This document shows positions 1 through 64,000 of a DNA stretch of 64,000 nucleotides, one piece after another (position 1 is the stretch's first letter; every line of letters begins with the position of its first letter). The stretch lies in IMG/VR virus record IMGVR_UViG_3300021961_000027. One strand, 5' to 3'. Source of the DNA: an uncultured virus (IMG/VR IMGVR_UViG_3300021961_000027). Taxonomy: Duplodnaviria > Heunggongvirae > Uroviricota > Caudoviricetes. The notes beneath the pieces are model-generated. The model did no database searches, was not told where the DNA came from, and was given only the letters and a program-made list of their open reading frames with translations. The position numbers were made by a program, and so were the translations under genes.

Positions 1-37
1 ACGACAGCCATATTTTTAACACGCTGTGGAGAAGTAA

Positions 38-268
38 GTGATTTTCAAATATTACGGCGTTGACTGGATTATATTTATTTTAGTTGTAACACAATTATGG
101 CTACTTGGAAACAAAAAGAGACAAGCATTTTTATTCGGCATGGCTGGGAATAGTTGTGGAATTCTTCTTGGTTTCCTTGTTGAGAGCATAGCATGTATAA
201 TTATGAATTCTGTATTTGTGATTATGCATGTAAATGCATATCGGAAGTGGAAGCCTAAAGATGTTTAG
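38..268 (+). CDS. small membrane protein, PnuC/nicotinamide-riboside transporter-like half domain
   Basis: Three hydrophobic segments, D-W near the N-terminus, C-terminal YRKWK as in phage PnuC-like proteins. Confidence 0.5.
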   Translation: MIFKYYGVDWIIFILVVTQLWLLGNKKRQAFLFGMAGNSCGILLGFLVESIACIIMNSVFVIMHVNAYRKWKPKDV

Positions 269-491
269 AAACTATACATGTAGAAGCTCATATTCGGTTT
301 TTAATAGAAACCAAAGATGGGGAGCCGCATTTAGCACCCCAAATGAACATTGCAGCTTAGCTTTTGGCAGTAGGCGCAATAGAGTAAGTAGAAACTTAGG
401 ACAAGCTTGGAGCGAAGTATTTAATGCATGTGAATCAACAGTATGGACTGAATTCTTTTTCCACCAATTAAACACCTCGGAGTGGTGGTAA
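261..491 (+). CDS. Ser/Trp/Arg-rich microprotein (array family)
   Basis: ATG 261 overlaps the upstream stop; MFRNYTCRSS...NTSEWW; TAATG-coupled to next ORF. Confidence 0.65.
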   Translation: MFRNYTCRSSYSVFNRNQRWGAAFSTPNEHCSLAFGSRRNRVSRNLGQAWSEVFNACESTVWTEFFFHQLNTSEWW

Positions 492-673
492 TGAAATTGT
501 TTAATCCAATAGGTTCTTGCTTCGGCAATTTACAGGCTAGTGGCAACCTGTATTGTTTCTTCCACCACTTGATGCCTTATGCATATTTGTGGGGTAGTCG
601 TGCAGCCCGTAGTAGAAATGTTAGATATCAAGATTCAAAACCTTTTGGGTTTTTTCAAGCAGATTGGGTGTAA
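491..673 (+). CDS. Ser/Phe/Trp-rich microprotein (array family)
   Basis: TAATG overlap at 489-493; MKLFNPIGSCFG...FQADWV. Confidence 0.6.
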   Translation: MKLFNPIGSCFGNLQASGNLYCFFHHLMPYAYLWGSRAARSRNVRYQDSKPFGFFQADWV

Positions 674-674
674 A

Positions 675-971
675 ATGGAATACAAATACTGCATAATAAC
701 AAAAGACAACACCATGCGCCTTTTTTACAAAGGCGTAGAAATAGAGCATTTCAGAGCATGGGAAGCACGATATCCAGATTTTCATCATATTACATTCACA
801 GTTGATGGGGATTATGTGGAGTTCCACATTGACAAAGACCAAGTTTCAGAGCAAACTACTGAGGAGTTTTTGGTAGAACAGATTCTCCAAAAAGATGAAG
901 AAATAAAAGAGTTAAAAAAACAAAACAATATTTTAAGAATGATTGTTAATAAGAATCAGACTAATTCATAA
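675..971 (+). CDS. hypothetical protein with C-terminal coiled coil
   Basis: ATG 675 directly after the upstream stop; in frame with ORF 579..971. Confidence 0.65.
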   Translation: MEYKYCIITKDNTMRLFYKGVEIEHFRAWEARYPDFHHITFTVDGDYVEFHIDKDQVSEQTTEEFLVEQILQKDEEIKELKKQNNILRMIVNKNQTNS

Positions 972-980
972 ATATTAATT

Positions 981-1529
981 ATGATAAAAAAATTCTGGAA
1001 GTGGCTAGCAGATAAAGGTTTTGCCAACTGGTTTAAAGGCAGCAAAATTGTAGACGAAAATGGCGAACCAAAAATGGTTTATCATGGCACTCCAATCTCT
1101 AGCAAAATAAACAAATTCAAAATATCAACCGGGGGCACTATATCTTTTTCCTTCAATCCAACTTTTGCAGGATCATTTGGCAGAAAAGGCGGCAGTCAAA
1201 GTAATATTGTTGTGGCATATTTAAAAGTAATAAATCCCTTTGATTATCGTAAGCAAGAGCATAAAGAAATTTTACAAAAGTACTGGCAAAATCTTAAAAT
1301 GCCTTACATTAAAACCATGATGGAAGAACTTAATAAAGGATTATTTGCCGTCATTGCAGATCCAAAATTCTTGAAATCAAATGGATTTGATGGCTGCTAT
1401 ACAACAGAAGGCAACACTCTTAACATTGAAGTTTTAGATCCCAACCAAATATGGATAGTTGACCAAAAAGAATTTGACAGCGCCGAGTGGAAATCAAAAA
1501 TCGGCAACGAAATGCCATTTTATAAATAA
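981..1529 (+). CDS. ADP-ribosyltransferase-like protein (ART-PolyVal type)
   Basis: WFKGSKIVDENGEPKMVYHGT, SF...FA, YLKVINP, GFDG motifs; TAAATA at 969-974. Confidence 0.7.
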   Translation: MIKKFWKWLADKGFANWFKGSKIVDENGEPKMVYHGTPISSKINKFKISTGGTISFSFNPTFAGSFGRKGGSQSNIVVAYLKVINPFDYRKQEHKEILQKYWQNLKMPYIKTMMEELNKGLFAVIADPKFLKSNGFDGCYTTEGNTLNIEVLDPNQIWIVDQKEFDSAEWKSKIGNEMPFYK

Positions 1530-1581
1530 GCATTCGCCCTATAATGAGGGCGGTTAATTTAATTTTTTAAGGAGCTAAGAC

Positions 1582-1740
1582 ATGGATAAGTCGTATGAAG
1601 AGGAAGTTCTAGAATCGATTATTCGTCACATGTATACTCATCGCCATCTATCGAATTTAGGCTACGATAGCATGACCATGCAAATGCAAAATTTATTCAA
1701 CAATATTGTCTGTAAACCAATAGGTGATAGAAATGTCTGA
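1582..1740 (+). CDS. hypothetical protein (52 aa)
   Basis: AAGGAG RBS, open frame MDKSYEEEVLESII..., TATAAT upstream. Confidence 0.65.
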   Translation: MDKSYEEEVLESIIRHMYTHRHLSNLGYDSMTMQMQNLFNNIVCKPIGDRNV

Positions 1741-1888
1741 TTATTGGGATGGCTTCTGGACTGGTATTGCAATTGCTTTTTTTGGATCACAATTATATTT
1801 CTTGTATTTTGATGTATTAGGTTATGGATCTAGGAAGAGCAAAATATGCCATACAAAAGCAGAGTCAGAAGAGAAGAAGCGAGACTAG
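1733..1888 (+). CDS. small membrane protein
   Basis: MSDYWDGFWTGIAIAFFG..., overlaps upstream stop. Confidence 0.55.
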   Translation: MSDYWDGFWTGIAIAFFGSQLYFLYFDVLGYGSRKSKICHTKAESEEKKRD

Positions 1889-2016
1889 CTTGGCGTATTA
1901 AAAACAAAGAAAAGTTAAGAGAGCAAAGGAAAATATGGGAAGCAAATAATCAAGACAAAATTAAACAGTATAGAGAGAAAAGGAAAATAAAAAATGCTCT
2001 TTCTGAACGGTCATGA
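1846..2016 (+). CDS. basic helical protein resembling the N-terminal arm of HNH endonucleases
   Basis: MPYKSRVRREEARLAWRIKNKEKLREQ...NQDKIKQYR resembles the N-terminus of 16173..17135. Confidence 0.5.
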   Translation: MPYKSRVRREEARLAWRIKNKEKLREQRKIWEANNQDKIKQYREKRKIKNALSERS

Positions 2017-2188
2017 CTGTGCCATTTTCAGTTTAATATATTCTGGAAGTCATAATTGGAAAAATAATTGGTGCTTATGTGATACAAGGGCTATAACAGC
2101 AAGAGCAGCCTTGTCTTTTTCACATCATTGGTCTAAAAATATCACTTGCTCTCAGAGGAATGATTCCTTTTTGTGGGGGATAGACTAA
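1994..2188 (+). CDS. Ser/Trp/Cys-rich microprotein (array family)
   Basis: 64 aa, composition like the family, ends SFLWGID. Confidence 0.55.
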   Translation: MLFLNGHDCAIFSLIYSGSHNWKNNWCLCDTRAITARAALSFSHHWSKNITCSQRNDSFLWGID

Positions 2189-2222
2189 AGACTTTGATTG
2201 TGGCATTGTTCTTGGAGCAAAA

Positions 2223-2489
2223 ATGGAATTTTCAAACGAATATTCGAAATTGGTAATTACACCAAGATATGCTTCTAAGGTTGATTGCGTTAATTGCAAC
2301 GGTTCTGGAATTGTCGATAATCCAGATGCAATGGGATTGATGGACAAAAACATGAAATGTTTCTACTGTTGGGGGGATGGCAAAAGAGAAGTTGTGCCAG
2401 AAATTCCAATTCCCCCAGAGATGTGCCACAAGTTTTTGGAAGATTTGGAAAAGTGGTTTGAAAATTATAAGCGGTTGGAGCAAAAGTAA
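2223..2489 (+). CDS. DnaJ-type zinc-finger protein
   Basis: CVNCNGSG and CFYCWGDG (CxxCxGxG) motifs; GGAG RBS. Confidence 0.7.
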   Translation: MEFSNEYSKLVITPRYASKVDCVNCNGSGIVDNPDAMGLMDKNMKCFYCWGDGKREVVPEIPIPPEMCHKFLEDLEKWFENYKRLEQK

Positions 2490-2629
2490 TGATAAATAGT
2501 TTTTGTTGGTCTAGGTCTGGTTCTGGATCTATTTTCGAGTCTAGGCATAAGTCTGGGTCTTGGTTTGGGGATTGGTCTATTTCTCTGCTTCAGATCGGGC
2601 AGAAAATAATTTCTAGGTCTTGGAAATAG
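2489..2629 (+). CDS. Ser-alternating microprotein (array family), 46 aa
   Basis: TAATG-coupled; MINSFCWSRSGSGSIFESRHKSGSWFGDWSIS...SRSWK; TCT-NNN periodicity. Confidence 0.7.
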   Translation: MINSFCWSRSGSGSIFESRHKSGSWFGDWSISLLQIGQKIISRSWK

Positions 2630-2640
2630 GGGATAAACTA

Positions 2641-2829
2641 ATGTTCTACAAATTCGGTTCATCCAGACCATTCGGTTATCAAATTTGGTCACATCATGGA
2701 AGGCGTGGAGAGATATATGGACAAAATTTTAACAAAGGCTATGACAAGAATTTTTTCTTATTGAACAAAACTTCTGAATTTACAAATCGATGGGCTCATT
2801 ACAGTAAGTGCTGGGGCTGGAAAGATTAG
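2641..2829 (+). CDS. microprotein (array family)
   Basis: GGGG RBS; ends YSKCWGWKD. Confidence 0.65.
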   Translation: MFYKFGSSRPFGYQIWSHHGRRGEIYGQNFNKGYDKNFFLLNKTSEFTNRWAHYSKCWGWKD

Positions 2830-2903
2830 CTATTCAATTAGCCATTCATTTTTCTCAAATTTCGCTGGTTTTCAAGGCAAAAAGCTATTCAAGGAGCTAT
2901 TCA

Positions 2904-3143
2904 ATGAACGGCGAAATCGGTTTGGCAATATTGTTTTTCTTTTATTTGTCTGTGTCCGTAAATTTATGGCTTTTGTGGAACATGTTTACTGGTCACAGGG
3001 AAGTACATCAAAAAGTTGATGGTCAGATATTATATGTCCAAAATCAATTACTACGGAGAATTGATGCATTAGAAGAAAGATTGCATCAATTCACAGAACC
3101 CCAAGAAGGATTAGTGGAAACTGAAAAGGAGAAAGCACAATGA
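2904..3143 (+). CDS. membrane-anchored coiled-coil protein
   Basis: AAGGAG RBS, N-terminal TM helix then coiled coil. Confidence 0.7.
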   Translation: MNGEIGLAILFFFYLSVSVNLWLLWNMFTGHREVHQKVDGQILYVQNQLLRRIDALEERLHQFTEPQEGLVETEKEKAQ

Positions 3144-3310
3144 ATCTCAAACAATGCAGTCGTTCCAGAGTGGGCTGCTGGAATTTTAGCGTTTGGCGGT
3201 CTTCAAATTGGGCTAGAGCTTGGACACACAATTTGGAAGAAAACTATACGCAGTTTGGATGCTTTAGACACGCTTCTACAAGGTCTTTCAACTGGAATAG
3301 GGATATATGA
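3140..3310 (+). CDS. microprotein (array family), 56 aa
   Basis: ATGA overlap; MNLKQCSRSRVGCWNFSVWRSSNW...RSFNWNRDI. Confidence 0.7.
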   Translation: MNLKQCSRSRVGCWNFSVWRSSNWARAWTHNLEENYTQFGCFRHASTRSFNWNRDI

Positions 3311-3498
3311 TCCGCCGAATTCATAGCTGGAACTATTGTGAAACATTTTGGGTAGAGAGTTTCATTGGTTCCAAAATATTCCCATTTAATTTTCCGACAA
3401 GTTGGATTGGAAGGCAAGAGTGGGATTATAGCCAAGTATTCGGATTTATACAGAGTGCTATCAGTAACAGAAGTGAGTGTTGGAAAGGCAAAATTTAA
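3307..3498 (+). CDS. microprotein (array family)
   Basis: ATGA overlap; ends RSECWKGKI. Confidence 0.7.
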   Translation: MIRRIHSWNYCETFWVESFIGSKIFPFNFPTSWIGRQEWDYSQVFGFIQSAISNRSECWKGKI

Positions 3499-3662
3499 TG
3501 TTCATCCCATCGTATAAAACAACAGATTTAGCACATTGCTGGTCGGATAGCAGAGCTAGGTCTTTTTTCCAAAGAAAGTTTTATTCTAGTTCCTTTACAA
3601 GAAATATCTACTATCATGTGGATTATGAGGTTTTCTTTTGGAGCAAAGGGATACGCATATGA
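3498..3662 (+). CDS. microprotein (array family)
   Basis: TAATG overlap; HCWSDSRARS...FFWSKGIRI. Confidence 0.7.
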   Translation: MFIPSYKTTDLAHCWSDSRARSFFQRKFYSSSFTRNIYYHVDYEVFFWSKGIRI

Positions 3663-3862
3663 CTTTTCCCAAACCACAAGCAGTTTTTTATAGAGATTGC
3701 AGTCCTTTTGACTTGCATCGCTATAACATTACAGGATTGTTTGGACTATCTCTTTACGGGCAATATGTTCGCAAAAGCTTTTGGATCAGTATTGCTCATG
3801 GATTGGGTTTTGGCGGTAGGGAACATTGTTTTACTTTCAACAGATTCAATGTGAGGCGGTGA
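3659..3862 (+). CDS. microprotein (array family)
   Basis: ATGA overlap; MTFPKPQ...RFNVRR. Confidence 0.65.
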   Translation: MTFPKPQAVFYRDCSPFDLHRYNITGLFGLSLYGQYVRKSFWISIAHGLGFGGREHCFTFNRFNVRR

Positions 3863-4044
3863 TGACTCCAGTCCCAACCGTTGACCGAATGGACTTGAGA
3901 GTTTTTGGTACATTAGTGCCATTTTCCAGATTTCGATTCAATTGCTTTGTAAGTTATATTAACGGACAAGGAAAATCAAGGCATTGGCATAATCGCTCAA
4001 GAGACTTGCATTTCGTTTCAAGTTGTTGGGGGTTTAAAGGATGA
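3862..4044 (+). CDS. microprotein (array family)
   Basis: TGATG overlap; ends VSSCWGFKG. Confidence 0.7.
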   Translation: MTPVPTVDRMDLRVFGTLVPFSRFRFNCFVSYINGQGKSRHWHNRSRDLHFVSSCWGFKG

Positions 4045-4229
4045 TCCTTAAAACCTCATGTTGCGATACAAGCGGTTGTTTTCATATAAGACTTCCAAAG
4101 TCGTATAATTTTAGCAGCGGTATTGAATCATTTGTTTTTACTTTTCAGTTTATGAAATGTTGCTGCTGGAATAGAAACAAGGCAGGCACATTTTTTCATT
4201 CAACGGCTTTTGGGGAACAAGAATGGTAA
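4041..4229 (+). CDS. microprotein (array family)
   Basis: ATGA overlap; Cys/Ser/Phe-rich, KCCCWNR. Confidence 0.7.
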   Translation: MILKTSCCDTSGCFHIRLPKSYNFSSGIESFVFTFQFMKCCCWNRNKAGTFFHSTAFGEQEW

Positions 4230-4417
4230 TCAACACACTTCATAAAAACCCATCCAGCCTTGTGTGGCATACATTTCTTCCGTATTCAAAATTTTTCATG
4301 TTAGGCTATAGCAGACATTACAGCTTATCCAAAATATGGGGTAAATATCCTATTAGCTCTTCGTTATTATTTTTTTCTAATGACCACCGTAGCAGATGTT
4401 GGAATCATAACATATGA
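4223..4417 (+). CDS. microprotein (array family)
   Basis: ATGGTAA overlap; ends RSRCWNHNI. Confidence 0.7.
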   Translation: MVINTLHKNPSSLVWHTFLPYSKFFMLGYSRHYSLSKIWGKYPISSSLLFFSNDHRSRCWNHNI

Positions 4418-4566
4418 GAACCTTCCGCAAACAAACTGCCCCCAGACATATTTTAATATGGAAGCATTTCAGAAACAATTCTGATATGTTTAGAGGCATT
4501 TCCTACAGTATAACTTTTACAGTTGGATTAGCTTTTTCATTCAATTTTGTTGAGAGAAGGTTCTAA
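4414..4566 (+). CDS. microprotein (array family), 50 aa
   Basis: ATGA overlap; MRTFRKQTAPRHILIWKHFR...VERRF. Confidence 0.65.
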   Translation: MRTFRKQTAPRHILIWKHFRNNSDMFRGISYSITFTVGLAFSFNFVERRF

Positions 4567-4739
4567 TGTTCCGTTTTCCCTCACCTAGCACTATAGAACT
4601 CTGGCGTTTTAGCAATTACAGAAGCAGGAATTGGAGACAGAATAGAACTATATACATACAATGGACGCTTAGAGGTTGGCGAAACGATGCTTTTGAATCA
4701 AGCCAAACTTGCTCTTATAATTTTGAGGGAAGCATATGA
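4566..4739 (+). CDS. microprotein (array family), 57 aa
   Basis: TAATG overlap; MFRFPSPSTIELWRFSNYRSRNW...; ATGA-coupled to 4736. Confidence 0.7.
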   Translation: MFRFPSPSTIELWRFSNYRSRNWRQNRTIYIQWTLRGWRNDAFESSQTCSYNFEGSI

Positions 4740-5113
4740 AAACATTTAAAAAATTTTTGGAAAATAAAGAATTAAATTTGCCAGAATATTTGTATCATGC
4801 AACCTATAAACCTTATTTAGACAGCATAATGAAGCATGGGCTTGGTGGCTATCAACAGAAAAAAAATTATGAAGACTCAGAATCTGGTAAAGTTTATTTA
4901 GCCTTAGACCCTGAAGTAGCTAGAGCTTATGCAGAAACATCAGATGAAGTTCCAGAAGACTGGCTTGATAATATTGTAGTTTTGACTATTGATACCGGAA
5001 AGCTTGATAAAGAACTAATTGGCTCAGACCGAAATGTTCAAGATAATAATGGCGATACACTTGAGTATAAAGGTATTATTTCACCAAATGCAATAATTGG
5101 GAGTAGTATATGA
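4736..5113 (+). CDS. ADP-ribosyltransferase-fold protein (Tpt1/KptA-like)
   Basis: LYHAT...SIMKHGL, VYLA.DPEVA..YA, Y.G.I.P..I; N-terminal MKTFKKFLE. Confidence 0.65.
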   Translation: MKTFKKFLENKELNLPEYLYHATYKPYLDSIMKHGLGGYQQKKNYEDSESGKVYLALDPEVARAYAETSDEVPEDWLDNIVVLTIDTGKLDKELIGSDRNVQDNNGDTLEYKGIISPNAIIGSSI

Positions 5114-5544
5114 AAACATTTAAAAAATTTGTAGAGTATAAAGATAATTTATTTATCGAAGCTAAAAAGATGAATACTGATGAGATAGTCCGTAAAATAA
5201 AATCTCTAAATTTACCTTTCGGTGGAGGTTATTGTGGAAATACAGCGATAGAAATCAATCATAAAGTATTTGGTGGCAAAGGAAAATACATCGTTGCTGT
5301 TAATGAATTTCTTTTTGATTTTGAAAATGAGTTTGTTGGACATGTCGCAGTAAAATACAACAATCAACTATGGGATACAGACGGTCTGATTAGTATGGAT
5401 CATCTGGAATCATGGGGACAAGTCGATCCAACAGATTCAAATTATACAGGATATTTTGGTTGGACAGAACAAGATGCATACAAGGTAAAAATCATGGAAA
5501 TGACTGAAGACCAAATTAGAAAATATTTACCTTGTGATAATTAG
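5110..5544 (+). CDS. putative papain/transglutaminase-fold enzyme
   Basis: GGYC...HVAVKY...WDTDG gives a Cys-His-Asp order; N-terminal MKTFKKFVE. Confidence 0.5.
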   Translation: MKTFKKFVEYKDNLFIEAKKMNTDEIVRKIKSLNLPFGGGYCGNTAIEINHKVFGGKGKYIVAVNEFLFDFENEFVGHVAVKYNNQLWDTDGLISMDHLESWGQVDPTDSNYTGYFGWTEQDAYKVKIMEMTEDQIRKYLPCDN

Positions 5545-5558
5545 CAAGTGAGAGGATT

Positions 5559-5675
5559 ATGAAAACAAAACACAAATTGATTATTGCAGCATTAATTGTG
5601 GCTGGAACTTTAGCTTTCTTGTATTGGAAGTACAGCAACGATTTCTTTTCAGCCTTTTATACAATTGGGATTTAA
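5559..5675 (+). CDS. small membrane protein
   Basis: GAGG RBS, MKTKHKLIIAALIVAGTLAFLYW. Confidence 0.6.
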   Translation: MKTKHKLIIAALIVAGTLAFLYWKYSNDFFSAFYTIGI

Positions 5676-5676
5676 T

Positions 5677-5850
5677 ATGAACGAACATCATTTTAAAGTC
5701 CGATTTATTTACAAAATTGGTAAGGTTAAAGAAGAGCGATGGGGGACTGCTACAGTAATTGGTGGCACTCTTGAAGATGCCATAAAAGATGTAAAGGATG
5801 GGTATAAAAGGTTGGGGCAGAGGGTATTGGAAATCATTAACTATAGTTAA
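5677..5850 (+). CDS. hypothetical protein
   Basis: Open frame starting 1 nt after the upstream stop. Confidence 0.6.
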   Translation: MNEHHFKVRFIYKIGKVKEERWGTATVIGGTLEDAIKDVKDGYKRLGQRVLEIINYS

Positions 5851-5851
5851 A

Positions 5852-6670
5852 CTATTGCTGCTGTGTTAGATTAGGTTGTGGCTGTGCGTTTTGTTGCCCA
5901 GTTGGAACAGCCCAAGATACTCCCTTCAACCTTGGGAAGTGTCCCGCACCTAAAAATAATATACCACCATTAGCTTTAGCAAAATTAATAATTTGAATTT
6001 TTCTTTCTGTTTCTGCGGCATCCCCAAGTTTACTCAATGCATTTCCTTTTTGTTCCCACATATAATCTTCTGCTTGTAGAAGCCACTGTTTAAATTCGGC
6101 AGCTTTATTTTTAATACGAAACTTCTGCTGTTCAAATTGTGGAAATACTTGCCTTACAACATCAAATATTTGTTTTATTTCTGGTTCGCTTAGTTTTATA
6201 TTTACACCAGCCCTTGCGAAAGTGCCAGCACCATTTGCCAATGCACTTCTTAAGGCATCGCCTATCGTATTTGAATTTTTGAAATCTATCTTTGGCGAGT
6301 TTTTAGGCCAATTAGCTGCCACACTAGAAAACGTTGGTACACCAGCGTAAAATCCCGTCATCGTAACTCTATCATCGTAAGAACCGTTGTTTTTTGGGTT
6401 TGCAACACCAAGAACATTTTCACAATATGTTTTTTCAGGGCCATTGCCACCTCCTCTTTCTTCGCCTATGCCTTCATACCAATATCCATATTTTTCACAG
6501 ATATTTTTGGCATATTGTTTTGCCATGTCATCTGGTGGAGGTGTAATTTTTGTACTGCCAGCTTCTGCTCCATGTGCAGAAGGGATTATAACAGCATTGC
6601 CGACATAAGCAAAACCGTTTCCGGCTTGCTCAAAAAGATGCAACCACTCTTTAAAACTTATAGTTAACAT
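5852..6670 (-). CDS. hypothetical protein, possible TraB/GumN-like C-terminus
   Basis: 272 aa; ILFLGAGHF; N-terminal SFKEWL; TAAATA upstream. Confidence 0.6.
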   Translation of the reverse strand: MLTISFKEWLHLFEQAGNGFAYVGNAVIIPSAHGAEAGSTKITPPPDDMAKQYAKNICEKYGYWYEGIGEERGGGNGPEKTYCENVLGVANPKNNGSYDDRVTMTGFYAGVPTFSSVAANWPKNSPKIDFKNSNTIGDALRSALANGAGTFARAGVNIKLSEPEIKQIFDVVRQVFPQFEQQKFRIKNKAAEFKQWLLQAEDYMWEQKGNALSKLGDAAETERKIQIINFAKANGGILFLGAGHFPRLKGVSWAVPTGQQNAQPQPNLTQQQ

Positions 6671-6715
6671 AATTAATATTTACACCGCAATAAATATTTC
6701 TTATAAAGGCTTACA

Positions 6716-6895
6716 ATGCACATTTTCAATTTCCACAAATATGTCCTGAGTGACTTGAATGACTATCATTTTTCTGGTAATTTTGGCGACGAAGCATACA
6801 GCAATAGTTTCATCACAGTTTTAAATCCATTCTCAAGACCAACAGCGAGCAGGGTTTTTGGGCAAGAAGCAAACTCAATTATTGCGGTGTCTTGA
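6716..6895 (+). CDS. microprotein (array family), 59 aa
   Basis: MHIFNFHKY...SRVFGQEANSIIAVS; TGATG-coupled to next. Confidence 0.6.
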   Translation: MHIFNFHKYVLSDLNDYHFSGNFGDEAYSNSFITVLNPFSRPTASRVFGQEANSIIAVS

Positions 6896-7074
6896 TGCGA
6901 TTAAACATGCCTTTCCAAAAAAGCAGAGCATACCTTTTTTCTAGAAATGAGCAAATATCTTTCCACAATGCTCGTTGGGCTAGCAATCTGACTATTAATT
7001 TGGCTAGATCAGAATGTTTTTTTACTGGTAGTCAATCATCTTGGGGACACAGTGCAATTTTTGTGAGGTGGTGA
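6895..7074 (+). CDS. microprotein (array family)
   Basis: TGATG overlap; RSECFFTGSQSSWGHS. Confidence 0.65.
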   Translation: MRLNMPFQKSRAYLFSRNEQISFHNARWASNLTINLARSECFFTGSQSSWGHSAIFVRW

Positions 7075-7075
7075 A

Positions 7076-7222
7076 ATGGAAAATCGCATCAAAGCTTTCA
7101 GTCACTGGTGTGGCATCAGTAGTTTCATAAGAATGTATCCTAAATCGTGTTTTATAACTATTACATACTACTCAGGGGCATTTGGACAAGACAAGATTAA
7201 AAGTGAAATTTGGGGCGATTAA
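7076..7222 (+). CDS. microprotein (array family), 48 aa
   Basis: GAGGTG RBS; MENRIKAFSHWCGISS...KSEIWGD. Confidence 0.65.
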   Translation: MENRIKAFSHWCGISSFIRMYPKSCFITITYYSGAFGQDKIKSEIWGD

Positions 7223-7401
7223 TGAAAATATTTGATTTAACAGCTAAGCAAAAAATATTCGGTTCTGATTATAATTATTCTTTTCAATTTCAAAGAGAAA
7301 AATACAGATCTTCTGAGTTTGATTTTTTTGAATCTAGATTAAGAAAAGTTTATGCCAGATTGATCTTGAAAAATGCTTTTGGACCAGAAAAAAGATCTTG
7401 A
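7222..7401 (+). CDS. microprotein (probable array family)
   Basis: TAATG overlap; Phe/Ser/Arg-rich. Confidence 0.6.
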   Translation: MKIFDLTAKQKIFGSDYNYSFQFQREKYRSSEFDFFESRLRKVYARLILKNAFGPEKRS

Positions 7402-7425
7402 CAATCTCGTAGACTCTGATAAACT
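7398..7425 (+). promoter_or_regulatory. sigma70-type promoter
   Basis: TTGACA-N16-TAAACT. Confidence 0.6.
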
Positions 7426-7430
7426 ACATT

Positions 7431-7532
7431 CGTCGGTTTGTCCTAGTGGACAGATTGGCGATAGGATTCCGGGGGAAGCCTATCCGAGCAAACAAGAACC
7501 CCTTCCAGTGTTTGGTTGGGGTTCTTGTGTTT
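7431..7532 (+). ncRNA. candidate structured leader or small RNA (three hairpins)
   Basis: CGTCGGTTTGTCC/GGACAGATTGGCG, GATAGG/CCTATC and ACAAGAACCCC/GGGGTTCTTGT stems directly after the promoter. Confidence 0.45.
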
Positions 7533-7549
7533 AAAGAAAAGGATTTCTC

Positions 7550-8299
7550 ATGATAAAGAGAGGCACTGTAAGAGCCGATAAAAAAATATTTTGGGCTTAT
7601 AAAATTTCTAAAGGTAAAAAATATGAGATATGGCTTTCAAAAGAAAAATTCTCACAATATGAAACCAACAGGAAAAAATATACAAGTGAAAAGTTGAAAA
7701 AGTACAGAGAAGAACAATCAAAATTAGATCCTAAAGATAGAAATTGTTTGGGGAAATACAATGCAGAAAATGGATTGTATTATATTAGAATGAATTCTAA
7801 CGGAAAACCAAGATATGGAACTTTGGAACAAGTGGAAAAGTTTAGACTGACTAGAAAAACATATCAAAAAAAAAGATATGAAAAATTTCTAGAAACTATT
7901 CCGTTGCCAAATGTTTGCTTGGGAGACAAACATCCAACAGACCCCAATTTAATTGTTATTGAAATTAGAAACAATAGAGTTCGCTACGGTGCTCCAGAAG
8001 TACTTGAAAGAAGGAGAGCTAGAATCAAACTGTGTGGAGAACTATACAGAAAACAAAAAGGGAAAGAAATAGTACAAAAAGCAAGAGAAATAAGATATGC
8101 AAAAATGCAATATCTCAGAGAAAACCCCTCTCTAAGATTCAGAAGGGGAGATACAAACCCATTGACTGGATGGAAATTTTGGGGATATTCTTCATTAGGA
8201 AATGAAGTTTGGCTTCATCCAGAAGAATTTACTGTGCGTAGAGATATTTTTAATAAAAACAGATTAGAGCATTATTATAAGAAAAAAGCAAATAAATAG
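7550..8299 (+). CDS. basic putative DNA-binding protein with repeated module
   Basis: KRGTVRADKKIFWAY...EIWL and RRGDT...KFWGY...EVWL repeats. Confidence 0.6.
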   Translation: MIKRGTVRADKKIFWAYKISKGKKYEIWLSKEKFSQYETNRKKYTSEKLKKYREEQSKLDPKDRNCLGKYNAENGLYYIRMNSNGKPRYGTLEQVEKFRLTRKTYQKKRYEKFLETIPLPNVCLGDKHPTDPNLIVIEIRNNRVRYGAPEVLERRRARIKLCGELYRKQKGKEIVQKAREIRYAKMQYLRENPSLRFRRGDTNPLTGWKFWGYSSLGNEVWLHPEEFTVRRDIFNKNRLEHYYKKKANK

Positions 8300-8328
8300 G
8301 ATATAATTACAACTTGAGGAAATTTAGA

Positions 8329-8631
8329 ATGACAATATTTCTATATGTTTTATCTGTAATAAATATTTTATTTTCTATTATAAGTGCTATACCGTGCTTA
8401 ATGGCAGGAGGAATGAGCATGGACAGTCCTCAAGCACAAAAAGATCCAATTGCCATATTTTTGTGTTTGACAATTCTTACATTCCCAGTTGTTTGTTTTT
8501 TGTGTGGCATATCCTTGCCAATACTTGCTCATTTCAAGCAATATACATGGGGAATGATTTTAGGAGCTTGGCCAACTATTGAGGCTATTGCTGTGATTTT
8601 ATTTATGCTAATGATTGATACAGGGAGGTAG
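8329..8631 (+). CDS. membrane protein (3 TM)
   Basis: GAGG RBS, hydrophobic helices, MSMDSP motif. Confidence 0.7.
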   Translation: MTIFLYVLSVINILFSIISAIPCLMAGGMSMDSPQAQKDPIAIFLCLTILTFPVVCFLCGISLPILAHFKQYTWGMILGAWPTIEAIAVILFMLMIDTGR

Positions 8632-8638
8632 TCAACTT

Positions 8639-8836
8639 ATGAGTTCAATAATATTCAAAAACACAAGCTGGTCATCAATATATCTTTTCAATTTAGGATT
8701 TATGTATAGTTATGCTCACATAGGCGATATGGATTATTCTTTTAATTGGAAGAATCATTGGCAAACTTCAAATCAGCGTATTACAGTATTTTCTTTAAAT
8801 GAAAGCAGGGGCCGTTGCTGGGGGAAAAATGTTTGA
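8639..8836 (+). CDS. microprotein (array family)
   Basis: GGAGG RBS; ends RGRCWGKNV. Confidence 0.7.
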   Translation: MSSIIFKNTSWSSIYLFNLGFMYSYAHIGDMDYSFNWKNHWQTSNQRITVFSLNESRGRCWGKNV

Positions 8837-8981
8837 ATATGATCACAAATCATATTGGCTTGCTTACGAAATGTCAAGTACTTTTAGGATAGGATTCTAC
8901 ACAAGTAATAATTTGCGATGTTTTTGGAGCATTTCCTTTGGAAGGTTTAGTTCAAACTGGAGAAATAAGTTTGATTCATAA
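8829..8981 (+). CDS. microprotein (array family)
   Basis: 8-nt overlap; RCFWSISFGRFSSNWRNKFDS. Confidence 0.65.
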   Translation: MFEYDHKSYWLAYEMSSTFRIGFYTSNNLRCFWSISFGRFSSNWRNKFDS

Positions 8982-9147
8982 AATTAATTGCAGATGTACT
9001 AACCCCTGCCGTTCATCATGGATGAGTGGCAGGGGTGCAAGCCCATTGTTTGTTGGGCAAAGATATTTTGCTCCTCTTTTCCACATTCATGTCTATTGGT
9101 GTAGTAGCTTCTGTGGAAGTCAGGGTAGCAATTATCACAAATTTTAA
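8971..9147 (+). CDS. microprotein (array family)
   Basis: TTG start after GGAG; CRCTNPCRSSW...YWCSSFCGS. Confidence 0.55.
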   Translation: MIHKINCRCTNPCRSSWMSGRGASPLFVGQRYFAPLFHIHVYWCSSFCGSQGSNYHKF

Positions 9148-9419
9148 GAAAGTCTGCTTAAAAGGTTAAATAGCTTGCTCAAATTAAATTGTTTAAACTT
9201 AACATCACCTTTTTCAGGAACTTGCACGACTAAATCATTTTCACCGTCTTTATCAAGATCAGAGACGGTGACTGCAAAAGGAGTCAAAGATGACTTGGTG
9301 TCATAGAAAGCAATGTATGCTCCCTTGCCATCCTCTGCCACTATTCCAATTTGCTTGTCGCCTTCTACAACCCAAATTCCAGCAACGCTACCAGATTCTT
9401 TAATGCTAACACTTGCCAT
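9144..9419 (-). CDS. hypothetical protein
   Basis: GAGG RBS before MASVSIKE; beta-rich. Confidence 0.65.
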   Translation of the reverse strand: MASVSIKESGSVAGIWVVEGDKQIGIVAEDGKGAYIAFYDTKSSLTPFAVTVSDLDKDGENDLVVQVPEKGDVKFKQFNLSKLFNLLSRLS

Positions 9420-9426
9420 TTCATCC

Positions 9427-9690
9427 TCACTTCTTAATTGCGGGACCAATTCGTCTTTCAATAAACTCTTTTTCACTTAACTTGCCGTCACGATTGAAAT
9501 CATAGCGACCCATAACATTCCAAAATCCAAGAGGTACCTCATTAAATCCCAATTGCTTGTCACGATTATAATCGTATCTTGATAATAACATTCTAAATTG
9601 GACTTTAAGAGGCACATCTGCTGAGATACTGCCTACTAATAGTATTGACATGAGACAAGCCAATAAAACAATATTAATGTAATTTCTCAT
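9427..9690 (-). CDS. secreted EF-hand protein
   Basis: Signal peptide; DYNRDKQLGFNE and DFNRDGKLSEKE loops. Confidence 0.75.
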   Translation of the reverse strand: MRNYINIVLLACLMSILLVGSISADVPLKVQFRMLLSRYDYNRDKQLGFNEVPLGFWNVMGRYDFNRDGKLSEKEFIERRIGPAIKK

Positions 9691-9787
9691 AATATATTAT
9701 ATCCACTTAGATTACAATAAAAAAATATCAAGGATTGCAAATAAAAATTTATTTTGTAAAATGAAATAATTCAGGAGGAAAGTCACT

Positions 9788-9991
9788 TTGAATCTGCAGG
9801 TGGCCAGCGCATCCGTAAATTTAATCTTCGGCAGAAGTACAGAAAGTTATCAATTTTTGAATTCTTATTGCTGTTGTGAAAGTTTCTTTTTTCATAGAAT
9901 CGGGAGTTTACCATTTAAAAGTTCATATGCCTACAACCATGCGTGGATATCAAACTATATTTGGTCAAGCAATTGGGAGAATCACGGATGA
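9788..9991 (+). CDS. microprotein (array family)
   Basis: AGGAGG RBS + TTG; promoter TTGCAA-N16-TAAAAT at 9735-9762; ends WSSNWENHG. Confidence 0.7.
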   Translation: MNLQVASASVNLIFGRSTESYQFLNSYCCCESFFFHRIGSLPFKSSYAYNHAWISNYIWSSNWENHG

Positions 9992-10254
9992 AAAGAATGT
10001 TTGTTTTTAATTTCTGGGATTCTGTTTTATTTCACTTCCCTTTTTGGGATGAATCTCAAAGTTGCCTGTTTTTAAATGATATAACACATTCTTTTTTTGG
10101 AAAAGATGTTGAAGATAAAAATCATATAAATGAGTCTAAACCCAATACTCATAGTAGTATTTTTGATGGTAATTCATCTGAATTTGAATCAATTGATTTG
10201 TCTTCAAATTTTAATTCTGATTCAGAGTCCCGCACAAATTCTGACTGTTTCTAA
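9988..10254 (+). CDS. Ser/Phe/Asp-rich small protein (array-related)
   Basis: ATGA overlap; Ser-alternating C-terminus NSDSESRTNSDCF. Confidence 0.6.
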   Translation: MKRMFVFNFWDSVLFHFPFWDESQSCLFLNDITHSFFGKDVEDKNHINESKPNTHSSIFDGNSSEFESIDLSSNFNSDSESRTNSDCF

Positions 10255-10276
10255 AATTATTTTTTTTTCAACAAAT

Positions 10277-10304
10277 TTGTTTTTGTGCCCAGAAAATCTA
10301 CCAT
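10277..10304 (+). promoter_or_regulatory. promoter TTGTTT-N16-TACCAT
   Basis: Member of the recurring promoter family; precedes the Sm-like gene. Confidence 0.55.
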
Positions 10305-10369
10305 GATGCCAAGATCTTGCAAAGGTAGTGCGAGTTGCAAGTAATAAAGTAGCACTCAGGAGTTATGAA

Positions 10370-10684
10370 ATGGCTAAGAAAGTTAAAAATGATCTGGTTG
10401 ATTTGAGCGTTGCCAAGGGCGAAGAACTGTCTGAAATCTTGCAAGCCTATATTGGACAACCTCTGGCGATTTTATGCGCCAGATTCAATTATAGAGGCAT
10501 CTTGAGCAAGGTTGGCAACAGCTTTGTAGTCTTGGCGCAAGCTAGGGCTGTAGAAAGCAGCGGTGCGTCAAGTCAAGAAAGACCAAGTAACGAGGATCCG
10601 ATTGGATCTTCTGTTATCATCTCTACAAATGCTATCGAATTGATATATCAGCCTAATTGGTGCTTTGCGCCTTTGGAAGACTAA
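10370..10684 (+). CDS. Sm/LSm-like (Hfq-fold) protein
   Basis: AGGAG RBS; L..YIGQPLAILC..FNYRGIL..V....VVL..A (Sm1-like) and SVIISTNAIELI (Sm2-like). Confidence 0.6.
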   Translation: MAKKVKNDLVDLSVAKGEELSEILQAYIGQPLAILCARFNYRGILSKVGNSFVVLAQARAVESSGASSQERPSNEDPIGSSVIISTNAIELIYQPNWCFAPLED

Positions 10685-10703
10685 TATATCATAAAGCTTT
10701 TCG

Positions 10704-10738
10704 AAAAGGCCTCTGCAATTTTGCAGGGGCCTTTTTTT
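10704..10738 (+). terminator. intrinsic terminator
   Basis: AAAAGGCCTCTGCAA/TTGCAGGGGCCTTTT hairpin plus T tract. Confidence 0.8.
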
Positions 10739-10790
10739 ATTGAATCAAATTACTAATTTGATATAATGAGAGCCCAAAAGGAGAATTGAC

Positions 10791-10955
10791 ATGAATATTT
10801 TTACGATCACAATGTTTTTCATTTTTGCAGTAGGAATTTCATCTGCTTTATTTTTCATCAGAGAAGTTTATAAGTTAGTCAAAAGAGAAGAAGAAGTAGC
10901 TGCTAGATTACGAGAGATGTCAGATAATTTAGAAAAGAAATTACACACCTCATGA
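10791..10955 (+). CDS. small membrane protein with coiled coil
   Basis: AAGGAG RBS, TTGAAT-N16-TATAAT promoter upstream. Confidence 0.65.
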   Translation: MNIFTITMFFIFAVGISSALFFIREVYKLVKREEEVAARLREMSDNLEKKLHTS

Positions 10956-11134
10956 AAAGAATTCACCAAAGTCTTTGGAATGAAACTAGTTTAGCGTCTA
11001 CCATGACGAGTTCTAGAAACTTTACCAAAATATTAAAAAAGTCATTGTTATTTACTCATCAAGTATATTTGACCTATAGTTTTAATGAGAGAGCTGATTC
11101 ACAACATTGGTACAACAAGTTGTTTTTCAAATGA
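10952..11134 (+). CDS. microprotein (array family)
   Basis: ATGA overlap; Ser/Thr-rich, SQHWYNK. Confidence 0.55.
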   Translation: MKRIHQSLWNETSLASTMTSSRNFTKILKKSLLFTHQVYLTYSFNERADSQHWYNKLFFK

Positions 11135-11229
11135 AACTGATTCGAAAAACAAATAAAGTAAAAAAATCACATTTATTTTCTGCCGGAATGTATTCGAGTA
11201 TTTGGAAAAAGTTTCCTAACAAAGTAAAA

Positions 11230-11754
11230 TCATAAATTATTTTTAATATACTTATAAACAGTCATTGCCTCTTCCAAAGCATTTTTCATTTCAACATCTA
11301 AAGTTAAAGTTGATATTGGCAATTTTTTAACCTTTTCAATTACTTCTCCAAGTTCATTATTCTTTTTGGGTATTGCCCCCATAAACAATTCTACTTCAAA
11401 ATAATTTTTTCTTTTATCAAAAGCGTTCATATATTTTTTAGCAGCTTCAGTTTTTGATTTAAGTTCAAGCAAAAGATCATTTCTATATTGATTGTTTCGT
11501 TGTGCAACTTGATAAACTTCCTCTGACTCAAATCTATACTTTTTGGCAGATTGAAGTTCTGCGAAAGCTTCATTATAAAGTTTCATAGCTTCAATTTTTA
11601 AATTTTCTGGAGAATCCGATTTAAGTTTTTCTATTTCTTTCTTTTGTGTTATATTTTCTTTATATAACTTGTTGTAATCACTTTGGCTGTAAAGAAGAAA
11701 TAAAGAAAATGGAATAGCAGTCAAAAAGCAAGACAATTTATGTGAAACTTTCAT
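11230..11754 (-). CDS. membrane-anchored coiled-coil protein
   Basis: N-terminal hydrophobic segment, AAGGAG RBS. Confidence 0.7.
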   Translation of the reverse strand: MKVSHKLSCFLTAIPFSLFLLYSQSDYNKLYKENITQKKEIEKLKSDSPENLKIEAMKLYNEAFAELQSAKKYRFESEEVYQVAQRNNQYRNDLLLELKSKTEAAKKYMNAFDKRKNYFEVELFMGAIPKKNNELGEVIEKVKKLPISTLTLDVEMKNALEEAMTVYKYIKNNL

Positions 11755-11766
11755 AAACGACTCCTT

Positions 11767-12045
11767 TCATTCACTTATATCTGTATCTAAACACTCCCAT
11801 AGATCTTCGTTGTATTCATCAGAACATCCATCTCTTTCAGTATTATTTTTATGATTCTCAATTGCTTCACGCAGAATAATAATTTGCTTTTCTGCTTTTT
11901 GCATAATATCGAGGCCTTCATCTATAAAAAACTGCATTCTAATTAAATTCTTTTTCATAGATGATAATTCATCAACTAGTTTTTGAATAATAGGGTTTTC
12001 ATAATTTTCTTTTTTTATTGCTTCAAGTTCTTTTTTGCTTAACAT
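11767..12045 (-). CDS. hypothetical coiled-coil protein
   Basis: 92 aa ORF with GGAG RBS. Confidence 0.7.
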   Translation of the reverse strand: MLSKKELEAIKKENYENPIIQKLVDELSSMKKNLIRMQFFIDEGLDIMQKAEKQIIILREAIENHKNNTERDGCSDEYNEDLWECLDTDISE

Positions 12046-12099
12046 GATGCCTTGCTCCGTGTGTCACCTTTATTTTAGGCTTGGAGCAGCAAATAATCT

Positions 12100-12819
12100 T
12101 TATTCTGGCTCCATTAAATTTGGAGCTTGTCCAGATGTTTGGGATGGGTGGAATAGGAAGCCTTGGCCTAAAGGCGCTTTTACTTTTGGGTCGCTCGGGG
12201 AATAAGATCCATCAGCAACTCTTTCAGCACCGCCTAATTTATACAAAGCGGGTTTAACAAATGCATGGAAAATAATCCATCCAATTAATGGAGATATTCC
12301 CAACAAATCTCTCGCTCCCACAGGAGACATTGCTATAACAGGACCAACCCAAAAAATAATAATTTGAACCATGCCAGAACCAGTTACAGAATCTCTCAAC
12401 AATACTAATGCAGCATTGAGCAAATCTATAAGTGCTATAAAAAAGTATTTTATTATAGCCCATACAGCCTTCATAAAAGGAGAGTTTAAAGCAGTTTTAA
12501 TTTTATCAAAAAAACCTTCTTTTAAAACCTTTATATTATCAAAAAAGTTAAATCCTTCCAATAAACTAAGAGGATAATTTTCTTTTGAGTATGGTTCTGT
12601 TTTTGTTTTCAAATCTTGTAGAATTTGATTTGCTCTCTGCCCAACATTTTTTGGAATATTTCTAGGATTTATTACTGATTTTGCTTTATTTATGGCGTTG
12701 GATATTTGACCTTTTAAAGAATCTAAAATTCCTTTTTCCTCTGGCTTTATTTGCTCAGAAAGAATTTCAAGTTCTTGGTATAAATGTGACTCATATATAA
12801 AAAGACGTAATCCGTTCAT
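12100..12819 (-). CDS. membrane protein, putative late gene
   Basis: TM segments, EGFFDKIK motif, TAAATA 4 nt upstream of ATG. Confidence 0.65.
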   Translation of the reverse strand: MNGLRLFIYESHLYQELEILSEQIKPEEKGILDSLKGQISNAINKAKSVINPRNIPKNVGQRANQILQDLKTKTEPYSKENYPLSLLEGFNFFDNIKVLKEGFFDKIKTALNSPFMKAVWAIIKYFFIALIDLLNAALVLLRDSVTGSGMVQIIIFWVGPVIAMSPVGARDLLGISPLIGWIIFHAFVKPALYKLGGAERVADGSYSPSDPKVKAPLGQGFLFHPSQTSGQAPNLMEPE

Positions 12820-12860
12820 ACTTTATTTATTTGTCAACACTAAATAAATCTGGAGGGAAT

Positions 12861-12974
12861 ATGGAAAACAATAAAGAAAATAAGAAATTCATGACATTCA
12901 AGGAATATGTCATGAATAAGAAAAAACCAACAAAAACACCGATGGGCAAAGATAAACCTGTCATGAAAGAGTGA
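12861..12974 (+). CDS. small protein with MTFKEY motif
   Basis: TAAATA at 12841, GGAGG RBS; MENNKENKKFMTFKEYV. Confidence 0.55.
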   Translation: MENNKENKKFMTFKEYVMNKKKPTKTPMGKDKPVMKE

Positions 12975-12997
12975 GGGAAAATGTAATTTACCGTTGG

Positions 12998-13354
12998 TCA
13001 ACGGTCAAAACTTACTTTACCCATCTTTACGGTTCCCTTAATATTTGTATCGTCTAATCCTTGTGCTCTTGCAGCAGCTTTGATTGCTTGTATTTCAGCA
13101 TCAGATCTGAGCATTCTTTTGCCAAGAGCAGACTTATATTTGGGTTCATTCGCATTCTTTTGAATGAACTCTTGAACTGCTTGATTATAATCAAATCCAG
13201 AAGAAGGCATATTTTTTTGTGCCATCTTTGATGCTGCTCCGCCTACTCCTAGTGCTGCTGCTGCCCCTAGTGCAGAACCAATAGCCCAATTTTTCCATCC
13301 TTCAACTGTTAGTTCTGGATGTTTTTCTAAAACAAATTCAGAAAATAATTTCAT
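12998..13354 (-). CDS. hypothetical protein, putative virion-internal
   Basis: MKLFSEFVLE...EGWKNWAIGSALGAAAALG. Confidence 0.7.
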   Translation of the reverse strand: MKLFSEFVLEKHPELTVEGWKNWAIGSALGAAAALGVGGAASKMAQKNMPSSGFDYNQAVQEFIQKNANEPKYKSALGKRMLRSDAEIQAIKAAARAQGLDDTNIKGTVKMGKVSFDR

Positions 13355-13614
13355 TAGCGCATCTCCGCAGTTAACCAGTTAAAAACTTCTTCCACATCGT
13401 CTTTTGAAGTTGCTATGTGATCATTAGCCCAATCGTGCCCATTTCTAAGCATCTCATCAACTTTCATAGGGCACATAGACAACATTGCGTCTACTCTATC
13501 TTTAATTGTGCGTAAATTGTTAAAAAACATGTAATGTTGAATACCATCACACTCTTGGTATTGTTGCTCATTTATAACGCCAGCAAGAAGCAAGGTTTTT
13601 TTATCTAATTTCAT
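13354..13614 (-). CDS. conserved-looking phage protein
   Basis: LLLAGVINE; YMFFNNL...GHDWANDHIATSKDDVEEVF. Confidence 0.7.
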   Translation of the reverse strand: MKLDKKTLLLAGVINEQQYQECDGIQHYMFFNNLRTIKDRVDAMLSMCPMKVDEMLRNGHDWANDHIATSKDDVEEVFNWLTAEMR

Positions 13615-13686
13615 GGAATACTCCAATTTGAACTAATTTATATATTCAAAAAATTTTGAATTCTATTATCTTAAAGCGGAGGATTT

Positions 13687-13824
13687 ATGGAAAATAATGA
13701 TGACAAAAAAATGTTTTTACAAGATATCAGTGCATTTTGCATCGGAGCTATCCCTGTAATTGCTATAGTTTGGTCTCTTACTGCAAGAATTGTATTTTAT
13801 ATTTTGAGAGGTATGTGGGAATAG
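13687..13824 (+). CDS. small membrane protein
   Basis: GGAGG RBS, single TM. Confidence 0.55.
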   Translation: MENNDDKKMFLQDISAFCIGAIPVIAIVWSLTARIVFYILRGMWE

Positions 13825-13880
13825 AAGTATTATACTAAATTTTTATATTTGTATTGTAAATACTGTATAGTAGGTGCAAT

Positions 13881-14546
13881 ATGATATTAAATTTTAAACA
13901 GTTTTTTATTGAATCATTTCGAGATGATGAAAGATTTAGAGATAGACCAGAAACTCAAAACCAAGATTATAACAAAAGAATTGCTGCAGGTCTAAAAGCT
14001 GAAAAGAAAATTATTAAAGAGCTTATGAAATGCCCAGGATTGAAAAGCAAAGGATTTACTGTAGAAGAAAGTGCTCCCGGAGTTGACATAAGCGAAGGAA
14101 TTGATGCTTGGCTAATAAAAGACGGAAATCGTGTCGGAGTACAAGTAAAGCACAGAGAGTCTAGCGGAGATGACATAGCTTTAGAAATGATTAGAAGTTT
14201 AGATTTAAAAACAGGCAAAACATTAGTCGTTGGCAGAGATAACAAAGAAGCAGCAAGAGGCGCTAAATATTTTGCTGTAGCAAACAGATCAAAAACCATT
14301 GTTGAAATAGTAAGTGCAGATGATGCTAGAGATTATGCAAATCAAGTACTTAGAGAAGCTTTAAGAGATAGAGACTTCATGACTCCATCTGCTAGAGGAT
14401 CTAAAACTTATAGATCTCACTTTGAAGGACATCGAGTTGAGATTAAAATGACAACAGATAGAGACATGGTGACACCAAAAATTATGGCATATATTCCTTT
14501 AGATTTGTGTCAAACCTTTACAAGTTGCCCCTTGAACATTCGCTAG
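13881..14546 (+). CDS. PD-(D/E)XK nuclease-like protein
   Basis: G..AE, D...GIDAW, VQVKHR; N-terminal LNFKQFFIE. Confidence 0.6.
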   Translation: MILNFKQFFIESFRDDERFRDRPETQNQDYNKRIAAGLKAEKKIIKELMKCPGLKSKGFTVEESAPGVDISEGIDAWLIKDGNRVGVQVKHRESSGDDIALEMIRSLDLKTGKTLVVGRDNKEAARGAKYFAVANRSKTIVEIVSADDARDYANQVLREALRDRDFMTPSARGSKTYRSHFEGHRVEIKMTTDRDMVTPKIMAYIPLDLCQTFTSCPLNIR

Positions 14547-14591
14547 TTTTTTCAAAAATTCCCTCTACAATGGACAGACAGGAGGGATAAA

Positions 14592-14876
14592 ATGATTTTT
14601 ATAAATTCAACTGGCATTGGTTCTTGGCACTTTCAAGACAAAAGACACAGTTGGCTTATATCTGTTATAAATCAAATTCATAGAAGAACTTTAGAGCAAA
14701 GTGAAGAATTACTAGCATCTACTAATTCAACAAATTTTAAATTAGCAGGGGGCGGAACAAGCGACCACTTCAACAACAATTTAAGAGTTGCATCATTTTG
14801 GTCATTTGATTGTAATAACGAAAATCAAAAATGCTTCTCTGATCATTGGGGGTCTTCATGGAATGTAAAGAATTAA
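14592..14876 (+). CDS. Ser/Trp/Asn-rich small protein (array family, own transcription unit)
   Basis: TAGTTT-N16-TACAAT promoter at 14544-14571, GGAGG RBS, ends WGSSWNVKN. Confidence 0.7.
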   Translation: MIFINSTGIGSWHFQDKRHSWLISVINQIHRRTLEQSEELLASTNSTNFKLAGGGTSDHFNNNLRVASFWSFDCNNENQKCFSDHWGSSWNVKN

Positions 14877-14903
14877 TATTGTAAAAAAAATAGCTTAAAT
14901 ACT

Positions 14904-14936
14904 AAAAAGCCCCTTATGAAATACATAAGGGGCTTT
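14904..14936. terminator. bidirectional terminator
   Basis: AAAGCCCCTTATG/CATAAGGGGCTTT between convergent genes. Confidence 0.75.
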
Positions 14937-14950
14937 AAGTGTTTAATTCT

Positions 14951-15271
14951 TTAAATATTTAAGTCTTTAAATAAATTTTTTAATTCTTCGTCTTCTTCAT
15001 CTTCTGATGAATTTCTATCCAATTTTTTTAATACATCTTGCAAATCTTTGTCATTTTCAATATTTTCTAAATCAAAATTTTCCTGCGGACTATACGGCCA
15101 ATATAAAAATTTAAGTATATCTCCCTCTTTTTTCTTTTTATTTTTTCTGGTAAATTTTTTTTGAAAAGAATTAGAAGAATTTTTTATTGATTGTACAGAT
15201 TCCAAAAGCAATCCCTCTGGGGGATTAATTTCTATCATTGGAGAGGCAATAAATGAAATGTTCTGGAACAT
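14951..15271 (-). CDS. hypothetical protein
   Basis: AGGAG RBS, 106 aa. Confidence 0.6.
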   Translation of the reverse strand: MFQNISFIASPMIEINPPEGLLLESVQSIKNSSNSFQKKFTRKNKKKKEGDILKFLYWPYSPQENFDLENIENDKDLQDVLKKLDRNSSEDEEDEELKNLFKDLNI

Positions 15272-15470
15272 GGTGTAACTCCTGTAACTGGATGATAGGA
15301 TGCCACAATTGGCAACATTATTTAAACAACATCAAATGCCTAATTCAAGTAATTTTAGGAAAATTATTTTATTATTTATTTGTTTTCCCTCTTTGAAAAT
15401 TAATTAAACACTATGTCTTGTTTGTTATAAATTTTTTCATATAATTATCTCAAACTTGAGGAGAATGAAT

Positions 15471-16142
15471 ATGAACAAGATTTTAGTCATAGACAGCGAA
15501 ACAACTGGCGTGGATGTTTTTAGAAATCGCATGATATCATTTTCCGCAAATATTTATGAGGAAAATGATCAGCCAAATAATCCCAGAGAAAGATTTAATT
15601 TTATATTTACCGACTATCGTGAAGGATATGTTGAACCAGCAGCATTAAAAGTAAATAAGTTTCTTTTAGGAGGAGGAATGTCGGTTGATATGACTGCTCC
15701 CAAACACCATCAAGGTAGTACTATTGATTTTGTTAATCAGTTTACTGATTTTGTAAATATAAATTTAACCAAGAATGACTATGTTTTAGGATACAATGTA
15801 TGTTTCGATTTAATGTTTCTAAAAATGGCATTCGAAAGATGCAATGTAAACGGACAATCCTTATTACCACATAAAGTAATTGATGTTTTTGCTTTAGTGA
15901 ATACTTTCGTTTTGGCCGGAATATTTTCTCCCGCACCTAAGTATGTAAACGCCGAAACAATCTATAAAATGTATGGCATTGTTAGTACAGGTATTCATGC
16001 CGCATGGAAAGATATTGAAATGACCTTCAATTTGTTCCAATGCGTGAAAATTCAACTTGAAACTTTACAGAAAACATTTATAAAAATTAACACAGAATCA
16101 TTTGAGCCAAAAACAACTATTTCTTACAATGAATCAGCGTAA
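15471..16142 (+). CDS. DEDDh 3'-5' exonuclease (DnaQ-like)
   Basis: IDSETTG, GYNVCFD, HAAWKD motifs. Confidence 0.85.
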   Translation: MNKILVIDSETTGVDVFRNRMISFSANIYEENDQPNNPRERFNFIFTDYREGYVEPAALKVNKFLLGGGMSVDMTAPKHHQGSTIDFVNQFTDFVNINLTKNDYVLGYNVCFDLMFLKMAFERCNVNGQSLLPHKVIDVFALVNTFVLAGIFSPAPKYVNAETIYKMYGIVSTGIHAAWKDIEMTFNLFQCVKIQLETLQKTFIKINTESFEPKTTISYNESA

Positions 16143-16172
16143 GATCTTGAAATTTTTTTAAGGATAGATAAC

Positions 16173-17135
16173 ATGCCTTATAGCGATCCAGAGAAAAAAA
16201 GAGCAGCAGACAGAGCCAATTACTTAAAAAATAAGGAGAAAAGAAAGCAGAAAGCTAGAAACTACTACCAAAATAATCCAGAAAAAATAAAAGAATATCG
16301 CAATCGACCAAAAGTGAAAGCGAAAAAGAGGCTGCACGATTTGAAGTACGCAGCGAATCATCGACCAGAGGCTCTTGCTAGGTCGAAGGCGCATTACGAG
16401 AAAAACAGAGATCAAATAAATAAAGACCTGCGGGAAAGATATGCTACTGATGACGAGTATAGGAAAGAATGTATTCGGCGTACTAGAGAAAGATTAGAAG
16501 AAAATAAGGATCAAATTAACGCACAGAGGCGAGAGCTTCATAAATTGAATCCTTCTATAAAAAGGGAGCAACAAAGATTGTGGAGAGAGAAAAATCCAAA
16601 TAAAGTACGGCAAAACTCTAAGCGCAATTACGAGAAACATAGAAAGTCTCGTCTTTTGCGAATGAAAGCATACAATCAACTTAATTCTGAAAATCGAAGA
16701 AAATATTTAAGAGAATACAAAAAATTGCGTAAACAAATTGATATGAATTTTAAGTTTGCGATAACTTACTGTTCCAGAATTAGATCTGCTATTAAAAACC
16801 AAGGCGGTATTAAATCTCATAAAAGTATGTCTTTAATTGGTTGTACTGTTGATTATCTAATATTTTGGATAGAAATGCAGTTCACATCTGATATGAATTG
16901 GGATAATCACGGAATTTTATGGCATATTGATCACATAAAGCCTGTTTCCCATTTCAATTTAAAAAACGAGTTTGAACAAATAAATTGTTTCCACTTCAGC
17001 AATATGAGGCCTCTAGCCAAATCTGTGAATATGTCCGAGGGCAATAGGCGTACTGAAGATGAAATAAAAAAAATTAAAAAAGAAATATTAGAGTTGATGA
17101 TATCAAAAGGAGTCTATGATGCAGAGTATTGTTAA
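16173..17135 (+). CDS. HNH endonuclease with long basic helical N-terminus (probable homing endonuclease)
   Basis: MNWDNHG..WHIDHIKP..F, CFHFSNMRPL...N. Confidence 0.8.
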   Translation: MPYSDPEKKRAADRANYLKNKEKRKQKARNYYQNNPEKIKEYRNRPKVKAKKRLHDLKYAANHRPEALARSKAHYEKNRDQINKDLRERYATDDEYRKECIRRTRERLEENKDQINAQRRELHKLNPSIKREQQRLWREKNPNKVRQNSKRNYEKHRKSRLLRMKAYNQLNSENRRKYLREYKKLRKQIDMNFKFAITYCSRIRSAIKNQGGIKSHKSMSLIGCTVDYLIFWIEMQFTSDMNWDNHGILWHIDHIKPVSHFNLKNEFEQINCFHFSNMRPLAKSVNMSEGNRRTEDEIKKIKKEILELMISKGVYDAEYC

Positions 17136-17243
17136 GCCGATGCCAGAGTGGGATGGTTATTATCCGAAAAAGATTTGGAAGTACTTAGATGAACAAATCA
17201 AAATAAGCAATAAATTATTTGCAAATACTACATAATATTTAAA

Positions 17244-18029
17244 TTAAATTCCAAATGATCCACAAAATCCGAATCCCTTATTTCCATTTAATCCAAATTG
17301 ACCACCAAATCCACCACCAAAGCCACTATTACCAAAATTGCTTCCACCAAATCCACCGCTAATTCCTAATTGACCACCACCAAAACCAGCCATTCCACCG
17401 CCCAATCCGAATTGACCGCCTCCAAAGCCTCCCATACCCATCATGCCCCCCATACCCATTCCGCTCATGCTACCACCACCCATACCTAGCTGATATCCTC
17501 CTTGTATGGGAATAACACTATAAGGGCCTCCTTGTCCGGTTGGTCTTACAATTGTTCCTGGTGTGTAAGCTCCATAAGGATTGTTATTACCACTACCGCC
17601 CATCATGCCCCCGCCAAACCCAATGCCTCCCATGCCCATCATGCCAGCGCCCATGCCACCACCCATACCGCCCATGCCGCCACCAAAACCCATACCACCC
17701 ATCCCAAAGCCACCCATGCCCATCCCTGACATTCCTCCTCCCATTCCCGCAAACTGACCCCCAAATCCACCAGCCCCCATATTGCCACCACTAATACCAA
17801 GATTGCCACCTTGCATACCTCCCATGCCGTTGTTATTTCCCATCATACCACCTTGCATACCAGCATTACCAATCTGGCCACTAAATCCACCAATAATTAA
17901 TGGTGGACGCATAGAAGCTGGTTCTGGAGGCCTTGGTGGCATGTATGGTCTAAATTGTGCAAGTGAAAAACTATAAATTCCTAATACACAAGAAAGTATT
18001 AGCAACATTCTGATTAAATTTATTTTCAT
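17244..18029 (-). CDS. secreted Gly/Met-rich low-complexity protein
   Basis: Signal peptide followed by GGMGG/GGFGG repeats; GGAGG RBS. Confidence 0.75.
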   Translation of the reverse strand: MKINLIRMLLILSCVLGIYSFSLAQFRPYMPPRPPEPASMRPPLIIGGFSGQIGNAGMQGGMMGNNNGMGGMQGGNLGISGGNMGAGGFGGQFAGMGGGMSGMGMGGFGMGGMGFGGGMGGMGGGMGAGMMGMGGIGFGGGMMGGSGNNNPYGAYTPGTIVRPTGQGGPYSVIPIQGGYQLGMGGGSMSGMGMGGMMGMGGFGGGQFGLGGGMAGFGGGQLGISGGFGGSNFGNSGFGGGFGGQFGLNGNKGFGFCGSFGI

Positions 18030-18112
18030 AATGCCTCCGTTGTCTTTTGTTTATAGTTTATACGCACAAGAACAAATTAAGTCTATAATATAGACTGGGG
18101 GATGACAAAAAT

Positions 18113-18955
18113 TTGCTTAAAGAAATATTCAATGAAAATAAAATAGGAATTATTTTCACTTATTTTCTAACATTAGTGGAAATATTTGTTATATCCATAT
18201 TGCCATACTTAATTGGCACCGCTATTGATAATTTATTAGAAAGCAATTACGAAGGAATAACAAAATACTCTTTTGCTTGGATATTTTTTGTATTAGTAGC
18301 CACATTCAGAAAAAGATTTGATACCAGAGTGTTCTCTGCAATTTATTATAAAAAAGCACTTAAAACTATTGATAATTTAAAAAATCAAAATTTAGATGAA
18401 AAGAAAATATCAATTAGATATGGACTGGTAGGCATCTATAGTGATTTTTTTGAATTCACACTTCCTAATGCAAGCAAAGCAGTATTCAATATTATAATTT
18501 CAATTTTCATGATAATATTTTTACAATACATATTAAGTTTAATTGTTATTCCTTTTGTAATAATAGTTTCATTAGTAAACTATTACTTTTCTAAAAAGAT
18601 GCAGATTGTAGAGTACGCATTGCAAGAAACAAGAGAAGTAATATCAAAAAACTTAGCTGAACATGTGGATTGCAAAGAAGTACTGGAACAACAAAAAGAT
18701 TTGCTAATCAAAAGATCAAATATAGAAGCTAGTAATGGATTTTTTTGTGATATATCAAGTTTATTTCTGGAAGTAGTTTGTTTATTAATTATCACTTCTA
18801 ATAATTTAACATTTGGAGAAATAACTGCAATTATAATGTACTTGCAAAAAGTTGCTGATCATGCAATGAATGCATTATGGATTTTCAATAACTTCAGACT
18901 ACTTGAAATGACTAATGATCTTTTGGGGCATTCTGCTCCTCAAGAAAAAGCCTAA
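18113..18955 (+). CDS. ABC transporter transmembrane-domain protein without NBD (ABC_membrane_3-like)
   Basis: PYLIGTAIDNLL, RKRFDTRVF, FFEFTLP, six TM helices. Confidence 0.7.
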   Translation: MLKEIFNENKIGIIFTYFLTLVEIFVISILPYLIGTAIDNLLESNYEGITKYSFAWIFFVLVATFRKRFDTRVFSAIYYKKALKTIDNLKNQNLDEKKISIRYGLVGIYSDFFEFTLPNASKAVFNIIISIFMIIFLQYILSLIVIPFVIIVSLVNYYFSKKMQIVEYALQETREVISKNLAEHVDCKEVLEQQKDLLIKRSNIEASNGFFCDISSLFLEVVCLLIITSNNLTFGEITAIIMYLQKVADHAMNALWIFNNFRLLEMTNDLLGHSAPQEKA

Positions 18956-18956
18956 A

Positions 18957-18984
18957 TTGTTTTTTAATTTCCTGCGCCTACTAT
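18957..18984 (+). promoter_or_regulatory. promoter TTGTTT-N16-TACTAT
   Basis: Recurring promoter family. Confidence 0.55.
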
Positions 18985-19019
18985 GACAGAGCGACATCGT
19001 TCTCATGGAAGGACAAAAA

Positions 19020-19781
19020 ATGAAATTCGATTTTGTGAAACTTGCAAAATCTAACATTATTCAACTTAAGTGGCGTAGTAAGTTGATGAGCAAAATCATT
19101 CGCAAAGAACGCACCCCTGAAGTTAAAGCAATTTTAGATCTTCTCCCTGCAAGGAACTTCTTCGGGGTTATGAAGTTTTTTATGACTAACAAGTCAGCAG
19201 CAACTGCTATACTTGGCAAGCAGTTTGCAAAAGATTATCCTAAAATGTTTTATGCAAGCAAAATTGAAAATGATCTAATCAAAAGTTATGTCCCCGCTGT
19301 TTTTAGTATGATACGAAATCAAAAGTTAACTAATGATCAATATGAAGAACTAACTTCTAGGCTATTAGAAAGCTTAAGAGAAATTGTCTGGCGGTTCAAC
19401 CGAACAGACCTTAAGTTTACAACTTATGCTATTACTTCTTTGAAAAATAATACCAAGTTTATTATGTCTGATATTATATCAGGCAAAATTGGGGCATCAG
19501 AAAACAGATGCATCCATAGTGAAGATGAAAATACTTACTTGACTTCTTTTTCTGGAAGGCAAGTTACATTTGATCCTAAAAGCACAATTCAGTTTGCCGA
19601 CTTTATTAACGACTTAGTTGGGAGTGTTCACCTAACAACTCATGAAAACTTATGCATAAAAAACTTCTTGCAGAAAAAAACATATCAAAGAAAGACTTTA
19701 AATGTAGTCAAAAACAAATTCAAGGAATACATTGCAAACAATAACAATAGTTTGCCACACTTAGAAGAAATTCTTGTTTAA
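19020..19781 (+). CDS. divergent sigma-factor-like protein (region 2)
   Basis: EELTS.LLESLREIVWRFN....KFTTYAITSLKN resembles sigma region 2.2-2.4. Confidence 0.5.
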   Translation: MKFDFVKLAKSNIIQLKWRSKLMSKIIRKERTPEVKAILDLLPARNFFGVMKFFMTNKSAATAILGKQFAKDYPKMFYASKIENDLIKSYVPAVFSMIRNQKLTNDQYEELTSRLLESLREIVWRFNRTDLKFTTYAITSLKNNTKFIMSDIISGKIGASENRCIHSEDENTYLTSFSGRQVTFDPKSTIQFADFINDLVGSVHLTTHENLCIKNFLQKKTYQRKTLNVVKNKFKEYIANNNNSLPHLEEILV

Positions 19782-19790
19782 GGAGATATC

Positions 19791-20051
19791 ATGGCTAAGA
19801 ATATTGGTGTTCTATGTGGAAAGAAAAGTGCTACGGCCAAACCTGAAATTGCAAAGCCATTTCAGATAGGCTGTTTCAATTTTTATCCTTGTTGTTATCC
19901 AAGAAATACAAAAGCTGGATACAAATATTATCTAGGCATCAGGGGAGCTTGTGGCTATTGCAAAAGCGAACTAGATAGCCCCATGTTTCGGAACAAGGCC
20001 GAGGCGCAAGATTTCATTGACACAAAAAAAGCTGCCAAGTTCGTGCGATAA
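19791..20051 (+). CDS. small Cys-rich protein
   Basis: AAGGAG RBS; CGYC. Confidence 0.65.
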   Translation: MAKNIGVLCGKKSATAKPEIAKPFQIGCFNFYPCCYPRNTKAGYKYYLGIRGACGYCKSELDSPMFRNKAEAQDFIDTKKAAKFVR

Positions 20052-20100
20052 TCAAGTAGTCGTTTGTTACATCTGGGTCGAGCAAAAATAGGAGATTGAG

Positions 20101-22428
20101 ATGGCTAGAAAGGCTAAATCCACAGCAGCAAAAACAACTAAGTCCCATGTGGTTTTTCGCTCTAAGAGCAAGAGTCGTGGAGATCTTGGCGAGTGGCTTG
20201 CCACAGAGCAAGATGATGATTATGAAATTGTGAGCCATCATAAACCACGAAAGTGGCAAAACGAATGTTTCGACAAACTTAAAGACGAACAATTTGCAAT
20301 TATTAATGCTCCTACTGGAACTGGTAAGAGCACCATGATTTCGTACCTTGTAGCTTACAAGCTTTTAAGCAATCCTACTTTGAAAGCTATCATCGTAGTC
20401 CCACAAACAATTATTGCTAGTGGTTTTATGAATTCCGTTCTTTTGTCTCTACCCGATGGTAGAACAGTTGAATGGAAACCTGGATTGTTTCTTTGTGATC
20501 CCGAACAGTCAGTAGATAACAAAACAGAATCTCTTCTTGAGTGGCTCAAGTTATCTGCTCATGCAAAAACTCCGTTGTCCCAGAGGATTGCTGTTGTTTG
20601 CAATCAGACTTATGTTCGTACTTTTGCTTCCATGAGTGACGATGTAAGCTATGAGTTGAATCGCAATCTTCTCGTAGTTTACGATGAAGCACATCACATT
20701 TATGCAAATTTGGTCGAAGATCGCAGTAATGAGATTGGCAAAATTTGTCTCAACCATATTAAGTTGGGCAAATGGAATAACCATATGTTGCTGGTGACAG
20801 CTACATTCTTCCGCAATTTACAACAATCCGTCTTGCCTCCCGATATTATTGAACGATTCTTTGAAATGTATCGCTTGCCATTTGATGTATATTTTCATAG
20901 CATGATGCATTTCAAATCGTTTAGCTATGAATTCTCTTTGTTTTCGAACAATTATATCGATAATATTGTATCTGCTGTTTCTGATATTAATAAACAGAAA
21001 TTAGCAGAAAAGGGGGAAACTGGAAAATGCGTTGTTTATCTCCCTTCTGTAAATGGCCGTATTGCAGAAAATAATTTAGACTCCTCTGGCAACAAGATGA
21101 GCAAGTACGATGTTGTCAAAGAACTGATTGATAAAATCAAAATTGCAAGTGGTGCCGAGTATCATTATGTTGATCCTCATGGTGTTATCCACCTGTGTGA
21201 CAAAAAGTTCGATAAAGTTGATTGGTTGCTAGAGAAAGATGAGAAAGGCTTGCCAACCAAGTCATTTATCATCAATAACGTTAATATTGATTATAAGATT
21301 CTTGACCTCGTTACGGAAGATGCTAGTGGGTTCAACAATCTTGACCGTGAAGCTAGGAAGTCATATTTGCAATCAGCAAACCGCAGAAAATCCTGCTTTG
21401 ATTTGATCATAACACTCAATATGGTCAAGGAAGGTATGGATATTCCGTTTGCAGATTCTGAAATCATAGTTGGAGCAAAAGGAAGTCTAAATGATTTAGT
21501 ACAAATCGTTGGTAGATTATTTAGGGACGAAAGAGATTGGCAGAGCAGTTCTGCAAAGCATCGACTTGGTCTTTTCCATAAAGATCATGGCCGATTACCA
21601 ATTGACCGGCCACATGGTCAGAGGCTGCCAACTGATGTAAGGGGAGAGTTCGAACTTGTTCACCTGTTGAAAAAGGACCAAGTACGAATCGTGCATTTGC
21701 TACAGCATGTCGTTGGAAGTCGATCTGACGAAGAAATGCAGCAAAACTTTAGTGATTACTTCAAAAACCTTTCTATGGCACTGCTAATGGAATCGGTTCT
21801 TAATCCAGTGTTTCTTATTGAAACATCTCCAGATGGCACCAAAACTAGGGTGAATCCATTTGTAAAACTTGGCATTGAACCAGATGTCCAGCTTTCTATT
21901 GTTCATGGTATTCAAGAGACTTTATTGCAGAATGAATGCAAGAAAGACACTCCTGAATATATCGATCCTGAAGAAAACACAGATGTGTTGATAAAACAAC
22001 TTGAGTCTGTTGTTTCAGATCAATTGCCAGAAGATATCAAGAAAACAATTACTCCAGATGATTTGAGGAGTATTGTTCGTATTGTTATGGTAAAGCTTTC
22101 TCGCAATCACAAAGATAGGACTGAAGAGGATGATGTGCAAGATGACACACATCTTTATCTAGATGACGCAATCGACTCTTCAGAAATTGATTTTGACAAA
22201 GTTATGCTTATGGACTCGATTCTTTGGGTCAAGCACTTTGCGACAACCCAAATTGGAAAAGAAGACCTGAATGAGCTTCGTAGGCTAGTTAAGGTCCGAG
22301 ATTCACTTGACTTTCATGAGTGGTTCGCTATTGCTTTAAAGATCAGAGACAAGATTATCAAAGAAGAGGAGGAGAAGAAAGATGAAAAACCAAAAGGAAG
22401 AGCAAAAGGAAAAAAGGAGATTCGTTAA
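20101..22428 (+). CDS. superfamily 2 (DEAD/DEAH) helicase
   Basis: WQ, APTGTGKS, DEAHH, TATFFR, KEGMDIP, QIVGRLFR. Confidence 0.9.
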   Translation: MARKAKSTAAKTTKSHVVFRSKSKSRGDLGEWLATEQDDDYEIVSHHKPRKWQNECFDKLKDEQFAIINAPTGTGKSTMISYLVAYKLLSNPTLKAIIVVPQTIIASGFMNSVLLSLPDGRTVEWKPGLFLCDPEQSVDNKTESLLEWLKLSAHAKTPLSQRIAVVCNQTYVRTFASMSDDVSYELNRNLLVVYDEAHHIYANLVEDRSNEIGKICLNHIKLGKWNNHMLLVTATFFRNLQQSVLPPDIIERFFEMYRLPFDVYFHSMMHFKSFSYEFSLFSNNYIDNIVSAVSDINKQKLAEKGETGKCVVYLPSVNGRIAENNLDSSGNKMSKYDVVKELIDKIKIASGAEYHYVDPHGVIHLCDKKFDKVDWLLEKDEKGLPTKSFIINNVNIDYKILDLVTEDASGFNNLDREARKSYLQSANRRKSCFDLIITLNMVKEGMDIPFADSEIIVGAKGSLNDLVQIVGRLFRDERDWQSSSAKHRLGLFHKDHGRLPIDRPHGQRLPTDVRGEFELVHLLKKDQVRIVHLLQHVVGSRSDEEMQQNFSDYFKNLSMALLMESVLNPVFLIETSPDGTKTRVNPFVKLGIEPDVQLSIVHGIQETLLQNECKKDTPEYIDPEENTDVLIKQLESVVSDQLPEDIKKTITPDDLRSIVRIVMVKLSRNHKDRTEEDDVQDDTHLYLDDAIDSSEIDFDKVMLMDSILWVKHFATTQIGKEDLNELRRLVKVRDSLDFHEWFAIALKIRDKIIKEEEEKKDEKPKGRAKGKKEIR

Positions 22429-22798
22429 GTACACGGAAGAACTCCGTGAACTTCACAAGCAGAATAAGCTTCCTAAAGAAATAGTTAATAAGCTTCGCAA
22501 ACATGACTTGCTTGGTTTCGTGACTGGAACCAAGCAAGTTATTCCCATCGAACATAATAAGATTGATGCTTATTATCTCATCGAGTGGATTCAGAAAAAT
22601 AAGAGACTGCCACTTATTGACTCTTCGGATGTTTATGAGGCTGATTTGGCTGCTTGGTACGCTGCCAAAATCGAAGCAAAAAAAGAGTACAAAGAGAGCA
22701 CCAAGAAAAAGAAAGTACTCTTTTTTGATCATATGTGGGACTTCGTAGCTGAAGAACAAGGCATGAAAGGACTGTTCGATGAAGGATTTAGACTCTAA
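22382..22798 (+). CDS. hypothetical protein (helicase-associated-like)
   Basis: GAGGAG RBS; WIQKNKRLP...EADLAAW. Confidence 0.65.
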   Translation: MKNQKEEQKEKRRFVKYTEELRELHKQNKLPKEIVNKLRKHDLLGFVTGTKQVIPIEHNKIDAYYLIEWIQKNKRLPLIDSSDVYEADLAAWYAAKIEAKKEYKESTKKKKVLFFDHMWDFVAEEQGMKGLFDEGFRL

Positions 22799-23504
22799 AA
22801 AAGTAAGAGCCTTCTATATGGCATTGCCGAAGCGATGCCGTAAGAAGGTTAGAATCTGGAGGCAGCAATTTGTCAATAGGTCATTAGATGAAAAGATTAT
22901 AGAAGGATTCAAAGTTCTTGGATTGTTATCATTACTTCAACCTGCAAATTATCATACCAAAATTAAAAAAGATAAACTTTTACAAATGGCCAAAGATGGC
23001 GTAGAAAGGCCTAAACAAAAAAGACACGAACTGGGAAAAGTATTAGGCCAATACACCGATCCAAAAACAACCAGTTATGATGAGGAATTCTCTAAGGAGA
23101 TCAGAAGACTCAGGCCAGACTGGTTTGTGCAACTCAAAATGAGCAAGTCTAAAAAACAACAGCTTCTTGATTTAGCTTTTAATAAATCTCCTAAACCATA
23201 TTTTAAAAGTGAACTTGGCAGAGCTTTACAGAGTTACTGTTCTCCATCTTCAAATTGTTATGATGAAGAATTTAAAAATAAAATTTATAGCTTGGCTTCA
23301 GAATGGTTTATCAAATTAAATCCGATAGACTTTCGAGAAGAAATACTTAAGTTGGCTATGTCTGGCAGCCCCAAACCAAATTGGAAAACACAGATTGGCA
23401 CTGCAGTAATAAGATATACCAATCCATCGCAAAATGGATATGATCCTGAGTTTGATAAAAAAATCAAACAGCTTAGGCCAGATTGGTTCAAAAATAAAAA
23501 GTAG
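22779..23504 (+). CDS. protein with three tandem ~60-aa repeats
   Basis: LL.MA..G..KP.....LG..L..YT.P....YD.EF...I..LRPDWF repeated three times. Confidence 0.75.
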   Translation: MKDLDSKKVRAFYMALPKRCRKKVRIWRQQFVNRSLDEKIIEGFKVLGLLSLLQPANYHTKIKKDKLLQMAKDGVERPKQKRHELGKVLGQYTDPKTTSYDEEFSKEIRRLRPDWFVQLKMSKSKKQQLLDLAFNKSPKPYFKSELGRALQSYCSPSSNCYDEEFKNKIYSLASEWFIKLNPIDFREEILKLAMSGSPKPNWKTQIGTAVIRYTNPSQNGYDPEFDKKIKQLRPDWFKNKK

Positions 23505-23554
23505 TTTTTTGACAGTCGCAATCTAAAATAATTTGCCCCGAGGAGTAAGCTTAG

Positions 23555-24244
23555 ATGATTCATCACATAGTTTGGAAAGGCAAAAAGAAACTTCATGCTC
23601 GTAATGAGACAATCATTTCAAAGTACCACGAAGCCTTTGGGATGAATAGTGTTCCAGCAGACAAACAATACTGGACTCTTTGTGGCTTGTTGACTGATGG
23701 CAAAGGTGGCAAAAATAAAAATAATGAATATTATCATGTGACTAAAAAGAATGAAATTACTGGAGTGCCATTTATAACGCCCCAACAATTTCATGGTGTC
23801 GAAAGAGAAGAACCAATTTATCGTCAAAATAAAGAAGCGTTTCCTGAACTTAGGATTTTTCATGGTGACATTTTCACAGTAATGAATAATTTCGCAGCCA
23901 ATCCCAGAAACATTTATGCTCCTGGCTTTGTAAACTTAGATCTAATTTCTATGGTTGATAGGTCAGCCGATTACTTGCCTAAACTACTTGAGTTTGTAGG
24001 AGGCTACGATGGTCCTATTATGTTTGTCTGTAATGTTGTTATGAAAACCTTTTATAACACTCCAGAAAATGGAGTTGGAACAGATGACCAGAATCGCTTC
24101 ATCAAAAGATTAAATAAAAGCCCAATTTATAGAAAACTCATGAACGAAGTTTGGCAGAGAGATCCCAATTGTTACATCTATCATGGGAATGATGACGAAA
24201 GTTTCACAACTATGGGATCTTACATTTTTTATAAAAAAGCCTGA
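23555..24244 (+). CDS. hypothetical protein, possible SAM-dependent methyltransferase-like fold
   Basis: YWTLCG, FHGVE, FHGDI, VNLD pattern. Confidence 0.45.
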   Translation: MIHHIVWKGKKKLHARNETIISKYHEAFGMNSVPADKQYWTLCGLLTDGKGGKNKNNEYYHVTKKNEITGVPFITPQQFHGVEREEPIYRQNKEAFPELRIFHGDIFTVMNNFAANPRNIYAPGFVNLDLISMVDRSADYLPKLLEFVGGYDGPIMFVCNVVMKTFYNTPENGVGTDDQNRFIKRLNKSPIYRKLMNEVWQRDPNCYIYHGNDDESFTTMGSYIFYKKA

Positions 24245-24306
24245 ATCGTGCGATAATCGATCCGATGTTCGTTGGCTACGGGGAGTCCCCAACTAAGGAA
24301 AAAACT

Positions 24307-25326
24307 ATGAACGCTGAAAAAACTACTATTCTAAATTCTTTCTGCGAGCTTGTCCAGCAAGAAAATATTGATAAAGCTGTTGCTTTAATGTACCACGATT
24401 ACACATATGAATATTTTAAAAGGAAAGATCGCAAGAAATTTTTTGAATATGTTAAAATGAATATGGAAAATACTGAATTAGAAAATGCAAAAAATAACTT
24501 TATATCTGATTATAATTTGAAATTTCTTGAGATTACTTCGAAAGAAACTCCTCTTGGCAGATCAGAAGGATTGCCCAAGTTAATTGATGATAAATCAATG
24601 CGATTTGGATACAATTTATATTACGATAAGTTAGGAGTAGAATTCCCAGACTATTTAAATTCTGTGATGTTTTCTGATATCGTAAAAGTAGAAAGCTTGA
24701 GGACACGATGTGCAGAAGAAATACTTTATATCGCAAAAAATTTCGACAAAGTTCCTCATGCTTTGTTTAACTCTACTGTTTTCGAAACTCTCGCAGCAAG
24801 ACTTTGCTATTCTAGGCATAAATTCTCTAGAGAAGATAGTATGCTGCTTCTTGATTTCTTTACACGTGAATCTTCAATTGATGCAGTCGTGTTGATAGAA
24901 ATATTTAAGAATAATCAAGAGGCTCTTTTGCGATTGGCAGATTATGCTATTGATCTGAAATATGCTCATGACAAACAGTTATTCAAGGCTTTTGCTACAC
25001 AATACAATTATGAATGCATGGAAAGAATGATGGAAAGGGGCTTCTCGCAAGTTATGAATGCAATTGATGTATTCATAACTTTAGGAGCAACCTATAAGAA
25101 AGGAGGAGTTACTATGGTCATGAAGTATGGCACTAAAAAATTTACAGAGTCAAGAATCGAAAAATTGAAAGCAGAAATTGAAAAAATTGACCGAATGATT
25201 GAATGGTCAAGCAGTTTCAAAGATGCTCCGAATTTCCAAAGTATGAAAAATCTGCGAGATGATTTGTCCGAAGCTTTGGAAATGGATGCGAAAAAGGCGA
25301 AAAAGAATAGTGCATCGAATTCGTAA
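24307..25326 (+). CDS. hypothetical helical protein
   Basis: AAGGA RBS, long ORF. Confidence 0.7.
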   Translation: MNAEKTTILNSFCELVQQENIDKAVALMYHDYTYEYFKRKDRKKFFEYVKMNMENTELENAKNNFISDYNLKFLEITSKETPLGRSEGLPKLIDDKSMRFGYNLYYDKLGVEFPDYLNSVMFSDIVKVESLRTRCAEEILYIAKNFDKVPHALFNSTVFETLAARLCYSRHKFSREDSMLLLDFFTRESSIDAVVLIEIFKNNQEALLRLADYAIDLKYAHDKQLFKAFATQYNYECMERMMERGFSQVMNAIDVFITLGATYKKGGVTMVMKYGTKKFTESRIEKLKAEIEKIDRMIEWSSSFKDAPNFQSMKNLRDDLSEALEMDAKKAKKNSASNS

Positions 25327-25357
25327 TTAGCGTATAATCATCAAAAAGGAGTTTCCC

Positions 25358-25555
25358 ATGTACATGAAAAGCGTTATCAGTCTGAAAGAATACATTCGTG
25401 ATTATTTTGGAGAAGAAGGAGATCCAGAATTAATTGAAAAAGTTTTTTATTATATTAGACGAAAAACAGACCATCCTCTCTATCGAACAGATTGGACTAA
25501 TTTTCTCTCATCGCTCAATTTTCTGGAGATTGTCAAAGCCATCAAAGGAGAATAG
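25358..25555 (+). CDS. hypothetical protein
   Basis: AAGGAG RBS, TATAAT upstream. Confidence 0.65.
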   Translation: MYMKSVISLKEYIRDYFGEEGDPELIEKVFYYIRRKTDHPLYRTDWTNFLSSLNFLEIVKAIKGE

Positions 25556-25557
25556 CT

Positions 25558-25761
25558 ATGAAGTTGTATGAAACTAATTTGTTGTCCTGCGAGCATGGGT
25601 TTGATTTAAAAGATCAAAACGAACCAATTATATTTCCTGTTGCTGAAATTTATAAGGTTAGATATGAAGACAAATATAAAAGGCAGCTTTTAGCTGCTGG
25701 AGAATGGGACAAGGTTTCAAGAACTTTGAAGAAAGCGGGATACAAAGTAATTCAAGGATGA
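25558..25761 (+). CDS. hypothetical protein
   Basis: AAGGAG RBS. Confidence 0.65.
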   Translation: MKLYETNLLSCEHGFDLKDQNEPIIFPVAEIYKVRYEDKYKRQLLAAGEWDKVSRTLKKAGYKVIQG

Positions 25762-25920
25762 AAAGATTTGTTACACAGGAAGTGTATAGAACATAAAAGT
25801 AACCTTTTCGGACCACCATGCATAACAGAATCTAAATCTGTTATGTGGTGGTCTGAAAGACAATACTCCTCATTATATCATATTTTATCTTACTGCTCCA
25901 TGCATTATTGGAGGCTCAAT

Positions 25921-26187
25921 ATGCGCCATCGACCATTTTATACCGAAGACGATATCCCATTGGTGACCAATAAAAAACTCCTGAATGTTGTCATCAAAGC
26001 ATTTGATGTTATGAAACTGTACCAGCCCTTCGGTGCAATATCTTCTCTTGGAGTTAAAGAGTCTATAAAAATATTGAATTATTATAAAAAAGATATAGAA
26101 AAATCAATAATAGAAAAGAAACTTGAAGATGCTTTGAAAACAGAAATTTATATAGTTGGAATTGATGCCCAAGAAAAAATGTCTTAA
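25921..26187 (+). CDS. hypothetical protein
   Basis: GGAGG RBS before MRHRPF; frame is open from 25768. Confidence 0.6.
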   Translation: MRHRPFYTEDDIPLVTNKKLLNVVIKAFDVMKLYQPFGAISSLGVKESIKILNYYKKDIEKSIIEKKLEDALKTEIYIVGIDAQEKMS

Positions 26188-26201
26188 CTATTAAATACTA
26201 T

Positions 26202-26882
26202 GTGAACATAAACAAACTTCTATCTGGGGATTTTCCCGCATACGCTAAAAAGTATGAAAGCTTACCTGTAAATTTATTTGAAGACAATTGGAAAGATATA
26301 GAACTCCCATTGCCTCCTGAAAACAATTCTGCAGAAGTAAAAAAAGAATTTAACATTATTAAAAAACATCTTGATACAAATACTAAACAAGAAAAAGAAG
26401 AAATAAAATACCAAGATAAAAAATCTACACCTTTTGAATTTGAATTCTTAAAATTAATAAAATCAATTGATCCAAAACTAAAAAAATTCATAGATCTTCT
26501 TACCGATGAACTATTTACAATCTGCTTGTATTTTAAAAAGAAGTACAACCGACCAAGACCTTTTGAGTTGGCAGAAAAATTGGGAATAAATATACCTAAA
26601 ATCAAAACTCAGACAGGTCGCAGTCCATCATATCCTAGTGGCCATGCTTTATCAGCTACATTTTTAGCTCTATACTTGGGAGACATGTTTCCTGAGCATC
26701 GTAAAAAGCTCAATGAATTTGCAAAAGAAATTGGTGAAAATAGAATTAAAGGTGGAATACATTTCCCGTCTGATGTAAAAGCGGGAGAATTATTAGCTAA
26801 AAAACTCTATAAGTTACTTAAAGTAAATGTACGAAAAGAAAATAAATCATTCAAAGAATGGTTTGTGATCAATGATCAATGA
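26202..26882 (+). CDS. PAP2-family acid phosphatase
   Basis: KKKYNRPRP, SYPSGH, R...GIHFPSD. Confidence 0.85.
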   Translation: MNINKLLSGDFPAYAKKYESLPVNLFEDNWKDIELPLPPENNSAEVKKEFNIIKKHLDTNTKQEKEEIKYQDKKSTPFEFEFLKLIKSIDPKLKKFIDLLTDELFTICLYFKKKYNRPRPFELAEKLGINIPKIKTQTGRSPSYPSGHALSATFLALYLGDMFPEHRKKLNEFAKEIGENRIKGGIHFPSDVKAGELLAKKLYKLLKVNVRKENKSFKEWFVINDQ

Positions 26883-26889
26883 GGGAAAA

Positions 26890-27219
26890 ATGATTTATAA
26901 TGAAGCAAAAAAACAATCAGAAGATCCAGTAGTATTTTTGAAGAATAGAAAAGCTGGAGCTGCGGAAAGTGCTAAAAAAGCAAAAGAAAAAGGCGGAGAT
27001 GCCCTTTTGTCCTATTATCATTTTGCTGCCAAAGATAAACCTTATGCTGAAATTATGAGAAAGCTTCAAGAAGCTGGCATGAGTGAAACTATTCAATTGT
27101 GCAAAGAAAAATATGAAAATTTAATTTCTCAAGTAGATCTTGATATGAATCAAAAAAAGTATCAAGAAATTGTAGGAGAAATTGAAGTTTATGGTGAATG
27201 TTATATAAAATTTAAATAA
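26890..27219 (+). CDS. hypothetical phage protein
   Basis: GAGGG RBS; KNRKAGA...KGG...LSYYHF. Confidence 0.65.
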   Translation: MIYNEAKKQSEDPVVFLKNRKAGAAESAKKAKEKGGDALLSYYHFAAKDKPYAEIMRKLQEAGMSETIQLCKEKYENLISQVDLDMNQKKYQEIVGEIEVYGECYIKFK

Positions 27220-27221
27220 AA

Positions 27222-27321
27222 GTGGCTGTATAGGGATTGACTGCACTTAATCTTCATCTGCTATCAAAGTACTACCGGACCAGGAAAGTGCGAAAACGGT
27301 CGCCACTAGTACACCAGCCAC
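27222..27321 (+). ncRNA. candidate 100-nt structured RNA
   Basis: Closing stem GTGGCTG/CAGCCAC, hairpins GGGATTGA/TTAATCTT and GTACTA/TAGTAC, loop-loop complementarity TGCACTT/AAGTGCG. Confidence 0.5.
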
Positions 27322-27418
27322 ACAATTAATATAGTCGCAAGATAGTGTTTTCGGTCGTTGAGCCTATAATGGTAAAGGCTCAGGACGAAGTGTCCTTTGC
27401 GTTTGCCGTGAGGGAATC

Positions 27419-27637
27419 ATGTTTTTCAGCGAATATCTTCCTCCAGAATATGCTATTCATTACATGAAAGAATATAAGTACGCTATTAGTTTTTATGTCG
27501 TGGGACCCAAAAAGTTACAACAAGTCGAGATCTTAACAGCCACAAGTACAAAAGAGGCTAAGAGGAAATTATTTGAGAAGCATGGTAAAGATAATATTGA
27601 AATAATTCAAGTCGTTAGGTGCCCAGAAAAGGTGTGA
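27419..27637 (+). CDS. hypothetical protein
   Basis: GAGGG RBS, promoter TATAAT at 27365. Confidence 0.6.
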   Translation: MFFSEYLPPEYAIHYMKEYKYAISFYVVGPKKLQQVEILTATSTKEAKRKLFEKHGKDNIEIIQVVRCPEKV

Positions 27638-27641
27638 TATC

Positions 27642-28844
27642 ATGTCTCGCCAAGAAGCGCAAAAGAAGAAAGCAAGAGAGGAAAGACTTCGTAAACAAAA
27701 ACATGCAGAAGCAATAAGGAGAGCATACCCAGCAGTTGTAATGATCAATGAGGATGTAGTCACGCCAGAATTTAGAATTGCTCTTCAAAATGCAATTGAT
27801 AAAATTAACTTCGAAGACATTAAAGAACTAAACGCAGAAGAAGATGCTAGATCATACTTAAAAGCAATTGCTTCTGCATCAAGCTTTGCTGTTCATCAGT
27901 CTGCAAGTGCAAAAAGGCTTGTAGAAACAATTCATTTATATGTTGCAACAATTATTCTTAAAAACTTAGGAATGAACTTTATACAAAATTATATGCCCAT
28001 ACAGGGATTCAGAATTTATATTTGTAAAAATAGAATATTTGTTATCTGTAAATCTTTTGATACGCAAAACGATGGCAAAGGATACTACACCAACCATAGA
28101 ATAATTTATCACCATGAAAAGCCCTGCAAATTGTTTTATTCTAAACATATGTTTCAGAGGCTGCAAGAAAGACTTGCTTATATTAGCAAGTTTAATTGCA
28201 ACGAATATAATAAATTTTTCCAAATAGCAAAAACTTTTTGTCACTTTTATGAATATTGTGATATTGGACTTTACAAAATTACAAGTTCTTTTGACCAAGT
28301 CTTCCTAGACTTTTATGGTTCATTAGAAAAATTTGAATTAGATGCGGGATTGGATTCAGAAACAAACTTTGATGCATGGGAGTCCCATGACAAAATACGA
28401 TTTAATTGTTATCACTTATGGGTGACTGAAAAACTACGGCCATCGATAAACAAAGACCCATCTACCAAGTCTATTCTCAATTTCACAGTTGTGAAAAGAC
28501 TTGTGTGCCCCTTCGTAAAAATAAGCCCCAACAATGATCACAAAAATGATGGAATCTTGATTAAAACATCCTTGCTTCCTGGTTTTGATGGCACAATTGA
28601 ATATCATAAAACCATGTCAACTTTTGCTAAAAACAAAGATAAAGAATTATTATTCGATATTATGCGTACACCAGAAAAAAGGTATGGCAAAGAATTTTTT
28701 CAAGCACAGCTTATATTCCACAAAGCTGGGATTCAACAGTTTTATATGTATACAAACTATGATGCAGTCAACTTCGTTACACGAAGTGTAGGCGAAGATT
28801 TTGACAACATTGTTGAATTTAAAAACAAAAGAAGGAATACTTAA
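27642..28844 (+). CDS. hypothetical protein
   Basis: 400 aa ORF; HMFQRLQER, KTSLLPGFDGTIE. Confidence 0.7.
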   Translation: MSRQEAQKKKAREERLRKQKHAEAIRRAYPAVVMINEDVVTPEFRIALQNAIDKINFEDIKELNAEEDARSYLKAIASASSFAVHQSASAKRLVETIHLYVATIILKNLGMNFIQNYMPIQGFRIYICKNRIFVICKSFDTQNDGKGYYTNHRIIYHHEKPCKLFYSKHMFQRLQERLAYISKFNCNEYNKFFQIAKTFCHFYEYCDIGLYKITSSFDQVFLDFYGSLEKFELDAGLDSETNFDAWESHDKIRFNCYHLWVTEKLRPSINKDPSTKSILNFTVVKRLVCPFVKISPNNDHKNDGILIKTSLLPGFDGTIEYHKTMSTFAKNKDKELLFDIMRTPEKRYGKEFFQAQLIFHKAGIQQFYMYTNYDAVNFVTRSVGEDFDNIVEFKNKRRNT

Positions 28845-30682
28845 TTTTGTAACAGTTCATTCAAACATTTTAGGCTCACAAAGTCCGTGAAACCAAAAGA
28901 TTCTTGTGTAGTCAACTTCTTAACAAGATTTGCTGGCAAAACACTTAGTGGCACTCTTGTTTTTTGACCTGCCGGATCGGTGTAAGCAGATTCTGGATGT
29001 TGTAACAACGAATGAAGAGCATCAAAGTTTATATCGATACCAGCAGCTTTTGCTTTTGCAACAAATTCAGGGTCTGTTAATTTCTTTCTAACTTCTGGAT
29101 CTAGCAGATATTCTTTCAAGGATTGTACAGAAGAAATAATTTGTTTTGTCCTTGGTCCAATTTTTTTAGATAAGCTTTTGCCAGAAAATACTACTTGAAT
29201 TGCATCATAAAGTTTATTTAATTCATCAGGCACTCTGTTTTTGGCTGTTGGGAAGGTTTGTATTAAATCATTCGCTTTGGGCTTGCCTGAAACAGGAGCA
29301 GCCTTTCTATTTGTTAGTCTTGGTTCAGTCTTACGCATGTCTACATTCTTTTTATCTTTGTGAACATGTCTAGCATCAAAATTTCTCATTATGAGGATTG
29401 CTTTTGATACCTTTTTATACAAATTCGTTTTCTCGATTAATTCTGGCCCTTTGGCGGGGTCGTTTATAAACAAGGTGTCACACGCCTCTGGATTTAATCC
29501 GGGGTCAGAAGGGCCAACCATGAAGCCTGTGGCCTCTTTAGACCAGCCCGATCCTTCAGAATTGTAGCTGTCAAATGCCAAGTTTCCCTTGGCTGTAAGA
29601 CCGACAATTAGTCCATTTTTCTTTTCAGTTATTGGGCTGTAGCCACTTGTAATTTCATTTTCATCTTCAGCACCATGAATATGGTCGTCTAAAAATCTTG
29701 CATCATGTCTATCGCCATCAATTACTTCATAACAATGAAATAATCCTGGGAATAATAGTTGGCCAGCAAATTTGGATAATTCCTCATCCGATGGATAAGC
29801 ATTATGTGATAACAATTCTTTTCTTATTTGGTTTCTGTATTCTTCTTGTTTTTCGTAAGTATTAACATTCATCGGATATTTTAAAGATTTGAATAAATCA
29901 GTAACACTTGCAGGGAATACAAGTTTGTCTAAACTAGAAAGCTTGCCAGGACCAAAAGCTACTGCAAGATTTTTGCCTTGGCTAAGAGTCTTTTTGGCAG
30001 TGTTTGTGAAATTGCCACCATAAGATAAAGTTAAATGGTAATTTGAGGGCAACTCTTGGTTATTAAATGCTGCCATTTGGGATGGAAGTTTTGTATAATC
30101 ATAAAACACAACATCTGGAAATACTTCAAAAATAGTTCTGCCATCTGGTGTTTTTATATTATTCCATACTATATCTTGTGTACCATTTAATCTTATTACT
30201 AATTGTTTATGAACAGAATCAGATTTAGCATTGAACTTATCAATTGAATTCTTTTTTGCTGCAATTTGTTTTATGATTTGCTCTAGGGCTTTCTCCCTTT
30301 CCATAACGAAAAACCAAGTCTTCCTTAGTCTTCCAACAGTTTTGCCTACCAAAGCTCCAACATTACCAGAAGTATGCAAGCAAGTAGCTGCACATGCTTT
30401 ACTAGCACACATGCACAAATTCAAACCACTTTGTTTTGATGGTAAAAGATTAATCAAATAAGTTTCAAAAACAACATCTTTACCATCTTTTTTAAATGAT
30501 TTCAAAAGTTTGTTTTTATCGACTTTTGGATTGCTTGTAAGCCAGTCTTCTTTATCTTTCCAAGGAGTCTTTGCTGCCTCTAGAAAAAAGTCTACTTCGA
30601 AATTCAAATAATTATCATCATTAATCACTGACTCATTTAAATGAGACGATACTTTTGTATAAAATGTTTCAAATATATTCAT
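28841..30682 (-). CDS. GP88-like (radical-SAM-related) phage protein with insertions
   Basis: NLCMCASKACAATCL, IRLNGTQDI.W, FYDYTK, NYHLTLS, IDGDRHDARFLD, VGLTAKG. Confidence 0.75.
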   Translation of the reverse strand: MNIFETFYTKVSSHLNESVINDDNYLNFEVDFFLEAAKTPWKDKEDWLTSNPKVDKNKLLKSFKKDGKDVVFETYLINLLPSKQSGLNLCMCASKACAATCLHTSGNVGALVGKTVGRLRKTWFFVMEREKALEQIIKQIAAKKNSIDKFNAKSDSVHKQLVIRLNGTQDIVWNNIKTPDGRTIFEVFPDVVFYDYTKLPSQMAAFNNQELPSNYHLTLSYGGNFTNTAKKTLSQGKNLAVAFGPGKLSSLDKLVFPASVTDLFKSLKYPMNVNTYEKQEEYRNQIRKELLSHNAYPSDEELSKFAGQLLFPGLFHCYEVIDGDRHDARFLDDHIHGAEDENEITSGYSPITEKKNGLIVGLTAKGNLAFDSYNSEGSGWSKEATGFMVGPSDPGLNPEACDTLFINDPAKGPELIEKTNLYKKVSKAILIMRNFDARHVHKDKKNVDMRKTEPRLTNRKAAPVSGKPKANDLIQTFPTAKNRVPDELNKLYDAIQVVFSGKSLSKKIGPRTKQIISSVQSLKEYLLDPEVRKKLTDPEFVAKAKAAGIDINFDALHSLLQHPESAYTDPAGQKTRVPLSVLPANLVKKLTTQESFGFTDFVSLKCLNELLQN

Positions 30683-30700
30683 ATTATATTTACTATTTTG

Positions 30701-32812
30701 CTATAGTTTTAATAAAGTTTGCATCATTTCTTTTAAATTTGTTTCCATAATTTTACATGCTGAATCATTATCGCCATATGATATAATAATATTATTTTCT
30801 TTTAATATCATGCTAGATGGAAAGTTGCATATTATAAAGCCTTCTTTTCTGTAGTGTTTTTCGGCAGCAGACTCCGCTGGCAGGAACGCTCTGTTGGCAC
30901 ACATAGTGACTTTAAATGGAGGTTTGGCTTCGAATAAATAACACCCATTATCGTAATAATGTGTTGAATTTATCAACTGAGAAGTATGGAATGTGCCTAA
31001 AAAATTACCATCGGGCAGCCTGACAGGATTTGTGCTGCCTCTTAATTGACTCGGAACAAACCATAAGCTGTTCCATGCGTTTTCAAAAGCAAGATAAACT
31101 GCTTCGTCAGCATATCCTTTGAGAATATAAATTCTATGAGGATTAATATCAGAGATTAAATAAATAACATTTTCATGCACAAAAGGTATCCAATTTTTCT
31201 GTCTGCCTTCCAAGCTTTTTGGACTTATACGAAATCTTTTTCCATCAACTAAAACTCCATCTCTTTTATCCATAATAATTTTCCCAACCATGTATTCTTT
31301 GGACATTTCCTCTTCAAAAGTAGAGTATGTCATCATCAACTTGTTGTCTGGAGTCCATAGCAATCGAGGATCGGCTGCTCTTTCATTTGTAATTATTTTT
31401 TCTGAATTTTTTATTATATTGTAATCCTGGTCCAAAATACATGCAACCAAGTGGTCTTCGTTTTTACGATAAACACAAACAAACTGATCAAATAAATCTA
31501 TAATTGCAGGATTAAATGCCCCCATATCTTTGGTTTCAATTGTTTTGTGAGTTGCTGATATTTTACAAATAAATTCTTTTCTAGGTCTAAGTTCTATAGT
31601 TGCATGGTTTACTTTTTTAAGATACTCTGTCATAGAGTTTATTCTATCTTCCCTATTCATTCCAACAAAATGAAGCATAAAATCTCCATTCCTATAGGGC
31701 TTGGGGTACTTAAAAGCAGGAGCATTTGTTCCATCGGTGAACATCATATTCATGGGAATATAAGAATTAAAACTAGATTGATCTAGAACTTTTGTTCTAG
31801 ACAAAAGTTTGCCATCAGTTGCAAGATTTGCAGAAAAAGAAATTTGGTCTGACCAGCCACTTTGTGTTTTACCAGAATTATCAACCCAAGATCTTGAAAG
31901 AAAATTTATTATTCGTGGAGTATTTCTTACTAAGAATTGACCATTGTTTAGTGAATTAATGTCAAAAGTTACAAATAAATCATAATTTTCATCTATGAAA
32001 TCTTCTAATCTTATTTCTTGATTCATAATCAGAGAATCTATATCGTTATAGAATACCCAATCGTAAAAAGGCAAACAGTCTAATACAGCTAAAAACTTAT
32101 TATATGCAACATGTTTATAAGGTGATTTATTTTCCATATTGTAAAAAATGCAATCATAGTTATGTTTCTTACAGTATTGACTTTTATTATTATGGGTGAT
32201 ATTATACAAGTATTCATAGTTTGAATCATATACTGACACTAAAGCTATTTTATATTTTTTGGGCTTAATTATATACCAAGTTGAACATGTTCCAACTGTA
32301 AAATCTAACTGATTATCTACAGAGAATTTGTTTACAGCAGATTTAGTTTCGTATTTACCTTTAATTTTTGGATCATGCAAATCGCTGTTGCCAAAGTTGC
32401 TCCCGCATAAAAGGCCTCCTTGTTTAATTTTTGGCCACCAAGACTTTATATCAGACAAAATATTTTCAAATGTATAATGAGCATTTAGATAAATGAAATC
32501 AAAAGTATCATCTTCAAAATCATCATATACTTTTTCGCTAAAATTTTTAATAATTTCAACTTTATTTTTATAAGTTTCTAAGTTATTCAAAGTTTTATAA
32601 AAGTTATTCTTATGACTTTCGTTTGTTTTGCTCTGAATATCACATTCGTCTTCTTTTTGTAGATCCCAAGGATCTATGACGATTAATTTGCTGCCATTCC
32701 ATTCAGTACGGAGTAATTTTGCGAAAGATCCATCATCCGCACCAATGACTGCGCCTTTTCCATAAAAATTGTGCGTGTGCAACCAACGAGGAATATTATT
32801 TTTAGTAAACAT
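30701..32812 (-). CDS. fusion: class I methyltransferase + GT34-like glycosyltransferase + GH130-like glycosidase propeller
   Basis: IDPW/FDFIYL/WWPKIKQGG; YCKKHNY, DIDSLIMN, LNNGQF; RQKNWIPF, ISYGDND. Confidence 0.75.
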   Translation of the reverse strand: MFTKNNIPRWLHTHNFYGKGAVIGADDGSFAKLLRTEWNGSKLIVIDPWDLQKEDECDIQSKTNESHKNNFYKTLNNLETYKNKVEIIKNFSEKVYDDFEDDTFDFIYLNAHYTFENILSDIKSWWPKIKQGGLLCGSNFGNSDLHDPKIKGKYETKSAVNKFSVDNQLDFTVGTCSTWYIIKPKKYKIALVSVYDSNYEYLYNITHNNKSQYCKKHNYDCIFYNMENKSPYKHVAYNKFLAVLDCLPFYDWVFYNDIDSLIMNQEIRLEDFIDENYDLFVTFDINSLNNGQFLVRNTPRIINFLSRSWVDNSGKTQSGWSDQISFSANLATDGKLLSRTKVLDQSSFNSYIPMNMMFTDGTNAPAFKYPKPYRNGDFMLHFVGMNREDRINSMTEYLKKVNHATIELRPRKEFICKISATHKTIETKDMGAFNPAIIDLFDQFVCVYRKNEDHLVACILDQDYNIIKNSEKIITNERAADPRLLWTPDNKLMMTYSTFEEEMSKEYMVGKIIMDKRDGVLVDGKRFRISPKSLEGRQKNWIPFVHENVIYLISDINPHRIYILKGYADEAVYLAFENAWNSLWFVPSQLRGSTNPVRLPDGNFLGTFHTSQLINSTHYYDNGCYLFEAKPPFKVTMCANRAFLPAESAAEKHYRKEGFIICNFPSSMILKENNIIISYGDNDSACKIMETNLKEMMQTLLKL

Positions 32813-32841
32813 ATTTGTAAATGAGAAATTTTTCCACAAAA

Positions 32842-32869
32842 TTGTTTTAAACCATCGAGCGGCTATAAT
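32842..32869 (+). promoter_or_regulatory. tRNA promoter TTGTTT-N16-TATAAT
   Basis: 11 nt upstream of the tRNA 5' end. Confidence 0.65.
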
Positions 32870-32880
32870 TAATTCTGTAG

Positions 32881-33147
32881 GGGGCGTTAGCTTAATGGAT
32901 AAAGCCCTTGCCTTTAAAAGGAGCGTTATAAGAGAAATCTTATAATGGATCGTGTCAAATTCGGTGGATCCTTAACTGGTAACGCCGAGCCAAGCCCGGA
33001 AACGGGAAGGTGTAGAGACTGTACGGCACGGATCTGAACAGGTAATGCTGAAGATCAAGACACAGTCCAGACCACAAACCGCAAGGGTGGCGAAAGCCAT
33101 AGTGGTAAGCTAAGCAAGAAATAGAGGTTCGATTCCTCTACGCCCTA
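32881..33147 (+). tRNA. tRNA-Arg(UCU), intron-containing (exons 32881-32914 and 33110-33147)
   Basis: Acceptor GGGGCGT/ACGCCCT, D arm GCTT/AAGC with A20, anticodon stem CTTGC/GCAAG, spliced loop CT-TCT-AA, T arm GAGG-TTCGATT-CCTC. Confidence 0.85.
32915..33109 (+). ncRNA. group I intron (IC3-like), 195 nt
   Basis: AAATTCGGTGGA, CCGAGCCAAG, GTAGAGACT, AAGACACAGTCC core; 5' exon ends in U, intron ends in G. Confidence 0.85.
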
Positions 33148-33220
33148 CTAATATAAAAAAATTATCTTGAATATAAATCGTAGTTCTAATAAACTCAGGC
33201 TCCACTTAAGGAGCCAAACA

Positions 33221-33433
33221 ATGAAAGATATACTAAATAATCAAAACAAACTGATGCGTATAATTTTTGGCAAAGAAAGAAACATAAGTTTTAATTACCA
33301 AGAACTACAAGAAGTAGTATTTGCTCTACAAGCTAGATTTAGAAGATTGAAAAGAACAGGAGCAAGTAAGAAATATATAAAATTTGTAAAAAATTTAGAA
33401 ACTAATCTAAATGACATTTTAGATCAGTATTGA
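33221..33433 (+). CDS. hypothetical protein
   Basis: AAGGAG RBS. Confidence 0.65.
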   Translation: MKDILNNQNKLMRIIFGKERNISFNYQELQEVVFALQARFRRLKRTGASKKYIKFVKNLETNLNDILDQY

Positions 33434-33438
33434 AAACA

Positions 33439-33469
33439 AAAAGGCAGCGGATATACCACTGCCTTTCTA
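33439..33469. terminator. bidirectional terminator
   Basis: AAAGGCAGCGG/CCACTGCCTTT between convergent genes. Confidence 0.65.
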
Positions 33470-33491
33470 TTGTTTGAATACCTAGATGGTA

Positions 33492-33710
33492 TTAGCCATC
33501 AATCCAGCTAAGATCAGATAGAACTTCGGGAACATCGGTGAATGTTTGTCCGTCATTCATTTCGTTGACCTTATAGACAGTACCAGATACTACAGTTGTG
33601 ACGTAGCCAGTTCTTTGCTTAGAAAGACCGCTCATAACGCTGGTATCTAGGCTACCCTCTGTGCCCAAGTTTCTGAGAGCAGGGGTCAAAGCTAGTGTAA
33701 AAGTTGCCAT
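33492..33710 (-). CDS. small late or structural protein
   Basis: AGGAG RBS before MATFTL; TAAATA upstream. Confidence 0.6.
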   Translation of the reverse strand: MATFTLALTPALRNLGTEGSLDTSVMSGLSKQRTGYVTTVVSGTVYKVNEMNDGQTFTDVPEVLSDLSWIDG

Positions 33711-33784
33711 ATTCTCTCCTATAAAAAAAAGACATGCATGCCTCTTAGGCATAATTATTTATTATATATGTTAGATTTTTTATT

Positions 33785-34237
33785 TTAATTTTTGCTGGTC
33801 ATGACCAAAGCCCAAAATCCTTCACATACACAAATACCCATTTCGTCGTAATACCCAGATAATAATTTTGCTCTGGAATCTTGGTGACTACGAATGTCTG
33901 TAGCAAAATCCTCTGCTTTTCCAGTAGTTTTTACAACAATCATGGTTCTATATGAACAGCTTTTTTTCAAAAACCTTAATTTAAAATCCAGACCAAGAGG
34001 GTGCAACTCTGCTGATAGAGTTTGATATTTGGCCATATATTTGGAATGTTCTTGTGCTATTTGTACAAGAACATGGTTACTAGAAAGAGGCAAAAGGCCA
34101 TTATCTTGTCTAAAAACATTTACATATGCATTTGCCAAGGAGCTTTCTTTTATATCATCGATGGTAATTTCGACAGACTTTTTGCCTAAAATAAAAGCTT
34201 GGAGGCTTTCCAGAATTTTTTTTAGAAAATTCATCAT
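33785..34237 (-). CDS. CAP (SCP) domain protein
   Basis: VNVFRQDNGL.PL, AQEHSKYMA, S....AKLL, EMGI. Confidence 0.75.
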   Translation of the reverse strand: MMNFLKKILESLQAFILGKKSVEITIDDIKESSLANAYVNVFRQDNGLLPLSSNHVLVQIAQEHSKYMAKYQTLSAELHPLGLDFKLRFLKKSCSYRTMIVVKTTGKAEDFATDIRSHQDSRAKLLSGYYDEMGICVCEGFWALVMTSKN

Positions 34238-34332
34238 ATTTTTTGAGCCTCAGAGGGTGGCAGATTGTTTTAGTTACCCCGCAAACATATTATAATCCTG
34301 CGACGAGAGCGGATCCAAACCTAGGAGTGACA

Positions 34333-34623
34333 ATGCGTTACAGTAAAAAAAATATTGACCTATCGATTTTTGCCAAGTTTGTAGTTGCCCATGCTATGTG
34401 TAGTTCTGTGGATGAACTGGCAGAAATTTTGGAAATGGACAAAAAGCAAGTGCAAAGCACAATCGTTAACTTAAAAAAGCAAGGGGTAATGCTCAAAAAA
34501 TATCGTAGAGGTCGTAAACCAGATCATTCTAAATTTTTGAATTCTCTCTACAAAGCTGCTCTTTCGATTGTTGAGAAAGATGACACGACAAAGCTTTTTC
34601 CTAGCTTAAGACGTGCAGTATAG
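34333..34623 (+). CDS. HTH DNA-binding protein
   Basis: SVDELAEILEMDKKQVQSTIVNLKKQG; AGGAG RBS. Confidence 0.6.
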   Translation: MRYSKKNIDLSIFAKFVVAHAMCSSVDELAEILEMDKKQVQSTIVNLKKQGVMLKKYRRGRKPDHSKFLNSLYKAALSIVEKDDTTKLFPSLRRAV

Positions 34624-34646
34624 TATTAATATAAAGGAGAAACACA

Positions 34647-34973
34647 ATGAGCGTAGAAGCAATTTGGGATGAAATTGAAATTGGTAATGCTCCCTATAAG
34701 GAAGCATCAACTACTGTTGATTCCGAAGATTACCCTGAAAAAGCTAGAAAAGAGGTAGCGGAATTCAAGAAACAGTTGATTAGAAAGTTTGGCAAAAGAA
34801 AAGATGCTGAATTCCTAATTAAACGCATTAAGCAGAAAAATGCAACTTATTACACGGTCGTTCTCGTTTACAATGTAAATGATAATGAATCAAGTAATTT
34901 TGCATTTATTCAAGTTGAAGACAATGTACCGGATTATTGGGATTCAGTAGCCAAAAAGAATCTAGATCATTAA
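34647..34973 (+). CDS. hypothetical phage protein
   Basis: AAGGAG RBS; P.YWD C-terminus. Confidence 0.7.
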   Translation: MSVEAIWDEIEIGNAPYKEASTTVDSEDYPEKARKEVAEFKKQLIRKFGKRKDAEFLIKRIKQKNATYYTVVLVYNVNDNESSNFAFIQVEDNVPDYWDSVAKKNLDH

Positions 34974-35566
34974 TCTCTTTTTATAAATTTGCCATCCATT
35001 TTTACAAAGTGGGTGGCAAATTTATATGGTATTCTAATGAAATCTTCTATATTTGCTCCTAAAGACTCATCTGTATTACATATCTTTCTAACCCTGTGAC
35101 AACCATGCTCTGGCATAACAAAATTAGGACTCGGTGATATTCTTCCAAATCCAGAATATTCTTCTCCGCAATCTTTATACGCCATAGAAACATACTTCAT
35201 TGGAATTATCAAACATTCTGTCAAATCTTTCTTTCCCATAAAAAATACTCCTTTATTTTCTGTGTTGATTGCATATTTTGATTTTCTAGCCGGTATATCA
35301 ATTCCATCATAAATATATCTCCATATTTTGTCGCCTTTCAACTCAACTTCGACATAAATTTCTAGTTTTTTAGCTTCAAAATATATCTCTAAATCTGTTT
35401 TCTCATAGTTTAATATTCCTTTATCATCAATATCATTAGTTCTAGCAATTCCGCCATTTTCTTTAAAAAACTGTATGGCAAATCTTTTTCCCAAAGAATC
35501 ATTTTTAGAATTCCTTGCAGAATTGAATTTGCCAAGAATCATTCCGTTCTTCTGGTATGTGTCCAT
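34970..35566 (-). CDS. PD-(D/E)XK nuclease-like protein
   Basis: TDL...YVEVELK...W...IPARKSKY. Confidence 0.55.
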   Translation of the reverse strand: MDTYQKNGMILGKFNSARNSKNDSLGKRFAIQFFKENGGIARTNDIDDKGILNYEKTDLEIYFEAKKLEIYVEVELKGDKIWRYIYDGIDIPARKSKYAINTENKGVFFMGKKDLTECLIIPMKYVSMAYKDCGEEYSGFGRISPSPNFVMPEHGCHRVRKICNTDESLGANIEDFIRIPYKFATHFVKMDGKFIKRD

Positions 35567-35630
35567 AAGATCCTCGCATTTCCTACTATTATAATTTCAT
35601 CCTTATTTTCATTCAAGAGAAAGGCTTATC

Positions 35631-35876
35631 ATGGCACAAGGTTTAAAAGGCAATAAAATCAAAGCCAAGCGTATTGGCGACATGCAAAAGGTTCTAAACA
35701 ATCTTGCCCATCCTGCTGCTGCTGCAAAATACAATCATGTAAGAGTACAGCTAGAAGATGGTAAAGAAGTTCATATGTTGTTTACCGATTCAGAAATACA
35801 AAAAGCATTGGATAGGGCCAAGAAAAATCCTGAAGATTGTCCCGCAGTAAGTATTTTTCGTGATATTTTAGATTGA
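35631..35876 (+). CDS. hypothetical protein
   Basis: LFTDSEIQKALDRAKKNPED. Confidence 0.7.
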   Translation: MAQGLKGNKIKAKRIGDMQKVLNNLAHPAAAAKYNHVRVQLEDGKEVHMLFTDSEIQKALDRAKKNPEDCPAVSIFRDILD

Positions 35877-35895
35877 TATTACTTAATTAAATATT

Positions 35896-36114
35896 ATGAC
35901 ACCAGAAATATTACTATCAGATAAGTTTGTTGAATTTTCACAAAAGATCTCTGCACTTCATGAGACAAAAAAATCCATGAGTGCAGAGATTAAAAAGCTT
36001 GTTGAAGACCACAAGCTTAAGATGAAAAAAATTGATGATGAAGCTGCTGCGCTGACTGCCGAATTTACCAACTGGCAGAATTCTCAAAACAAACCTACAC
36101 AGCCTGCGAAGTAG
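35896..36114 (+). CDS. coiled-coil protein
   Basis: TAAATA 2 nt upstream of ATG. Confidence 0.65.
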   Translation: MTPEILLSDKFVEFSQKISALHETKKSMSAEIKKLVEDHKLKMKKIDDEAAALTAEFTNWQNSQNKPTQPAK

Positions 36115-36122
36115 AGGTAAAT

Positions 36123-36668
36123 ATGCCAGTTTATGAAAATGTCCCAACAATTCAGATGTATCCATATCCTGAATTGAATAAGCGTAAAATATTTGAAGGT
36201 ATAAACTTTGACTCAATATTAGATGTAGGCGCTGGGCATGGTGGTGTTTTTGATCTAGACTATTGGGAAAAAAATAATACTTCTCGCAAAGAAGCTTGCG
36301 ATATATTCTGGATTAGACCTATGCCGAATGGATGGACAACTAAAACAGGCGTAGATGTTATGGAGTTAGACAAGCACTATAAAGAAAATGAATTTGATTT
36401 CGTACAGTGCTGTGAAACTCTTGAACATGTTGCAAATCCTAAGCTTGCATTGCAACAACTAAAAAGAGTAGCTAGAAAAGCTGTTTTTCTAAGTAGTGCC
36501 GATGAAATGCATCACATAGGTGAAGAACAACTTGCAATCGAAAAAGAAAATCCAAATCAAGCCTACAGAGGCCAGCCTAGTGTAGAAGATATGGTTGAAC
36601 TTGGATTTACAGTCATGGTTGAAGCAGAAGAAAAGAGACAGCTTTTTGCTTGGCTTATAAAGTCTTAG
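36123..36668 (+). CDS. class I SAM-dependent methyltransferase
   Basis: ILDVGAGHG, FDFVQCCETLEHV. Confidence 0.85.
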   Translation: MPVYENVPTIQMYPYPELNKRKIFEGINFDSILDVGAGHGGVFDLDYWEKNNTSRKEACDIFWIRPMPNGWTTKTGVDVMELDKHYKENEFDFVQCCETLEHVANPKLALQQLKRVARKAVFLSSADEMHHIGEEQLAIEKENPNQAYRGQPSVEDMVELGFTVMVEAEEKRQLFAWLIKS

Positions 36669-37285
36669 TTCTTTTGAAGTACCATACAATCTTTGCCAAC
36701 TACTCCCAACTCCTCGCAATACTGTCTTAAAAAGTTTAGACCTTTTTGCGTAGAAATTTCAGAACCATTTTCGCTCCAACTTATATCATCAAAGAAAATA
36801 TATCCACCAGATTTTACTTTTGGAAAATAATTTACTGAATCTTCGTATGCTAATTTTTCACAATGATTTCCATCTATATGCAAAATATCAATTGAATTAT
36901 CAGCAAATAAATCTATTACATCAATAGATTTATTTTTTAATAATTTGCAATAATCTTCAACACCAAATCTTTCTATATTATATTTGCAATGTAAATAAAC
37001 TTGATTAAGGTCTAAACCTCCCCACCATTCCTTGTTTGCTTGGCTTTCCATTTCTTCTATAGCAGAATGATTGCACCAAGGATCTATGCCATAAACTAAT
37101 CCTTTACCATTTTCTTTTAAAGCAATTGCTTGTGGTATTAAAGAAGATCCTCCAAAAACTCCAATTTCTAAACACAAGTCTGGTTTTATATCATTAATGA
37201 TTTCGATAAATTTCAATGCTTTATCAGCAGAACACCAGCCTTGAATAGTCGGCAAATCTTTATTTACAAATTCTAAAAAATCCAT
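36665..37285 (-). CDS. Methyltransf_24-like methyltransferase
   Basis: LEIGVFGGSS, GIDPW, IDILHIDGNH, GGYIFFDD. Confidence 0.85.
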   Translation of the reverse strand: MDFLEFVNKDLPTIQGWCSADKALKFIEIINDIKPDLCLEIGVFGGSSLIPQAIALKENGKGLVYGIDPWCNHSAIEEMESQANKEWWGGLDLNQVYLHCKYNIERFGVEDYCKLLKNKSIDVIDLFADNSIDILHIDGNHCEKLAYEDSVNYFPKVKSGGYIFFDDISWSENGSEISTQKGLNFLRQYCEELGVVGKDCMVLQKN

Positions 37286-37286
37286 A

Positions 37287-38336
37287 TTACCATCTCCACG
37301 CATTAGATTTTCTCAATTCTTCCCGTTGTTTCTTCAAATCAAAAGTCGGAACCCCTAACCATAAGTGCCATTTATCTCGATGTTCAGGAGCTAAGATATC
37401 AAACTGCCTGTAATGTAGTGTTTCTCTGCGAATAATTTCAATATGTTTTTGGGTGATTGGATGCTTGTTAGCGACTTTTTCATTCAACTGTTCACCGCAA
37501 ACTAAAACTCCATAATTTTCTACTGCAATAATATTTTCTATTTTCTTTCTTTTAATCTCCGTCTCAGGAACAGTATTTTCTTGTCCATCTGCAACAGTAG
37601 TTGGAACAGTACTATAACACTGATGATCGAGAATATAAAATATTCCTTGTCTATCTTGAACAAACTGTCTTCCATGCATCTTGAGACGATTGCCGAAATC
37701 GCAGTCTTCTAGACTTTTGCAACCGTCCATTCTTTCGTTATAACCATTAAGCTCTAAAGCATCTTCTAGTTTGAAACTAGTCCCGGCAAAAGCCCAATTT
37801 CCATTATAATGAGGATAAACATCTCCATGCATATGATTGAATCTATGGTCATTTATATAAAAATCACCAGTGATTGGAAATACAGGAACACCATCTTTAA
37901 CTTCTATACTTCTCATCCTATGATGCATGCCTAACATAAATTTGCCAGATAGATAATGATTCCAATATCTTTCCAGAAAATCATCAGGGAAAAATTCACC
38001 ATCATCACAACTTATTACTAATTCACCATCAGCATATATTATTCCAGTATTTTTAGCGGCAGAGATATATGTATGTCCTTTATCAAACCAATACCTATGT
38101 TCATGGTGCAAAGGAACATGCTTTACAATGAATGGCAAACCTGGCAAATAAGTTTTAAATCTATGTTTATTATCTTCATAAAAAGTATCAATATAAATAA
38201 ATTCAAATTGTTTTATAGTTTGTCTTGATAAGTTCTTTAGTAATGCATAAAAATAACTTGGTATTCCTTGATTCTCTAAAAAAGAATCTGCGGAAGCAGT
38301 ATGTATCATCAAAGAAATTTTATGAACGTAATGCAT
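37287..38336 (-). CDS. GT2-like glycosyltransferase
   Basis: AAKNTG, SCDD, LNGYNE, EDCDFG. Confidence 0.8.
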   Translation of the reverse strand: MHYVHKISLMIHTASADSFLENQGIPSYFYALLKNLSRQTIKQFEFIYIDTFYEDNKHRFKTYLPGLPFIVKHVPLHHEHRYWFDKGHTYISAAKNTGIIYADGELVISCDDGEFFPDDFLERYWNHYLSGKFMLGMHHRMRSIEVKDGVPVFPITGDFYINDHRFNHMHGDVYPHYNGNWAFAGTSFKLEDALELNGYNERMDGCKSLEDCDFGNRLKMHGRQFVQDRQGIFYILDHQCYSTVPTTVADGQENTVPETEIKRKKIENIIAVENYGVLVCGEQLNEKVANKHPITQKHIEIIRRETLHYRQFDILAPEHRDKWHLWLGVPTFDLKKQREELRKSNAWRW

Positions 38337-38343
38337 ATGTTGC

Positions 38344-39435
38344 CTAAACTCTTATTAAAAGTTTATAGATATCTTCAACCGTAGTTTCCATAATCTTAAC
38401 AACAGAATCATTATCTCCATAACTAATAACAATTTTTTCATCCTTTTTCATAACCATACCAATTGGGAAAGTGCAAACTATGTGTCCTTTTTTCCTGAAA
38501 TGCGGTTCGCAAGCTGCTTCTGCTGGCAAGAATGTCCTTCCACTTCTTGCTATTACATTAAATGGAGGCTTGCTTTCAAATAAGTATAATCCATTATCAT
38601 AGAAATGAATACCATTACAAATATGTGATGTATGAAAGGTACTTAAAAAATTACCATCAGGCATTTGCAGAGGATTTGTATTGCCTCTTAATTGAAAATT
38701 ATTAAACCAAATTTTTGGCCAAGTAGTTTCATATACTTGCCTACAACTATCATCTGCATAATCAGAAAGCTCATAAATTATGTGAGGATGTATGTTTGCC
38801 ACAATATAAATTTTTCCATCACAAATAAATGGTACCCAGTTTTTTTGTCTAGTATGAATGCCAGAAGGTGTTATTCTAAAATGTGGAGGATTGATAAACT
38901 TTCCATCGCTTTTATCCATAATAATTTTGCCAACAACATGTTCTTTTTCCATGTCATTTTCAAAATAAGAATATACCATCAACAACTTATTATCCGGAGT
39001 CCATACTATTCTTGGGTCTGCTGCTCGAACCAAATTAAAATTAAAAAAAGAATCTGGATGGGGTTTATAATTTGAATCTAGCAAACAACCTATTATGTTG
39101 TTTTCATTTTGTCTAAATACACAAACTAAGTTTTCACCGTCTGGTGCCCATGCAATTCCTGCATTAAATGCGCCAACATGAGGCAAGTTTACCCTTGCAA
39201 AACGAGCCCTAACTTGCGTTAAAACAGCTTTGTCTGGCCTTCTCTCAATTGCAGAACGAGGTACATGATTTGGCTGAAAACTCTTGCTGCTTGTTTTTCT
39301 GACCCGTGAATCATTAATGTTCTTAATATTCCTCCCTTCTTCTGGAGGAAGATATTGCGTATGAATATTCTTAGTTCCACGACGCTTCAATGATTCTTTT
39401 ATCAAGTCGTGAATTTTTTTATTTTTGTCATGCAT
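38344..39435 (-). CDS. GH130/GH43-like beta-propeller glycosidase
   Basis: FNAGI, ADPR, RQKNWVPF, LRG, ISYGDND; paralog of the C-terminal domain of 30701..32812. Confidence 0.7.
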   Translation of the reverse strand: MHDKNKKIHDLIKESLKRRGTKNIHTQYLPPEEGRNIKNINDSRVRKTSSKSFQPNHVPRSAIERRPDKAVLTQVRARFARVNLPHVGAFNAGIAWAPDGENLVCVFRQNENNIIGCLLDSNYKPHPDSFFNFNLVRAADPRIVWTPDNKLLMVYSYFENDMEKEHVVGKIIMDKSDGKFINPPHFRITPSGIHTRQKNWVPFICDGKIYIVANIHPHIIYELSDYADDSCRQVYETTWPKIWFNNFQLRGNTNPLQMPDGNFLSTFHTSHICNGIHFYDNGLYLFESKPPFNVIARSGRTFLPAEAACEPHFRKKGHIVCTFPIGMVMKKDEKIVISYGDNDSVVKIMETTVEDIYKLLIRV

Positions 39436-39721
39436 TTTGAATATAAGCTTTAGTCAATTCTTCAATAATTTCATCTACAGTATCTGGATTTACTCCAGAC
39501 AATACTAAAGGGTCTCTAAGTTTATTTTTAACAAAGGTACGGTATGCTAAACCCTTTCTTTTTGCAGCAGAAACAATAACAGCTTTTGCAGCTCTGCACT
39601 CTTTTATTACTCTATAAACAGATATACAAATTGATATAATTGTTAATAGTGTAAAAGGATCGAACCCATATCCATTCTCAAATTTAGAATGGATAATCTT
39701 AGTAATATCTTCTTCATTCAT
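39428..39721 (-). CDS. hypothetical protein
   Basis: AAGGAG RBS; YGFDPFTLLTII. Confidence 0.65.
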   Translation of the reverse strand: MNEEDITKIIHSKFENGYGFDPFTLLTIISICISVYRVIKECRAAKAVIVSAAKRKGLAYRTFVKNKLRDPLVLSGVNPDTVDEIIEELTKAYIQNA

Positions 39722-39733
39722 ATTAGCTCCTTT

Positions 39734-39931
39734 TTATTCTTCTGTATCTTCAGAAGCTATTACATCTTCGACACTCGGATCGATAGGAGGAGCTTCTTTT
39801 TGTGACAAGAAATTTTGATAAGAGTAGGGATTTTCTTCTGCCTGTTGTACAGGCATTTGTGCTGGTTGATTTTCTGTTACATTTTGATCTGGGGACATTC
39901 TATTCGTTAGCCAATCACCAAAGTTCTTCAT
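39734..39931 (-). CDS. small protein with MKNFGDWL N-terminus
   Basis: ATGA-coupled to the upstream gene. Confidence 0.65.
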   Translation of the reverse strand: MKNFGDWLTNRMSPDQNVTENQPAQMPVQQAEENPYSYQNFLSQKEAPPIDPSVEDVIASEDTEE

Positions 39932-40668
39932 TTTTTATCCTTCTTCTTAAGACTTAGTTTTTCATCTTCTACAGAATTAATATAGTCAGTTAGTTTATCT
40001 AATAGACCACGATTTCTTAGTTCTTTGAATACTAAATTCTCAATTGAAAACTCTCCACCAGTTTGAACAGCAGATTTTCTCATAAGCCTTAGCTTTTCTT
40101 TGAATTTTTCAAGTAATGCCAGATCATCAATTTTAGATTTCATAAAATAATTGATATCATCTTCTATATTTTTGGCTTTTCTTTTTATATGAGGATCATC
40201 TAAATCAATTTTTTTGTAAGTAGGCTTCTTAATCCAATCATTTTTAATAATGCTATAAACGCCTTGGTCCTTGCTTGTTTTTTCACTTAGATCTTGAGCA
40301 TATACTTCAACTGGAATTCCATAGATTCTAACATCATGTGTAAGTCCCCAAAGTTGCTTTTTATCTAACAAGTATTCATCTAATAACTTATTTTCGCAGT
40401 CTGCAATTTTAGATTTATTAACAATCAAATGAAGATCTAAATCGCTGAATTCTGTATAATTGAAATTTGCATTTCCGCCCACAATAACAACATCAACAAT
40501 TGCATCCTGTGGAATAAGGGCTTCTGCTGCCCACGAATCGGCTATTTCGCCTAATTTATTTTTGACTTCTGGCCTAAGCTTATCTCCACTCCATAACTTA
40601 GGATTAAGTCTGTCATGATATTGAAGAGTAAGTTCATTTTCAGTAAGAAATTGCATAAAAGTTTTCAT
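39928..40668 (-). CDS. Pol-beta-type nucleotidyltransferase
   Basis: GGNANFNYTEFSDLDLH, VEVYAQD, GGEFSIENLVFKELR; N-terminal MKTFMQFLTE. Confidence 0.8.
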   Translation of the reverse strand: MKTFMQFLTENELTLQYHDRLNPKLWSGDKLRPEVKNKLGEIADSWAAEALIPQDAIVDVVIVGGNANFNYTEFSDLDLHLIVNKSKIADCENKLLDEYLLDKKQLWGLTHDVRIYGIPVEVYAQDLSEKTSKDQGVYSIIKNDWIKKPTYKKIDLDDPHIKRKAKNIEDDINYFMKSKIDDLALLEKFKEKLRLMRKSAVQTGGEFSIENLVFKELRNRGLLDKLTDYINSVEDEKLSLKKKDKK

Positions 40669-40695
40669 ACAATTATGTAGTGAGGAAAAATTAAA

Positions 40696-41211
40696 ATGCA
40701 ACCAATTCTGTATGTTGATTTAGATGGCGTTTTAGTGAATCTCAAGAAAAAAATTGGAGAAATTTATAACTCTGACATAAGTTTATTAAGTTCTGATGAA
40801 TTTGCTTTGTTATTTTATGACTTAATTGGGGAAATGAATTATCAACAAACTATAAACTTTTGGGAATCATTAGAAGAAACATCTGATTGCAATTTGTTAT
40901 GGGATTTTTTGAAGAATTACCAACCGCTTATTCTTACATCTGTAAGTGGAAATAAGGCAAGTGTAATTGGTAAAAAAAATTGGTGCAAAAACCATTTGAG
41001 AATAGAACCAGAACGAGTATTCTGCTCAAGAAAAAGTAATGAAAAGCAAAACTTTGCGTGTCCACAAGCAATTTTGATTGATGATTTAGATAAAAACATA
41101 GAAGGATTCCGAAGCAAAGGAGGCTACGGAATCCTTCATGTAAATGCTAAACAAACTATTACTGAACTTCAAGAGCTATTCAAAAACAATAGCTTTCTCT
41201 TTGGGTCGTAA
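40696..41211 (+). CDS. HAD-family 5'(3')-deoxyribonucleotidase-like
   Basis: YVDLDGVL, ILTS, GKKNW, ILIDD. Confidence 0.8.
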   Translation: MQPILYVDLDGVLVNLKKKIGEIYNSDISLLSSDEFALLFYDLIGEMNYQQTINFWESLEETSDCNLLWDFLKNYQPLILTSVSGNKASVIGKKNWCKNHLRIEPERVFCSRKSNEKQNFACPQAILIDDLDKNIEGFRSKGGYGILHVNAKQTITELQELFKNNSFLFGS

Positions 41212-41622
41212 AATAAAGTGTTTTATTTCAGCTTGTTTGATTGTGAAAATACAATTATCACTAAAGTCGAAATTGCCTTTACCAGAATATGTTTTGGCAT
41301 TTAAAATATAATCTTTAATTTGTTTTGGGGGATTAACATCTAACTCGCATCTTGCATAAATGGTATCTTTTGTTAAATATATGCAGGAAACATATCCGAG
41401 AGGCACAATGTCTTCTCTTCCATCAGCACCATACATAGCATAATATATTTTTACAGGTTTGTAGTTTTTTGCCATAATGTCAAGACACTTAGATGTAAAC
41501 AAAGTCTTATCAGACTCATTCTGATTATTTTTACATACTGTATCGGCTTTAATGAATGGTAGGCTAATAACCGTTGCAGGTGGAGTAGTTTGATTTAACA
41601 ACAAAAACAAAATCGAAAGCAT
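41176..41622 (-). CDS. hypothetical exported protein
   Basis: N-terminal hydrophobic stretch. Confidence 0.55.
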   Translation of the reverse strand: MLSILFLLLNQTTPPATVISLPFIKADTVCKNNQNESDKTLFTSKCLDIMAKNYKPVKIYYAMYGADGREDIVPLGYVSCIYLTKDTIYARCELDVNPPKQIKDYILNAKTYSGKGNFDFSDNCIFTIKQAEIKHFILRPKEKAIVFE

Positions 41623-41691
41623 GATTGAACTCCCAAAGAGAAGCCTTGCCCACAATATCGTAATTGAAAAAAAAATTCAATCAAGTATAAA

Positions 41692-41720
41692 AAAAAAGGG
41701 ACTAGGTTTCCCTAGTCCCC
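41692..41720 (-). terminator. intrinsic terminator
   Basis: GGGACTAGG/CCTAGTCCC hairpin with T tract on the minus strand. Confidence 0.75.
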
Positions 41721-41745
41721 AAAAATTATTTTATAATTTTTGTAA

Positions 41746-42105
41746 TTACTTGCAGTTGACGCAGCTAACAGCGTTGCCAACAACGGTGCGAGTACGGCCC
41801 AACAAACGACGGGCAGGGGCGACGGTGGTAGCAGGGCAGCAGTCGCAAGAAGCAGCCTTCTTGACTTCAACAGCCTTGACCTCGACAACCTTCACTGGCA
41901 CCTTCTCAACGACCACCAAGCTACGGCGCTCACGGAGAGTTGCACGGCGAGCCACCTCAACGGTAGCACACTCACAAGCAGCACCCTTGACCGCTTGGGC
42001 CTTGGCCGGGGCAGCAGGAGCTTGGGCCTTAGTGGGGCCTTCTCCAGCTTGAACGGCAACAAAACCAACAACGGCAGCAACAGTAGCGAGAATGAAATTC
42101 TTCAT
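41746..42105 (-). CDS. secreted Ala/Val/Cys-rich protein (host-like, high GC)
   Basis: Signal peptide MKNFILATVAAVVGFVAVQA; own promoter (42182-42209) and terminator. Confidence 0.75.
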   Translation of the reverse strand: MKNFILATVAAVVGFVAVQAGEGPTKAQAPAAPAKAQAVKGAACECATVEVARRATLRERRSLVVVEKVPVKVVEVKAVEVKKAASCDCCPATTVAPARRLLGRTRTVVGNAVSCVNCK

Positions 42106-42254
42106 CTTTTCAAAACCTTTCTGTGTCATGGACACTTGAGTAAAATCTCATGGTGACACGCTTGGCATCCCCATGTCGATTATTATAGCCTGACCAGATA
42201 AAAAAACAACCCCAAGCAATAAATGCTGGGGTTGTAAAAATTACACTATTGATT

Positions 42255-42638
42255 TTACTTTAAATACTTTAACTTATAAACAGTTCTAAATGTAAGAGCT
42301 ACTATTTCATCAAGTATATTATGAAGATGTGTATCTTTACTATCAATAAGTTTATGAGAATTTACTAACATTTTGCCAAGATTTTCCATATATGCTAGAG
42401 GATCTTCTTCGCCAACATTCGAAAAATCTAATTTCTGCATACCATATTGGCCAGAATATACTTCAAATAGTTCGTCAGCTAATAAAGTAACAGCGTTATA
42501 AAATTCGCCTAATGCTTCATGTTGGCTAAATGATTTTGATCGCAAGTGCGCTTTATGAGCAAAGTCTCTTGATTCAAATAACTTTGATATGATTGAATTC
42601 AAATTGCCGCCTTTTGTAAATTCATTTAAACTTAACAT
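42255..42638 (-). CDS. ferritin/Dps-like protein (DUF5856-like)
   Basis: AHKAHL....SQHEALGEFY, G.YG, NILDEI...YKLKYL. Confidence 0.75.
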   Translation of the reverse strand: MLSLNEFTKGGNLNSIISKLFESRDFAHKAHLRSKSFSQHEALGEFYNAVTLLADELFEVYSGQYGMQKLDFSNVGEEDPLAYMENLGKMLVNSHKLIDSKDTHLHNILDEIVALTFRTVYKLKYLK

Positions 42639-42676
42639 AAAATCACCTCAACCTATTTATGGTTTTGCTAATGGTT

Positions 42677-43738
42677 TTAAAGATTTGGATTATCATGTAC
42701 TCTATTCACTCTTATAAAAGTTGTACACTTCGACAAATCTTTCAATTTGTTTGTGCCAACATAAGTGCAAGTGCTTCTTAATCCACCAAGAATTTCCTCA
42801 ATCGTTTCAGATATTCTTCCTTTGTATGGCACTTCAAGAACACGCCCTTCGCTAGCTCTATATTTTGCTTTGCTTCCATAGTGTTTTTTCATAGCTTCGT
42901 AGGAACTCATTCCATAAAATACCATTTTTTGTTTTTTACCATTTGCATCACAAATAAAACGGCCACCACATTCATCGTGTCCAGCAAAATATCCACCAAT
43001 CATCACGAAATCAGCCCCGGCTCCTATTGCTTTGGCAACATCTCCGGGCATTCTAATTCCACCGTCTGAGCAAATATGACCACCGACACCATGAGCAGCA
43101 TCAGCACATTCAATTATTGCACTTAGCTGTGGCACTCCAACACCTGCTACCAATCTAGTACTACAACTTTTCCCCCCGCCTATTCCAACTTTAATAATAC
43201 TTGCTTTTCCAACAAGTAGAAGTTCAAGAACTTGTTCAGGAGTGCAGACATTACCTGCCATAATAATACTATCAGGAAATAAATCTCTTATTTCTTTACA
43301 TTTATCTACGAATGATTGTGTATACCCATTTGCAACATCAATACAAATTTTATTAATAGGAACAGCTAATTTGTGAAGCATTCTTAACTTTTCGAAATCT
43401 GCACTACCAGTGCCAGTTGTATAAAAAACTTTATCTAGGACTGCTTGATCTTCTTCTCTGTAAAACTTCTCTAACTCAGATAAAGAGTAAAATTTATGTA
43501 AGGCAGTTGAACATCCGTGCTTAGCTAATTCTCTTGCCATTTCCATAGTGCCAATTGTATCCATATTGGCAGCGATAATTGGCACTCCAACATTTGTTGG
43601 AGCTTCTTTTTTAGATTGATAATTCAGAAAATTAAAACTTCTATCCAGATCTACATCAGCTCTACTTACAGCTTGGCTTCTTTTAGGTTTTATTAATACA
43701 TCGCTAAAATCTAACTTTATGTCATTCTCAATTTTCAT
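42677..43738 (-). CDS. guaC: GMP reductase
   Basis: KLDFSDVLIKPKRS, AANMD, IDVANGY, KVGIGGG..C.TR, FYGMSS, YRASEG, GGLRSTCTY. Confidence 0.93.
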   Translation of the reverse strand: MKIENDIKLDFSDVLIKPKRSQAVSRADVDLDRSFNFLNYQSKKEAPTNVGVPIIAANMDTIGTMEMARELAKHGCSTALHKFYSLSELEKFYREEDQAVLDKVFYTTGTGSADFEKLRMLHKLAVPINKICIDVANGYTQSFVDKCKEIRDLFPDSIIMAGNVCTPEQVLELLLVGKASIIKVGIGGGKSCSTRLVAGVGVPQLSAIIECADAAHGVGGHICSDGGIRMPGDVAKAIGAGADFVMIGGYFAGHDECGGRFICDANGKKQKMVFYGMSSYEAMKKHYGSKAKYRASEGRVLEVPYKGRISETIEEILGGLRSTCTYVGTNKLKDLSKCTTFIRVNRVHDNPNL

Positions 43739-43762
43739 GTCTCGGCTCCAATTTCTTTGGAA

Positions 43763-44353
43763 TTAGAGATCTTCCAGAGAAAGTGTAGCTTCTTCAACTA
43801 CTTCATTCAACAAATTGTGCATACGAATTGAAACTGACTGTTCTAGACCTAACGACTTATAAGCTGAACAATATTTGCGTAAATCCTTCAAAGCATCATC
43901 ATATGAATCATAGGAAGCTATAGATGAATCCTTAGTGTCCATAAAGTCTTGAAATTTAATTGCAATATTGTTAGTATTATCATAAAGAGTATAATACTTA
44001 ATATCTTTTCTTTTATCAAATAAAGATTTAATGTCATCAAATATAAGATTAGACAAAAAATAATACTTTTTATAATACTGTAACTTTAACTTTTCTTTAT
44101 CATTAAATTTAAAGAAAGGATTTATCTGGAGAACAAATTGAACAAATTCTGGTGTTTTTACATTAACGGAATCAATATCTTCATCAGAAATATCAAATTC
44201 ATAAGGAAAGTATCTTTTATTTGCAAGGACACGGAATATTAATTGTTGAGATACTGTTCTATTCTTCGGCCCTTTGCTTTTAGACTGTAGTATTGATACT
44301 GTTTTTTCTCTTATATCATTTATTAACTGTCTCTCCACTATACTCCTCTGCAT
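43763..44353 (-). CDS. hypothetical protein
   Basis: 196 aa ORF. Confidence 0.6.
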   Translation of the reverse strand: MQRSIVERQLINDIREKTVSILQSKSKGPKNRTVSQQLIFRVLANKRYFPYEFDISDEDIDSVNVKTPEFVQFVLQINPFFKFNDKEKLKLQYYKKYYFLSNLIFDDIKSLFDKRKDIKYYTLYDNTNNIAIKFQDFMDTKDSSIASYDSYDDALKDLRKYCSAYKSLGLEQSVSIRMHNLLNEVVEEATLSLEDL

Positions 44354-44513
44354 TTTTAATTGCCGACATAATCATATTAGTATTTGGCTTTCCAGAGTAC
44401 AATAATAAAATGAAATCATCAGCCAATTTTTGCACATCATCTTTGTTTGCTATTTCTGGATTTTTACGCATTTCTAGAATACGAAGCATCCAATCTGGGG
44501 TAATATCGATCAT
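44316..44513 (-). CDS. hypothetical protein
   Basis: MIDITPDW..., in frame with ORF 44316..44624. Confidence 0.55.
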   Translation of the reverse strand: MIDITPDWMLRILEMRKNPEIANKDDVQKLADDFILLLYSGKPNTNMIMSAIKNAEEYSGETVNK

Positions 44514-44533
44514 ATGTATCTTTTCACAAAAGA

Positions 44534-44587
44534 CGGTGGAGTCTTGAGGCACACCATGTGCTCCCGCCCATTCCCAAGACTCCACCG
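44534..44587 (-). terminator. long hairpin or terminator-like element after the RuvB-like gene
   Basis: 13-bp perfect stem CGGTGGAGTCTTG/CAAGACTCCACCG followed by TCTTTT on the minus strand. Confidence 0.55.
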
Positions 44588-44592
44588 ATACC

Positions 44593-45723
44593 CTAGAATA
44601 TATAATAAGGCTTGGGTTCTTCAAGGTTTCTTTTCTTCAATTCTTGATAACCAGCCTCGGTCAGCAAATAACCGCTCATGGAAACACCTACCAAAGCTTG
44701 CTGGTCTGGCGTTTCCATTAACAGAGTTGGCATAATACGGGTGTCCAACTCCTTGGTGCGAACTTGTAGTTGCATAGCCAAACGGTCTTTGCTTGTAGGT
44801 CGCTTAGCAAGAATTTTAAGAATTCTTACATGCATCTCATGTAAACCAAATTCATCAATACCACTTTCTGCTGCAATTTGTGCAGCAAGTTCTCCAAAAT
44901 CTTGATTGACTTGTATTTTTTGTAACATCTTCAAATCCCTAGCAAATTCCAAAGCTTTGCGAGGCACTCTGGGTTGATAATTAGCAATCAACTGACACAT
45001 TGAAAATGTGAAGTCGGGATTGTGTACCTTAACAATCTCTGCAACTTCTTCTTTGCAATATGGCTTGAGTTTGACTTCGCAAAAACGATTTTGGAATGCA
45101 TCAAACAAATCTGCACAATCTGTGGTTGCTGCAATCCAACAAACGTTATAAGTGTCAACAATTTTGCCTTTTTCAGTACACATAATAGCATCTTGAGATT
45201 CAAGAGCTTTCAACAAACCTTGTTGCATATTATTCTTGAGATTGTGAACCTCGTCAATAAAAACTATGCATGGTGGCAGTTTGATCCGTCCAGCAACATC
45301 TTCTACCTTGATCTTGGGCTCACAGGCATTTAAGAAACTAACAATACATTCAAGAAGTTCATGGACAGTAGAAACTGCTTGTGGGCTGATCTCGATGAGA
45401 GGCAACCCCAAAGTTTTTGCAAACACTCTAGAAAGAGTGGTTTTGCCTACTGAAGATGGTCCGGTCAAAAGCCAAGAAATATCACGACAAACATGATTGG
45501 GTTTTTCAAGAGCAATTGCAATTGCTCTTCCCATTTTAAGCTTAGCATAATCTTGACCAACATAATTATAAAAAGGACTATCAATATTAGTTGGACTAAC
45601 AGCCCACAACCTATCCCTCAAAGAGGGACAAGGAGGAAGATGATGAGTCTCTGGAATTTGCGAATCGTAGTGAAAAAGCAGTTCTGATACAAAAGTTTCT
45701 TTTTCTTGTTTAGTCTTAACCAT
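44593..45723 (-). CDS. RuvB-like AAA+ ATPase
   Basis: YVGQ, GPSSVGKTT, FIDEVH, AATT, RF, VPRKA, GIDEFGL, C-terminal winged helix. Confidence 0.8.
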   Translation of the reverse strand: MVKTKQEKETFVSELLFHYDSQIPETHHLPPCPSLRDRLWAVSPTNIDSPFYNYVGQDYAKLKMGRAIAIALEKPNHVCRDISWLLTGPSSVGKTTLSRVFAKTLGLPLIEISPQAVSTVHELLECIVSFLNACEPKIKVEDVAGRIKLPPCIVFIDEVHNLKNNMQQGLLKALESQDAIMCTEKGKIVDTYNVCWIAATTDCADLFDAFQNRFCEVKLKPYCKEEVAEIVKVHNPDFTFSMCQLIANYQPRVPRKALEFARDLKMLQKIQVNQDFGELAAQIAAESGIDEFGLHEMHVRILKILAKRPTSKDRLAMQLQVRTKELDTRIMPTLLMETPDQQALVGVSMSGYLLTEAGYQELKKRNLEEPKPYYIF

Positions 45724-45737
45724 ATAGCCCCCTAGTA

Positions 45738-46535
45738 TTAAATATTGACATCATTCCTAGAGATCTGATTATTTGTTACATAGTCTCTCGTCCGTTGTAG
45801 AACCTTATTCAAACGATTCCTTACAGCGTTAGCAGTAATTGAATCATTATACATTTTAATGTGTTCAGCAATTACCAAATCAACCCAATTCACATCACTC
45901 TTAGCTTTGTGTTCAATATGTAACAAAACAACAACACGGTCGAACTCATCTTGGCAATTCGCCAAAAGCAAATCATTCAAACTGATATTTTCTGACTTTT
46001 CATATTCCACATCGGTAGTAGCAGCCCTAGCGGTAATAGCGGAGTAAAGCTTCTTGTTGCTAGGGTCGAAGTAATTGCTCTTCTCTTTATTGTTCTTGCT
46101 CTTATTAAGACAGGACTTGCGATAGTCCCTCAAAGCTGACTGAATATAAGTATAGAAAATTGTCGAGAGCTTGATAGTTGGGTTATTGTAATTCCAAAGA
46201 GCTTTACGGATAGCCATTTGGCCTTCGATATAAGCTTCGTCAACATCCATACCTTGAAAATAGATCTTGTGTACTCGCTGAAATACCATCGAGCGATATT
46301 TCTCTTGAACATAATCTTCGTGCTTCTGAGCTTCAAGAATTTTTTCGATGTTAGCAAGAAGATTATCTCGGTCAACAACATTCAGCAGTTCAAGGACTTT
46401 ATTGATATCTTTCTGAAGATCTGAAATGAAAGCGAGATAGCTAGGGTACTGGTTTTCAACCAAAGTAAAAAATTGATGTCCAATATTGTTTCCATCAGCC
46501 AAGGCAACAGGGCAAATAGTATGAGCGGCCAACAT
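45738..46535 (-). CDS. divergent sigma-70-like factor
   Basis: DEAYIEGQMAIRKALWNYN....KLSTIFYTYIQSALRDY and C-terminal TANAVRNRL; AAGGAGG RBS. Confidence 0.6.
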   Translation of the reverse strand: MLAAHTICPVALADGNNIGHQFFTLVENQYPSYLAFISDLQKDINKVLELLNVVDRDNLLANIEKILEAQKHEDYVQEKYRSMVFQRVHKIYFQGMDVDEAYIEGQMAIRKALWNYNNPTIKLSTIFYTYIQSALRDYRKSCLNKSKNNKEKSNYFDPSNKKLYSAITARAATTDVEYEKSENISLNDLLLANCQDEFDRVVVLLHIEHKAKSDVNWVDLVIAEHIKMYNDSITANAVRNRLNKVLQRTRDYVTNNQISRNDVNI

Positions 46536-46661
46536 GAATCCTCCTTGAGGTTGCAGGTATCGGGTAGATTCGACAGAGCCTACAGCGGACAATAGTAAGG
46601 AACTACGACTTGATTATCGCACTAGAGGCAGGGCACGGCGATTCCTTTCGCCATAGAGAAT

Positions 46662-46689
46662 ATCCTAGACGGAGTTTTGAAAAAAACAA
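46662..46689 (-). promoter_or_regulatory. promoter TTGTTT-N16-TAGGAT
   Basis: Recurring promoter family, upstream of the sigma-like gene. Confidence 0.5.
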
Positions 46690-46911
46690 GCAAACCTTCA
46701 AAATTTTTAGCAAATCCGAGAAGATTTAATAACAATGTTATTAGTTTTGATTTTTTTGGAACCTAATATTTTTCTAATAATCAAAAATATTTCTTTTTGA
46801 TTCATATTAGAAAGATCAATAATTTTTTTCTTTTTATTGTTAATCATATATGTGTAATTTTTTATTTATGTTTTATTTTTTATTTTTTCACAAGTAATAA
46901 TAGAATATATT

Positions 46912-47616
46912 ATGGGAAAAAGCAGAGTAACTGTGGAGTACGGAGCATCTCCACTCATATTGATAGCACCACATGGTTCAAAAGGTGATGATTTTAATAC
47001 TGATTTACTTACTGAAAGAACAGCAGACTTATTGAATTGTAATTACGTTATAAATCATGGATGGAGAAAATCAGAAAATCTTGATATAAAAAATGAAAAA
47101 GCAAATTGTAACAATTTTTATCATATGATAGATGAAGTATATGATGAATTTTGTAAGCCTATTTTAGAAATAGCTAGTACTGTTCTTAAATTTTATGATA
47201 TATGTTTTGTGGGCTGGATTCATGGTGTAAGCGATAATGTCAGAAATATCTATAAAAAGAATGATATTGACGTTATTTTCGGAGATGGCGAATCAAATGG
47301 AACAAAAACCAAAAGCTGCACAAACCATTTAAAAGAATTTATTATCCATAATTTGTGTGACAATGGTATAAAGTGTTACAGCAGCTATCCCGGCAACAAA
47401 TATAACGGCGCATCAATAAGCAATATGAATCAATTGTGGAATTTACATGTTAGAAATACAAGAGTGCAATCTTTTCAATTAGAAGTAGTAAAAGAACTTC
47501 GTGAAGATAAAACTATGACAATTCTAAGTGCTGATTATTTTGCAGAGGCACTAAAAGATATAGAAAATTATAGATCATGGAATAAACCACATAATTTATC
47601 CATGCGTTTTATTTAA
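46912..47616 (+). CDS. N-formylglutamate amidohydrolase/Zn-peptidase-like protein
   Basis: ILIAPHG...D..TD, IHG, D...G, QLE. Confidence 0.65.
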   Translation: MGKSRVTVEYGASPLILIAPHGSKGDDFNTDLLTERTADLLNCNYVINHGWRKSENLDIKNEKANCNNFYHMIDEVYDEFCKPILEIASTVLKFYDICFVGWIHGVSDNVRNIYKKNDIDVIFGDGESNGTKTKSCTNHLKEFIIHNLCDNGIKCYSSYPGNKYNGASISNMNQLWNLHVRNTRVQSFQLEVVKELREDKTMTILSADYFAEALKDIENYRSWNKPHNLSMRFI

Positions 47617-47889
47617 TAATTCAACTTGCTGATATGGATTTTGATCAGATTCTAAGTACTTTATTATATCTTTTAATTCGTTGATATGGACAGGCTTTAC
47701 AAATGAAATATCATCCGTGTCGTTGATATAGCAAATAACACTTTGTGATTTTTTATTTCTTAGACTCATAACATTATTTCCAAATCCTGCAAGACCATTT
47801 TCTGGGGTACAATGATATGATGGGGAATCTTGTATCGTAGGTGCTGTCTGACGAATACTTAAAGATTTTTTTTTAAAGTTGTTCTTCAT
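47596..47889 (-). CDS. hypothetical protein
   Basis: AAGGTGA RBS. Confidence 0.6.
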   Translation of the reverse strand: MKNNFKKKSLSIRQTAPTIQDSPSYHCTPENGLAGFGNNVMSLRNKKSQSVICYINDTDDISFVKPVHINELKDIIKYLESDQNPYQQVELLNKTHG

Positions 47890-47925
47890 GTCTCACCTTT
47901 TTTAAGGCCAATGCATAAATACTAT

Positions 47926-48294
47926 ATGCCAAGCGTATCAATAAAACAACAGCGACTTATGGGCATGGTAAAAAAATGCCAAGAATCTGGCGAATGCCCA
48001 AGTGAAAAAGTTAAAAGTATGGCAGACTCAATGAAGCCTGCAGATGTAAAAGCTTTTGCAAGCACAAAGCATGATAATCTACCTCTTCGTGCTAGCAGCA
48101 AAAAGAAAAAGCATAAAAAAAATAAGAAACACCATAAGAAAAATGAATCCTTTATGTCTTTTGAAGAGTATGTATTACTTCGTGAAGGCAAAGAAAAATG
48201 TTCATGTCCCTGTGATGGCTGCAAGAAAGATTGCAAACTTTGCAATTGCAAGAATTGCAAATGCGCCGGTTGCAAATGCAATTTAGAACTTTAA
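47926..48294 (+). CDS. DUF3008-like N-terminus plus metallothionein-like Cys-rich tail
   Basis: MPSVS.KQQRLMG, FASTKH..LP; CSCPCDGCKKDCKLCNCKNCKCAGCKC. Confidence 0.65.
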   Translation: MPSVSIKQQRLMGMVKKCQESGECPSEKVKSMADSMKPADVKAFASTKHDNLPLRASSKKKKHKKNKKHHKKNESFMSFEEYVLLREGKEKCSCPCDGCKKDCKLCNCKNCKCAGCKCNLEL

Positions 48295-49199
48295 CTGCTG
48301 AATAACAAATTTAGATTACCGTTTTGTATCTCATTTTGAAGAAATTTGATACCATTTTCACGAATTTGTCTTACACGCTCTTTTGTGAGATTCAATTCTT
48401 CAGAAATTTCTTTTAAGGTTTTCTTGCGTTGATTAAGAAGGCCAAAACAATTTATAATAACAAAATGTTCCCTACTATCTCGTTTCTTGATCTTATCTAA
48501 AATGTTTTGTATATCGAAATGGATGCTTTCATCTTTTTCTTTTTTACTACAGTTCTCAAAATCTTTTTCATCCATTTTTTCCGCAAAAGTAGAACCATCT
48601 ATGTTTGTTGCAACAGAATCATAGAATTTTTTGTTATGCATATGGTCTCTTAATGAGTTATTCATAAGAACCCATGTGCAGTATGTGGAAAATTTGAATC
48701 CCCTTGTATAATCAAAACAGTCAACAGCTTTGATAATGTTCAAGAAACAATCGCTTATTAGATCGTTTAAATTGTCACCATAAAAATCTTTCCTTTTCTT
48801 CAAAAGTTGAGCCGCTAATCTTGTATTACATGTAACTAAAAAATTTCTTACACCAAGATATTTATTGTAAAATTCAACTGACAAATTTGCATATGTTGAT
48901 ATGGAATGCTGCTGATATATTTCAAAATTTAATTTTGTTTTATATTTGTAGTAATTCATCTTTCTAAAAATATGAAATTCTTGTTTTTTAGAAAGAAGCG
49001 GTTCGGAATAGAACTGCCTGAGTTCAGGATTAACTTTATTAATGTCCTTTTGAATTTGCAACTTCTTTTTATTGTAATCCTGTTGATCAGGAAGTTCAGA
49101 TTCAATTTCGCTAATATAGTTTTGATCGTCAAAGTCACCAACAGTCCAATATTTAAAGCTGTTTTTGTTTATCTCAAATTCGATTTTCTCTATAGACAT
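48291..49199 (-). CDS. RNA polymerase sigma-70 family factor
   Basis: PLLS..QE..IFRKMNY, NTRL, FDYTRGFKFSTYCTW, TLKEISEELNLTKERVRQI. Confidence 0.9.
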   Translation of the reverse strand: MSIEKIEFEINKNSFKYWTVGDFDDQNYISEIESELPDQQDYNKKKLQIQKDINKVNPELRQFYSEPLLSKKQEFHIFRKMNYYKYKTKLNFEIYQQHSISTYANLSVEFYNKYLGVRNFLVTCNTRLAAQLLKKRKDFYGDNLNDLISDCFLNIIKAVDCFDYTRGFKFSTYCTWVLMNNSLRDHMHNKKFYDSVATNIDGSTFAEKMDEKDFENCSKKEKDESIHFDIQNILDKIKKRDSREHFVIINCFGLLNQRKKTLKEISEELNLTKERVRQIRENGIKFLQNEIQNGNLNLLFSS

Positions 49200-49584
49200 C
49201 TGAAATCACCTTGTCCCATGATTTGATTTTTGTCATGCGAGATGTATCGCCTAAATAAATATAACCTAATGAGTATTCAGCGTCCATTTCTTTTTTATTA
49301 TCATACAAACTATTCTTATCTAAAGAGATCACTTCAAGACTGTATAGTCCTGATCCAGTGCATTCATATTGATTTAGTTTTCTTAGAGTTTCATAGTTAA
49401 CTTCGTAGATTTCACCGGGTATTTTATATCCATCAGACACTACATGCACCATACATGGATAACTAATTCTACAAAATAATTGATAATATGGCTCTGTAAG
49501 AATTTGCCCTAAATATTCTGATTCCATGAGCATTTCATGTGCTCTGAATCCTTTTTTTAATGTTCCATAAACAAAAATTATCAT
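49174..49584 (-). CDS. gamma-glutamylcyclotransferase (AIG2/YtfP-like)
   Basis: IFVYGTLKKG..AH, YP, GEIYEV, L...E. Confidence 0.85.
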   Translation of the reverse strand: MIIFVYGTLKKGFRAHEMLMESEYLGQILTEPYYQLFCRISYPCMVHVVSDGYKIPGEIYEVNYETLRKLNQYECTGSGLYSLEVISLDKNSLYDNKKEMDAEYSLGYIYLGDTSRMTKIKSWDKVISDVYRENRI

Positions 49585-50813
49585 ATAGCTTCCTTAACAT
49601 ACTCCCCATCTATGACTACTTTTTGATTTTTATATTTGTCTATATTAAAATTATACTCAAACAAAATATTTTCTAATATTTGTTTAATTCCTCTTGCCCC
49701 TGTATCAAGCTTCAATGCATGTTCTGCAATTGCAGATATGGCATCTGGCAAAAATTCTAGTTCGACATTATCATACTTAAATATTTTTTTATATTGATTG
49801 ACAATAGAATTTTGTGGTTCAGTAATTATTCTCTCTAAATCTTCTAACTTCAATTTATTAAGTTTTTGTATTAATGGAAATCTTCCAATAAACTCAGGTA
49901 TCAAACCAAATTCAATAAGATCCTCTGGCAAGGGGGAATCATCAAATTCAACTTCATCACTGGCAGAACGAAATCCCATCTTTTTGCCATTTCTTTTTTC
50001 AATAATATCCTCCAAACCTACAAAAGTACCACCGACAATAAAAAGAATGTCTTTGGTATCGATATGAACCATCTTCTGTTCTGGATGTTTTCTACCGCCT
50101 TGTGGAGGAACATTACATAAGGTTCCTTCAATTATTTTCAACAGAGATTGCTGTACTCCTTCCCCGCCGACATCCCGAGATATTGATACGTTCTGTCTTG
50201 TTCTTGCTATTTTATCGATTTCATCTATGTAAATAATTCCTTTTTCTGCTGCTAGCTGATTATAATCACAACTACGCAGCAGGGAAGCTATGAGGCTTTC
50301 TACATCATCGCCTACATATCCTGCTTCAGTCAAAGATGTGGCATCACCAATAGCTAGTGGCAAATCTAAAAATTCAGCCAATTTTTTTATCAACAAAGTT
50401 TTTCCTGATCCAGTAGGACCAATCAACAAAACATTACTTTTTTCAATAGAAACATTTTCAAACTTTTTGTCACATGGAATAAATTCACTATTAATTCTTT
50501 TGAAGTGATTCGATACAGCTATTGATAATGCTTTTTTAGCTTCTTCTTGGCCCACTACATGAAGATCCAAAAACTGCTTTATATCTCTTGGGGCATAGGA
50601 GCTTTTTAATTTATTTTTATGAAAATCACTACTTTTTTTCTTGGGAGTGTGATATGCAAATATGAAAGTACATGTTCTATGACAAGTTGAACAAATAAAA
50701 GAATGAGGCACAGTTATATTTGATTCAATAAGATGCCCAATCTCTGCTGGGCTCTTTCCACAAAAGCTACAAAGTTTTTTTGCCTTGGTCGGTTTTTTAT
50801 TTTGGCTTTTCAT
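49581..50813 (-). CDS. clpX: ATP-dependent Clp protease ATP-binding subunit
   Basis: CSFCGK Zn finger, [44 protein letters not shown]. Confidence 0.93.
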
Positions 50814-50851
50814 AAGCCAAATAATAAAACTTTATAGTCTAGAAAACAAGA

Positions 50852-51247
50852 CTAATTGGCAATCTTATATTTATTGTCAATCTCACAGCGAATTATTTTT
50901 TTGTGCTTTTTGAGCACGCTCAAACGGGAACGAATTATATTAATAAAATCAGATGGGCTTGATGTGGATACATACCCTTCTTTTGCTATGCTGGCTGTGA
51001 TTTCATGAACACTTGAGCCATTTGCAGAGGCAGAAATAGTCTCAAGAATTATTGTATCAAGACTTTTTTTATTGCAGCTACCCTTGGGCCTTCCTATTTT
51101 GCTTTCTCCAATAATTACACGGGCATCTGCTATAGAATCACAATGTTGAAGGATATCTGTTTCTATAATCTTAAGATCAGCCAACAGGGCATCCCTCTTT
51201 TTCATCAAAATTGCAATATTTTGTTGCATTTCAGGGGTCATACTCAT
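50852..51247 (-). CDS. coiled coil, AT-hook-like and winged-HTH protein
   Basis: GRPKGS; SVHEIT..I..EGY...IRSRLSVL. Confidence 0.6.
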   Translation of the reverse strand: MSMTPEMQQNIAILMKKRDALLADLKIIETDILQHCDSIADARVIIGESKIGRPKGSCNKKSLDTIILETISASANGSSVHEITASIAKEGYVSTSSPSDFINIIRSRLSVLKKHKKIIRCEIDNKYKIAN

Positions 51248-51395
51248 GGGCAAAATTCCTCAGTCTTGTGTTAAGGCGTATATTACGACAAAACTTAGAA
51301 AAAAACAAAGGGCTGCGTAATTTTTCATGAATTTGATTTAGGCAAAAATTAGGAGTATAATAAAATTGAATTCAAACATCCCAAAGGAGTGTAAA

Positions 51396-51599
51396 ATGTT
51401 AGTATTGACAAGAAAAGAAGATGAAAGCATCACCATCGCCTGTCCTGACGGAAATTTCCTCAAAATCACTATTTGCAGGATTGATGACAACTATAAGGTA
51501 AGAATTGGAATTGAAGCTGATAAAGCATATAAAATTACTCGCACAGAACTCATCAAGAAATCAAACAAAAAAGAAGAAGAATTTTTTAAGCAGTACTAA
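51396..51599 (+). CDS. csrA: carbon storage regulator CsrA-like
   Basis: MLVLTRK.DESITI, VRIGIEA, I.R.EL; AAGGAG RBS. Confidence 0.8.
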   Translation: MLVLTRKEDESITIACPDGNFLKITICRIDDNYKVRIGIEADKAYKITRTELIKKSNKKEEEFFKQY

Positions 51600-51873
51600 G
51601 AAATTCTTTTCTTAGTTTCTTTATAAATTCGTCCATGCTGTATCCTTCTTCATGACAAAGTGAAAGGAACTCAAAATCTTCATTGCTTATTCTAAGCAAA
51701 AATTTCATTTGATTTAGATTTGTATAAAGTTTGTTTTTAAGAACTCGATATGCTGATAAAAGTTCATTTTCTTTAGTTGAAAGAATTGTGCGTTCACATT
51801 TATCACAAAAAGATACGCCATTTACAAGTGCTTTGTTAAGTTCTTTTGAACAATATGGGCAATAGCAAATCAT
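51586..51873 (-). CDS. zinc-ribbon protein
   Basis: CPYC...CDKC. Confidence 0.65.
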   Translation of the reverse strand: MICYCPYCSKELNKALVNGVSFCDKCERTILSTKENELLSAYRVLKNKLYTNLNQMKFLLRISNEDFEFLSLCHEEGYSMDEFIKKLRKEFLSTA

Positions 51874-51882
51874 TTCAAATAT

Positions 51883-51920
51883 ATAGGGTAGCTTATACAA
51901 TATTGTATAAGCTACCCTAT
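51883..51920. repeat. perfect 38-bp palindrome
   Basis: ATAGGGTAGCTTATACAAT|ATTGTATAAGCTACCCTAT. Confidence 0.9.
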
Positions 51921-51926
51921 TGTTTT

Positions 51927-53192
51927 TTATTCAGCCAGCCTAAACTTCATTCTGGCTTCTGTTGACCAATAAGATAAAAATTCTTCACAACTTTGGTCGT
52001 TGATAAGTGAAGTTACCAGATCTCTTGTCAAATCTACCACAAAACTATCAACTTCCAATTCCCCTAATTTGTCTTCTTCTACTTTTGCCAATACTTGCAA
52101 CCAATTTTCAACAAGTAATTGTTTAAAATCCTTGTCATTTTCTGATACATCGCTTCCCTTTTTGTTTGATGCATCTTTCTTATTCTTTTTAGTCTTGCCA
52201 TTTCTAGGCCCGACATTTCCATTTACAGAGCCAAGAGTAGCTGCCGTAATTACTGGAGATATATTCTGTTGTTTTGTTTTAATTTCCTTTTCTTCAGCTA
52301 AAAAACTTTCCAATATATCATCGGCAGATTTTTTGCCATCATGATCGCCAAAAGTTTCACAAATTGTACTTTTGGCTTTAGCAGTATCTTGTTTCTTAAG
52401 ATTGTTTTTTAATTGCTTTTCGAGCTTGCCCTTTTTGTGCAAAGCCTCCTTTTCTGCTTCCTGTGTTGCTTGCTTATATTCTTGAATTCTGTCTTCAGAG
52501 CTTTCGATATCTGCAAGTATCTTTGCAGCACCGATGCTCATCTTGCCACTATAGACAGCATCCAGAATTTCTGAATTGACTGGACACTCATCGCTTAGTT
52601 TTGCAAGTAATGTCTTAACTCCTTCCAACCATGCAGCACTATTGCCTGTCATTTGAATAATTTTATCATCAGGAATATTCTTGTTTAAACAATAATCAAC
52701 AAATTTGTACTCAACGCCTTGACCAAATTTTACTTTGGTTTTATCTTCCTCAAAAGCTAATATGTATGCTTCAATCTCATTTGCTTGATTGAAAATTTTG
52801 ACAAGTACATTTTTGTACAAGTCTTTTGCGTCTACAAATATGCATCGATGATTATCGAAGCATTTGGCGTTGTTTTGAATCAAAGATTTAATAGCCAAGT
52901 ATCTTCTGTGGCCATTTATTAATGTTAAATTGCCATTTGTATATCTGGCTATGAGAGGAGTCAACAATCCTTTCTGACAAATTGAAGTAGTCAAAAAAGC
53001 CATGCTCTCTTCATCCATGCCATTTGGGTTTGCATGAATACTTTCGAACATAGTTCTTGGATTAGAAAAATCAAAGTCTTCTGAATCATCCGTTACAAAA
53101 GTCTGCTCCGATATATTATCGAAAGGCACCTCAAAAAGATTTTCACTTACTTGCCTAGCCCCTAATTCTTTCACAAGTTGTGCAAATTCCAT
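51927..53192 (-). CDS. ParB/Srx N-terminal domain protein
   Basis: NPR, L..SI...GLLTPL, LINGHRRYLA. Confidence 0.8.
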   Translation of the reverse strand: MEFAQLVKELGARQVSENLFEVPFDNISEQTFVTDDSEDFDFSNPRTMFESIHANPNGMDEESMAFLTTSICQKGLLTPLIARYTNGNLTLINGHRRYLAIKSLIQNNAKCFDNHRCIFVDAKDLYKNVLVKIFNQANEIEAYILAFEEDKTKVKFGQGVEYKFVDYCLNKNIPDDKIIQMTGNSAAWLEGVKTLLAKLSDECPVNSEILDAVYSGKMSIGAAKILADIESSEDRIQEYKQATQEAEKEALHKKGKLEKQLKNNLKKQDTAKAKSTICETFGDHDGKKSADDILESFLAEEKEIKTKQQNISPVITAATLGSVNGNVGPRNGKTKKNKKDASNKKGSDVSENDKDFKQLLVENWLQVLAKVEEDKLGELEVDSFVVDLTRDLVTSLINDQSCEEFLSYWSTEARMKFRLAE

Positions 53193-53229
53193 CTTGGGCT
53201 CCTGAAAGAGGTGTAATGGTACGGGGCAG

Positions 53230-53256
53230 ATTATAGACGGCCCGATGAAAAAACAA
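53230..53256 (-). promoter_or_regulatory. promoter TTGTTT-N15-TATAAT
   Basis: Upstream of the ParB-like gene. Confidence 0.55.
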
Positions 53257-53276
53257 CCGGAAAAATTTTTTCAAAA

Positions 53277-54056
53277 CTAAATTTTGTTTTTGTCTTCTTT
53301 GAATCTCTTCAAATTTTCTGAAACAACTTGTTTTACTACTGGATTTTTATTCAATAGCTTAAGAATTGTAACGCCACCCTCATGTTCAACATAACTTCTA
53401 TGGGAAACAGCTTCTTTCATATCAAGTTTTGATATCTTGGCTGCAAATAAATCGCATTCAAACCAGCAGTATGGATATTCTGGCAGTCCTTTGACCATAT
53501 CAAAAGCTTTCTTATAAAAAAGCTTGCAAATAAATGGCAAACTTGTATCCTTAACAATCGTGGGAGCAGAATCGATTGCTTTACTCGCCTTTAGTATATC
53601 TAATTTCTTGCTCATCGGATTATTTGTCGTACTGGAGATTGCTACAACTTTGTCTTTCTTAAGTGAAAAAATATCCTTGACGAGATTCATCAAAAAATTT
53701 GGTTCATTTATTTTTACATCATTATGAATTACACAACACAACTCAGAAGTGCTTAACTTCACGCCATAATTTACAACAGCTCCAAATCCACAAGTTTTGT
53801 TCATAGTTTCTATTCGAATTCTTTTTGTGTCTTTAAATACCTGTTTTAATGTTCCGCTATCCTTACCGTCAAACACAACAATAATATTGTAATCAATATT
53901 TCTGACAAGACTAAAAATACTTCGTACTAAAGATATGACTCGGCCATATTCACCTAAAGATGGAATAATTATGTCAACCTTTGGATATATTTTATTTGTA
54001 ACATCCGCCATAAATACTTTTTTTTCTGCGTTTATATCTAAATTAACTTCTTGCAT
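53277..54056 (-). CDS. GT2-like glycosyltransferase
   Basis: VDIIIP, IIVVFDG, GFGAVVNYG, HND. Confidence 0.75.
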   Translation of the reverse strand: MQEVNLDINAEKKVFMADVTNKIYPKVDIIIPSLGEYGRVISLVRSIFSLVRNIDYNIIVVFDGKDSGTLKQVFKDTKRIRIETMNKTCGFGAVVNYGVKLSTSELCCVIHNDVKINEPNFLMNLVKDIFSLKKDKVVAISSTTNNPMSKKLDILKASKAIDSAPTIVKDTSLPFICKLFYKKAFDMVKGLPEYPYCWFECDLFAAKISKLDMKEAVSHRSYVEHEGGVTILKLLNKNPVVKQVVSENLKRFKEDKNKI

Positions 54057-54459
54057 ATTGTATTAATCTTTCATGATAATTTGCATCTGTTAAATCACAC
54101 AAATAAAAACCACTTTTTTCTAAAAATGCTCTATATTTTTCATCAATATCAAAAAAGAAAAAGATTTTTTTATAATAGTTTATTACACTTTTATTGCTTA
54201 CATAAAATTTCTTGATCTCTGAGAGTTCGTTGTTATATTGCTTATCTGAGATATAGTATGGCAAAGAGACAAGGTCAAACTCATAAAATTTATTCTTATT
54301 GTATAAAACAAATTTTGGCTCAGGCTTCAATTCAACAAAACATTTATAGAAAGCATGTACCAAATTTTTTGGTAGTCTATTTAGGGTGAAACCGGAAATA
54401 AAAAATATCGCTGGTTCACATTCCTCTATAAAAATTTTATCTATACTAAAGTCTGTCAT
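54043..54459 (-). CDS. hypothetical protein
   Basis: ORF within an overlapping operon. Confidence 0.55.
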   Translation of the reverse strand: MTDFSIDKIFIEECEPAIFFISGFTLNRLPKNLVHAFYKCFVELKPEPKFVLYNKNKFYEFDLVSLPYYISDKQYNNELSEIKKFYVSNKSVINYYKKIFFFFDIDEKYRAFLEKSGFYLCDLTDANYHERLIQYARS

Positions 54460-54655
54460 TTTCTTTCAAAAATTTAATGAAATTCTCTGATTCCTTATCA
54501 TTCAACGTAATTCTATCCCCACTAGAGGATCTTACTAAATATATAATCATTTTTCTTGCTGGATTTATATCATCTTTTATGAATTCAAAATGAGAAATTT
54601 GGTCTACGTTAACATATAATTTTTCATTTAGTTGACAAAACAAACTATTGCTCAT
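54446..54655 (-). CDS. hypothetical protein
   Basis: YVNVDQISHF; GGAG RBS. Confidence 0.6.
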   Translation of the reverse strand: MSNSLFCQLNEKLYVNVDQISHFEFIKDDINPARKMIIYLVRSSSGDRITLNDKESENFIKFLKENDRL

Positions 54656-55274
54656 TCTGATTCTCCAGCTCTATATTCCAATATACATTATCCAACCACT
54701 GTTTCCACGACTTGTGATAAAGATGAAACTTTAGGTCGGATACTTTTGGTTTGATAGGTGTTTTCAACAAATTCATACCAGAGGGAAACTTTTTATTTTT
54801 AATTTCTTTTAAAAGTCTTCCTCCCTTAATAGAGTTACACTCTATGCAACTCAAAACACAATTTTGCCAAGTAGTTTGCCCACCTTGACAACGAGGAATT
54901 ACATGATCAATTGTTAATTCTTCACTTCCGGGTTTTATGCCACAATATTGACATTTATATTCATCTCTTTTGAAAATGTTTGCTCTGGAAAATATAACAA
55001 ATTTACTTGGATGTCTATCATACTTGGCTAATTTAATAACTTCAGGAATTTTATATTGCTTATTTACGGTGCTAAGAGCTTGATGCTCATTTTCAGGCTT
55101 GAATTGTGACCATTCATCCCAAGTATATGGAGTACACATATCGTCTATAACATGTGCTTTTGCTTGTGGCCCTGAAAGAAGTAAATTTATGACTTTATAA
55201 ACTGGGCTTGTGCCAATTACTGACCAGTTCTTGTTGAGAACTAGCACTGGTTGTGTTAATTTAGCTATCATCAT
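54645..55274 (-). CDS. HNH endonuclease (McrA-like)
   Basis: VLVLN, FSRANIFKRD..CQYCG, TIDHVIPR..GG..TW.N....C..CN..K. Confidence 0.9.
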   Translation of the reverse strand: MMIAKLTQPVLVLNKNWSVIGTSPVYKVINLLLSGPQAKAHVIDDMCTPYTWDEWSQFKPENEHQALSTVNKQYKIPEVIKLAKYDRHPSKFVIFSRANIFKRDEYKCQYCGIKPGSEELTIDHVIPRCQGGQTTWQNCVLSCIECNSIKGGRLLKEIKNKKFPSGMNLLKTPIKPKVSDLKFHLYHKSWKQWLDNVYWNIELENQNEQ

Positions 55275-55295
55275 ATTATTTATGATCTCAAAAAC

Positions 55296-55901
55296 TTAAT
55301 CTTTTTTGGTCCATAAAATTTCTTTGAACCTTTCAACACGATTCAAAGATCTTGATATGCTAAACAATGAATCTGACAATCTATTAAGATAAGTTGTTAT
55401 GGCCAATAAGGTTTCCACGCTTTTTTCTTTATCAGACATATCATAAAAATTTCTCTCAGCACGACGGCAGACACTTCTGCAAATGTGTGCAAAAGTAGAT
55501 GCTGTTGTACCGACAGGTAGTACAAAATTTTGCAAATTGCCGTTTTTTGATTCTTCTTCGTCTATAAAATTTTCAATAGACTTAGTAATTTCACTTAAGC
55601 TATCAACTGATAAATCAGTGTTATAGCCAATAAATGCTCCAATATTAAAAATCATCTCAATTTGAGTTTGAATAAAAAATTCTATTTTTTGCAAACACTC
55701 AATGACACTATCAATTTTGCTTGTTTTCTTTTCAATTTTATGTTTTGCAGAAGCAACCAATGAATCTAGATGTCCCAAATTTGCATTTAATTCATCAAGA
55801 TCGCCTAAAATATGCACCAATAGATGATTCTTCGGAGTTTTGGGGTTTTGTTTCGTATAGGTGTATCCATTGTCACCGTATTTTGTATAAATTTTTGCCA
55901 T
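55296..55901 (-). CDS. PduO-type ATP:cob(I)alamin adenosyltransferase
   Basis: KIYTKYGD.G.T, GDLDELNA.LG, FVLP, HICRSVCRRAER, YLNRLSD.LF. Confidence 0.88.
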   Translation of the reverse strand: MAKIYTKYGDNGYTYTKQNPKTPKNHLLVHILGDLDELNANLGHLDSLVASAKHKIEKKTSKIDSVIECLQKIEFFIQTQIEMIFNIGAFIGYNTDLSVDSLSEITKSIENFIDEEESKNGNLQNFVLPVGTTASTFAHICRSVCRRAERNFYDMSDKEKSVETLLAITTYLNRLSDSLFSISRSLNRVERFKEILWTKKD

Positions 55902-55908
55902 AATCCCC

Positions 55909-56382
55909 TCACTCATCTATTGGCCATGATGATTTACGCAAATAAAACGCAGTAAACGGAATAACATAACTATATCCATCACTAAAAATTACATGATGTT
56001 CGTAAAAAGTTTTTTTCCAATGAAACTCATCATAAAGCCATAAACATGGCAATTTATCTGAAAATCCATCTCCATATACCAACTCAAAAATTGGCGTACC
56101 ATAGAATTCATATCCTATGTAAAGAATCTCTTGATCGTCTGGATTTCCAACTACAAACATATGCTCATCAGTAAGAGGACTTACAGATTTGCAAAATACA
56201 TTTCTATTTGTTAAATCATAATTTTGAATAAATTTAACAACATTTTTTGGCAAATCATCTTTTATACGATCATAATGTTTTTCCAATTTTTCAATTCTGG
56301 AATTCCAGAGTTCCTCTACACTTTCAGGTACACTGTCACTTCTGTTTATTTGATTTATTATATCTGGAGTTATAAAATGCAC
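55909..56382 (-). CDS. hypothetical protein
   Basis: WLYDEF...HHVIFSDG. Confidence 0.65.
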   Translation of the reverse strand: MHFITPDIINQINRSDSVPESVEELWNSRIEKLEKHYDRIKDDLPKNVVKFIQNYDLTNRNVFCKSVSPLTDEHMFVVGNPDDQEILYIGYEFYGTPIFELVYGDGFSDKLPCLWLYDEFHWKKTFYEHHVIFSDGYSYVIPFTAFYLRKSSWPIDE

Positions 56383-56614
56383 GGGGTTTTCCTCCTGTAT
56401 TGTGTCTACGGTTCATTCTCATAAATCGAGAACCACATTTATCACACAAACATTTTATGCCAAATGGATTATCACGAGTAACAGCGTGTGACCCAAGATG
56501 TTCAGCATGAATCAATCCTCCGCAAGTACATCGTACTGGATACCCATGACAGCATTCGGCGCAATGATTATCTCCACAACTATGCTTTCCATTTTCAATT
56601 TGAAGAATACTCAT
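56336..56614 (-). CDS. Cys/His-rich zinc-binding protein
   Basis: CAEC, CTCGGLIH, CDKCG. Confidence 0.65.
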   Translation of the reverse strand: MSILQIENGKHSCGDNHCAECCHGYPVRCTCGGLIHAEHLGSHAVTRDNPFGIKCLCDKCGSRFMRMNRRHNTGGKPRAFYNSRYNKSNKQK

Positions 56615-56870
56615 CGCCGTCCTCCTCTTCATCATCTAATTCTTCTATATCTACATCTGCTTTTTCGTTAAGAGAATCTAATGCAGTTTTTACTAATATT
56701 TCTTGGTACGAAATAGTAAGCTTCATAGCTTCTTTTTTAGTGAACCCAGATTGTTCCAAGGTCGAATAATATAGCTTAAGTATAGAGCCTATGGATTTAA
56801 AACCAGCAGCCACTTGCTCTAAAGCAGCCATTCTTCTCAAGTAATCTCTATCTTCCATAGGATTCTCCAT
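56595..56870 (-). CDS. hypothetical protein
   Basis: YYSTLEQSGFTKKEAMKL. Confidence 0.65.
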   Translation of the reverse strand: MENPMEDRDYLRRMAALEQVAAGFKSIGSILKLYYSTLEQSGFTKKEAMKLTISYQEILVKTALDSLNEKADVDIEELDDEEEDGDEYSSN

Positions 56871-56921
56871 TTCTACACAAATAATTATATCAATTTATTT
56901 TTATGATTCAATAAATATGGT

Positions 56922-57374
56922 ATGATCTCTTTTTACGAATATTTAGGACAAATAAATGAAGGAGCAACTTTCGGCAAAACCGGATTGTATCCATTAAGCT
57001 ATCAAGGAGTCGGCCAATATCCTCCAGCCTATTTAATTCCTGCAAGTGCAGATGCTGTTTACTATATTTCTATGGACGATAGATTACAAAAAGTTTGGGA
57101 AAAAGAACCATTCAAAATAGATCATTTAAAACCGACACCAATTTGGACTAAAAAACAAGGCACAAAACAATTTGTTGCACAAACAGCTAAATTACCACCT
57201 GGAAATGTGGTCCCGCCTAAAGAACCAAAATTAAATGGTAAAATTAAACCGTACAAACTTACTAAGCATAAATGTTGTCCAAGTGATAGCAAGGTGCTGC
57301 CCCCTAATTTAGTGGATAAGAAAGCAGAAAAATTTGGCGACCCTTGCCCACACACATTTAAAATGCCAGATTAA
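56922..57374 (+). CDS. hypothetical late protein
   Basis: TAAATA 4 nt upstream; MISFYEYL...NE. Confidence 0.65.
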   Translation: MISFYEYLGQINEGATFGKTGLYPLSYQGVGQYPPAYLIPASADAVYYISMDDRLQKVWEKEPFKIDHLKPTPIWTKKQGTKQFVAQTAKLPPGNVVPPKEPKLNGKIKPYKLTKHKCCPSDSKVLPPNLVDKKAEKFGDPCPHTFKMPD

Positions 57375-57667
57375 TCAATTACAATTGCATCTTTTTCAAT
57401 TAATTTATCATTTCCATTAGTCTTTTCGTTTATATTTTTTGTAAGCTTTTCTTTTAATTCTTTATTTTCTTTTTCCAAAATAGCAATTTTTGCTAAATTT
57501 ACTTTATCAGGCATAGGATTTTTCAAAACAATACCCATGCCAACAATAATGCCCAACAAAAATAAGCCTACATACTTGAATAAAAACAAAAAATATTTAA
57601 AAAATGATAAAAGTCTTGACTTTGCACGATCAACTGGATTGTCTGGATTTGTAATTTGATCTCCCAT
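57371..57667 (-). CDS. membrane protein with coiled coil
   Basis: TM helix then heptads. Confidence 0.6.
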   Translation of the reverse strand: MGDQITNPDNPVDRAKSRLLSFFKYFLFLFKYVGLFLLGIIVGMGIVLKNPMPDKVNLAKIAILEKENKELKEKLTKNINEKTNGNDKLIEKDAIVID

Positions 57668-57713
57668 AAAACTTATATAGTTTATATTCGCTAATTTATG
57701 AGTAGTACATAGT

Positions 57714-58037
57714 CTACACTTGCACATTTTGTTTCTGTTTTACTGAAGTACCTTCAGAATATCCTTGTAAATACTGCAAATCTTTATATCTTGTACTTTT
57801 GCCTTTGTAAGCATGATAAAACCCAAGAACCCACTCTGGTTTAACGTCTAAAAGAAAACAAATATCTTTCAATTTTTTCCCAGTCATTTTCTTATCACTT
57901 ATCAAACAAAGTTCTAAATAGTGACAAAAGGGAGAAAATTTATTTTTTAACCTGTAATGATCACTATCAAATTCAAGCTGGAACTCATCTGTCAATTCGA
58001 TGAACAGCTTTTTAGCCAAAGGCAGATAATCTCTCAT
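57714..58037 (-). CDS. hypothetical protein
   Basis: GGAG RBS. Confidence 0.65.
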   Translation of the reverse strand: MRDYLPLAKKLFIELTDEFQLEFDSDHYRLKNKFSPFCHYLELCLISDKKMTGKKLKDICFLLDVKPEWVLGFYHAYKGKSTRYKDLQYLQGYSEGTSVKQKQNVQV

Positions 58038-58053
58038 TACAGCTCCGGAGTTT

Positions 58054-58722
58054 TTAGATAATAGCTAACCCATCATGAGCCAAAAAAAGAAATTCTTCAA
58101 GTGGAACATTTTTTTTAATTAATAATCTTTTTATTTCCGACTTAGTTCTATCTTGAAATTCTTCAACCCACCCATATTTCCAAGGGCCATATTCTGGCTG
58201 TGATCTAATTTGACCAATAAATTCTGTATACCCAAGGAAAAATCTTTTAATTGCAAATTCTGTTTTTATAACATCATGTTGGTTAGATACTATCTTCTTA
58301 TTATCATTTGGTTTTTTACTCGAAAACATCGTTTTTTCCCATGAATTACCAATATCATGAAAAAAAGCCATGCGTAATAATAATGTAAATAAAGATCTTT
58401 TGACATAACAAGATTTCCAAAAATCAGATACTATAAATAACAAAATTGATTCATTTGTAGTTAAAAATACTTTTGTAGGAGAGTCTATTTGCAGAATATC
58501 TTCACAAATATTTAAAAAATTAATTACATGATTTTGATCGTATTTTGTGACTGATAAAAACAAACCATCAGTGCTATAATTGAATGCTTTTGCAAAGACC
58601 TCTCTACAATTGTGCCACGACAGAAATGCTTCAGGTCGTTTTACATCGTAAATTGCAAAACTACCAGACGAATCTGATACATCAACACTCAATACTTTTT
58701 GTCTAATACTGCTATAATACAC
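58054..58722 (-). CDS. hypothetical protein
   Basis: WHNCREVF, SLFTLLLR. Confidence 0.65.
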   Translation of the reverse strand: MYYSSIRQKVLSVDVSDSSGSFAIYDVKRPEAFLSWHNCREVFAKAFNYSTDGLFLSVTKYDQNHVINFLNICEDILQIDSPTKVFLTTNESILLFIVSDFWKSCYVKRSLFTLLLRMAFFHDIGNSWEKTMFSSKKPNDNKKIVSNQHDVIKTEFAIKRFFLGYTEFIGQIRSQPEYGPWKYGWVEEFQDRTKSEIKRLLIKKNVPLEEFLFLAHDGLAII

Positions 58723-58725
58723 AAA

Positions 58726-59313
58726 TTACTCCATCATCCTAGGGAACCAATCCAAAAAATGTTTTGTGTTTTCTGTATTAAAAAACAATTCCCATGCATA
58801 TAAAATATTGTAATGATTAGAATGTAAAAACTCTAAAAATAAGTCCAAATTTTTAATTCTTGAATTTATTTCTTGATTAGTACTAAGACTAGACATAAAA
58901 CATGATGGAAGTTCATTCACATGATTTGCAAACCAAGAATCATTACAAATAACAAATGCCTTCCAATAATTAATTTTTATATCATCTAAAGATTTCATAA
59001 CATAATAATTAGATGATGTTAAAAGCCTGTCTTTAATTTCGTAAAATGTTTTGTAAAAAAAATTATATTCTACCTCAATCAACTTAGATGACATATTATT
59101 TTGTTTTATAGAAAAGTCGCAAGACAAAGTTTCAAATCTAAAATTATATTTTTGAAAATTGTTTTTGTAATTTATAGTTGAAAAATGAATAAAATTTATA
59201 GTTTTTAATTTATTTTCAGTTAATTCATAGCCGCAAATCCCCTCAGAGTACGGAATTGGGAAATCAATTACAGAAACATTTTCACGGAGAAACTTTTCTG
59301 CTATAAGCATCAT
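58726..59313 (-). CDS. hypothetical protein
   Basis: ATGA-coupled, AAGGAG RBS. Confidence 0.6.
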   Translation of the reverse strand: MMLIAEKFLRENVSVIDFPIPYSEGICGYELTENKLKTINFIHFSTINYKNNFQKYNFRFETLSCDFSIKQNNMSSKLIEVEYNFFYKTFYEIKDRLLTSSNYYVMKSLDDIKINYWKAFVICNDSWFANHVNELPSCFMSSLSTNQEINSRIKNLDLFLEFLHSNHYNILYAWELFFNTENTKHFLDWFPRMME

Positions 59314-59543
59314 ATTTCTCCTTGAACAAAGTCGTATTCCTCAAAAGTATCTGGAACCCAATTATCTTCCTCAATATCGAATCTTACAGGAAAATCATCT
59401 TTCCAGTCTTCTAGTATATCGAATGCCCTTCCAACGCTCGATGCCATATCTAAAGTAACAAATATTATTTGTGGGGGTATGTTTGGATACTTTTCCAAAA
59501 ACCCTTTATAGATCTTTTCTTTATATTCGTTTTTTTCTTTCAT
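59310..59543 (-). CDS. hypothetical protein
   Basis: ATGA-coupled. Confidence 0.65.
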   Translation of the reverse strand: MKEKNEYKEKIYKGFLEKYPNIPPQIIFVTLDMASSVGRAFDILEDWKDDFPVRFDIEEDNWVPDTFEEYDFVQGEI

Positions 59544-60463
59544 TTTGGCCCAACTTCAAGCAAAACATTTGCTTCATTCTTGATTTGCGAATTACAACTA
59601 TGCCTTCTTAGTTTTTTTATCGCCCAATTTCTAGTCTCTAACAACCCTTCACTTAATAAATTATTATCATCAAACTTCAGTCCAGAAAATGATAAGAAAT
59701 CACATACATTGTCTACTGAATTAATGGGATATATTGTTTGTCTGCTTTTTACAAGCTCTATAAAATTAATTAGAAACCTTGCCCAATTTTTTATGTTTTT
59801 TTCAACTAGAGTACTTTCAGGAAAACGAAACTCAACAGTTTTTCTTTTGAAAGACTTTAAAGTAATTGATCTATAATAATTGACTAAATTCATAGATAGC
59901 CTACGATCTGCATTATTCAAACTTGTATTATTTGGTTTGTATAGATTCCAATAATCAGATGCATTTAAACAAGTTTTATTATATTTGCAAACAGATGTAA
60001 ATCTAGTACAATATTTGCTTACTTTTCTCCTGTCTGGAACCATACAAAAGATAAAATATTCAATACATAGCCAATTATTAATTAAAATACCAACATCCTC
60101 AGAAGAAAAATCAGACACATCTACATGTACATGAAATCCACAATTTTCATTTACTTTAACGTTTATTGATTTTAAACTAGATATAACTTTAGAAATATGT
60201 ATTAAATCGTATACTCCTGAGCCTTTATAGGATGTAATCTCATATCCGCCTTCATTTATTCCTTTAATAAGTTTAGCACCACAAGAACCATCTAATTTCA
60301 CGTCCCAAAAATAATTGTTGATACTTGGATGATAATAACTTGATTTAATTTGTCGATGAGTTTTTCTGCGAAGGAAATCTACTATATTTGGCCTAGGAAC
60401 TTCACGTCCTATTTCCATTTCTATACCGAAACATCTTAGTGTATCAAATTTTCTAAATTGCAA
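59540..60463 (-). CDS. putative amidoligase (Amidoligase_2, COOH-NH2 ligase)
   Basis: FGIEMEI, WDVKLDGS, EITS, CGFHVHVD, TVEFR. Confidence 0.85.
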   Translation of the reverse strand: MQFRKFDTLRCFGIEMEIGREVPRPNIVDFLRRKTHRQIKSSYYHPSINNYFWDVKLDGSCGAKLIKGINEGGYEITSYKGSGVYDLIHISKVISSLKSINVKVNENCGFHVHVDVSDFSSEDVGILINNWLCIEYFIFCMVPDRRKVSKYCTRFTSVCKYNKTCLNASDYWNLYKPNNTSLNNADRRLSMNLVNYYRSITLKSFKRKTVEFRFPESTLVEKNIKNWARFLINFIELVKSRQTIYPINSVDNVCDFLSFSGLKFDDNNLLSEGLLETRNWAIKKLRRHSCNSQIKNEANVLLEVGPK

Positions 60464-60465
60464 TT

Positions 60466-60822
60466 TTATTCCTCTAGGTCGGTACGAGGTCTGTATCCGA
60501 ATTGTTCCCCAAGCTTACCCAAAAAAGCTTGCTCTCTTAAAATTGCTTTGTATATTTTTGAAGAGTTTTCATTTTCAACTTCAATAATATTAGCATGAGC
60601 TTTCTCAGACCATTCTTGCATAGATTGCAAAGCTTTCAGAATGTCTTGAAATCCAGTTGTCACATATTTAATTGTATTTCCAAGTGCTTCAGCAGCATCC
60701 TTGTTCAGATCTTGATGGTACTGTTTAAATTTGAGAAATAGAAACAAAAATATAGTATTTACTACGAGTGTGGATATGGAAAAGAGCAAAATAATGATAA
60801 GGAAAATGTGTTCGGTTTGCAT
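60466..60822 (-). CDS. membrane-anchored coiled-coil protein
   Basis: N-terminal TM helix. Confidence 0.65.
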   Translation of the reverse strand: MQTEHIFLIIILLFSISTLVVNTIFLFLFLKFKQYHQDLNKDAAEALGNTIKYVTTGFQDILKALQSMQEWSEKAHANIIEVENENSSKIYKAILREQAFLGKLGEQFGYRPRTDLEE

Positions 60823-60844
60823 ATAGTATTTTATGCAGGAAAAA

Positions 60845-63800
60845 TTATGCAGTCAAAGTTTTATACTGTAATTTTAGTATTGGATCAGTAATCCAATCGC
60901 CAGAGCTAAATATTCCTAAATTATCATTTACAAATACTTCATTTATTGTTACGCTATTATTAATAATACAAGTTTCTTTCTTGACATTAACTTGCAAATT
61001 GAAATTCATACTGTTGTAAAAATTACGTGGGCACAACAAACTAGATGGTATCCAAATTTTTACATTTGCTTCATTGTTATCAAAGTAAGCAGAATTTCCA
61101 ATTCTTACCCTTTGTAAAAAGTGAACATTTAAATACCATTTAAATTTATCTTTTATAGCATTATTATTTACTTCTGATGTAAGCGATACAGATAATATCC
61201 ACTGTTCTGTTGAAGGTCTTCCAATACTATATTGTTCATTGTAATAATATGAAAACTTATTGGTGTTATATTTCATAGTAAGATTCTTTGAAAACACCAA
61301 GTTATTACTTGCCAAGAAATTAGTAAATATAGAACTCTTATTTAAGTTGGTCGCCAAAGTAAATCTAGATTGTATATTTTTGCATCCGCAAATTTCTAAA
61401 TTTGTATTAAGATTTGCTTTTCTAAGTGGCAACCCACTAACAAATCCATAAATAATTTTGAAATTTTCAACTGTTGGAACAATTATTATCTCTTGATCAA
61501 ATGTGCCTATATCAGATTGAGATACTGTTGCTTCTCCATTAAGTTCTAAACTGCCAGTACCAACATAATGGCGTGTTTGAATTACGCCAACACTTACTGT
61601 AACAGGAGCTATGCCAAATAGACGAACATTTCCTACGCCGACATAATTCCAAGATGTAGTAATTGCTCTAGCAGCACCACTTACATAAATAGTTCCAGTT
61701 CCTATGTACTGATTGTCTTGTAAAAGGGCATCATCTACCATGATCATAACTTGATCTACAAGATAATCTGCACAGAAGTCTAGGCATTCTCCAAAATTAC
61801 AGAAATTTTCATCCTCAAATTTAACGCACTCTTCGTTATACAACCCATATTGTTTGAGATATTCTTCATCAACTTTATAAATTGGTTTTGTATATTTCTG
61901 GAATCTCTTTACTGGCCAAATCCAATTTTGTGCTGTAAGTTTTTCGCAGACTTCCTGTACACTTGTAGCAACAATTGTTTGAATAGATCTTACTGGGCAT
62001 TCAATAGCTTCATTAACAAATGGCGCATCTCCACACTTCTTAATTGGTATGCAATCTCCTTCAATTCTATATGCATAATATACTTTTCTACCAACCTGAT
62101 ATAAAATAGGTAAAACTTTTGTAATTGTTTTTTGAATTCTGTAATTAATTGGCAAAAACAAATTTATTGAAATATCATAAATCGATGAGCCGTAGACAAG
62201 TATTGTTCCACTTCCACCGTATGTAAATCGCAAGATGCTAGGAGATGAACCATATAAAAGTATTGTTCCAGATCCATAATAACTGTAATAAGAATCTTTG
62301 TATATTTTGCTTACACCAGCAAGGTAGGCCCTTGGAGTTATAGCAGCACTAGAAGAGGCTGCAGTAACATATGTATTAAAATTTAATATTTGTGCGGTAT
62401 TATCATATGCAATACCGCCACAAATGTAGCCCTTGCTTAATCCATCGGAAACTACTCCCAATCCAAATTTGCCCAATTGTACTGGATATGTAAGCGAAAT
62501 CGTTTCCGCAATCATATCAAAAACATATACATTTCTTGTATAAATATCCGAAGTTGTTCCAGTTACAAAAAATGCTCTCATGTTTCTAAATGAAACTCCA
62601 CCACCAAAAGCAGCGGCAAGTAACAATTCTGTAGCCAACGTAGATCTTGTATCAGTGCTATATGCTAAAGATTCTATAACAGTAATGTAATTACCTATGC
62701 TTGTTTGTCCGCCAGCCATATATCCTTTTGTATAGCTATAAGCAGAATATCCCCCAATTCTTGGTTCATCTAATGTTATGGCAACTACAGACTGGGTGTC
62801 ATTTGAATATGTTATTTTTTCACAACTGTCCAGATATGAACCAGTTGTTCCGCCTGCAAAGTACGCCGCCCTTTCAATATCTGAAAACCCAAAAGAAAAA
62901 GCTCTTGGCTCAGATAAAACTGTGGCAATGGCAGAATTTACTTCAGTTTCGTATAAAAGCTTATCTACAGAATCGGAATAATCGTAAGGATCAGTGTTGT
63001 TTTCTGCGCCTCCTGCAAAGTATGCGATTATATCTTCATCAGAAACTCCCGCCATGCCCATTTTTGCAACAGTCAAAATAGCAGTATCTTTAGCAACTGC
63101 CAAATCTGCATTGAATACTATTTTTTCTGTTAAGTTTGTTGTATTGCCATTTCCCTGCAATCCGCCTGCCATGTACCCTTGCGGGATAAATGTATAAAGC
63201 TTGCCAAAACAGCCCATGCTAGTCCTTGCATCCCTAACTTGGGAAACTGGGCTAAGAACAGATATTTCAAGATAATAAGTAAATTTTTCAGCACTGGATA
63301 CAAAAGATGTACCCTGTTTACCACTTTGATAATATCCCTTTATTGTTCCTTGACTTAGACCACCTGCTCCATATCTTGATTCTTGTAGAGTCCCAGCAGA
63401 CACAGAACTTATTGCACCTGTAGAAAAATTCAATCTGTATGTAGATGAATATGTAGTTGTGTTATTTGTGCCGCCTGATATGTATCCAAAATTTGAGTAT
63501 GATGAAACACATGCGCCTTTTGTCAACTGCGATTCTAGACTACTAAAATTTATGAATACAACAGATGTTGCATAAGAAAAAACTTCGATTGATGATAAAA
63601 CTCCAGATAAATCGTTTGTGCCTCCCATTATATAACTAAATTTATTAAAATCAGAGAATGCAGCAGCCTGTCTTCTATAAGTATTTAGGACTGATGGCAC
63701 AGTAGAAAATAAACCCGTATTAAAAGAGATTTGATCTATATTGCCTTTTGCTTGGTTATTTAAATACCCGCCGAAAACATAACCAAACGCATTCAAATAA

Positions 63801-64000
63801 TTTGCGCTAGCCATTTCAGATCTTTTCAAACTCAAACTACTTGAAGAACTTGAAAAAATTTCAGTATCGTATGGCATAATATCTAAATACAAACCGCCGT
63901 CTGTTACATACCCCTTGAACCTTCCATCACTCATGCCGACCGCATATGAATAACTATTTAATAATCCGCTGTTAGCCGCACTTGTAACGTCAGATGAGTA
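60845..64000 (-). CDS. large Kelch-like repeat protein, probable virion structural protein (5'-truncated by the window)
   Basis: Repeated GY..GG...EK..Y blades; the frame stays open from 63934 to the window edge (YSSDVTSAANSG...). Confidence 0.75.
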   Translation of the reverse strand, partial: YSSDVTSAANSGLLNSYSYAVGMSDGRFKGYVTDGGLYLDIMPYDTEIFSSSSSSLSLKRSEMASANYLNAFGYVFGGYLNNQAKGNIDQISFNTGLFSTVPSVLNTYRRQAAAFSDFNKFSYIMGGTNDLSGVLSSIEVFSYATSVVFINFSSLESQLTKGACVSSYSNFGYISGGTNNTTTYSSTYRLNFSTGAISSVSAGTLQESRYGAGGLSQGTIKGYYQSGKQGTSFVSSAEKFTYYLEISVLSPVSQVRDARTSMGCFGKLYTFIPQGYMAGGLQGNGNTTNLTEKIVFNADLAVAKDTAILTVAKMGMAGVSDEDIIAYFAGGAENNTDPYDYSDSVDKLLYETEVNSAIATVLSEPRAFSFGFSDIERAAYFAGGTTGSYLDSCEKITYSNDTQSVVAITLDEPRIGGYSAYSYTKGYMAGGQTSIGNYITVIESLAYSTDTRSTLATELLLAAAFGGGVSFRNMRAFFVTGTTSDIYTRNVYVFDMIAETISLTYPVQLGKFGLGVVSDGLSKGYICGGIAYDNTAQILNFNTYVTAASSSAAITPRAYLAGVSKIYKDSYYSYYGSGTILLYGSSPSILRFTYGGSGTILVYGSSIYDISINLFLPINYRIQKTITKVLPILYQVGRKVYYAYRIEGDCIPIKKCGDAPFVNEAIECPVRSIQTIVATSVQEVCEKLTAQNWIWPVKRFQKYTKPIYKVDEEYLKQYGLYNEECVKFEDENFCNFGECLDFCADYLVDQVMIMVDDALLQDNQYIGTGTIYVSGAARAITTSWNYVGVGNVRLFGIAPVTVSVGVIQTRHYVGTGSLELNGEATVSQSDIGTFDQEIIIVPTVENFKIIYGFVSGLPLRKANLNTNLEICGCKNIQSRFTLATNLNKSSIFTNFLASNNLVFSKNLTMKYNTNKFSYYYNEQYSIGRPSTEQWILSVSLTSEVNNNAIKDKFKWYLNVHFLQRVRIGNSAYFDNNEANVKIWIPSSLLCPRNFYNSMNFNLQVNVKKETCIINNSVTINEVFVNDNLGIFSSGDWITDPILKLQYKTLTA

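Follow-up and report, generated by a model that had tools for sequence, protein, structure and literature searches.

At least 18 of 25 short open reading frames (ORFs) in the window, that is, the whole stretch of 64,000 nucleotides analysed here, appear from comparison with related phages to be genuine protein-coding genes. The contig of this large, uncultivated phage measures 133.8 kb. Taken as a whole, the observations are best explained by a hyperplastic accessory-gene region made of genuine, coupled microprotein genes, a reading that we consider reasonably probable.

Organization of the arrays

All 25 ORFs were recovered where the original prediction had placed them, on the + strand throughout. 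The related phage loci L004 and L022 served as comparison genomes and provided ortholog DNA for 18 of the 25; the ORFs starting at 2489, 4041, 8799, 9788, 9943, 10952 and 14592 lie outside this comparison.

234–491, +, microprotein ORF, 85 aa, alternative ATG at 261; ortholog L004 6724–6981, open in both; pS 0.87, pN 0.24; 8 members in ≥90% cluster
482–673, +, microprotein ORF, ATG 491, 60 aa; ortholog L004 6963–7163; pS 0.60, pN 0.34; 10 cluster members
1994–2188, +, microprotein ORF, 64 aa, the best conserved; L004 8666–8863; pS 0.62, pN 0.048; relatives in 3 clusters
2489–2629, +, microprotein ORF, 46 aa, S-x-S tract on GGTCTN repeats; 11 members in ≥90% cluster
2641–2829, +, microprotein ORF, 62 aa; ortholog L004 8863–9051; pS 0.75, pN 0.25
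3140–3310, +, microprotein ORF, 56 aa, AAGGAG 10 nt upstream of ATG; ortholog L004 9834–10004; pS 0.63, pN 0.35; 5 cluster members
3307–3498, +, microprotein ORF, 63 aa; ortholog L004 10001–10192, 89% aa identity; pS 0.75, pN 0.08
3498–3662, +, microprotein ORF, 54 aa; ortholog L004 10192–10362; pS 0.32, pN 0.07
3659–3862, +, microprotein ORF, 67 aa; ortholog L004 11204–11407; pS 0.40, pN 0.06
3862–4044, +, microprotein ORF, 60 aa; ortholog L004 12557–12739; pS 0.61, pN 0.26; 5 cluster members
4041–4229, +, candidate microprotein ORF, 62 aa; singleton cluster; unit absent from L004
4223–4417, +, microprotein ORF, 64 aa; partial ortholog L004 12718–12903; pS 0.61, pN 0.31
4414–4566, +, microprotein ORF, 50 aa; ortholog L004 12900–13052; pS 0.24, pN 0.05
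4566–4739, +, microprotein ORF, 57 aa; ortholog L004 13052–13225; pS 0.64, pN 0.21; +1 frame acquires a stop in the relative
6716–6895, +, microprotein ORF, 59 aa; ortholog L004 17716–17901; pS 0.73, pN 0.14
6892–7074, +, microprotein ORF, ATG 6895; ortholog L004 17898–18077; pS 0.59, pN 0.40, the weakest constraint of the set
7076–7222, +, microprotein ORF, 48 aa; ortholog L004 18077–18223; pS 0.49, pN 0.08
7210–7401, +, microprotein ORF, ATG 7222, 59 aa, less extreme composition; partial ortholog L004 18390–18566; pS 0.58, pN 0.26; 3 cluster members
8615–8836, +, microprotein ORF, ATG 8639, 65 aa; ortholog L022 1331–1519; pS 0.82, pN 0.22; 24/45 mismatches at codon position 3; 43%-identical homolog in L008
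8799–8981, +, candidate ORF, 60 aa; no ortholog found, and absent from the protein collection with the starts tried
8938–9147, +, microprotein ORF, 69 aa, TTG start; ortholog L022 1498–1695; pS 0.77, pN 0.18 (56 codons)
9788–9991, +, candidate ORF, 67 aa, G peak at codon position 2 as in others; none found in the relative search
9943–10254, +, candidate ORF, ATG 9988, 88 aa, acidic tail and ordinary G-at-position-1 pattern; 14 members in ≥90% cluster, up to 56 contigs
10952–11134, +, candidate ORF, 60 aa; none found in the relative search, and absent from the protein collection
14592–14876, +, candidate ORF, 94 aa; singleton cluster, 3 contigs; none found in the relative search

The ORFs tile their blocks beyond chance. 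The + strand of block 3140–4739 holds 15 stop-free runs of at least 45 codons versus 6.4 in dinucleotide shuffles and has a coverage of 1.00 versus 0.59, values reached in 0 of 300 shuffles; the - strand resembles the shuffles. Because block limits were set at ORF ends, coverage is favoured in small blocks. The proposed joining by overlaps held at 10/10 junctions from 3140 to 4736, where the overlap is 1–7 nt (ATGA, TAATG, TGATG, ATGGTAA). Each ORF contains, in its final five or six codons, the Shine-Dalgarno sequence (GGGGG, GGAGG, GAGG) for the ORF that follows, and many microproteins therefore have a tail of Cys-Trp-Gly or Trp-Gly type. From this observed geometry, in which each ORF ends 1–7 nt inside the following start codon, we infer that the chains would be translated by termination-reinitiation.

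Coding status

The microprotein ORFs are very probably real coding genes under purifying selection. In 18/18 pairs the same frame is open in the ortholog, and over their 1077 codons the differences at codon positions 1, 2 and 3 number 229, 221 and 447. Pooled pS is 0.620 and pN 0.198 (Fisher p 6.5e-89), compared with 0.693 and 0.244 in seven ordinary neighbours. Several pairs are weakly constrained, e.g. ORFs 6892 (pN 0.40, pS 0.59) and 482 (pN 0.34, pS 0.60). The suggestion of a rapidly diversifying repertoire, if taken to mean fast or positive evolution of the sequences, was thus not borne out, as the pooled pN/pS of 0.32 compares with 0.35 in the ordinary neighbours.

In the ungapped alignment of ORF 1994 with its L004 counterpart, 23 of the 31 mismatches fall at codon position 3. 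Synonymous to non-synonymous codon changes over 1991–2188 are 22:6 in the candidate frame but 2:26 and 1:24 in the other two, and over 8648–8799, likewise ungapped, 16:17 as against 2:32 and 4:30. Furthermore, W (0.90), C (0.81), F (0.81) and S (0.80) are better conserved than residues overall (0.69), and the signature residues of the microproteins thus appear to be under selection themselves. Same-frame orthologs, pN/pS, codon use and conservation of W, C, F and S together point to real, translationally coupled microprotein genes.

Shadow ORFs were at first suspected, given the peak of G at codon position 2, and were ruled out for 18 ORFs by the comparison with L004 and L022. It is extremely improbable that the ORFs are not genes in this frame at all, but shadows of +1-frame genes, pseudogenes in decay, genes recoded at stop codons, structured non-coding RNA or arrays of tRNAs. 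It is the third position of the candidate frames that takes the substitutions, whereas in the other frames the changes are radical and stops arise in the relative; all three stop codons terminate ordinary genes; and tRNAs and Rfam matches are both zero. Such a reading would draw on the G peak in about 19/25 ORFs, which would make G the first codon base of the +1 frame, on weak codon-usage scores in all six frames, on some segments that fold with z down to -3.4, and on +1 frames that read like hydrophobic proteins. This last feature is explained by the base pattern of the real frame, with its G-rich second and T-rich third positions.

Another alternative is that the ORFs are relays or spacers that keep ribosomes moving on a long polycistronic transcript, delivering them to downstream ordinary genes and shielding the RNA from Rho and nucleases, the peptides being harmless by-products. 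The tight stop/start overlaps with the next Shine-Dalgarno sequence inside each ORF, the ordinary genes between and after the units, the random-like or out-of-frame-like composition, the low AF2 confidence, the absence of Atlas matches and the high turnover of units would all fit. However, pN is a third of pS, as in ordinary neighbours, W, C, F and S are preferentially retained, and the four Cys and three His of ORF 1994 are invariant in the alignment down to 78% identity. In addition, a distant relative of ORF 3307 (P0058), which shares 41% identity and is just as unusual in composition, retains the N-terminal half. The need for an open frame alone would not produce these features. We regard the relay explanation as unlikely, and favour genuine microprotein genes.

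Composition and origin

Composition was compared between 1584 microprotein residues and 10432 residues from 29 long genes. The enrichment originally noticed held for W (4.19x), S (1.96x), F (1.87x), H (1.72x), R (1.70x) and C (1.69x) but not for N (1.09x), and the depletion stood as well for K (0.52x), E (0.54x) and L (0.65x); D (0.53x) and V (0.56x) are likewise depleted. The combined share of W, C, R, S, F and H is 0.33–0.52 in 25/25 ORFs versus 0.12–0.30 in 18/18 small ordinary genes. A composition classifier flagged 16/44 small ORFs in window positions 1–16 kb and 0/28 in 16–64 kb, and gave 1–2 matches in each of two unrelated phage loci as well.

The microproteins are mostly basic and 45–95 aa long. 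As expected from the prediction of little alignable sequence, all-against-all blastp of stop-to-stop segments gave no pair among the ORFs. The proposed Ser-alternating tracts showed no excess (25 S-x-S observed versus 26.5 +/- 4.5 in shuffled peptides), a real tract being present only in ORF 2489–2629. Hydrophobic autocorrelation has a z of -4.1 at lag 3, compared with +2.9 at lag 4 in ordinary small proteins; the microproteins lack the hydrophobic periodicity of helices. Known proteins offer no likeness: the microproteins matched no Pfam or PHROG family, the ESM Atlas (recognition about 1190) gave zero matches, and AF2 modelling of ORF 1994 from a 5-sequence alignment reached a pLDDT of 44.5.

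Their composition lies at a distance of 0.214 from real proteins but of only 0.158 from the -1 shadow frame of ordinary genes, yet for 18 ORFs substitutions and frame conservation speak against shadow ORFs. The microprotein genes match the long genes in their choice of synonymous codons and in base use at four-fold third positions. De novo and overprinted viral proteins (PMC6195259, PMC3744397) likewise depart in composition from the other proteins of the proteome; for overlapping genes PMC6195259 reports enrichment of Arg and Ser, and the composition found here similarly resembles an alternative frame. Differences are that the microprotein genes overlap no second coding frame today, that their synonymous codon use is that of the genome, and that Trp, Phe, Cys and His, all of low degeneracy, are enriched, whereas low-degeneracy residues are depleted according to PMC6195259. 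The odd composition probably stems from birth in repeat or out-of-frame-like sequence, followed by fixation through selection.

Gain and loss of units

The expected variation of the repertoire between strains was evident from a mosaic map against L004, in which whole units are gained or lost. The ordinary genes concerned are the following.

2223–2489, +, ordinary small gene, variable insert; weak DnaJ-type CXXCXGXG match (Pfam E 2e-4, below the curated cut-off)
2904–3143, +, ordinary 79-aa gene, cassette inserted at a junction; missing from P0002 and P0005, which read through without interruption
4736–5544, +, pair of ordinary paralogs (125 and 144 aa) with common 5' ends (repeat D1), variable insert

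The first of these, zinc-finger-like, lies within microprotein block 1994–2829. Both 2223–2489 and 2489–2629 are missing from L004, as is 4736–5544, where the ortholog of 4566–4739 adjoins that of 5559–5675. ORFs 2641 and 3140 are fused in frame in some relatives (P0002, P0005), and the corresponding 235-nt indel (2905–3139) is bounded on both sides by CAATGAA. By eye, gene 2904–3143 (12 cluster members) has a hydrophobic N-terminus and a Glu/Leu-rich C-terminal half. L004 carries an inserted gene (10553–11125) bounded by an 81-nt direct repeat. The region thus appears hyperplastic, with ordinary genes coming and going exactly at ORF junctions, and the set evolves by gain and loss of such genes and of whole units.

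Related phages also show tandem duplication, and their TGGTCT tracts encoding (Trp-Ser)n grow and shrink. A family of 14 ORFs was found in L004, L007, L008, L012 and L016 (0 shuffled decoys at E <= 1e-2). Tandem paralogs with (Ser-Trp)n tracts made of TGGTCT repeats occur in related phages, and L008 has six tandem paralogs at 16072–17247. ORF 2489–2629 matched an L008 (Ser-Trp)n paralog (phmmer E 1.9e-4), a match lost in a stricter run, and most window ORFs could not be tied to the family.

The closest known counterpart is the hyperplastic regions of T4-type phages with their PeSL cassettes (PMC2839356, PMC4122927), in which strain-variable small genes of unassigned function are grouped between conserved genes and whole genes are inserted, deleted or replaced at short conserved junction sequences. 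The strain-variable small genes and whole-gene turnover at short junctions are alike here. The junctions differ in being overlapping stop and start codons with a Shine-Dalgarno sequence, so that there is no room for a promoter-terminator cassette, and the common backbone itself consists of microprotein genes of extreme composition.

The Sm-like gene

An Sm-like gene lies among the arrays.

10370–10684, +, predicted Sm-fold gene, 104 aa (AF2 and Foldseek)

The predicted fold was supported by an AF2 model from 30 sequences (pLDDT 85.1) with one N-terminal helix followed by five strands, as in archaeal SmAP and eukaryotic Lsm proteins (PDB 1i81, 1m8v, 4f7u). Foldseek against PDB returned 40 matches at E <= 0.001, all Sm/LSm among the matches listed, with TM-scores of 0.6–0.8 normalised to the target. 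The protein differs in a 13-residue Ser/Gly-rich insert between strands 3 and 4 and in matching no Pfam LSM family; Pfam and PHROG searches gave no match. With 180 homolog clusters at E <= 0.001 (56–92% identical among the 120 listed), it appears to be a widely conserved core gene. The promoter and terminator ascribed to it did not materialize: among the sites listed by a simple scan, no promoter-like one lies just upstream of 10370 and no terminator-like one after 10684. In total, promoter-like sites are as frequent as chance would give (66 versus 62.9) and terminator-like sites not clearly more so (13 versus 8.6 +/- 3.1).

The suggested link to the arrays fared no better. In the 145-kb record of a relative, the Sm-like gene lies at 31.2–31.4 kb on the - strand, about 30 kb from the orthologous arrays, which occupy the + strand between about 60.9 and 75.5 kb. 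The idea of the microproteins as ring partners, docking on an Sm-like oligomer in the form of beta strands, is therefore very improbable, despite the predicted Sm fold and a location on the same strand at most 10 kb away in the window. At each of 16 loci around Sm-like homologs the classifier flags 1–7 small ORFs, most of them same-strand and downstream, but it also scores 1–2 in the two unrelated loci, and the 180 Sm-like clusters contrast with very few for the microproteins.

Proposed role

Prochlorosins are a multi-copy library of RiPP precursors, with many divergent small Cys/Ser-rich peptides in one genome. The microproteins, many of them small and rich in Cys, Ser and Trp, are alike in this respect, but lack a conserved leader of useful length and have no maturase in the window. 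A comparable library of precursor or substrate peptides, modified by one enzyme or serving as acceptors of the ADP-ribosyltransferase encoded nearby (ART-PolyVal gene, 981–1529), is improbable. Part of the set shares a Met-Ile-Leu-Lys-type N-terminus; however, it spans only about six residues, also begins an ordinary 190-aa gene in L004 and looks like a nucleotide-level start region. Radical-SAM, LanM/LanC and YcaO matches number 0 among 82 window proteins searched against Pfam (35 + 47), and the ART gene is absent from a relative that retains the microproteins.

Under the favoured explanation of genuine coupled genes, the products would be mostly basic Trp/Phe/Ser/Cys/Arg-rich peptides of 45–95 aa belonging to no known family. 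These microproteins resemble wrong-frame translations, yet a related phage appears to conserve them as real proteins. The anti-defence or decoy role first suggested is a guess, and an effector role is tentative; our best guess is that they are strain-variable early accessory effectors, dispensable to the phage, which may bind host targets in take-over or counter-defence.

Coding status of the microprotein ORFs

The 25 microprotein ORFs are present at the positions originally predicted, and in the largest block, 3140-4739, their density exceeds chance: 15 stretches of 45 codons or more lack a stop on the + strand, where dinucleotide shuffles give 6.4 (0 of 300 reached 15), and the - strand is no different from shuffled sequence. 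All ten junctions between 3140 and 4736 are overlaps of 1-7 nt. The unusual composition that had been described holds for W (4.19x), S (1.96x), F (1.87x), H (1.72x), R (1.70x) and C (1.69x), but not for N (1.09x), and K, D, E and V are found at about 0.5x. The summed share of W, C, R, S, F and H is 0.33-0.52 in every one of the 25 ORFs, compared to 0.12-0.30 in all 18 small ordinary genes.

Several properties of these ORFs are not those expected of genes. Within codons, G is most frequent at the second position and T at the first, as in a -1 shadow of ordinary genes. Codon-usage scores are low in every frame, the +1 frames resemble hydrophobic proteins, and the ORF products are closer in amino-acid composition to -1 shadow translations (distance 0.158) than to real proteins (0.214). 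The first expectation was therefore that the ORFs were shadows, decayed genes or RNA, and a shadow, alternative-frame or pseudogene origin was our early working idea. The protein-like +1 frame is explained by the real frame, whose second positions are rich in G and third positions in T and fall on +1 positions 1 and 2. A parsimony frame test on protein variants seemed to support the shadow reading. It fails to discriminate, since the +1-synonymous share was no different for a real control gene (4/14 vs 6/13).

The shadow, alternative-frame and pseudogene reading was ruled out by substitution analysis against a related phage. This phage was reached through near-identical ORFs on other contigs, found by exact look-ups, and a subsequent viral-contig scan with one variant. 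It is represented by locus L004, by L003, identical to L004 across 15,374 nt, and by L022 from the same 145-kb record; pieces shared with the window have 65-94% DNA identity. In the ungapped stretch 1991-2188, 23 of 31 mismatches fall on position 3, and the ratio of synonymous to non-synonymous changes is 22:6 in the ORF frame against 2:26 and 1:24 in the others. In 8648-8799, also ungapped, position 3 takes 24 of 45 mismatches, with ratios of 16:17 against 2:32 and 4:30. The non-candidate frames acquire stops in the relative.

The frame conservation on which the original prediction depended was borne out by 18 orthologous pairs (1077 codons), every one of which is open in both phages; ORFs 2489, 4041, 8799, 9788, 9943, 10952 and 14592 were left out of this comparison. 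Differences by codon position are 229/221/447, giving a pS of 0.620 and a pN of 0.198, compared to 0.693 and 0.244 for seven ordinary neighbours (593 codons). The third-position excess occurs in the candidate frame alone, with no sign of the two selected frames of an overprinted gene pair. Synonymous codon choice is that of the long genes, and the signature residues are the most conserved (W 0.90, C 0.81, F 0.81 and S 0.80, against 0.69 overall). Comparison of the two phages shows that the microprotein ORFs are under selection equal in strength to that on ordinary genes. The main rival explanation, that translation alone matters and the peptides do not, has to be weighed against these values.

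Other non-coding or recoded origins were also rejected. The window contains no tRNAs and no Rfam matches at gathering score, reading through any one stop type does not open a frame (ordinary genes end in TAA/TGA/TAG, 28/11/11), and folding z-scores in block C are mostly between -2 and +1, with a minimum of -3.4.

Ordinary genes and architecture of the arrays

The window is a portion of a 133,793-bp metagenomic contig from a large phage-like genome with a G+C content of about 33%. The following ordinary genes were annotated:

38-268, PnuC-type nicotinamide riboside/NMN transporter, C-terminal part (Pfam, just under the curated cut-off)
981-1529, ART-PolyVal ADP-ribosyltransferase (Pfam)
4736-5113, gene with a weak PHROG match to RNA 2'-phosphotransferase (E 0.0018)
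48291-49199, - strand, sigma-70-like factor, distant from the arrays
49174-49584, - strand, GGACT/AIG2-like cyclotransferase, distant from the arrays
59540-60463, - strand, Amidoligase_2 enzyme, distant from the arrays

Pfam also identified an RNase T-type exonuclease, a DEAD/ResIII helicase, an IMPDH/GMP-reductase-family gene, ClpX-like and RuvB-like ATPases and several glycosyltransferases. The first three genes listed possibly represent an NAD-related theme.

When the window was mapped against L004, a mosaic emerged in which the microprotein units are the backbone common to both phages and the ordinary genes are variable inserts. The relative lacks window 670-1580, which includes the ART gene, as well as 2189-2628, 4048-4247 and 4756-5557. 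At unit boundaries it has additional stretches, each 0.74-1.14 kb long, that encode ordinary genes and more microprotein ORFs. Among cluster members, units are fused or absent. On contigs without gene 2904-3143, the called protein runs directly from ORF 2641 into ORF 3140. The corresponding 235-nt presence/absence difference (window 2902-3144) has a 7-nt direct repeat, CAATGAA, at both ends, and each copy includes an ATGA stop/start overlap, which suggests microhomology-mediated gain or loss of cassettes. In L004 an inserted ordinary gene of 190 aa lies between the two copies of an 81-nt direct repeat (10476-10556 and 11127-11207, 89% identical), whose sequence is that of a microprotein ORF's 3' end. 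The ends of the ORFs also have features in common: the recurrent Cys-Trp-Gly or Trp-Gly tails arise because the final codons of an ORF hold the Shine-Dalgarno sequence of the next, and the starts share a loose motif, ATGATNYTNAAR.

As in hyperplastic regions, variable small genes lie between conserved blocks, and whole genes are inserted or deleted between close relatives. The closest described situation is that of T4-type hyperplastic regions with PeSL-mediated shuffling (PMC2839356, PMC4122927). Unlike the promoter-terminator cassettes of those regions, the junctions here are overlapping stop and start codons of 1-7 nt; no cassettes of promoter plus stem-loop were found at them, and promoter-like sites number 66 against 62.9 expected.

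Two further observations concern L002, a phage contig. The 272-aa protein encoded by 5852-6670 (- strand) corresponds to the C-terminal part of a 631-aa protein at L002 2509-4404 (73% identity over 252 residues). Window 7432-7535 (+ strand) is a three-hairpin RNA-like element (MFE -54.6 kcal/mol, z -5.73 vs 200 shuffles), which occurs once in the window. L002, a contig that is otherwise non-collinear, has a counterpart at 4404-4506 (reverse strand) with about 85% identity; the loops differ and the stems are preserved. A promoter-like TTGACA-16-TAAACT, with TG preceding the second hexamer, lies just upstream and ends at 7425. Rfam gave no credible match to the element, and a search of viral contigs for exact 18-mer matches found none.

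Relatives of the microproteins

The ORFs share little alignable sequence, as had been noted, and no paralogy was found among them. Repeats were searched for within the window region and none were found. The Ser-alternating tracts of the original prediction did not stand out, S-x-S being no commoner than in shuffled peptides (25 vs 26.5), and the motif [SGN][WFY][SGN] occurs at chance level once composition is allowed for. A Pfam search of 106 stop-to-stop segments in six frames gave matches for five of them, all under the curated cut-off (E 0.009-0.03), and none of the 25 ORFs matched a PHROG at E <= 0.01.

Identical or near-identical ORFs are found on many public contigs, single variants on up to 56. 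ORF 3307 has a relative of equally odd composition at 41% identity (protein P0058). Its HMMER matches to long repeat proteins (8 of 10) were taken as spurious; the one inspected, P0057, matches via Trp/Ser-rich repeats. DNA and protein searches of the phage collection and a search of genome_contigs gave no relatives, metagenome_contigs gave only the non-collinear L002, and viral_contigs searched with four ordinary proteins gave just one weak, unrelated locus, L001.

A composition classifier flagged 16 of 44 small ORFs at 1-16 kb of the window against 0 of 28 at 16-64 kb, 1-7 small ORFs per locus in 16 viral loci around homologs of the Sm-like gene, and 2 of 13 and 1 of 4 in two unrelated loci. 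An iterated profile search assembled a family of 14 ORFs from five loci, with no shuffled decoys at E <= 1e-2. An N-terminal profile recovered these 14 and one additional ORF, in two identical loci (E 2.4e-3); past them its matches are intermingled with decoys, which make up 16 of 60. The window is linked to the family through ORF 2489 alone, and weakly. In P0018, a 135-aa protein from a short contig, ORF 2489 and the zinc-finger-like gene preceding it (window 2223-2629) are called as a single fused protein; comparison of the proteins suggests that a 1-nt change close to the stop may be responsible.

Phage locus L008 (16072-17247) carries six tandem paralogs of the family with long (Ser-Trp), (Ser-Arg) and (Ser-Met) runs. 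These are made of TGGTCT-like hexamers in variable number, and the Ser codon is TCT throughout, an indication of recent slippage. Every unit is open in the +1 frame, (Gly-Leu)n, too; when the 5' parts of two paralogs were compared by eye, five codons differed, of which two are synonymous changes in the ORF frame and none in +1. A search of 5.8 billion proteins with one (Ser-Trp)n ORF of L008 returned 39 candidates, none at E <= 0.001.

The Sm-like gene

The Sm fold proposed for the 104-aa product of 10370-10684 (+ strand) is supported by the AF2 model (pLDDT 85.1), in which a helix (20-27) and five strands (31-36, 39-48, 52-61, 81-85 and 89-93) are predicted, matching the N-terminal helix and strongly bent five-stranded sheet of Sm/LSm proteins. 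In Foldseek against the PDB, the matches listed were all Sm/LSm (best E 1.7e-4). No Pfam family, LSM, Hfq and related profiles included, matched at E <= 0.01, nor did any PHROG, and phmmer against PDB sequences gave only an unrelated methyltransferase (E 0.39). The gene has 180 homolog clusters. The promoter and terminator attributed to it were not recovered by a simple scan, which lists neither a promoter-like site directly 5' of the gene nor a terminator-like site behind it. A link to the microproteins had been suggested from proximity. In the relative, the gene is on the - strand at 31.2-31.4 kb, some 30 kb from the orthologous arrays, which span about 60.9 to 75.5 kb of the + strand. The proximity seen in the window is therefore not conserved, and the suggested link is not supported.

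Structure, origin and possible role

The AF2 model of ORF 1994 has a pLDDT of 44.5, from an alignment of five sequences, and a search of the ESM Atlas gave no usable match. In the microproteins, hydrophobic residues avoid a spacing of 3 (z -4.1), whereas ordinary small proteins have a helical signal at spacing 4 (z +2.9). Aromatic residues shun adjacency (35 neighbouring pairs vs 52). In ORF 1994, four Cys and three His are invariant down to 78% identity, consistent with a possible zinc site. No peptide-modifying enzyme or maturase family was detected among the 82 window proteins scanned by Pfam, and neither the conserved leader nor the maturase of a RiPP precursor library was found in the window.

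Overprinted viral proteins are enriched in Arg and Ser according to one study (PMC6195259), and the composition found here recalls de novo or overprinted viral proteins. Unlike those, the microprotein genes overlap no second coding frame, and low-degeneracy residues are enriched.

We favour the interpretation, drawn from genomic context, that the microprotein genes are small accessory genes which vary from strain to strain, located in a hyperplastic region. By the same token, the most likely role of their products would be that of early effectors. A more far-reaching speculation, which we put forward tentatively and regard as rather doubtful as a whole, is that dozens of proteins kept by this phage lineage were born de novo, that selection fixed their Trp/Phe/Ser/Cys alphabet, and that they form a distinct non-helical class of exchangeable early effectors. 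They would have originated from TGGTCT-type hexanucleotide expansions and out-of-frame-like sequence, with fixation by selection afterwards, and recombination at the stop/start junctions would shuffle the effector set. ORF 1994 might then bind zinc, or the class might self-associate via evenly spaced aromatics.

A word search of the open-access literature found no description of Trp/Ser-rich phage microprotein arrays, which does not prove that none exists. These ORFs look doubtful to gene finders, to language models and to structure predictors alike, whereas comparative evidence shows selection of ordinary strength. The arrays offer a clean natural case for asking how far functional proteins can stray from the usual composition, whether new genes in phage hyperplastic regions originate from repeats or alternative frames, and how translational coupling affects protein ends. 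Since the ORFs recur on many public contigs, population-level tests are feasible. Should the products prove to be effectors aimed at the host, they would constitute an untouched pool of small binders.

What the first reader, a model, noticed from the sequence alone, without database searches (positions are those of the whole stretch)
3140..4739. Nine consecutive, translationally coupled micro-ORFs in 1.6 kb
Seen: 3140-3310, 3307-3498, 3498-3662, 3659-3862, 3862-4044, 4041-4229, 4223-4417, 4414-4566 and 4566-4739 are each 50-67 aa. Every junction is a start/stop overlap, and the chain is also coupled to the genes on both sides. Three members are below the ORF-track cut-off. An unbroken chain like this is unlikely by chance in AT-rich DNA and looks like cassette-wise expansion without visible direct repeats at the junctions.
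Basis: seen in the sequence. Interest (0 to 1): 0.7.

Follow-up and report, generated by a model that had tools for sequence, protein, structure and literature searches.

The report
Nine coupled micro-genes in a phage
Nine tiny back-to-back genes in an uncultivated large phage are real, conserved protein-coding genes joined stop-to-start, an ordinary kind of phage small-gene operon except that their proteins have a strikingly odd, tryptophan- and phenylalanine-rich make-up.

Summary
Window 3140-4739 carries nine ATG ORFs of 50-67 aa. Every junction is an ATGA, TAATG/TGATG or ATGGTAA stop/start overlap, and the chain is coupled to the genes on both sides. In 5000 dinucleotide shuffles the longest such chain was 2.

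They are genes, not a broken long gene. Related contigs keep each ORF intact, variation sits at third codon positions, and dN/dS is 0.04-0.22, like control genes. Dual coding, stop-codon recoding, an antisense gene, tRNA and Rfam RNAs were tested and rejected.

Relatives gain, lose and move single cassettes at the gene junctions: 25 of 43 homology break points lie within 10 nt of a junction, against 5.3 expected. The nine units are not paralogues, so this is cassette exchange, not expansion by duplication.

The unexpected part is the proteins. They are basic, have 4.6x the usual W and about 2x F, R and C, are poor in A, D, E, K and L, and resemble out-of-frame translation of normal genes (r=0.75). 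Their synonymous codon choice is native. No family, fold or distant homologue was found.

Closest known kind: phage accessory small-gene operons (lambda ninR chain, T4 hyperplastic regions). Function is inferred, not shown.

The parts
1994..2188 (+). Upstream micro-type gene (64 aa) of the same compositional class
   Evidence: Intact in 8 of 8 distinct relatives' sequences. Variable columns by codon position 15/7/44 and dN/dS 0.04.
2489..2629 (+). Micro-type ORF (46 aa), TAATG-coupled to the 88-aa CxxC gene at 2223-2489
   Evidence: No counterpart was found in the relatives, so it is less certain as a gene.
2641..2829 (+). Micro-type gene (62 aa) ending in CWGWKD
   Evidence: The 62-aa ORF and its stop are kept in 5 of 5 distinct sequences. 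Variable columns 21/23/48 over the whole 267-nt block 2641-2907.
2904..3143 (+). Ordinary-composition 79-aa gene (hydrophobic N-terminus, then a charged helical-looking tail). It is a mobile cassette, ATGA-coupled on both sides.
   Evidence: Present only in the window and L017 at this seam, absent in L011 and L013. Homologues sit after ORF4 in L002, L016, L019 and L007.
3140..3310 (+). Micro-gene 1 (56 aa, pI 10.1)
   Evidence: dN/dS 0.13 from 1 pair.
3307..3498 (+). Micro-gene 2 (63 aa)
   Evidence: 8 of 8 distinct orthologues intact. Variable columns 14/14/48 and dN/dS 0.04. A 44%-identical paralogue lies elsewhere in L013.
3498..3662 (+). Micro-gene 3 (54 aa)
   Evidence: 10 distinct orthologues, all open over the 54 codons. 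Variable columns 17/14/41 and dN/dS 0.07.
3659..3862 (+). Micro-gene 4 (67 aa)
   Evidence: 6 distinct orthologues in the loci plus 7 database clusters. Variable columns 16/16/40 and dN/dS 0.11.
3862..4044 (+). Micro-gene 5 (60 aa)
   Evidence: Family of 7 ORFs in the loci, those visible in the cut output 60 aa. 60-aa cluster members P0010 and P0012.
4041..4229 (+). Micro-gene 6 (62 aa), a cassette that is variably present
   Evidence: Present in the window, L004, L005, L007 and L009. Absent in the L002 type and L020. dN/dS 0.09 from 1 pair.
4223..4417 (+). Micro-gene 7 (64 aa)
   Evidence: dN/dS 0.12 from 1 pair. The N-terminus is remodelled in the L002 type.
4414..4566 (+). Micro-gene 8 (50 aa, pI 11.9)
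   Evidence: 4 of 4 distinct orthologues intact. dN/dS 0.22.
4566..4739 (+). Micro-gene 9 (57 aa)
   Evidence: 4 of 5 extracted orthologues intact. The fifth (L014) is intact when called as an ORF. Variable columns 15/15/36.
4736..5113 (+). Ordinary 125-aa gene starting MKTFKKFLE, a variable cassette
   Evidence: Absent from L004, L002 and L020, where micro-gene 9 abuts the next gene. Weak hits to RNA 2'-phosphotransferase models, far below their cut-offs.
5110..5544 (+). Ordinary 144-aa gene with the same leader, a variable cassette
   Evidence: 48-nt leader repeat at 4723-4770 and 5097-5144. L014 carries only this gene, with a hybrid start.
5559..5675 (+). 38-aa hydrophobic gene that in relatives follows micro-gene 9 directly at an ATGAAAACA seam

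Best explanation
Window 3140-4739 is a polycistronic run of nine different, genuine micro-protein genes. It lies in the + strand accessory arm (about 0.2-10 kb of the window) of an uncultivated large phage.

Shown:
- Each ORF is kept intact in related phage contigs and evolves under strong purifying selection in its own frame.
- Every start codon overlaps the preceding stop codon.
- The order of the units is conserved among relatives.
- Whole cassettes, both micro-genes and ordinary genes, are inserted, lost or moved at the stop/start seams.

Inferred:
- Ribosomes that finish one gene restart on the next (termination-reinitiation, helped by the Shine-Dalgarno-like tract inside the end of the upstream gene). 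One transcript would then yield all the proteins.
- A cassette that lands at a seam would be expressed without needing signals of its own.
- Exchange would occur by recombination in the short similar sequences around the ribosome site, the ATG and the first codons, or in shared gene tails.

Inferred more weakly:
- The products are small, basic and rich in aromatic residues and Arg/Ser. I take them to be independent early host-takeover or counter-defence effectors that each bind a host protein or nucleic acid, as the small accessory genes of other phages do.

Their amino-acid make-up is unlike the phage's other proteins and resembles out-of-frame translation, while their synonymous codon choice is native. 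This suggests lineage-specific origin from alternative frames or non-coding DNA.
For: Reality of the ORFs and their overlaps. Shuffle test: observed chain 9; longest chain in 5000 shuffles was 2.

Phage context: ART-PolyVal, GP88, ClpX-like, helicase, HNH, sigma factor and ParB-like hits. The best isolate match to the helicase has only 25% identity.

Relatives: L002 and L003 and 17 metagenome loci. The unit map shows the order ORF1 to ORF9 conserved.

Selection:
- Variable columns at codon positions 1/2/3: ORF2 14/14/48, ORF3 17/14/41, ORF4 16/16/40, ORF9 15/15/36, m1994 15/7/44. Control genes: 17/14/40 and 13/9/37.
- Nei-Gojobori dN/dS in the ORF frame is 0.04-0.22 for the 8 units with usable pairs, against 0.07-0.09 for controls. 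The other two frames give 0.43-4.1.

Seams:
- 25 of 43 distinct homology break points lie within 10 nt of a gene junction. Random positions give a mean of 5.3, and 0 of 10000 randomisations reach 25.
- Junction sequences are shown.
- The 2904-3143 cassette family sits at different seams in different relatives.
- An 81-nt repeat flanks an inserted 190-aa gene in L002.
- Across loci, 79 of 122 distinct micro-gene 3' junctions have a following conserved ORF. Of these, 35 are ATGA-type overlaps, 22 are 1-nt overlaps and 5 are 7-8-nt overlaps.

No + strand terminator-like site lies inside 3140-4739.

Composition:
- W 4.7 vs 1.0%, F 11.4 vs 5.5%, R 9.4 vs 4.3%, C 3.4 vs 1.5%, with low A, D, E, K and L.
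- pI 8.3-11.9 and aromaticity 0.17-0.26.
- Correlation with the -1 frame of normal genes is r=0.75, against 0.26 in-frame.
- Synonymous codon choice is close to that of normal genes.
Against: - No expression data.
- No function evidence. There were no Pfam, PHROG, NCBIfam or PADLOC matches for any of the nine and no ESM Atlas hit.
- An HMM profile search of 1.84 billion representatives found only 2 relatives plus 1 spurious repeat protein.
- AlphaFold2 models were unusable, with pLDDT 41.7 and 46.8.
- Predicted accessibility of the ribosome sites at the junctions is no different from internal control positions: 0.40 vs 0.43, p=0.69. Nothing in RNA structure enforces coupling.
- The promoter scan is at noise level, 51 sites against 44.2 +/- 7.6 in shuffles, so 'early' timing is a guess from context.
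- Break points near gene ends could partly reflect gene-wise differences in divergence, not recombination sites.
- dN/dS for ORF1, ORF6 and ORF7 rests on one pair each. ORF5 and ORF9 gave no usable pair.
Confidence: 0.75

Rival explanations
1. The micro-genes were born from alternative reading frames or non-coding DNA (out-of-frame or de novo gene birth) within this phage lineage and were then fixed. This concerns origin and is compatible with the best explanation.
For: - Their amino-acid composition correlates r=0.75 with the -1 frame translation of the phage's ordinary genes. It correlates 0.26 with in-frame translation and 0.54 with random translation of the region's base composition.
- Codon position 1 is T-rich and G-poor and position 2 is G-rich, like an ordinary gene shifted by one base.
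- Synonymous codon choice is native.
- The families are confined to a narrow clade.
- No confident fold was predicted.
- Literature context, abstracts only: young ORFans have random-like composition (PMC2853687), and out-of-frame remodelling creates gene families (PMC8788219).
Against: - No parental gene was found. tblastx of the chain in all frames against the window and 11 loci gave only syntenic orthologues.
- The +1 frame pieces match no Pfam family and no convincing PHROG; the best hit has E=0.013.
- Composition could equally reflect function, for example strand-rich, aromatic, basic binders.
- Synonymous sites are saturated (dS about 1 or more), so the genes are not very young.
Confidence: 0.3
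2. The products are basic proteins packaged with the DNA (internal or DNA-condensing proteins), not cytoplasmic effectors.
For: - Eight of the nine have pI of 8.8 or more, and net charge runs from +1.6 to +6.7.
- The neighbourhood holds genes whose N-termini look like a shared leader and an ADP-ribosyltransferase-domain protein. This recalls the injected proteins of T-even phages (PMC3012670, passages read).
Against: - The micro-proteins themselves lack the shared MKTFKKF-type leader.
- No structural genes are recognisable nearby.
- More than twenty different tiny species would be an unusual virion cargo.
Confidence: 0.1
3. The ORFs are translated only to keep ribosomes on the message (relay or spacer ORFs), and the peptides have no function.
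For: The overlaps are uniform and no fold or family was found.
Against: dN/dS of 0.04-0.22 and near-invariant peptide stretches across relatives with saturated synonymous sites show selection on the amino-acid sequence, not merely on an open frame.
Confidence: 0.03
4. The region is one long gene broken by frameshifts (a pseudogene or assembly error), or it is read with a reassigned stop codon.
For: - Two database proteins run through the stops: 144 aa with Q at a TAG position, and 138 aa with W at a TGA position.
- The frame steps by -1 at every junction.
Against: - The run-through proteins come from contigs of 578-1296 nt and look like gene-caller choices.
- Independent assemblies keep the same nine ORFs and the same stops.
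- Whole genes are inserted between units in relatives.
- The 50 long ORFs of the window are open under table 11 and end in TAA (30), TAG (11) and TGA (9).
- Reading through any chain stop adds 0-63 codons, and at most 24 for eight of the nine.
- No single-stop reassignment opens a long frame.
Confidence: 0.01
5. Dual coding: a second protein is encoded in the +1 frame, which looks more protein-like to the eye, or on the antisense strand.
For: - The +1 frame has long open runs (up to 63 codons) and ordinary-looking composition.
- Some +1-frame ORFs recur in relatives.
Against: - Stops in the +1 frame number 20. Synonymous-codon shuffles that keep the micro-proteins give 20.9 +/- 2.4.
- dN/dS in that frame is 1.4-4.1.
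- The antisense frame that shares third positions carries 1-5 stops in every unit.
Confidence: 0.02

Closest known systems
Lambda ninR region, the 'chain of interlinked genes' (Kroger & Hobom 1982, Gene 20:25; seen only as reference 18 in PMC7166090, whose passages on ninR I read)
   Same: A run of small phage accessory genes on one strand whose stops and starts interlock. They are expressed from one transcript, are largely dispensable, and are mosaic among relatives. This characterisation of nin is partly recalled; the paper passages confirm its location and early expression.
   Different: The genes here are smaller (50-67 aa) and all are ORFans of a narrow uncultivated clade. They have a shared anomalous amino-acid composition, and the host and timing are unknown. 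No sequence similarity to nin genes was tested or seen.
Hyperplastic regions of T4-type phages with PeSL regulatory cassettes (Arbiol et al. 2010, PMC2839356; abstract read)
   Same: Clusters of small non-essential ORFan genes whose content differs between close relatives by insertion, deletion and replacement of gene-sized modules at recurrent boundary sequences.
   Different: In T4-type phages the recombining boundaries are promoter plus stem-loop cassettes. Here no repeated promoter/stem-loop element was found. The seams are the stop/start overlaps themselves, with short similarity around the ribosome site, the start codon or gene tails.
Translationally coupled overlapping gene pairs (termination-reinitiation at AUGA or UAAUG). 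General knowledge, recalled.
   Same: The overlap geometry is identical, with a Shine-Dalgarno-like tract inside the upstream gene.
   Different: The run is unusually long: at least 12 consecutive overlapping junctions from 2904 to 5110 (10 at the chain starts 3140-4736, plus 2904 and 5110). Coupling itself is untested here.
Integron cassette arrays (works-like comparison only)
   Same: Promoterless gene-sized cassettes are stacked in one orientation behind common expression signals, and content varies between relatives.
   Different: There are no attC-like repeats. No integrase appeared among the ORFs scanned, which were not all ORFs of the window. The cassettes join by stop/start overlap. 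This is not a member of that family.
Diverse internal proteins of T-even phages sharing only a capsid targeting sequence (PMC3012670; passages read)
   Same: This applies to the ordinary cassettes flanking the chain, not to the micro-genes. Unrelated proteins share a short N-terminal leader (MKTFKKF...), and the leader DNA is a recombination point.
   Different: The leader's role here is untested. The T4 motif itself is recalled, not compared by any search.

Membership tests
Translationally coupled polycistron (termination-reinitiation) | The stop codon of the upstream gene overlaps or abuts the start codon of the downstream gene on the same strand | tested here: met
   All 10 junctions at the starts 3140-4736 are ATGA, TAATG/TGATG or ATGGTAA. 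In relatives 62 of 79 scorable junctions overlap.
Translationally coupled polycistron (termination-reinitiation) | A ribosome-binding tract lies within the upstream coding sequence | tested here: met
   Purine-rich GGAG/GAGG/AAGG-type tracts lie roughly 4-17 nt upstream of most starts. They were read by eye and not scored against a control.
Translationally coupled polycistron (termination-reinitiation) | Downstream translation depends on upstream translation | not testable with these tools
   This needs reporter or ribosome-profiling experiments. Predicted RNA accessibility at the junctions equals that at control positions, so there is no structural hint either way.
Phage accessory small-gene operon (ninR-like chain / hyperplastic region) | Located in a phage genome | tested here: met
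   Pfam and PHROG hits to phage-typical proteins across the window. Relatives sit in IMG/VR viral contigs.
Phage accessory small-gene operon (ninR-like chain / hyperplastic region) | Small genes without known function whose content varies among close relatives | tested here: met
   No family hits. Cassette presence and absence are mapped.
T4-type hyperplastic region with PeSL cassettes | Repeated promoter plus stem-loop elements at module boundaries | tested here: not met
   No repeat families at the junctions. Promoter-like and terminator-like counts equal the shuffles, and there is no + strand terminator-like site in 3140-4739.
Frameshifted pseudogene / assembly artefact | Relatives carry one uninterrupted long ORF across the region | tested here: not met
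   All relatives keep separate ORFs and some carry other genes between them.
Stop-codon-reassigned phage | One stop codon is absent as a terminator and frequent in-frame in conserved genes | tested here: not met
   TAA (30), TAG (11) and TGA (9) all terminate the 50 long ORFs, which are open under table 11.
Overlapping (dual-coding) genes | A second frame is kept open beyond expectation and is under purifying selection | tested here: not met
   +1 frame stops number 20, against 20.9 +/- 2.4 expected. dN/dS there is above 1. The antisense frame has stops in every unit.
tRNA array or known structured RNA | A match to tRNA or Rfam models | tested here: not met
   ARAGORN found 0 genes. Rfam found 0 matches at gathering score.
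Integron cassette array | attC-type imperfect inverted repeats at cassette ends and an integrase | tested here: not met
   No recurrent repeat at the seams. No integrase domain appeared among the proteins scanned, but not every ORF of the window was scanned.

The most novel reading that the evidence does not exclude
This phage lineage carries a burst of twenty or more micro-proteins (nine of them in this chain) that were created from alternative reading frames or non-coding DNA. They have since been held under strong purifying selection. They are strung together in a recombinase-free, integron-like expression chain, in which the stop/start overlap is both the translation relay and the plug-in seam for new cassettes. 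If so, the locus would be a natural nursery in which new phage genes are born, tested and shuffled.
Probability: 0.2. Interest if true: 0.75.

Novelty: new member of a known kind. Interest (0 to 1): 0.42.

Why it matters
Small phage genes are routinely missed or dismissed, especially when their composition looks like out-of-frame noise. Here comparative data show that nine such ORFs, and about a dozen more nearby, are real and strongly constrained. They add a set of ORFan micro-protein families for host-takeover or counter-defence screens.

The locus also gives a clean natural example of gene cassettes being exchanged exactly at translational-coupling seams.

Native codon choice combined with amino-acid composition unlike the phage's other proteins makes it a candidate case for studying how phages originate new genes. 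The chain architecture itself is an established phage pattern.

Tried and rejected
- **tRNA array or structured RNA.** I suspected this from the G+T-rich strand and the roughly 180-nt unit size. ARAGORN found 0 genes and Rfam found 0 matches.
- **Stop-codon recoding or one long gene.** Six-frame reading with each stop type marked shows no frame opened by any single reassignment. Stop usage in long ORFs is normal.
- **Codon-usage scoring.** Scored against the window's long genes, the region gives about 0 in every frame. I first read this as non-coding. It is explained by amino-acid composition, because synonymous choice is native.
- **The +1 frame that looks protein-like by eye.** No excess openness, no Pfam hit and no convincing PHROG hit, and dN/dS above 1.
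- **Antisense coding.** Stops occur in every unit.
- **Paralogy among the nine.** None detected.
- **Whole-genome search.** No genome is held for this window.
- **GenBank phage DNA search of 2200-5600.** No match.
- **Loci search with the flanking ordinary genes.** Only one distant locus, L001, matching a 29-residue leader, and none for the other gene. L001 has no micro-type genes.
- **ESM Atlas.** No usable hit.
- **Structure prediction of ORF2 and ORF4 from 9- and 13-row alignments.** pLDDT 41.7 and 46.8, so no fold search was run.
- **HMM profile of ORF2 against 1.84 billion representatives.** Two true relatives, plus one eukaryote-like repeat protein that I judge spurious.
- **RNA structure at junctions.** No difference from controls.
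- **Promoter and terminator scan.** Noise level.
- **Earlier notes of this scan on this genome or sequence.** None.
Full report
**1. The observation**

The + strand of window 3140-4739 carries nine ATG-initiated ORFs of 56, 63, 54, 67, 60, 62, 64, 50 and 57 aa.
- The junction sequence is ATGA at 3140, 3307, 3659, 4041, 4414 and 4736. It is TAATG or TGATG at 3498, 3862 and 4566, and ATGGTAA at 4223.
- Each gene therefore lies in the -1 frame relative to its predecessor. That follows from the overlap type and carries no extra information.
- The chain is joined in the same way to a 79-aa gene upstream (2904-3143) and to a 125-aa gene downstream (4736-5113), which is ATGA-coupled to 5110-5544.
- Purine-rich Shine-Dalgarno-like tracts precede most starts (read by eye).
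- There are no direct or tandem repeats at the nine internal junctions.
- In 5000 dinucleotide-preserving shuffles of the 1.6 kb, the longest chain of overlapping ATG ORFs of 50 aa or more was 0 (1451 shuffles), 1 (3513) or 2 (36), against 9 observed.

**2. First doubts**

The predicted peptides look like noise.
- They are rich in W, C, F, R and S. A codon-usage log-likelihood trained on the window's long genes is about 0 in all six frames across 2500-4700, while the flanking genes score +0.3 to +0.5.
- I therefore tested non-coding and miscoding readings. ARAGORN finds no tRNA and Rfam nothing.
- Marking each stop type in all six frames shows no frame that a single reassignment would open.
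- The 50 ORFs of 120 aa or more are open under table 11 and end in TAA (30), TAG (11) and TGA (9).

**3. Relatives**

- No genome is held for the window and GenBank phages have no similar DNA.
- An exact look-up showed that four of the nine products are in the protein collection. It also showed longer variants (144 and 138 aa) on very short contigs. These read through a TAG as Q or a TGA as W, and I take them to be gene-caller choices. They nevertheless revealed that some relatives lack whole cassettes.
- Searching with ORF2 gave an IMG/VR locus (L002, identical to L003) and 17 metagenome loci. L018 is identical to the window over its 1390 nt.
- A unit-by-unit blastn map shows the order m1994, m2641, ORF1 to ORF9, a 38-aa hydrophobic gene and a 57-aa gene conserved across relatives at 68-94% identity, with gene-sized differences between them.

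**4. They are genes**

For each unit I aligned the distinct orthologous sequences.
- The ORFs keep their ATG and stay open in the relatives: ORF2 in 8 of 8, ORF8 in 4 of 4, m1994 in 8 of 8 (one with a TTG start and one with the stop a codon earlier). ORF3 is open in 10 of 10, with two starting one codon later. ORF4 is open in 6 of 6, with two ending one codon later. ORF9 is intact in 4 of 5 as extracted, and the fifth is intact when called as an ORF.
- Variable columns fall on codon positions 1/2/3 as 14/14/48 (ORF2), 17/14/41 (ORF3), 16/16/40 (ORF4), 6/12/18 (ORF8), 15/15/36 (ORF9) and 15/7/44 (m1994). Two ordinary neighbouring genes give 17/14/40 and 13/9/37.
- Nei-Gojobori dN/dS in the ORF frame is 0.04 (m1994), 0.13 (ORF1, one pair), 0.04 (ORF2), 0.07 (ORF3), 0.11 (ORF4), 0.09 (ORF6, one pair), 0.12 (ORF7, one pair) and 0.22 (ORF8). 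Controls give 0.09 and 0.07. The two other sense frames give 0.43-4.1. ORF5 and ORF9 yielded no usable pair in that script.
- The antisense frame that shares third positions has 1-5 stops in every unit.

The nine ORFs are therefore protein-coding and under purifying selection on the peptide.

**5. Not dual coding**

The frame one base downstream looked protein-like to me and has open runs of up to 63 codons.
- Its 20 stops equal the 20.9 +/- 2.4 expected when synonymous codons are shuffled with the micro-proteins held fixed.
- Its pieces hit no Pfam family and no convincing PHROG.
- Its dN/dS exceeds 1.
- Its appearance is a by-product of the micro-genes' odd codon-position make-up.

**6. Cassettes and seams**

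Relatives differ by whole units.
- ORF6 is present in the window, L004, L005, L007 and L009, and absent in the L002 type and L020.
- An extra micro-gene sits between ORF3 and ORF4 in L002, L004, L019 and L020.
- L014 goes from ORF3 through one other micro-gene to ORF9.
- The ordinary genes 4736-5113 and 5110-5544 are absent from L004, L002 and L020. In L004 and L002, ORF9 overlaps the 38-aa gene at ATGAAAACA.
- The 79-aa gene 2904-3143 occupies this seam only in the window and L017. Its homologues sit after ORF4 in L002, L016, L019 and L007, so the same cassette family occurs at different seams.
- In L002 an inserted 190-aa gene is flanked by an 81-nt repeat that is the tail of the preceding micro-gene.
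- In the window, the two ordinary genes share a 48-nt repeat covering the ribosome site and the first codons. L014 has a hybrid of the two starts.

Two counts bear on the seams.
- Of 43 distinct homology break points in 1990-5850, 25 lie within 10 nt of a gene junction and 36 within 25 nt. Random positions give 5.3 within 10 nt, and none of 10000 randomisations reaches 25.
- Of 122 distinct 3' junctions of conserved micro-type ORFs in all loci, 79 have a conserved following ORF. Of these, 35 are ATGA-type overlaps, 22 are one-base overlaps and 5 are overlaps of 7-8 nt. The other 43 include locus ends and singletons.

Two limits apply.
- The nine units are not paralogues of each other, although L013 carries diverged second copies of ORF2 (44% identity) and ORF4.
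- No promoter/stem-loop or other repeated element marks the seams.

**7. The proteins**

Compared with 9817 residues of ordinary proteins of the window, the 533 residues of the chain differ as follows:

| Residue | Chain | Ordinary proteins |
|---|---|---|
| W | 4.7% | 1.0% |
| F | 11.4% | 5.5% |
| R | 9.4% | 4.3% |
| C | 3.4% | 1.5% |
| S | 11.8% | 6.4% |
| A, D, E, K, L | about half the ordinary level | |

- pI is 8.3-11.9 and aromaticity 0.17-0.26.
- Codon position 1 is G-poor and T-rich (0.17 and 0.33, against 0.30 and 0.21 in ordinary genes). Position 2 is G-rich (0.29 against 0.16).
- The composition correlates r=0.75 with the -1 frame translation of ordinary genes, 0.26 with their true frame and 0.54 with random translation.
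- Synonymous codon choice matches ordinary genes for most amino acids. Only Ile and Gly differ at p<0.05. The oddity lies in the amino acids, not in foreign codon usage.
- A simple composition index is bimodal among the window's 62 small ORFs. Most of the 23 high-index ones (18) sit on the + strand between 234 and 10254.
- No family matches any of the nine, and the ESM Atlas gives nothing.
- ORF2 has 2 clusters and ORF4 has 7 in the 5.8-billion-protein collection.
- An ORF2 profile finds 2 relatives in 1.84 billion representatives, plus a spurious repeat protein.
- AlphaFold2 gives pLDDT 41.7 and 46.8.

**8. Mechanism**

- Shown: separate conserved genes, overlapping stops and starts, conserved order, and cassette exchange at the seams.
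- Inferred: one transcript, with ribosomes re-initiating at each overlap. No internal + strand terminator-like site was found, and RNA accessibility at the junctions is no different from controls.
- Inferred more weakly: the products are early host-directed effectors. This rests on analogy with small accessory genes of other phages and on their basic, aromatic character.
- Expression could not be examined.

**9. Comparison with what is known**

- The architecture matches the long-known chains of interlocked small accessory genes in phages. One example is the lambda ninR 'chain of interlinked genes' (Kroger & Hobom 1982, seen as a reference in PMC7166090). Another is the hyperplastic regions of T4-type phages (PMC2839356, abstract), whose PeSL boundary elements are absent here.
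- Earlier notes of this scan on other genomes reached the same 'ordinary nin-like operon' verdict for similar chains. These are leads, not evidence.
- The composition finding has context in work on ORFan composition bias (PMC2853687, abstract) and on out-of-frame remodelled genes (PMC8788219, abstract). No parent gene was found here.

**10. Verdict**

- This is a new member of a known kind.
- Interest is moderate. It rests mainly on the anomalous yet strongly conserved micro-proteins and on the clean seam-wise modularity.

Noticed in passing
window 4736-5113, 5110-5544, 39928-40668 (-), 12998-13354 (-), 13881-14546, 5852-6670 (-), 56922-57374; L001 6001-6696; L014 6922-7335: Otherwise unrelated ordinary proteins begin with a similar leader (MKTFKKFLE, MKTFKKFVE, MKTFMQFLTE, MKLFSEFVLE and the like). 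7 of 136 ATG ORFs of 60 aa or more match a loose pattern. The same leader heads a 231-aa gene in a distant viral contig. It recalls the capsid targeting sequence shared by the diverse injected internal proteins of T-even phages (concept from PMC3012670; the T4 motif itself is recalled). The leader DNA is a recombination point.
   Followed up: partly
window 981-1529 and 4736-5113: A 182-aa protein has an ART-PolyVal ADP-ribosyltransferase domain (E=1.2e-14). The 125-aa cassette gene gives weak, sub-threshold hits to RNA 2'-phosphotransferase models. Both may be injected or early enzymes acting on host targets.
   Followed up: no
window 234-673, 1994-2188, 2489-2829, 6716-7222, 8639-9147, 9788-10254, 14592-14876: About a dozen further small + strand ORFs share the same W/F/R/S/C-rich composition and often the same overlap style. 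Several have orthologues in the relatives (fam14, fam18, fam22, fam44-50). Only m1994 and m2641 were tested for selection.
   Followed up: partly
window 2223-2489: An 88-aa ordinary gene has two CxxC pairs and gives weak DnaJ-central-domain and anti-TRAP-like hits below the cut-offs. It is present only in the window among the loci compared.
   Followed up: no
L002 5476-5556 and 6127-6207: An 81-nt direct repeat (89% identity) brackets an inserted 190-aa gene. Each copy is the 3' tail of a micro-gene and ends in the same ribosome site plus ATGA. It looks like a footprint of cassette insertion by homologous exchange in gene tails.
   Followed up: partly
proteins P0002, P0005, P0009, P0011 (contigs of 578-1296 nt): Database gene calls on very short contigs read a TAG as Q or a TGA as W and so fuse neighbouring micro-genes into 138-144-aa products. 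The odd composition of this region probably misleads automatic choice of genetic code.
   Followed up: partly
window 1534-1553: A GC-rich hairpin followed by a T-rich run lies just after the ADP-ribosyltransferase-domain gene and is scored on both strands. It may end one transcription unit before the small-gene arm.
   Followed up: no
window 30701-32839 (-), 37287-39435 (-), 42677-43738 (-), 49581-50813 (-): The window also encodes a 712-aa fusion with methyltransferase, glycosyltransferase and GH130-like domains, further glycosyltransferase and GH130-like proteins, a GMP reductase/IMPDH-family enzyme and a ClpX-like ATPase. This is an unusual metabolic and glycan-modifying load for a phage.
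   Followed up: no
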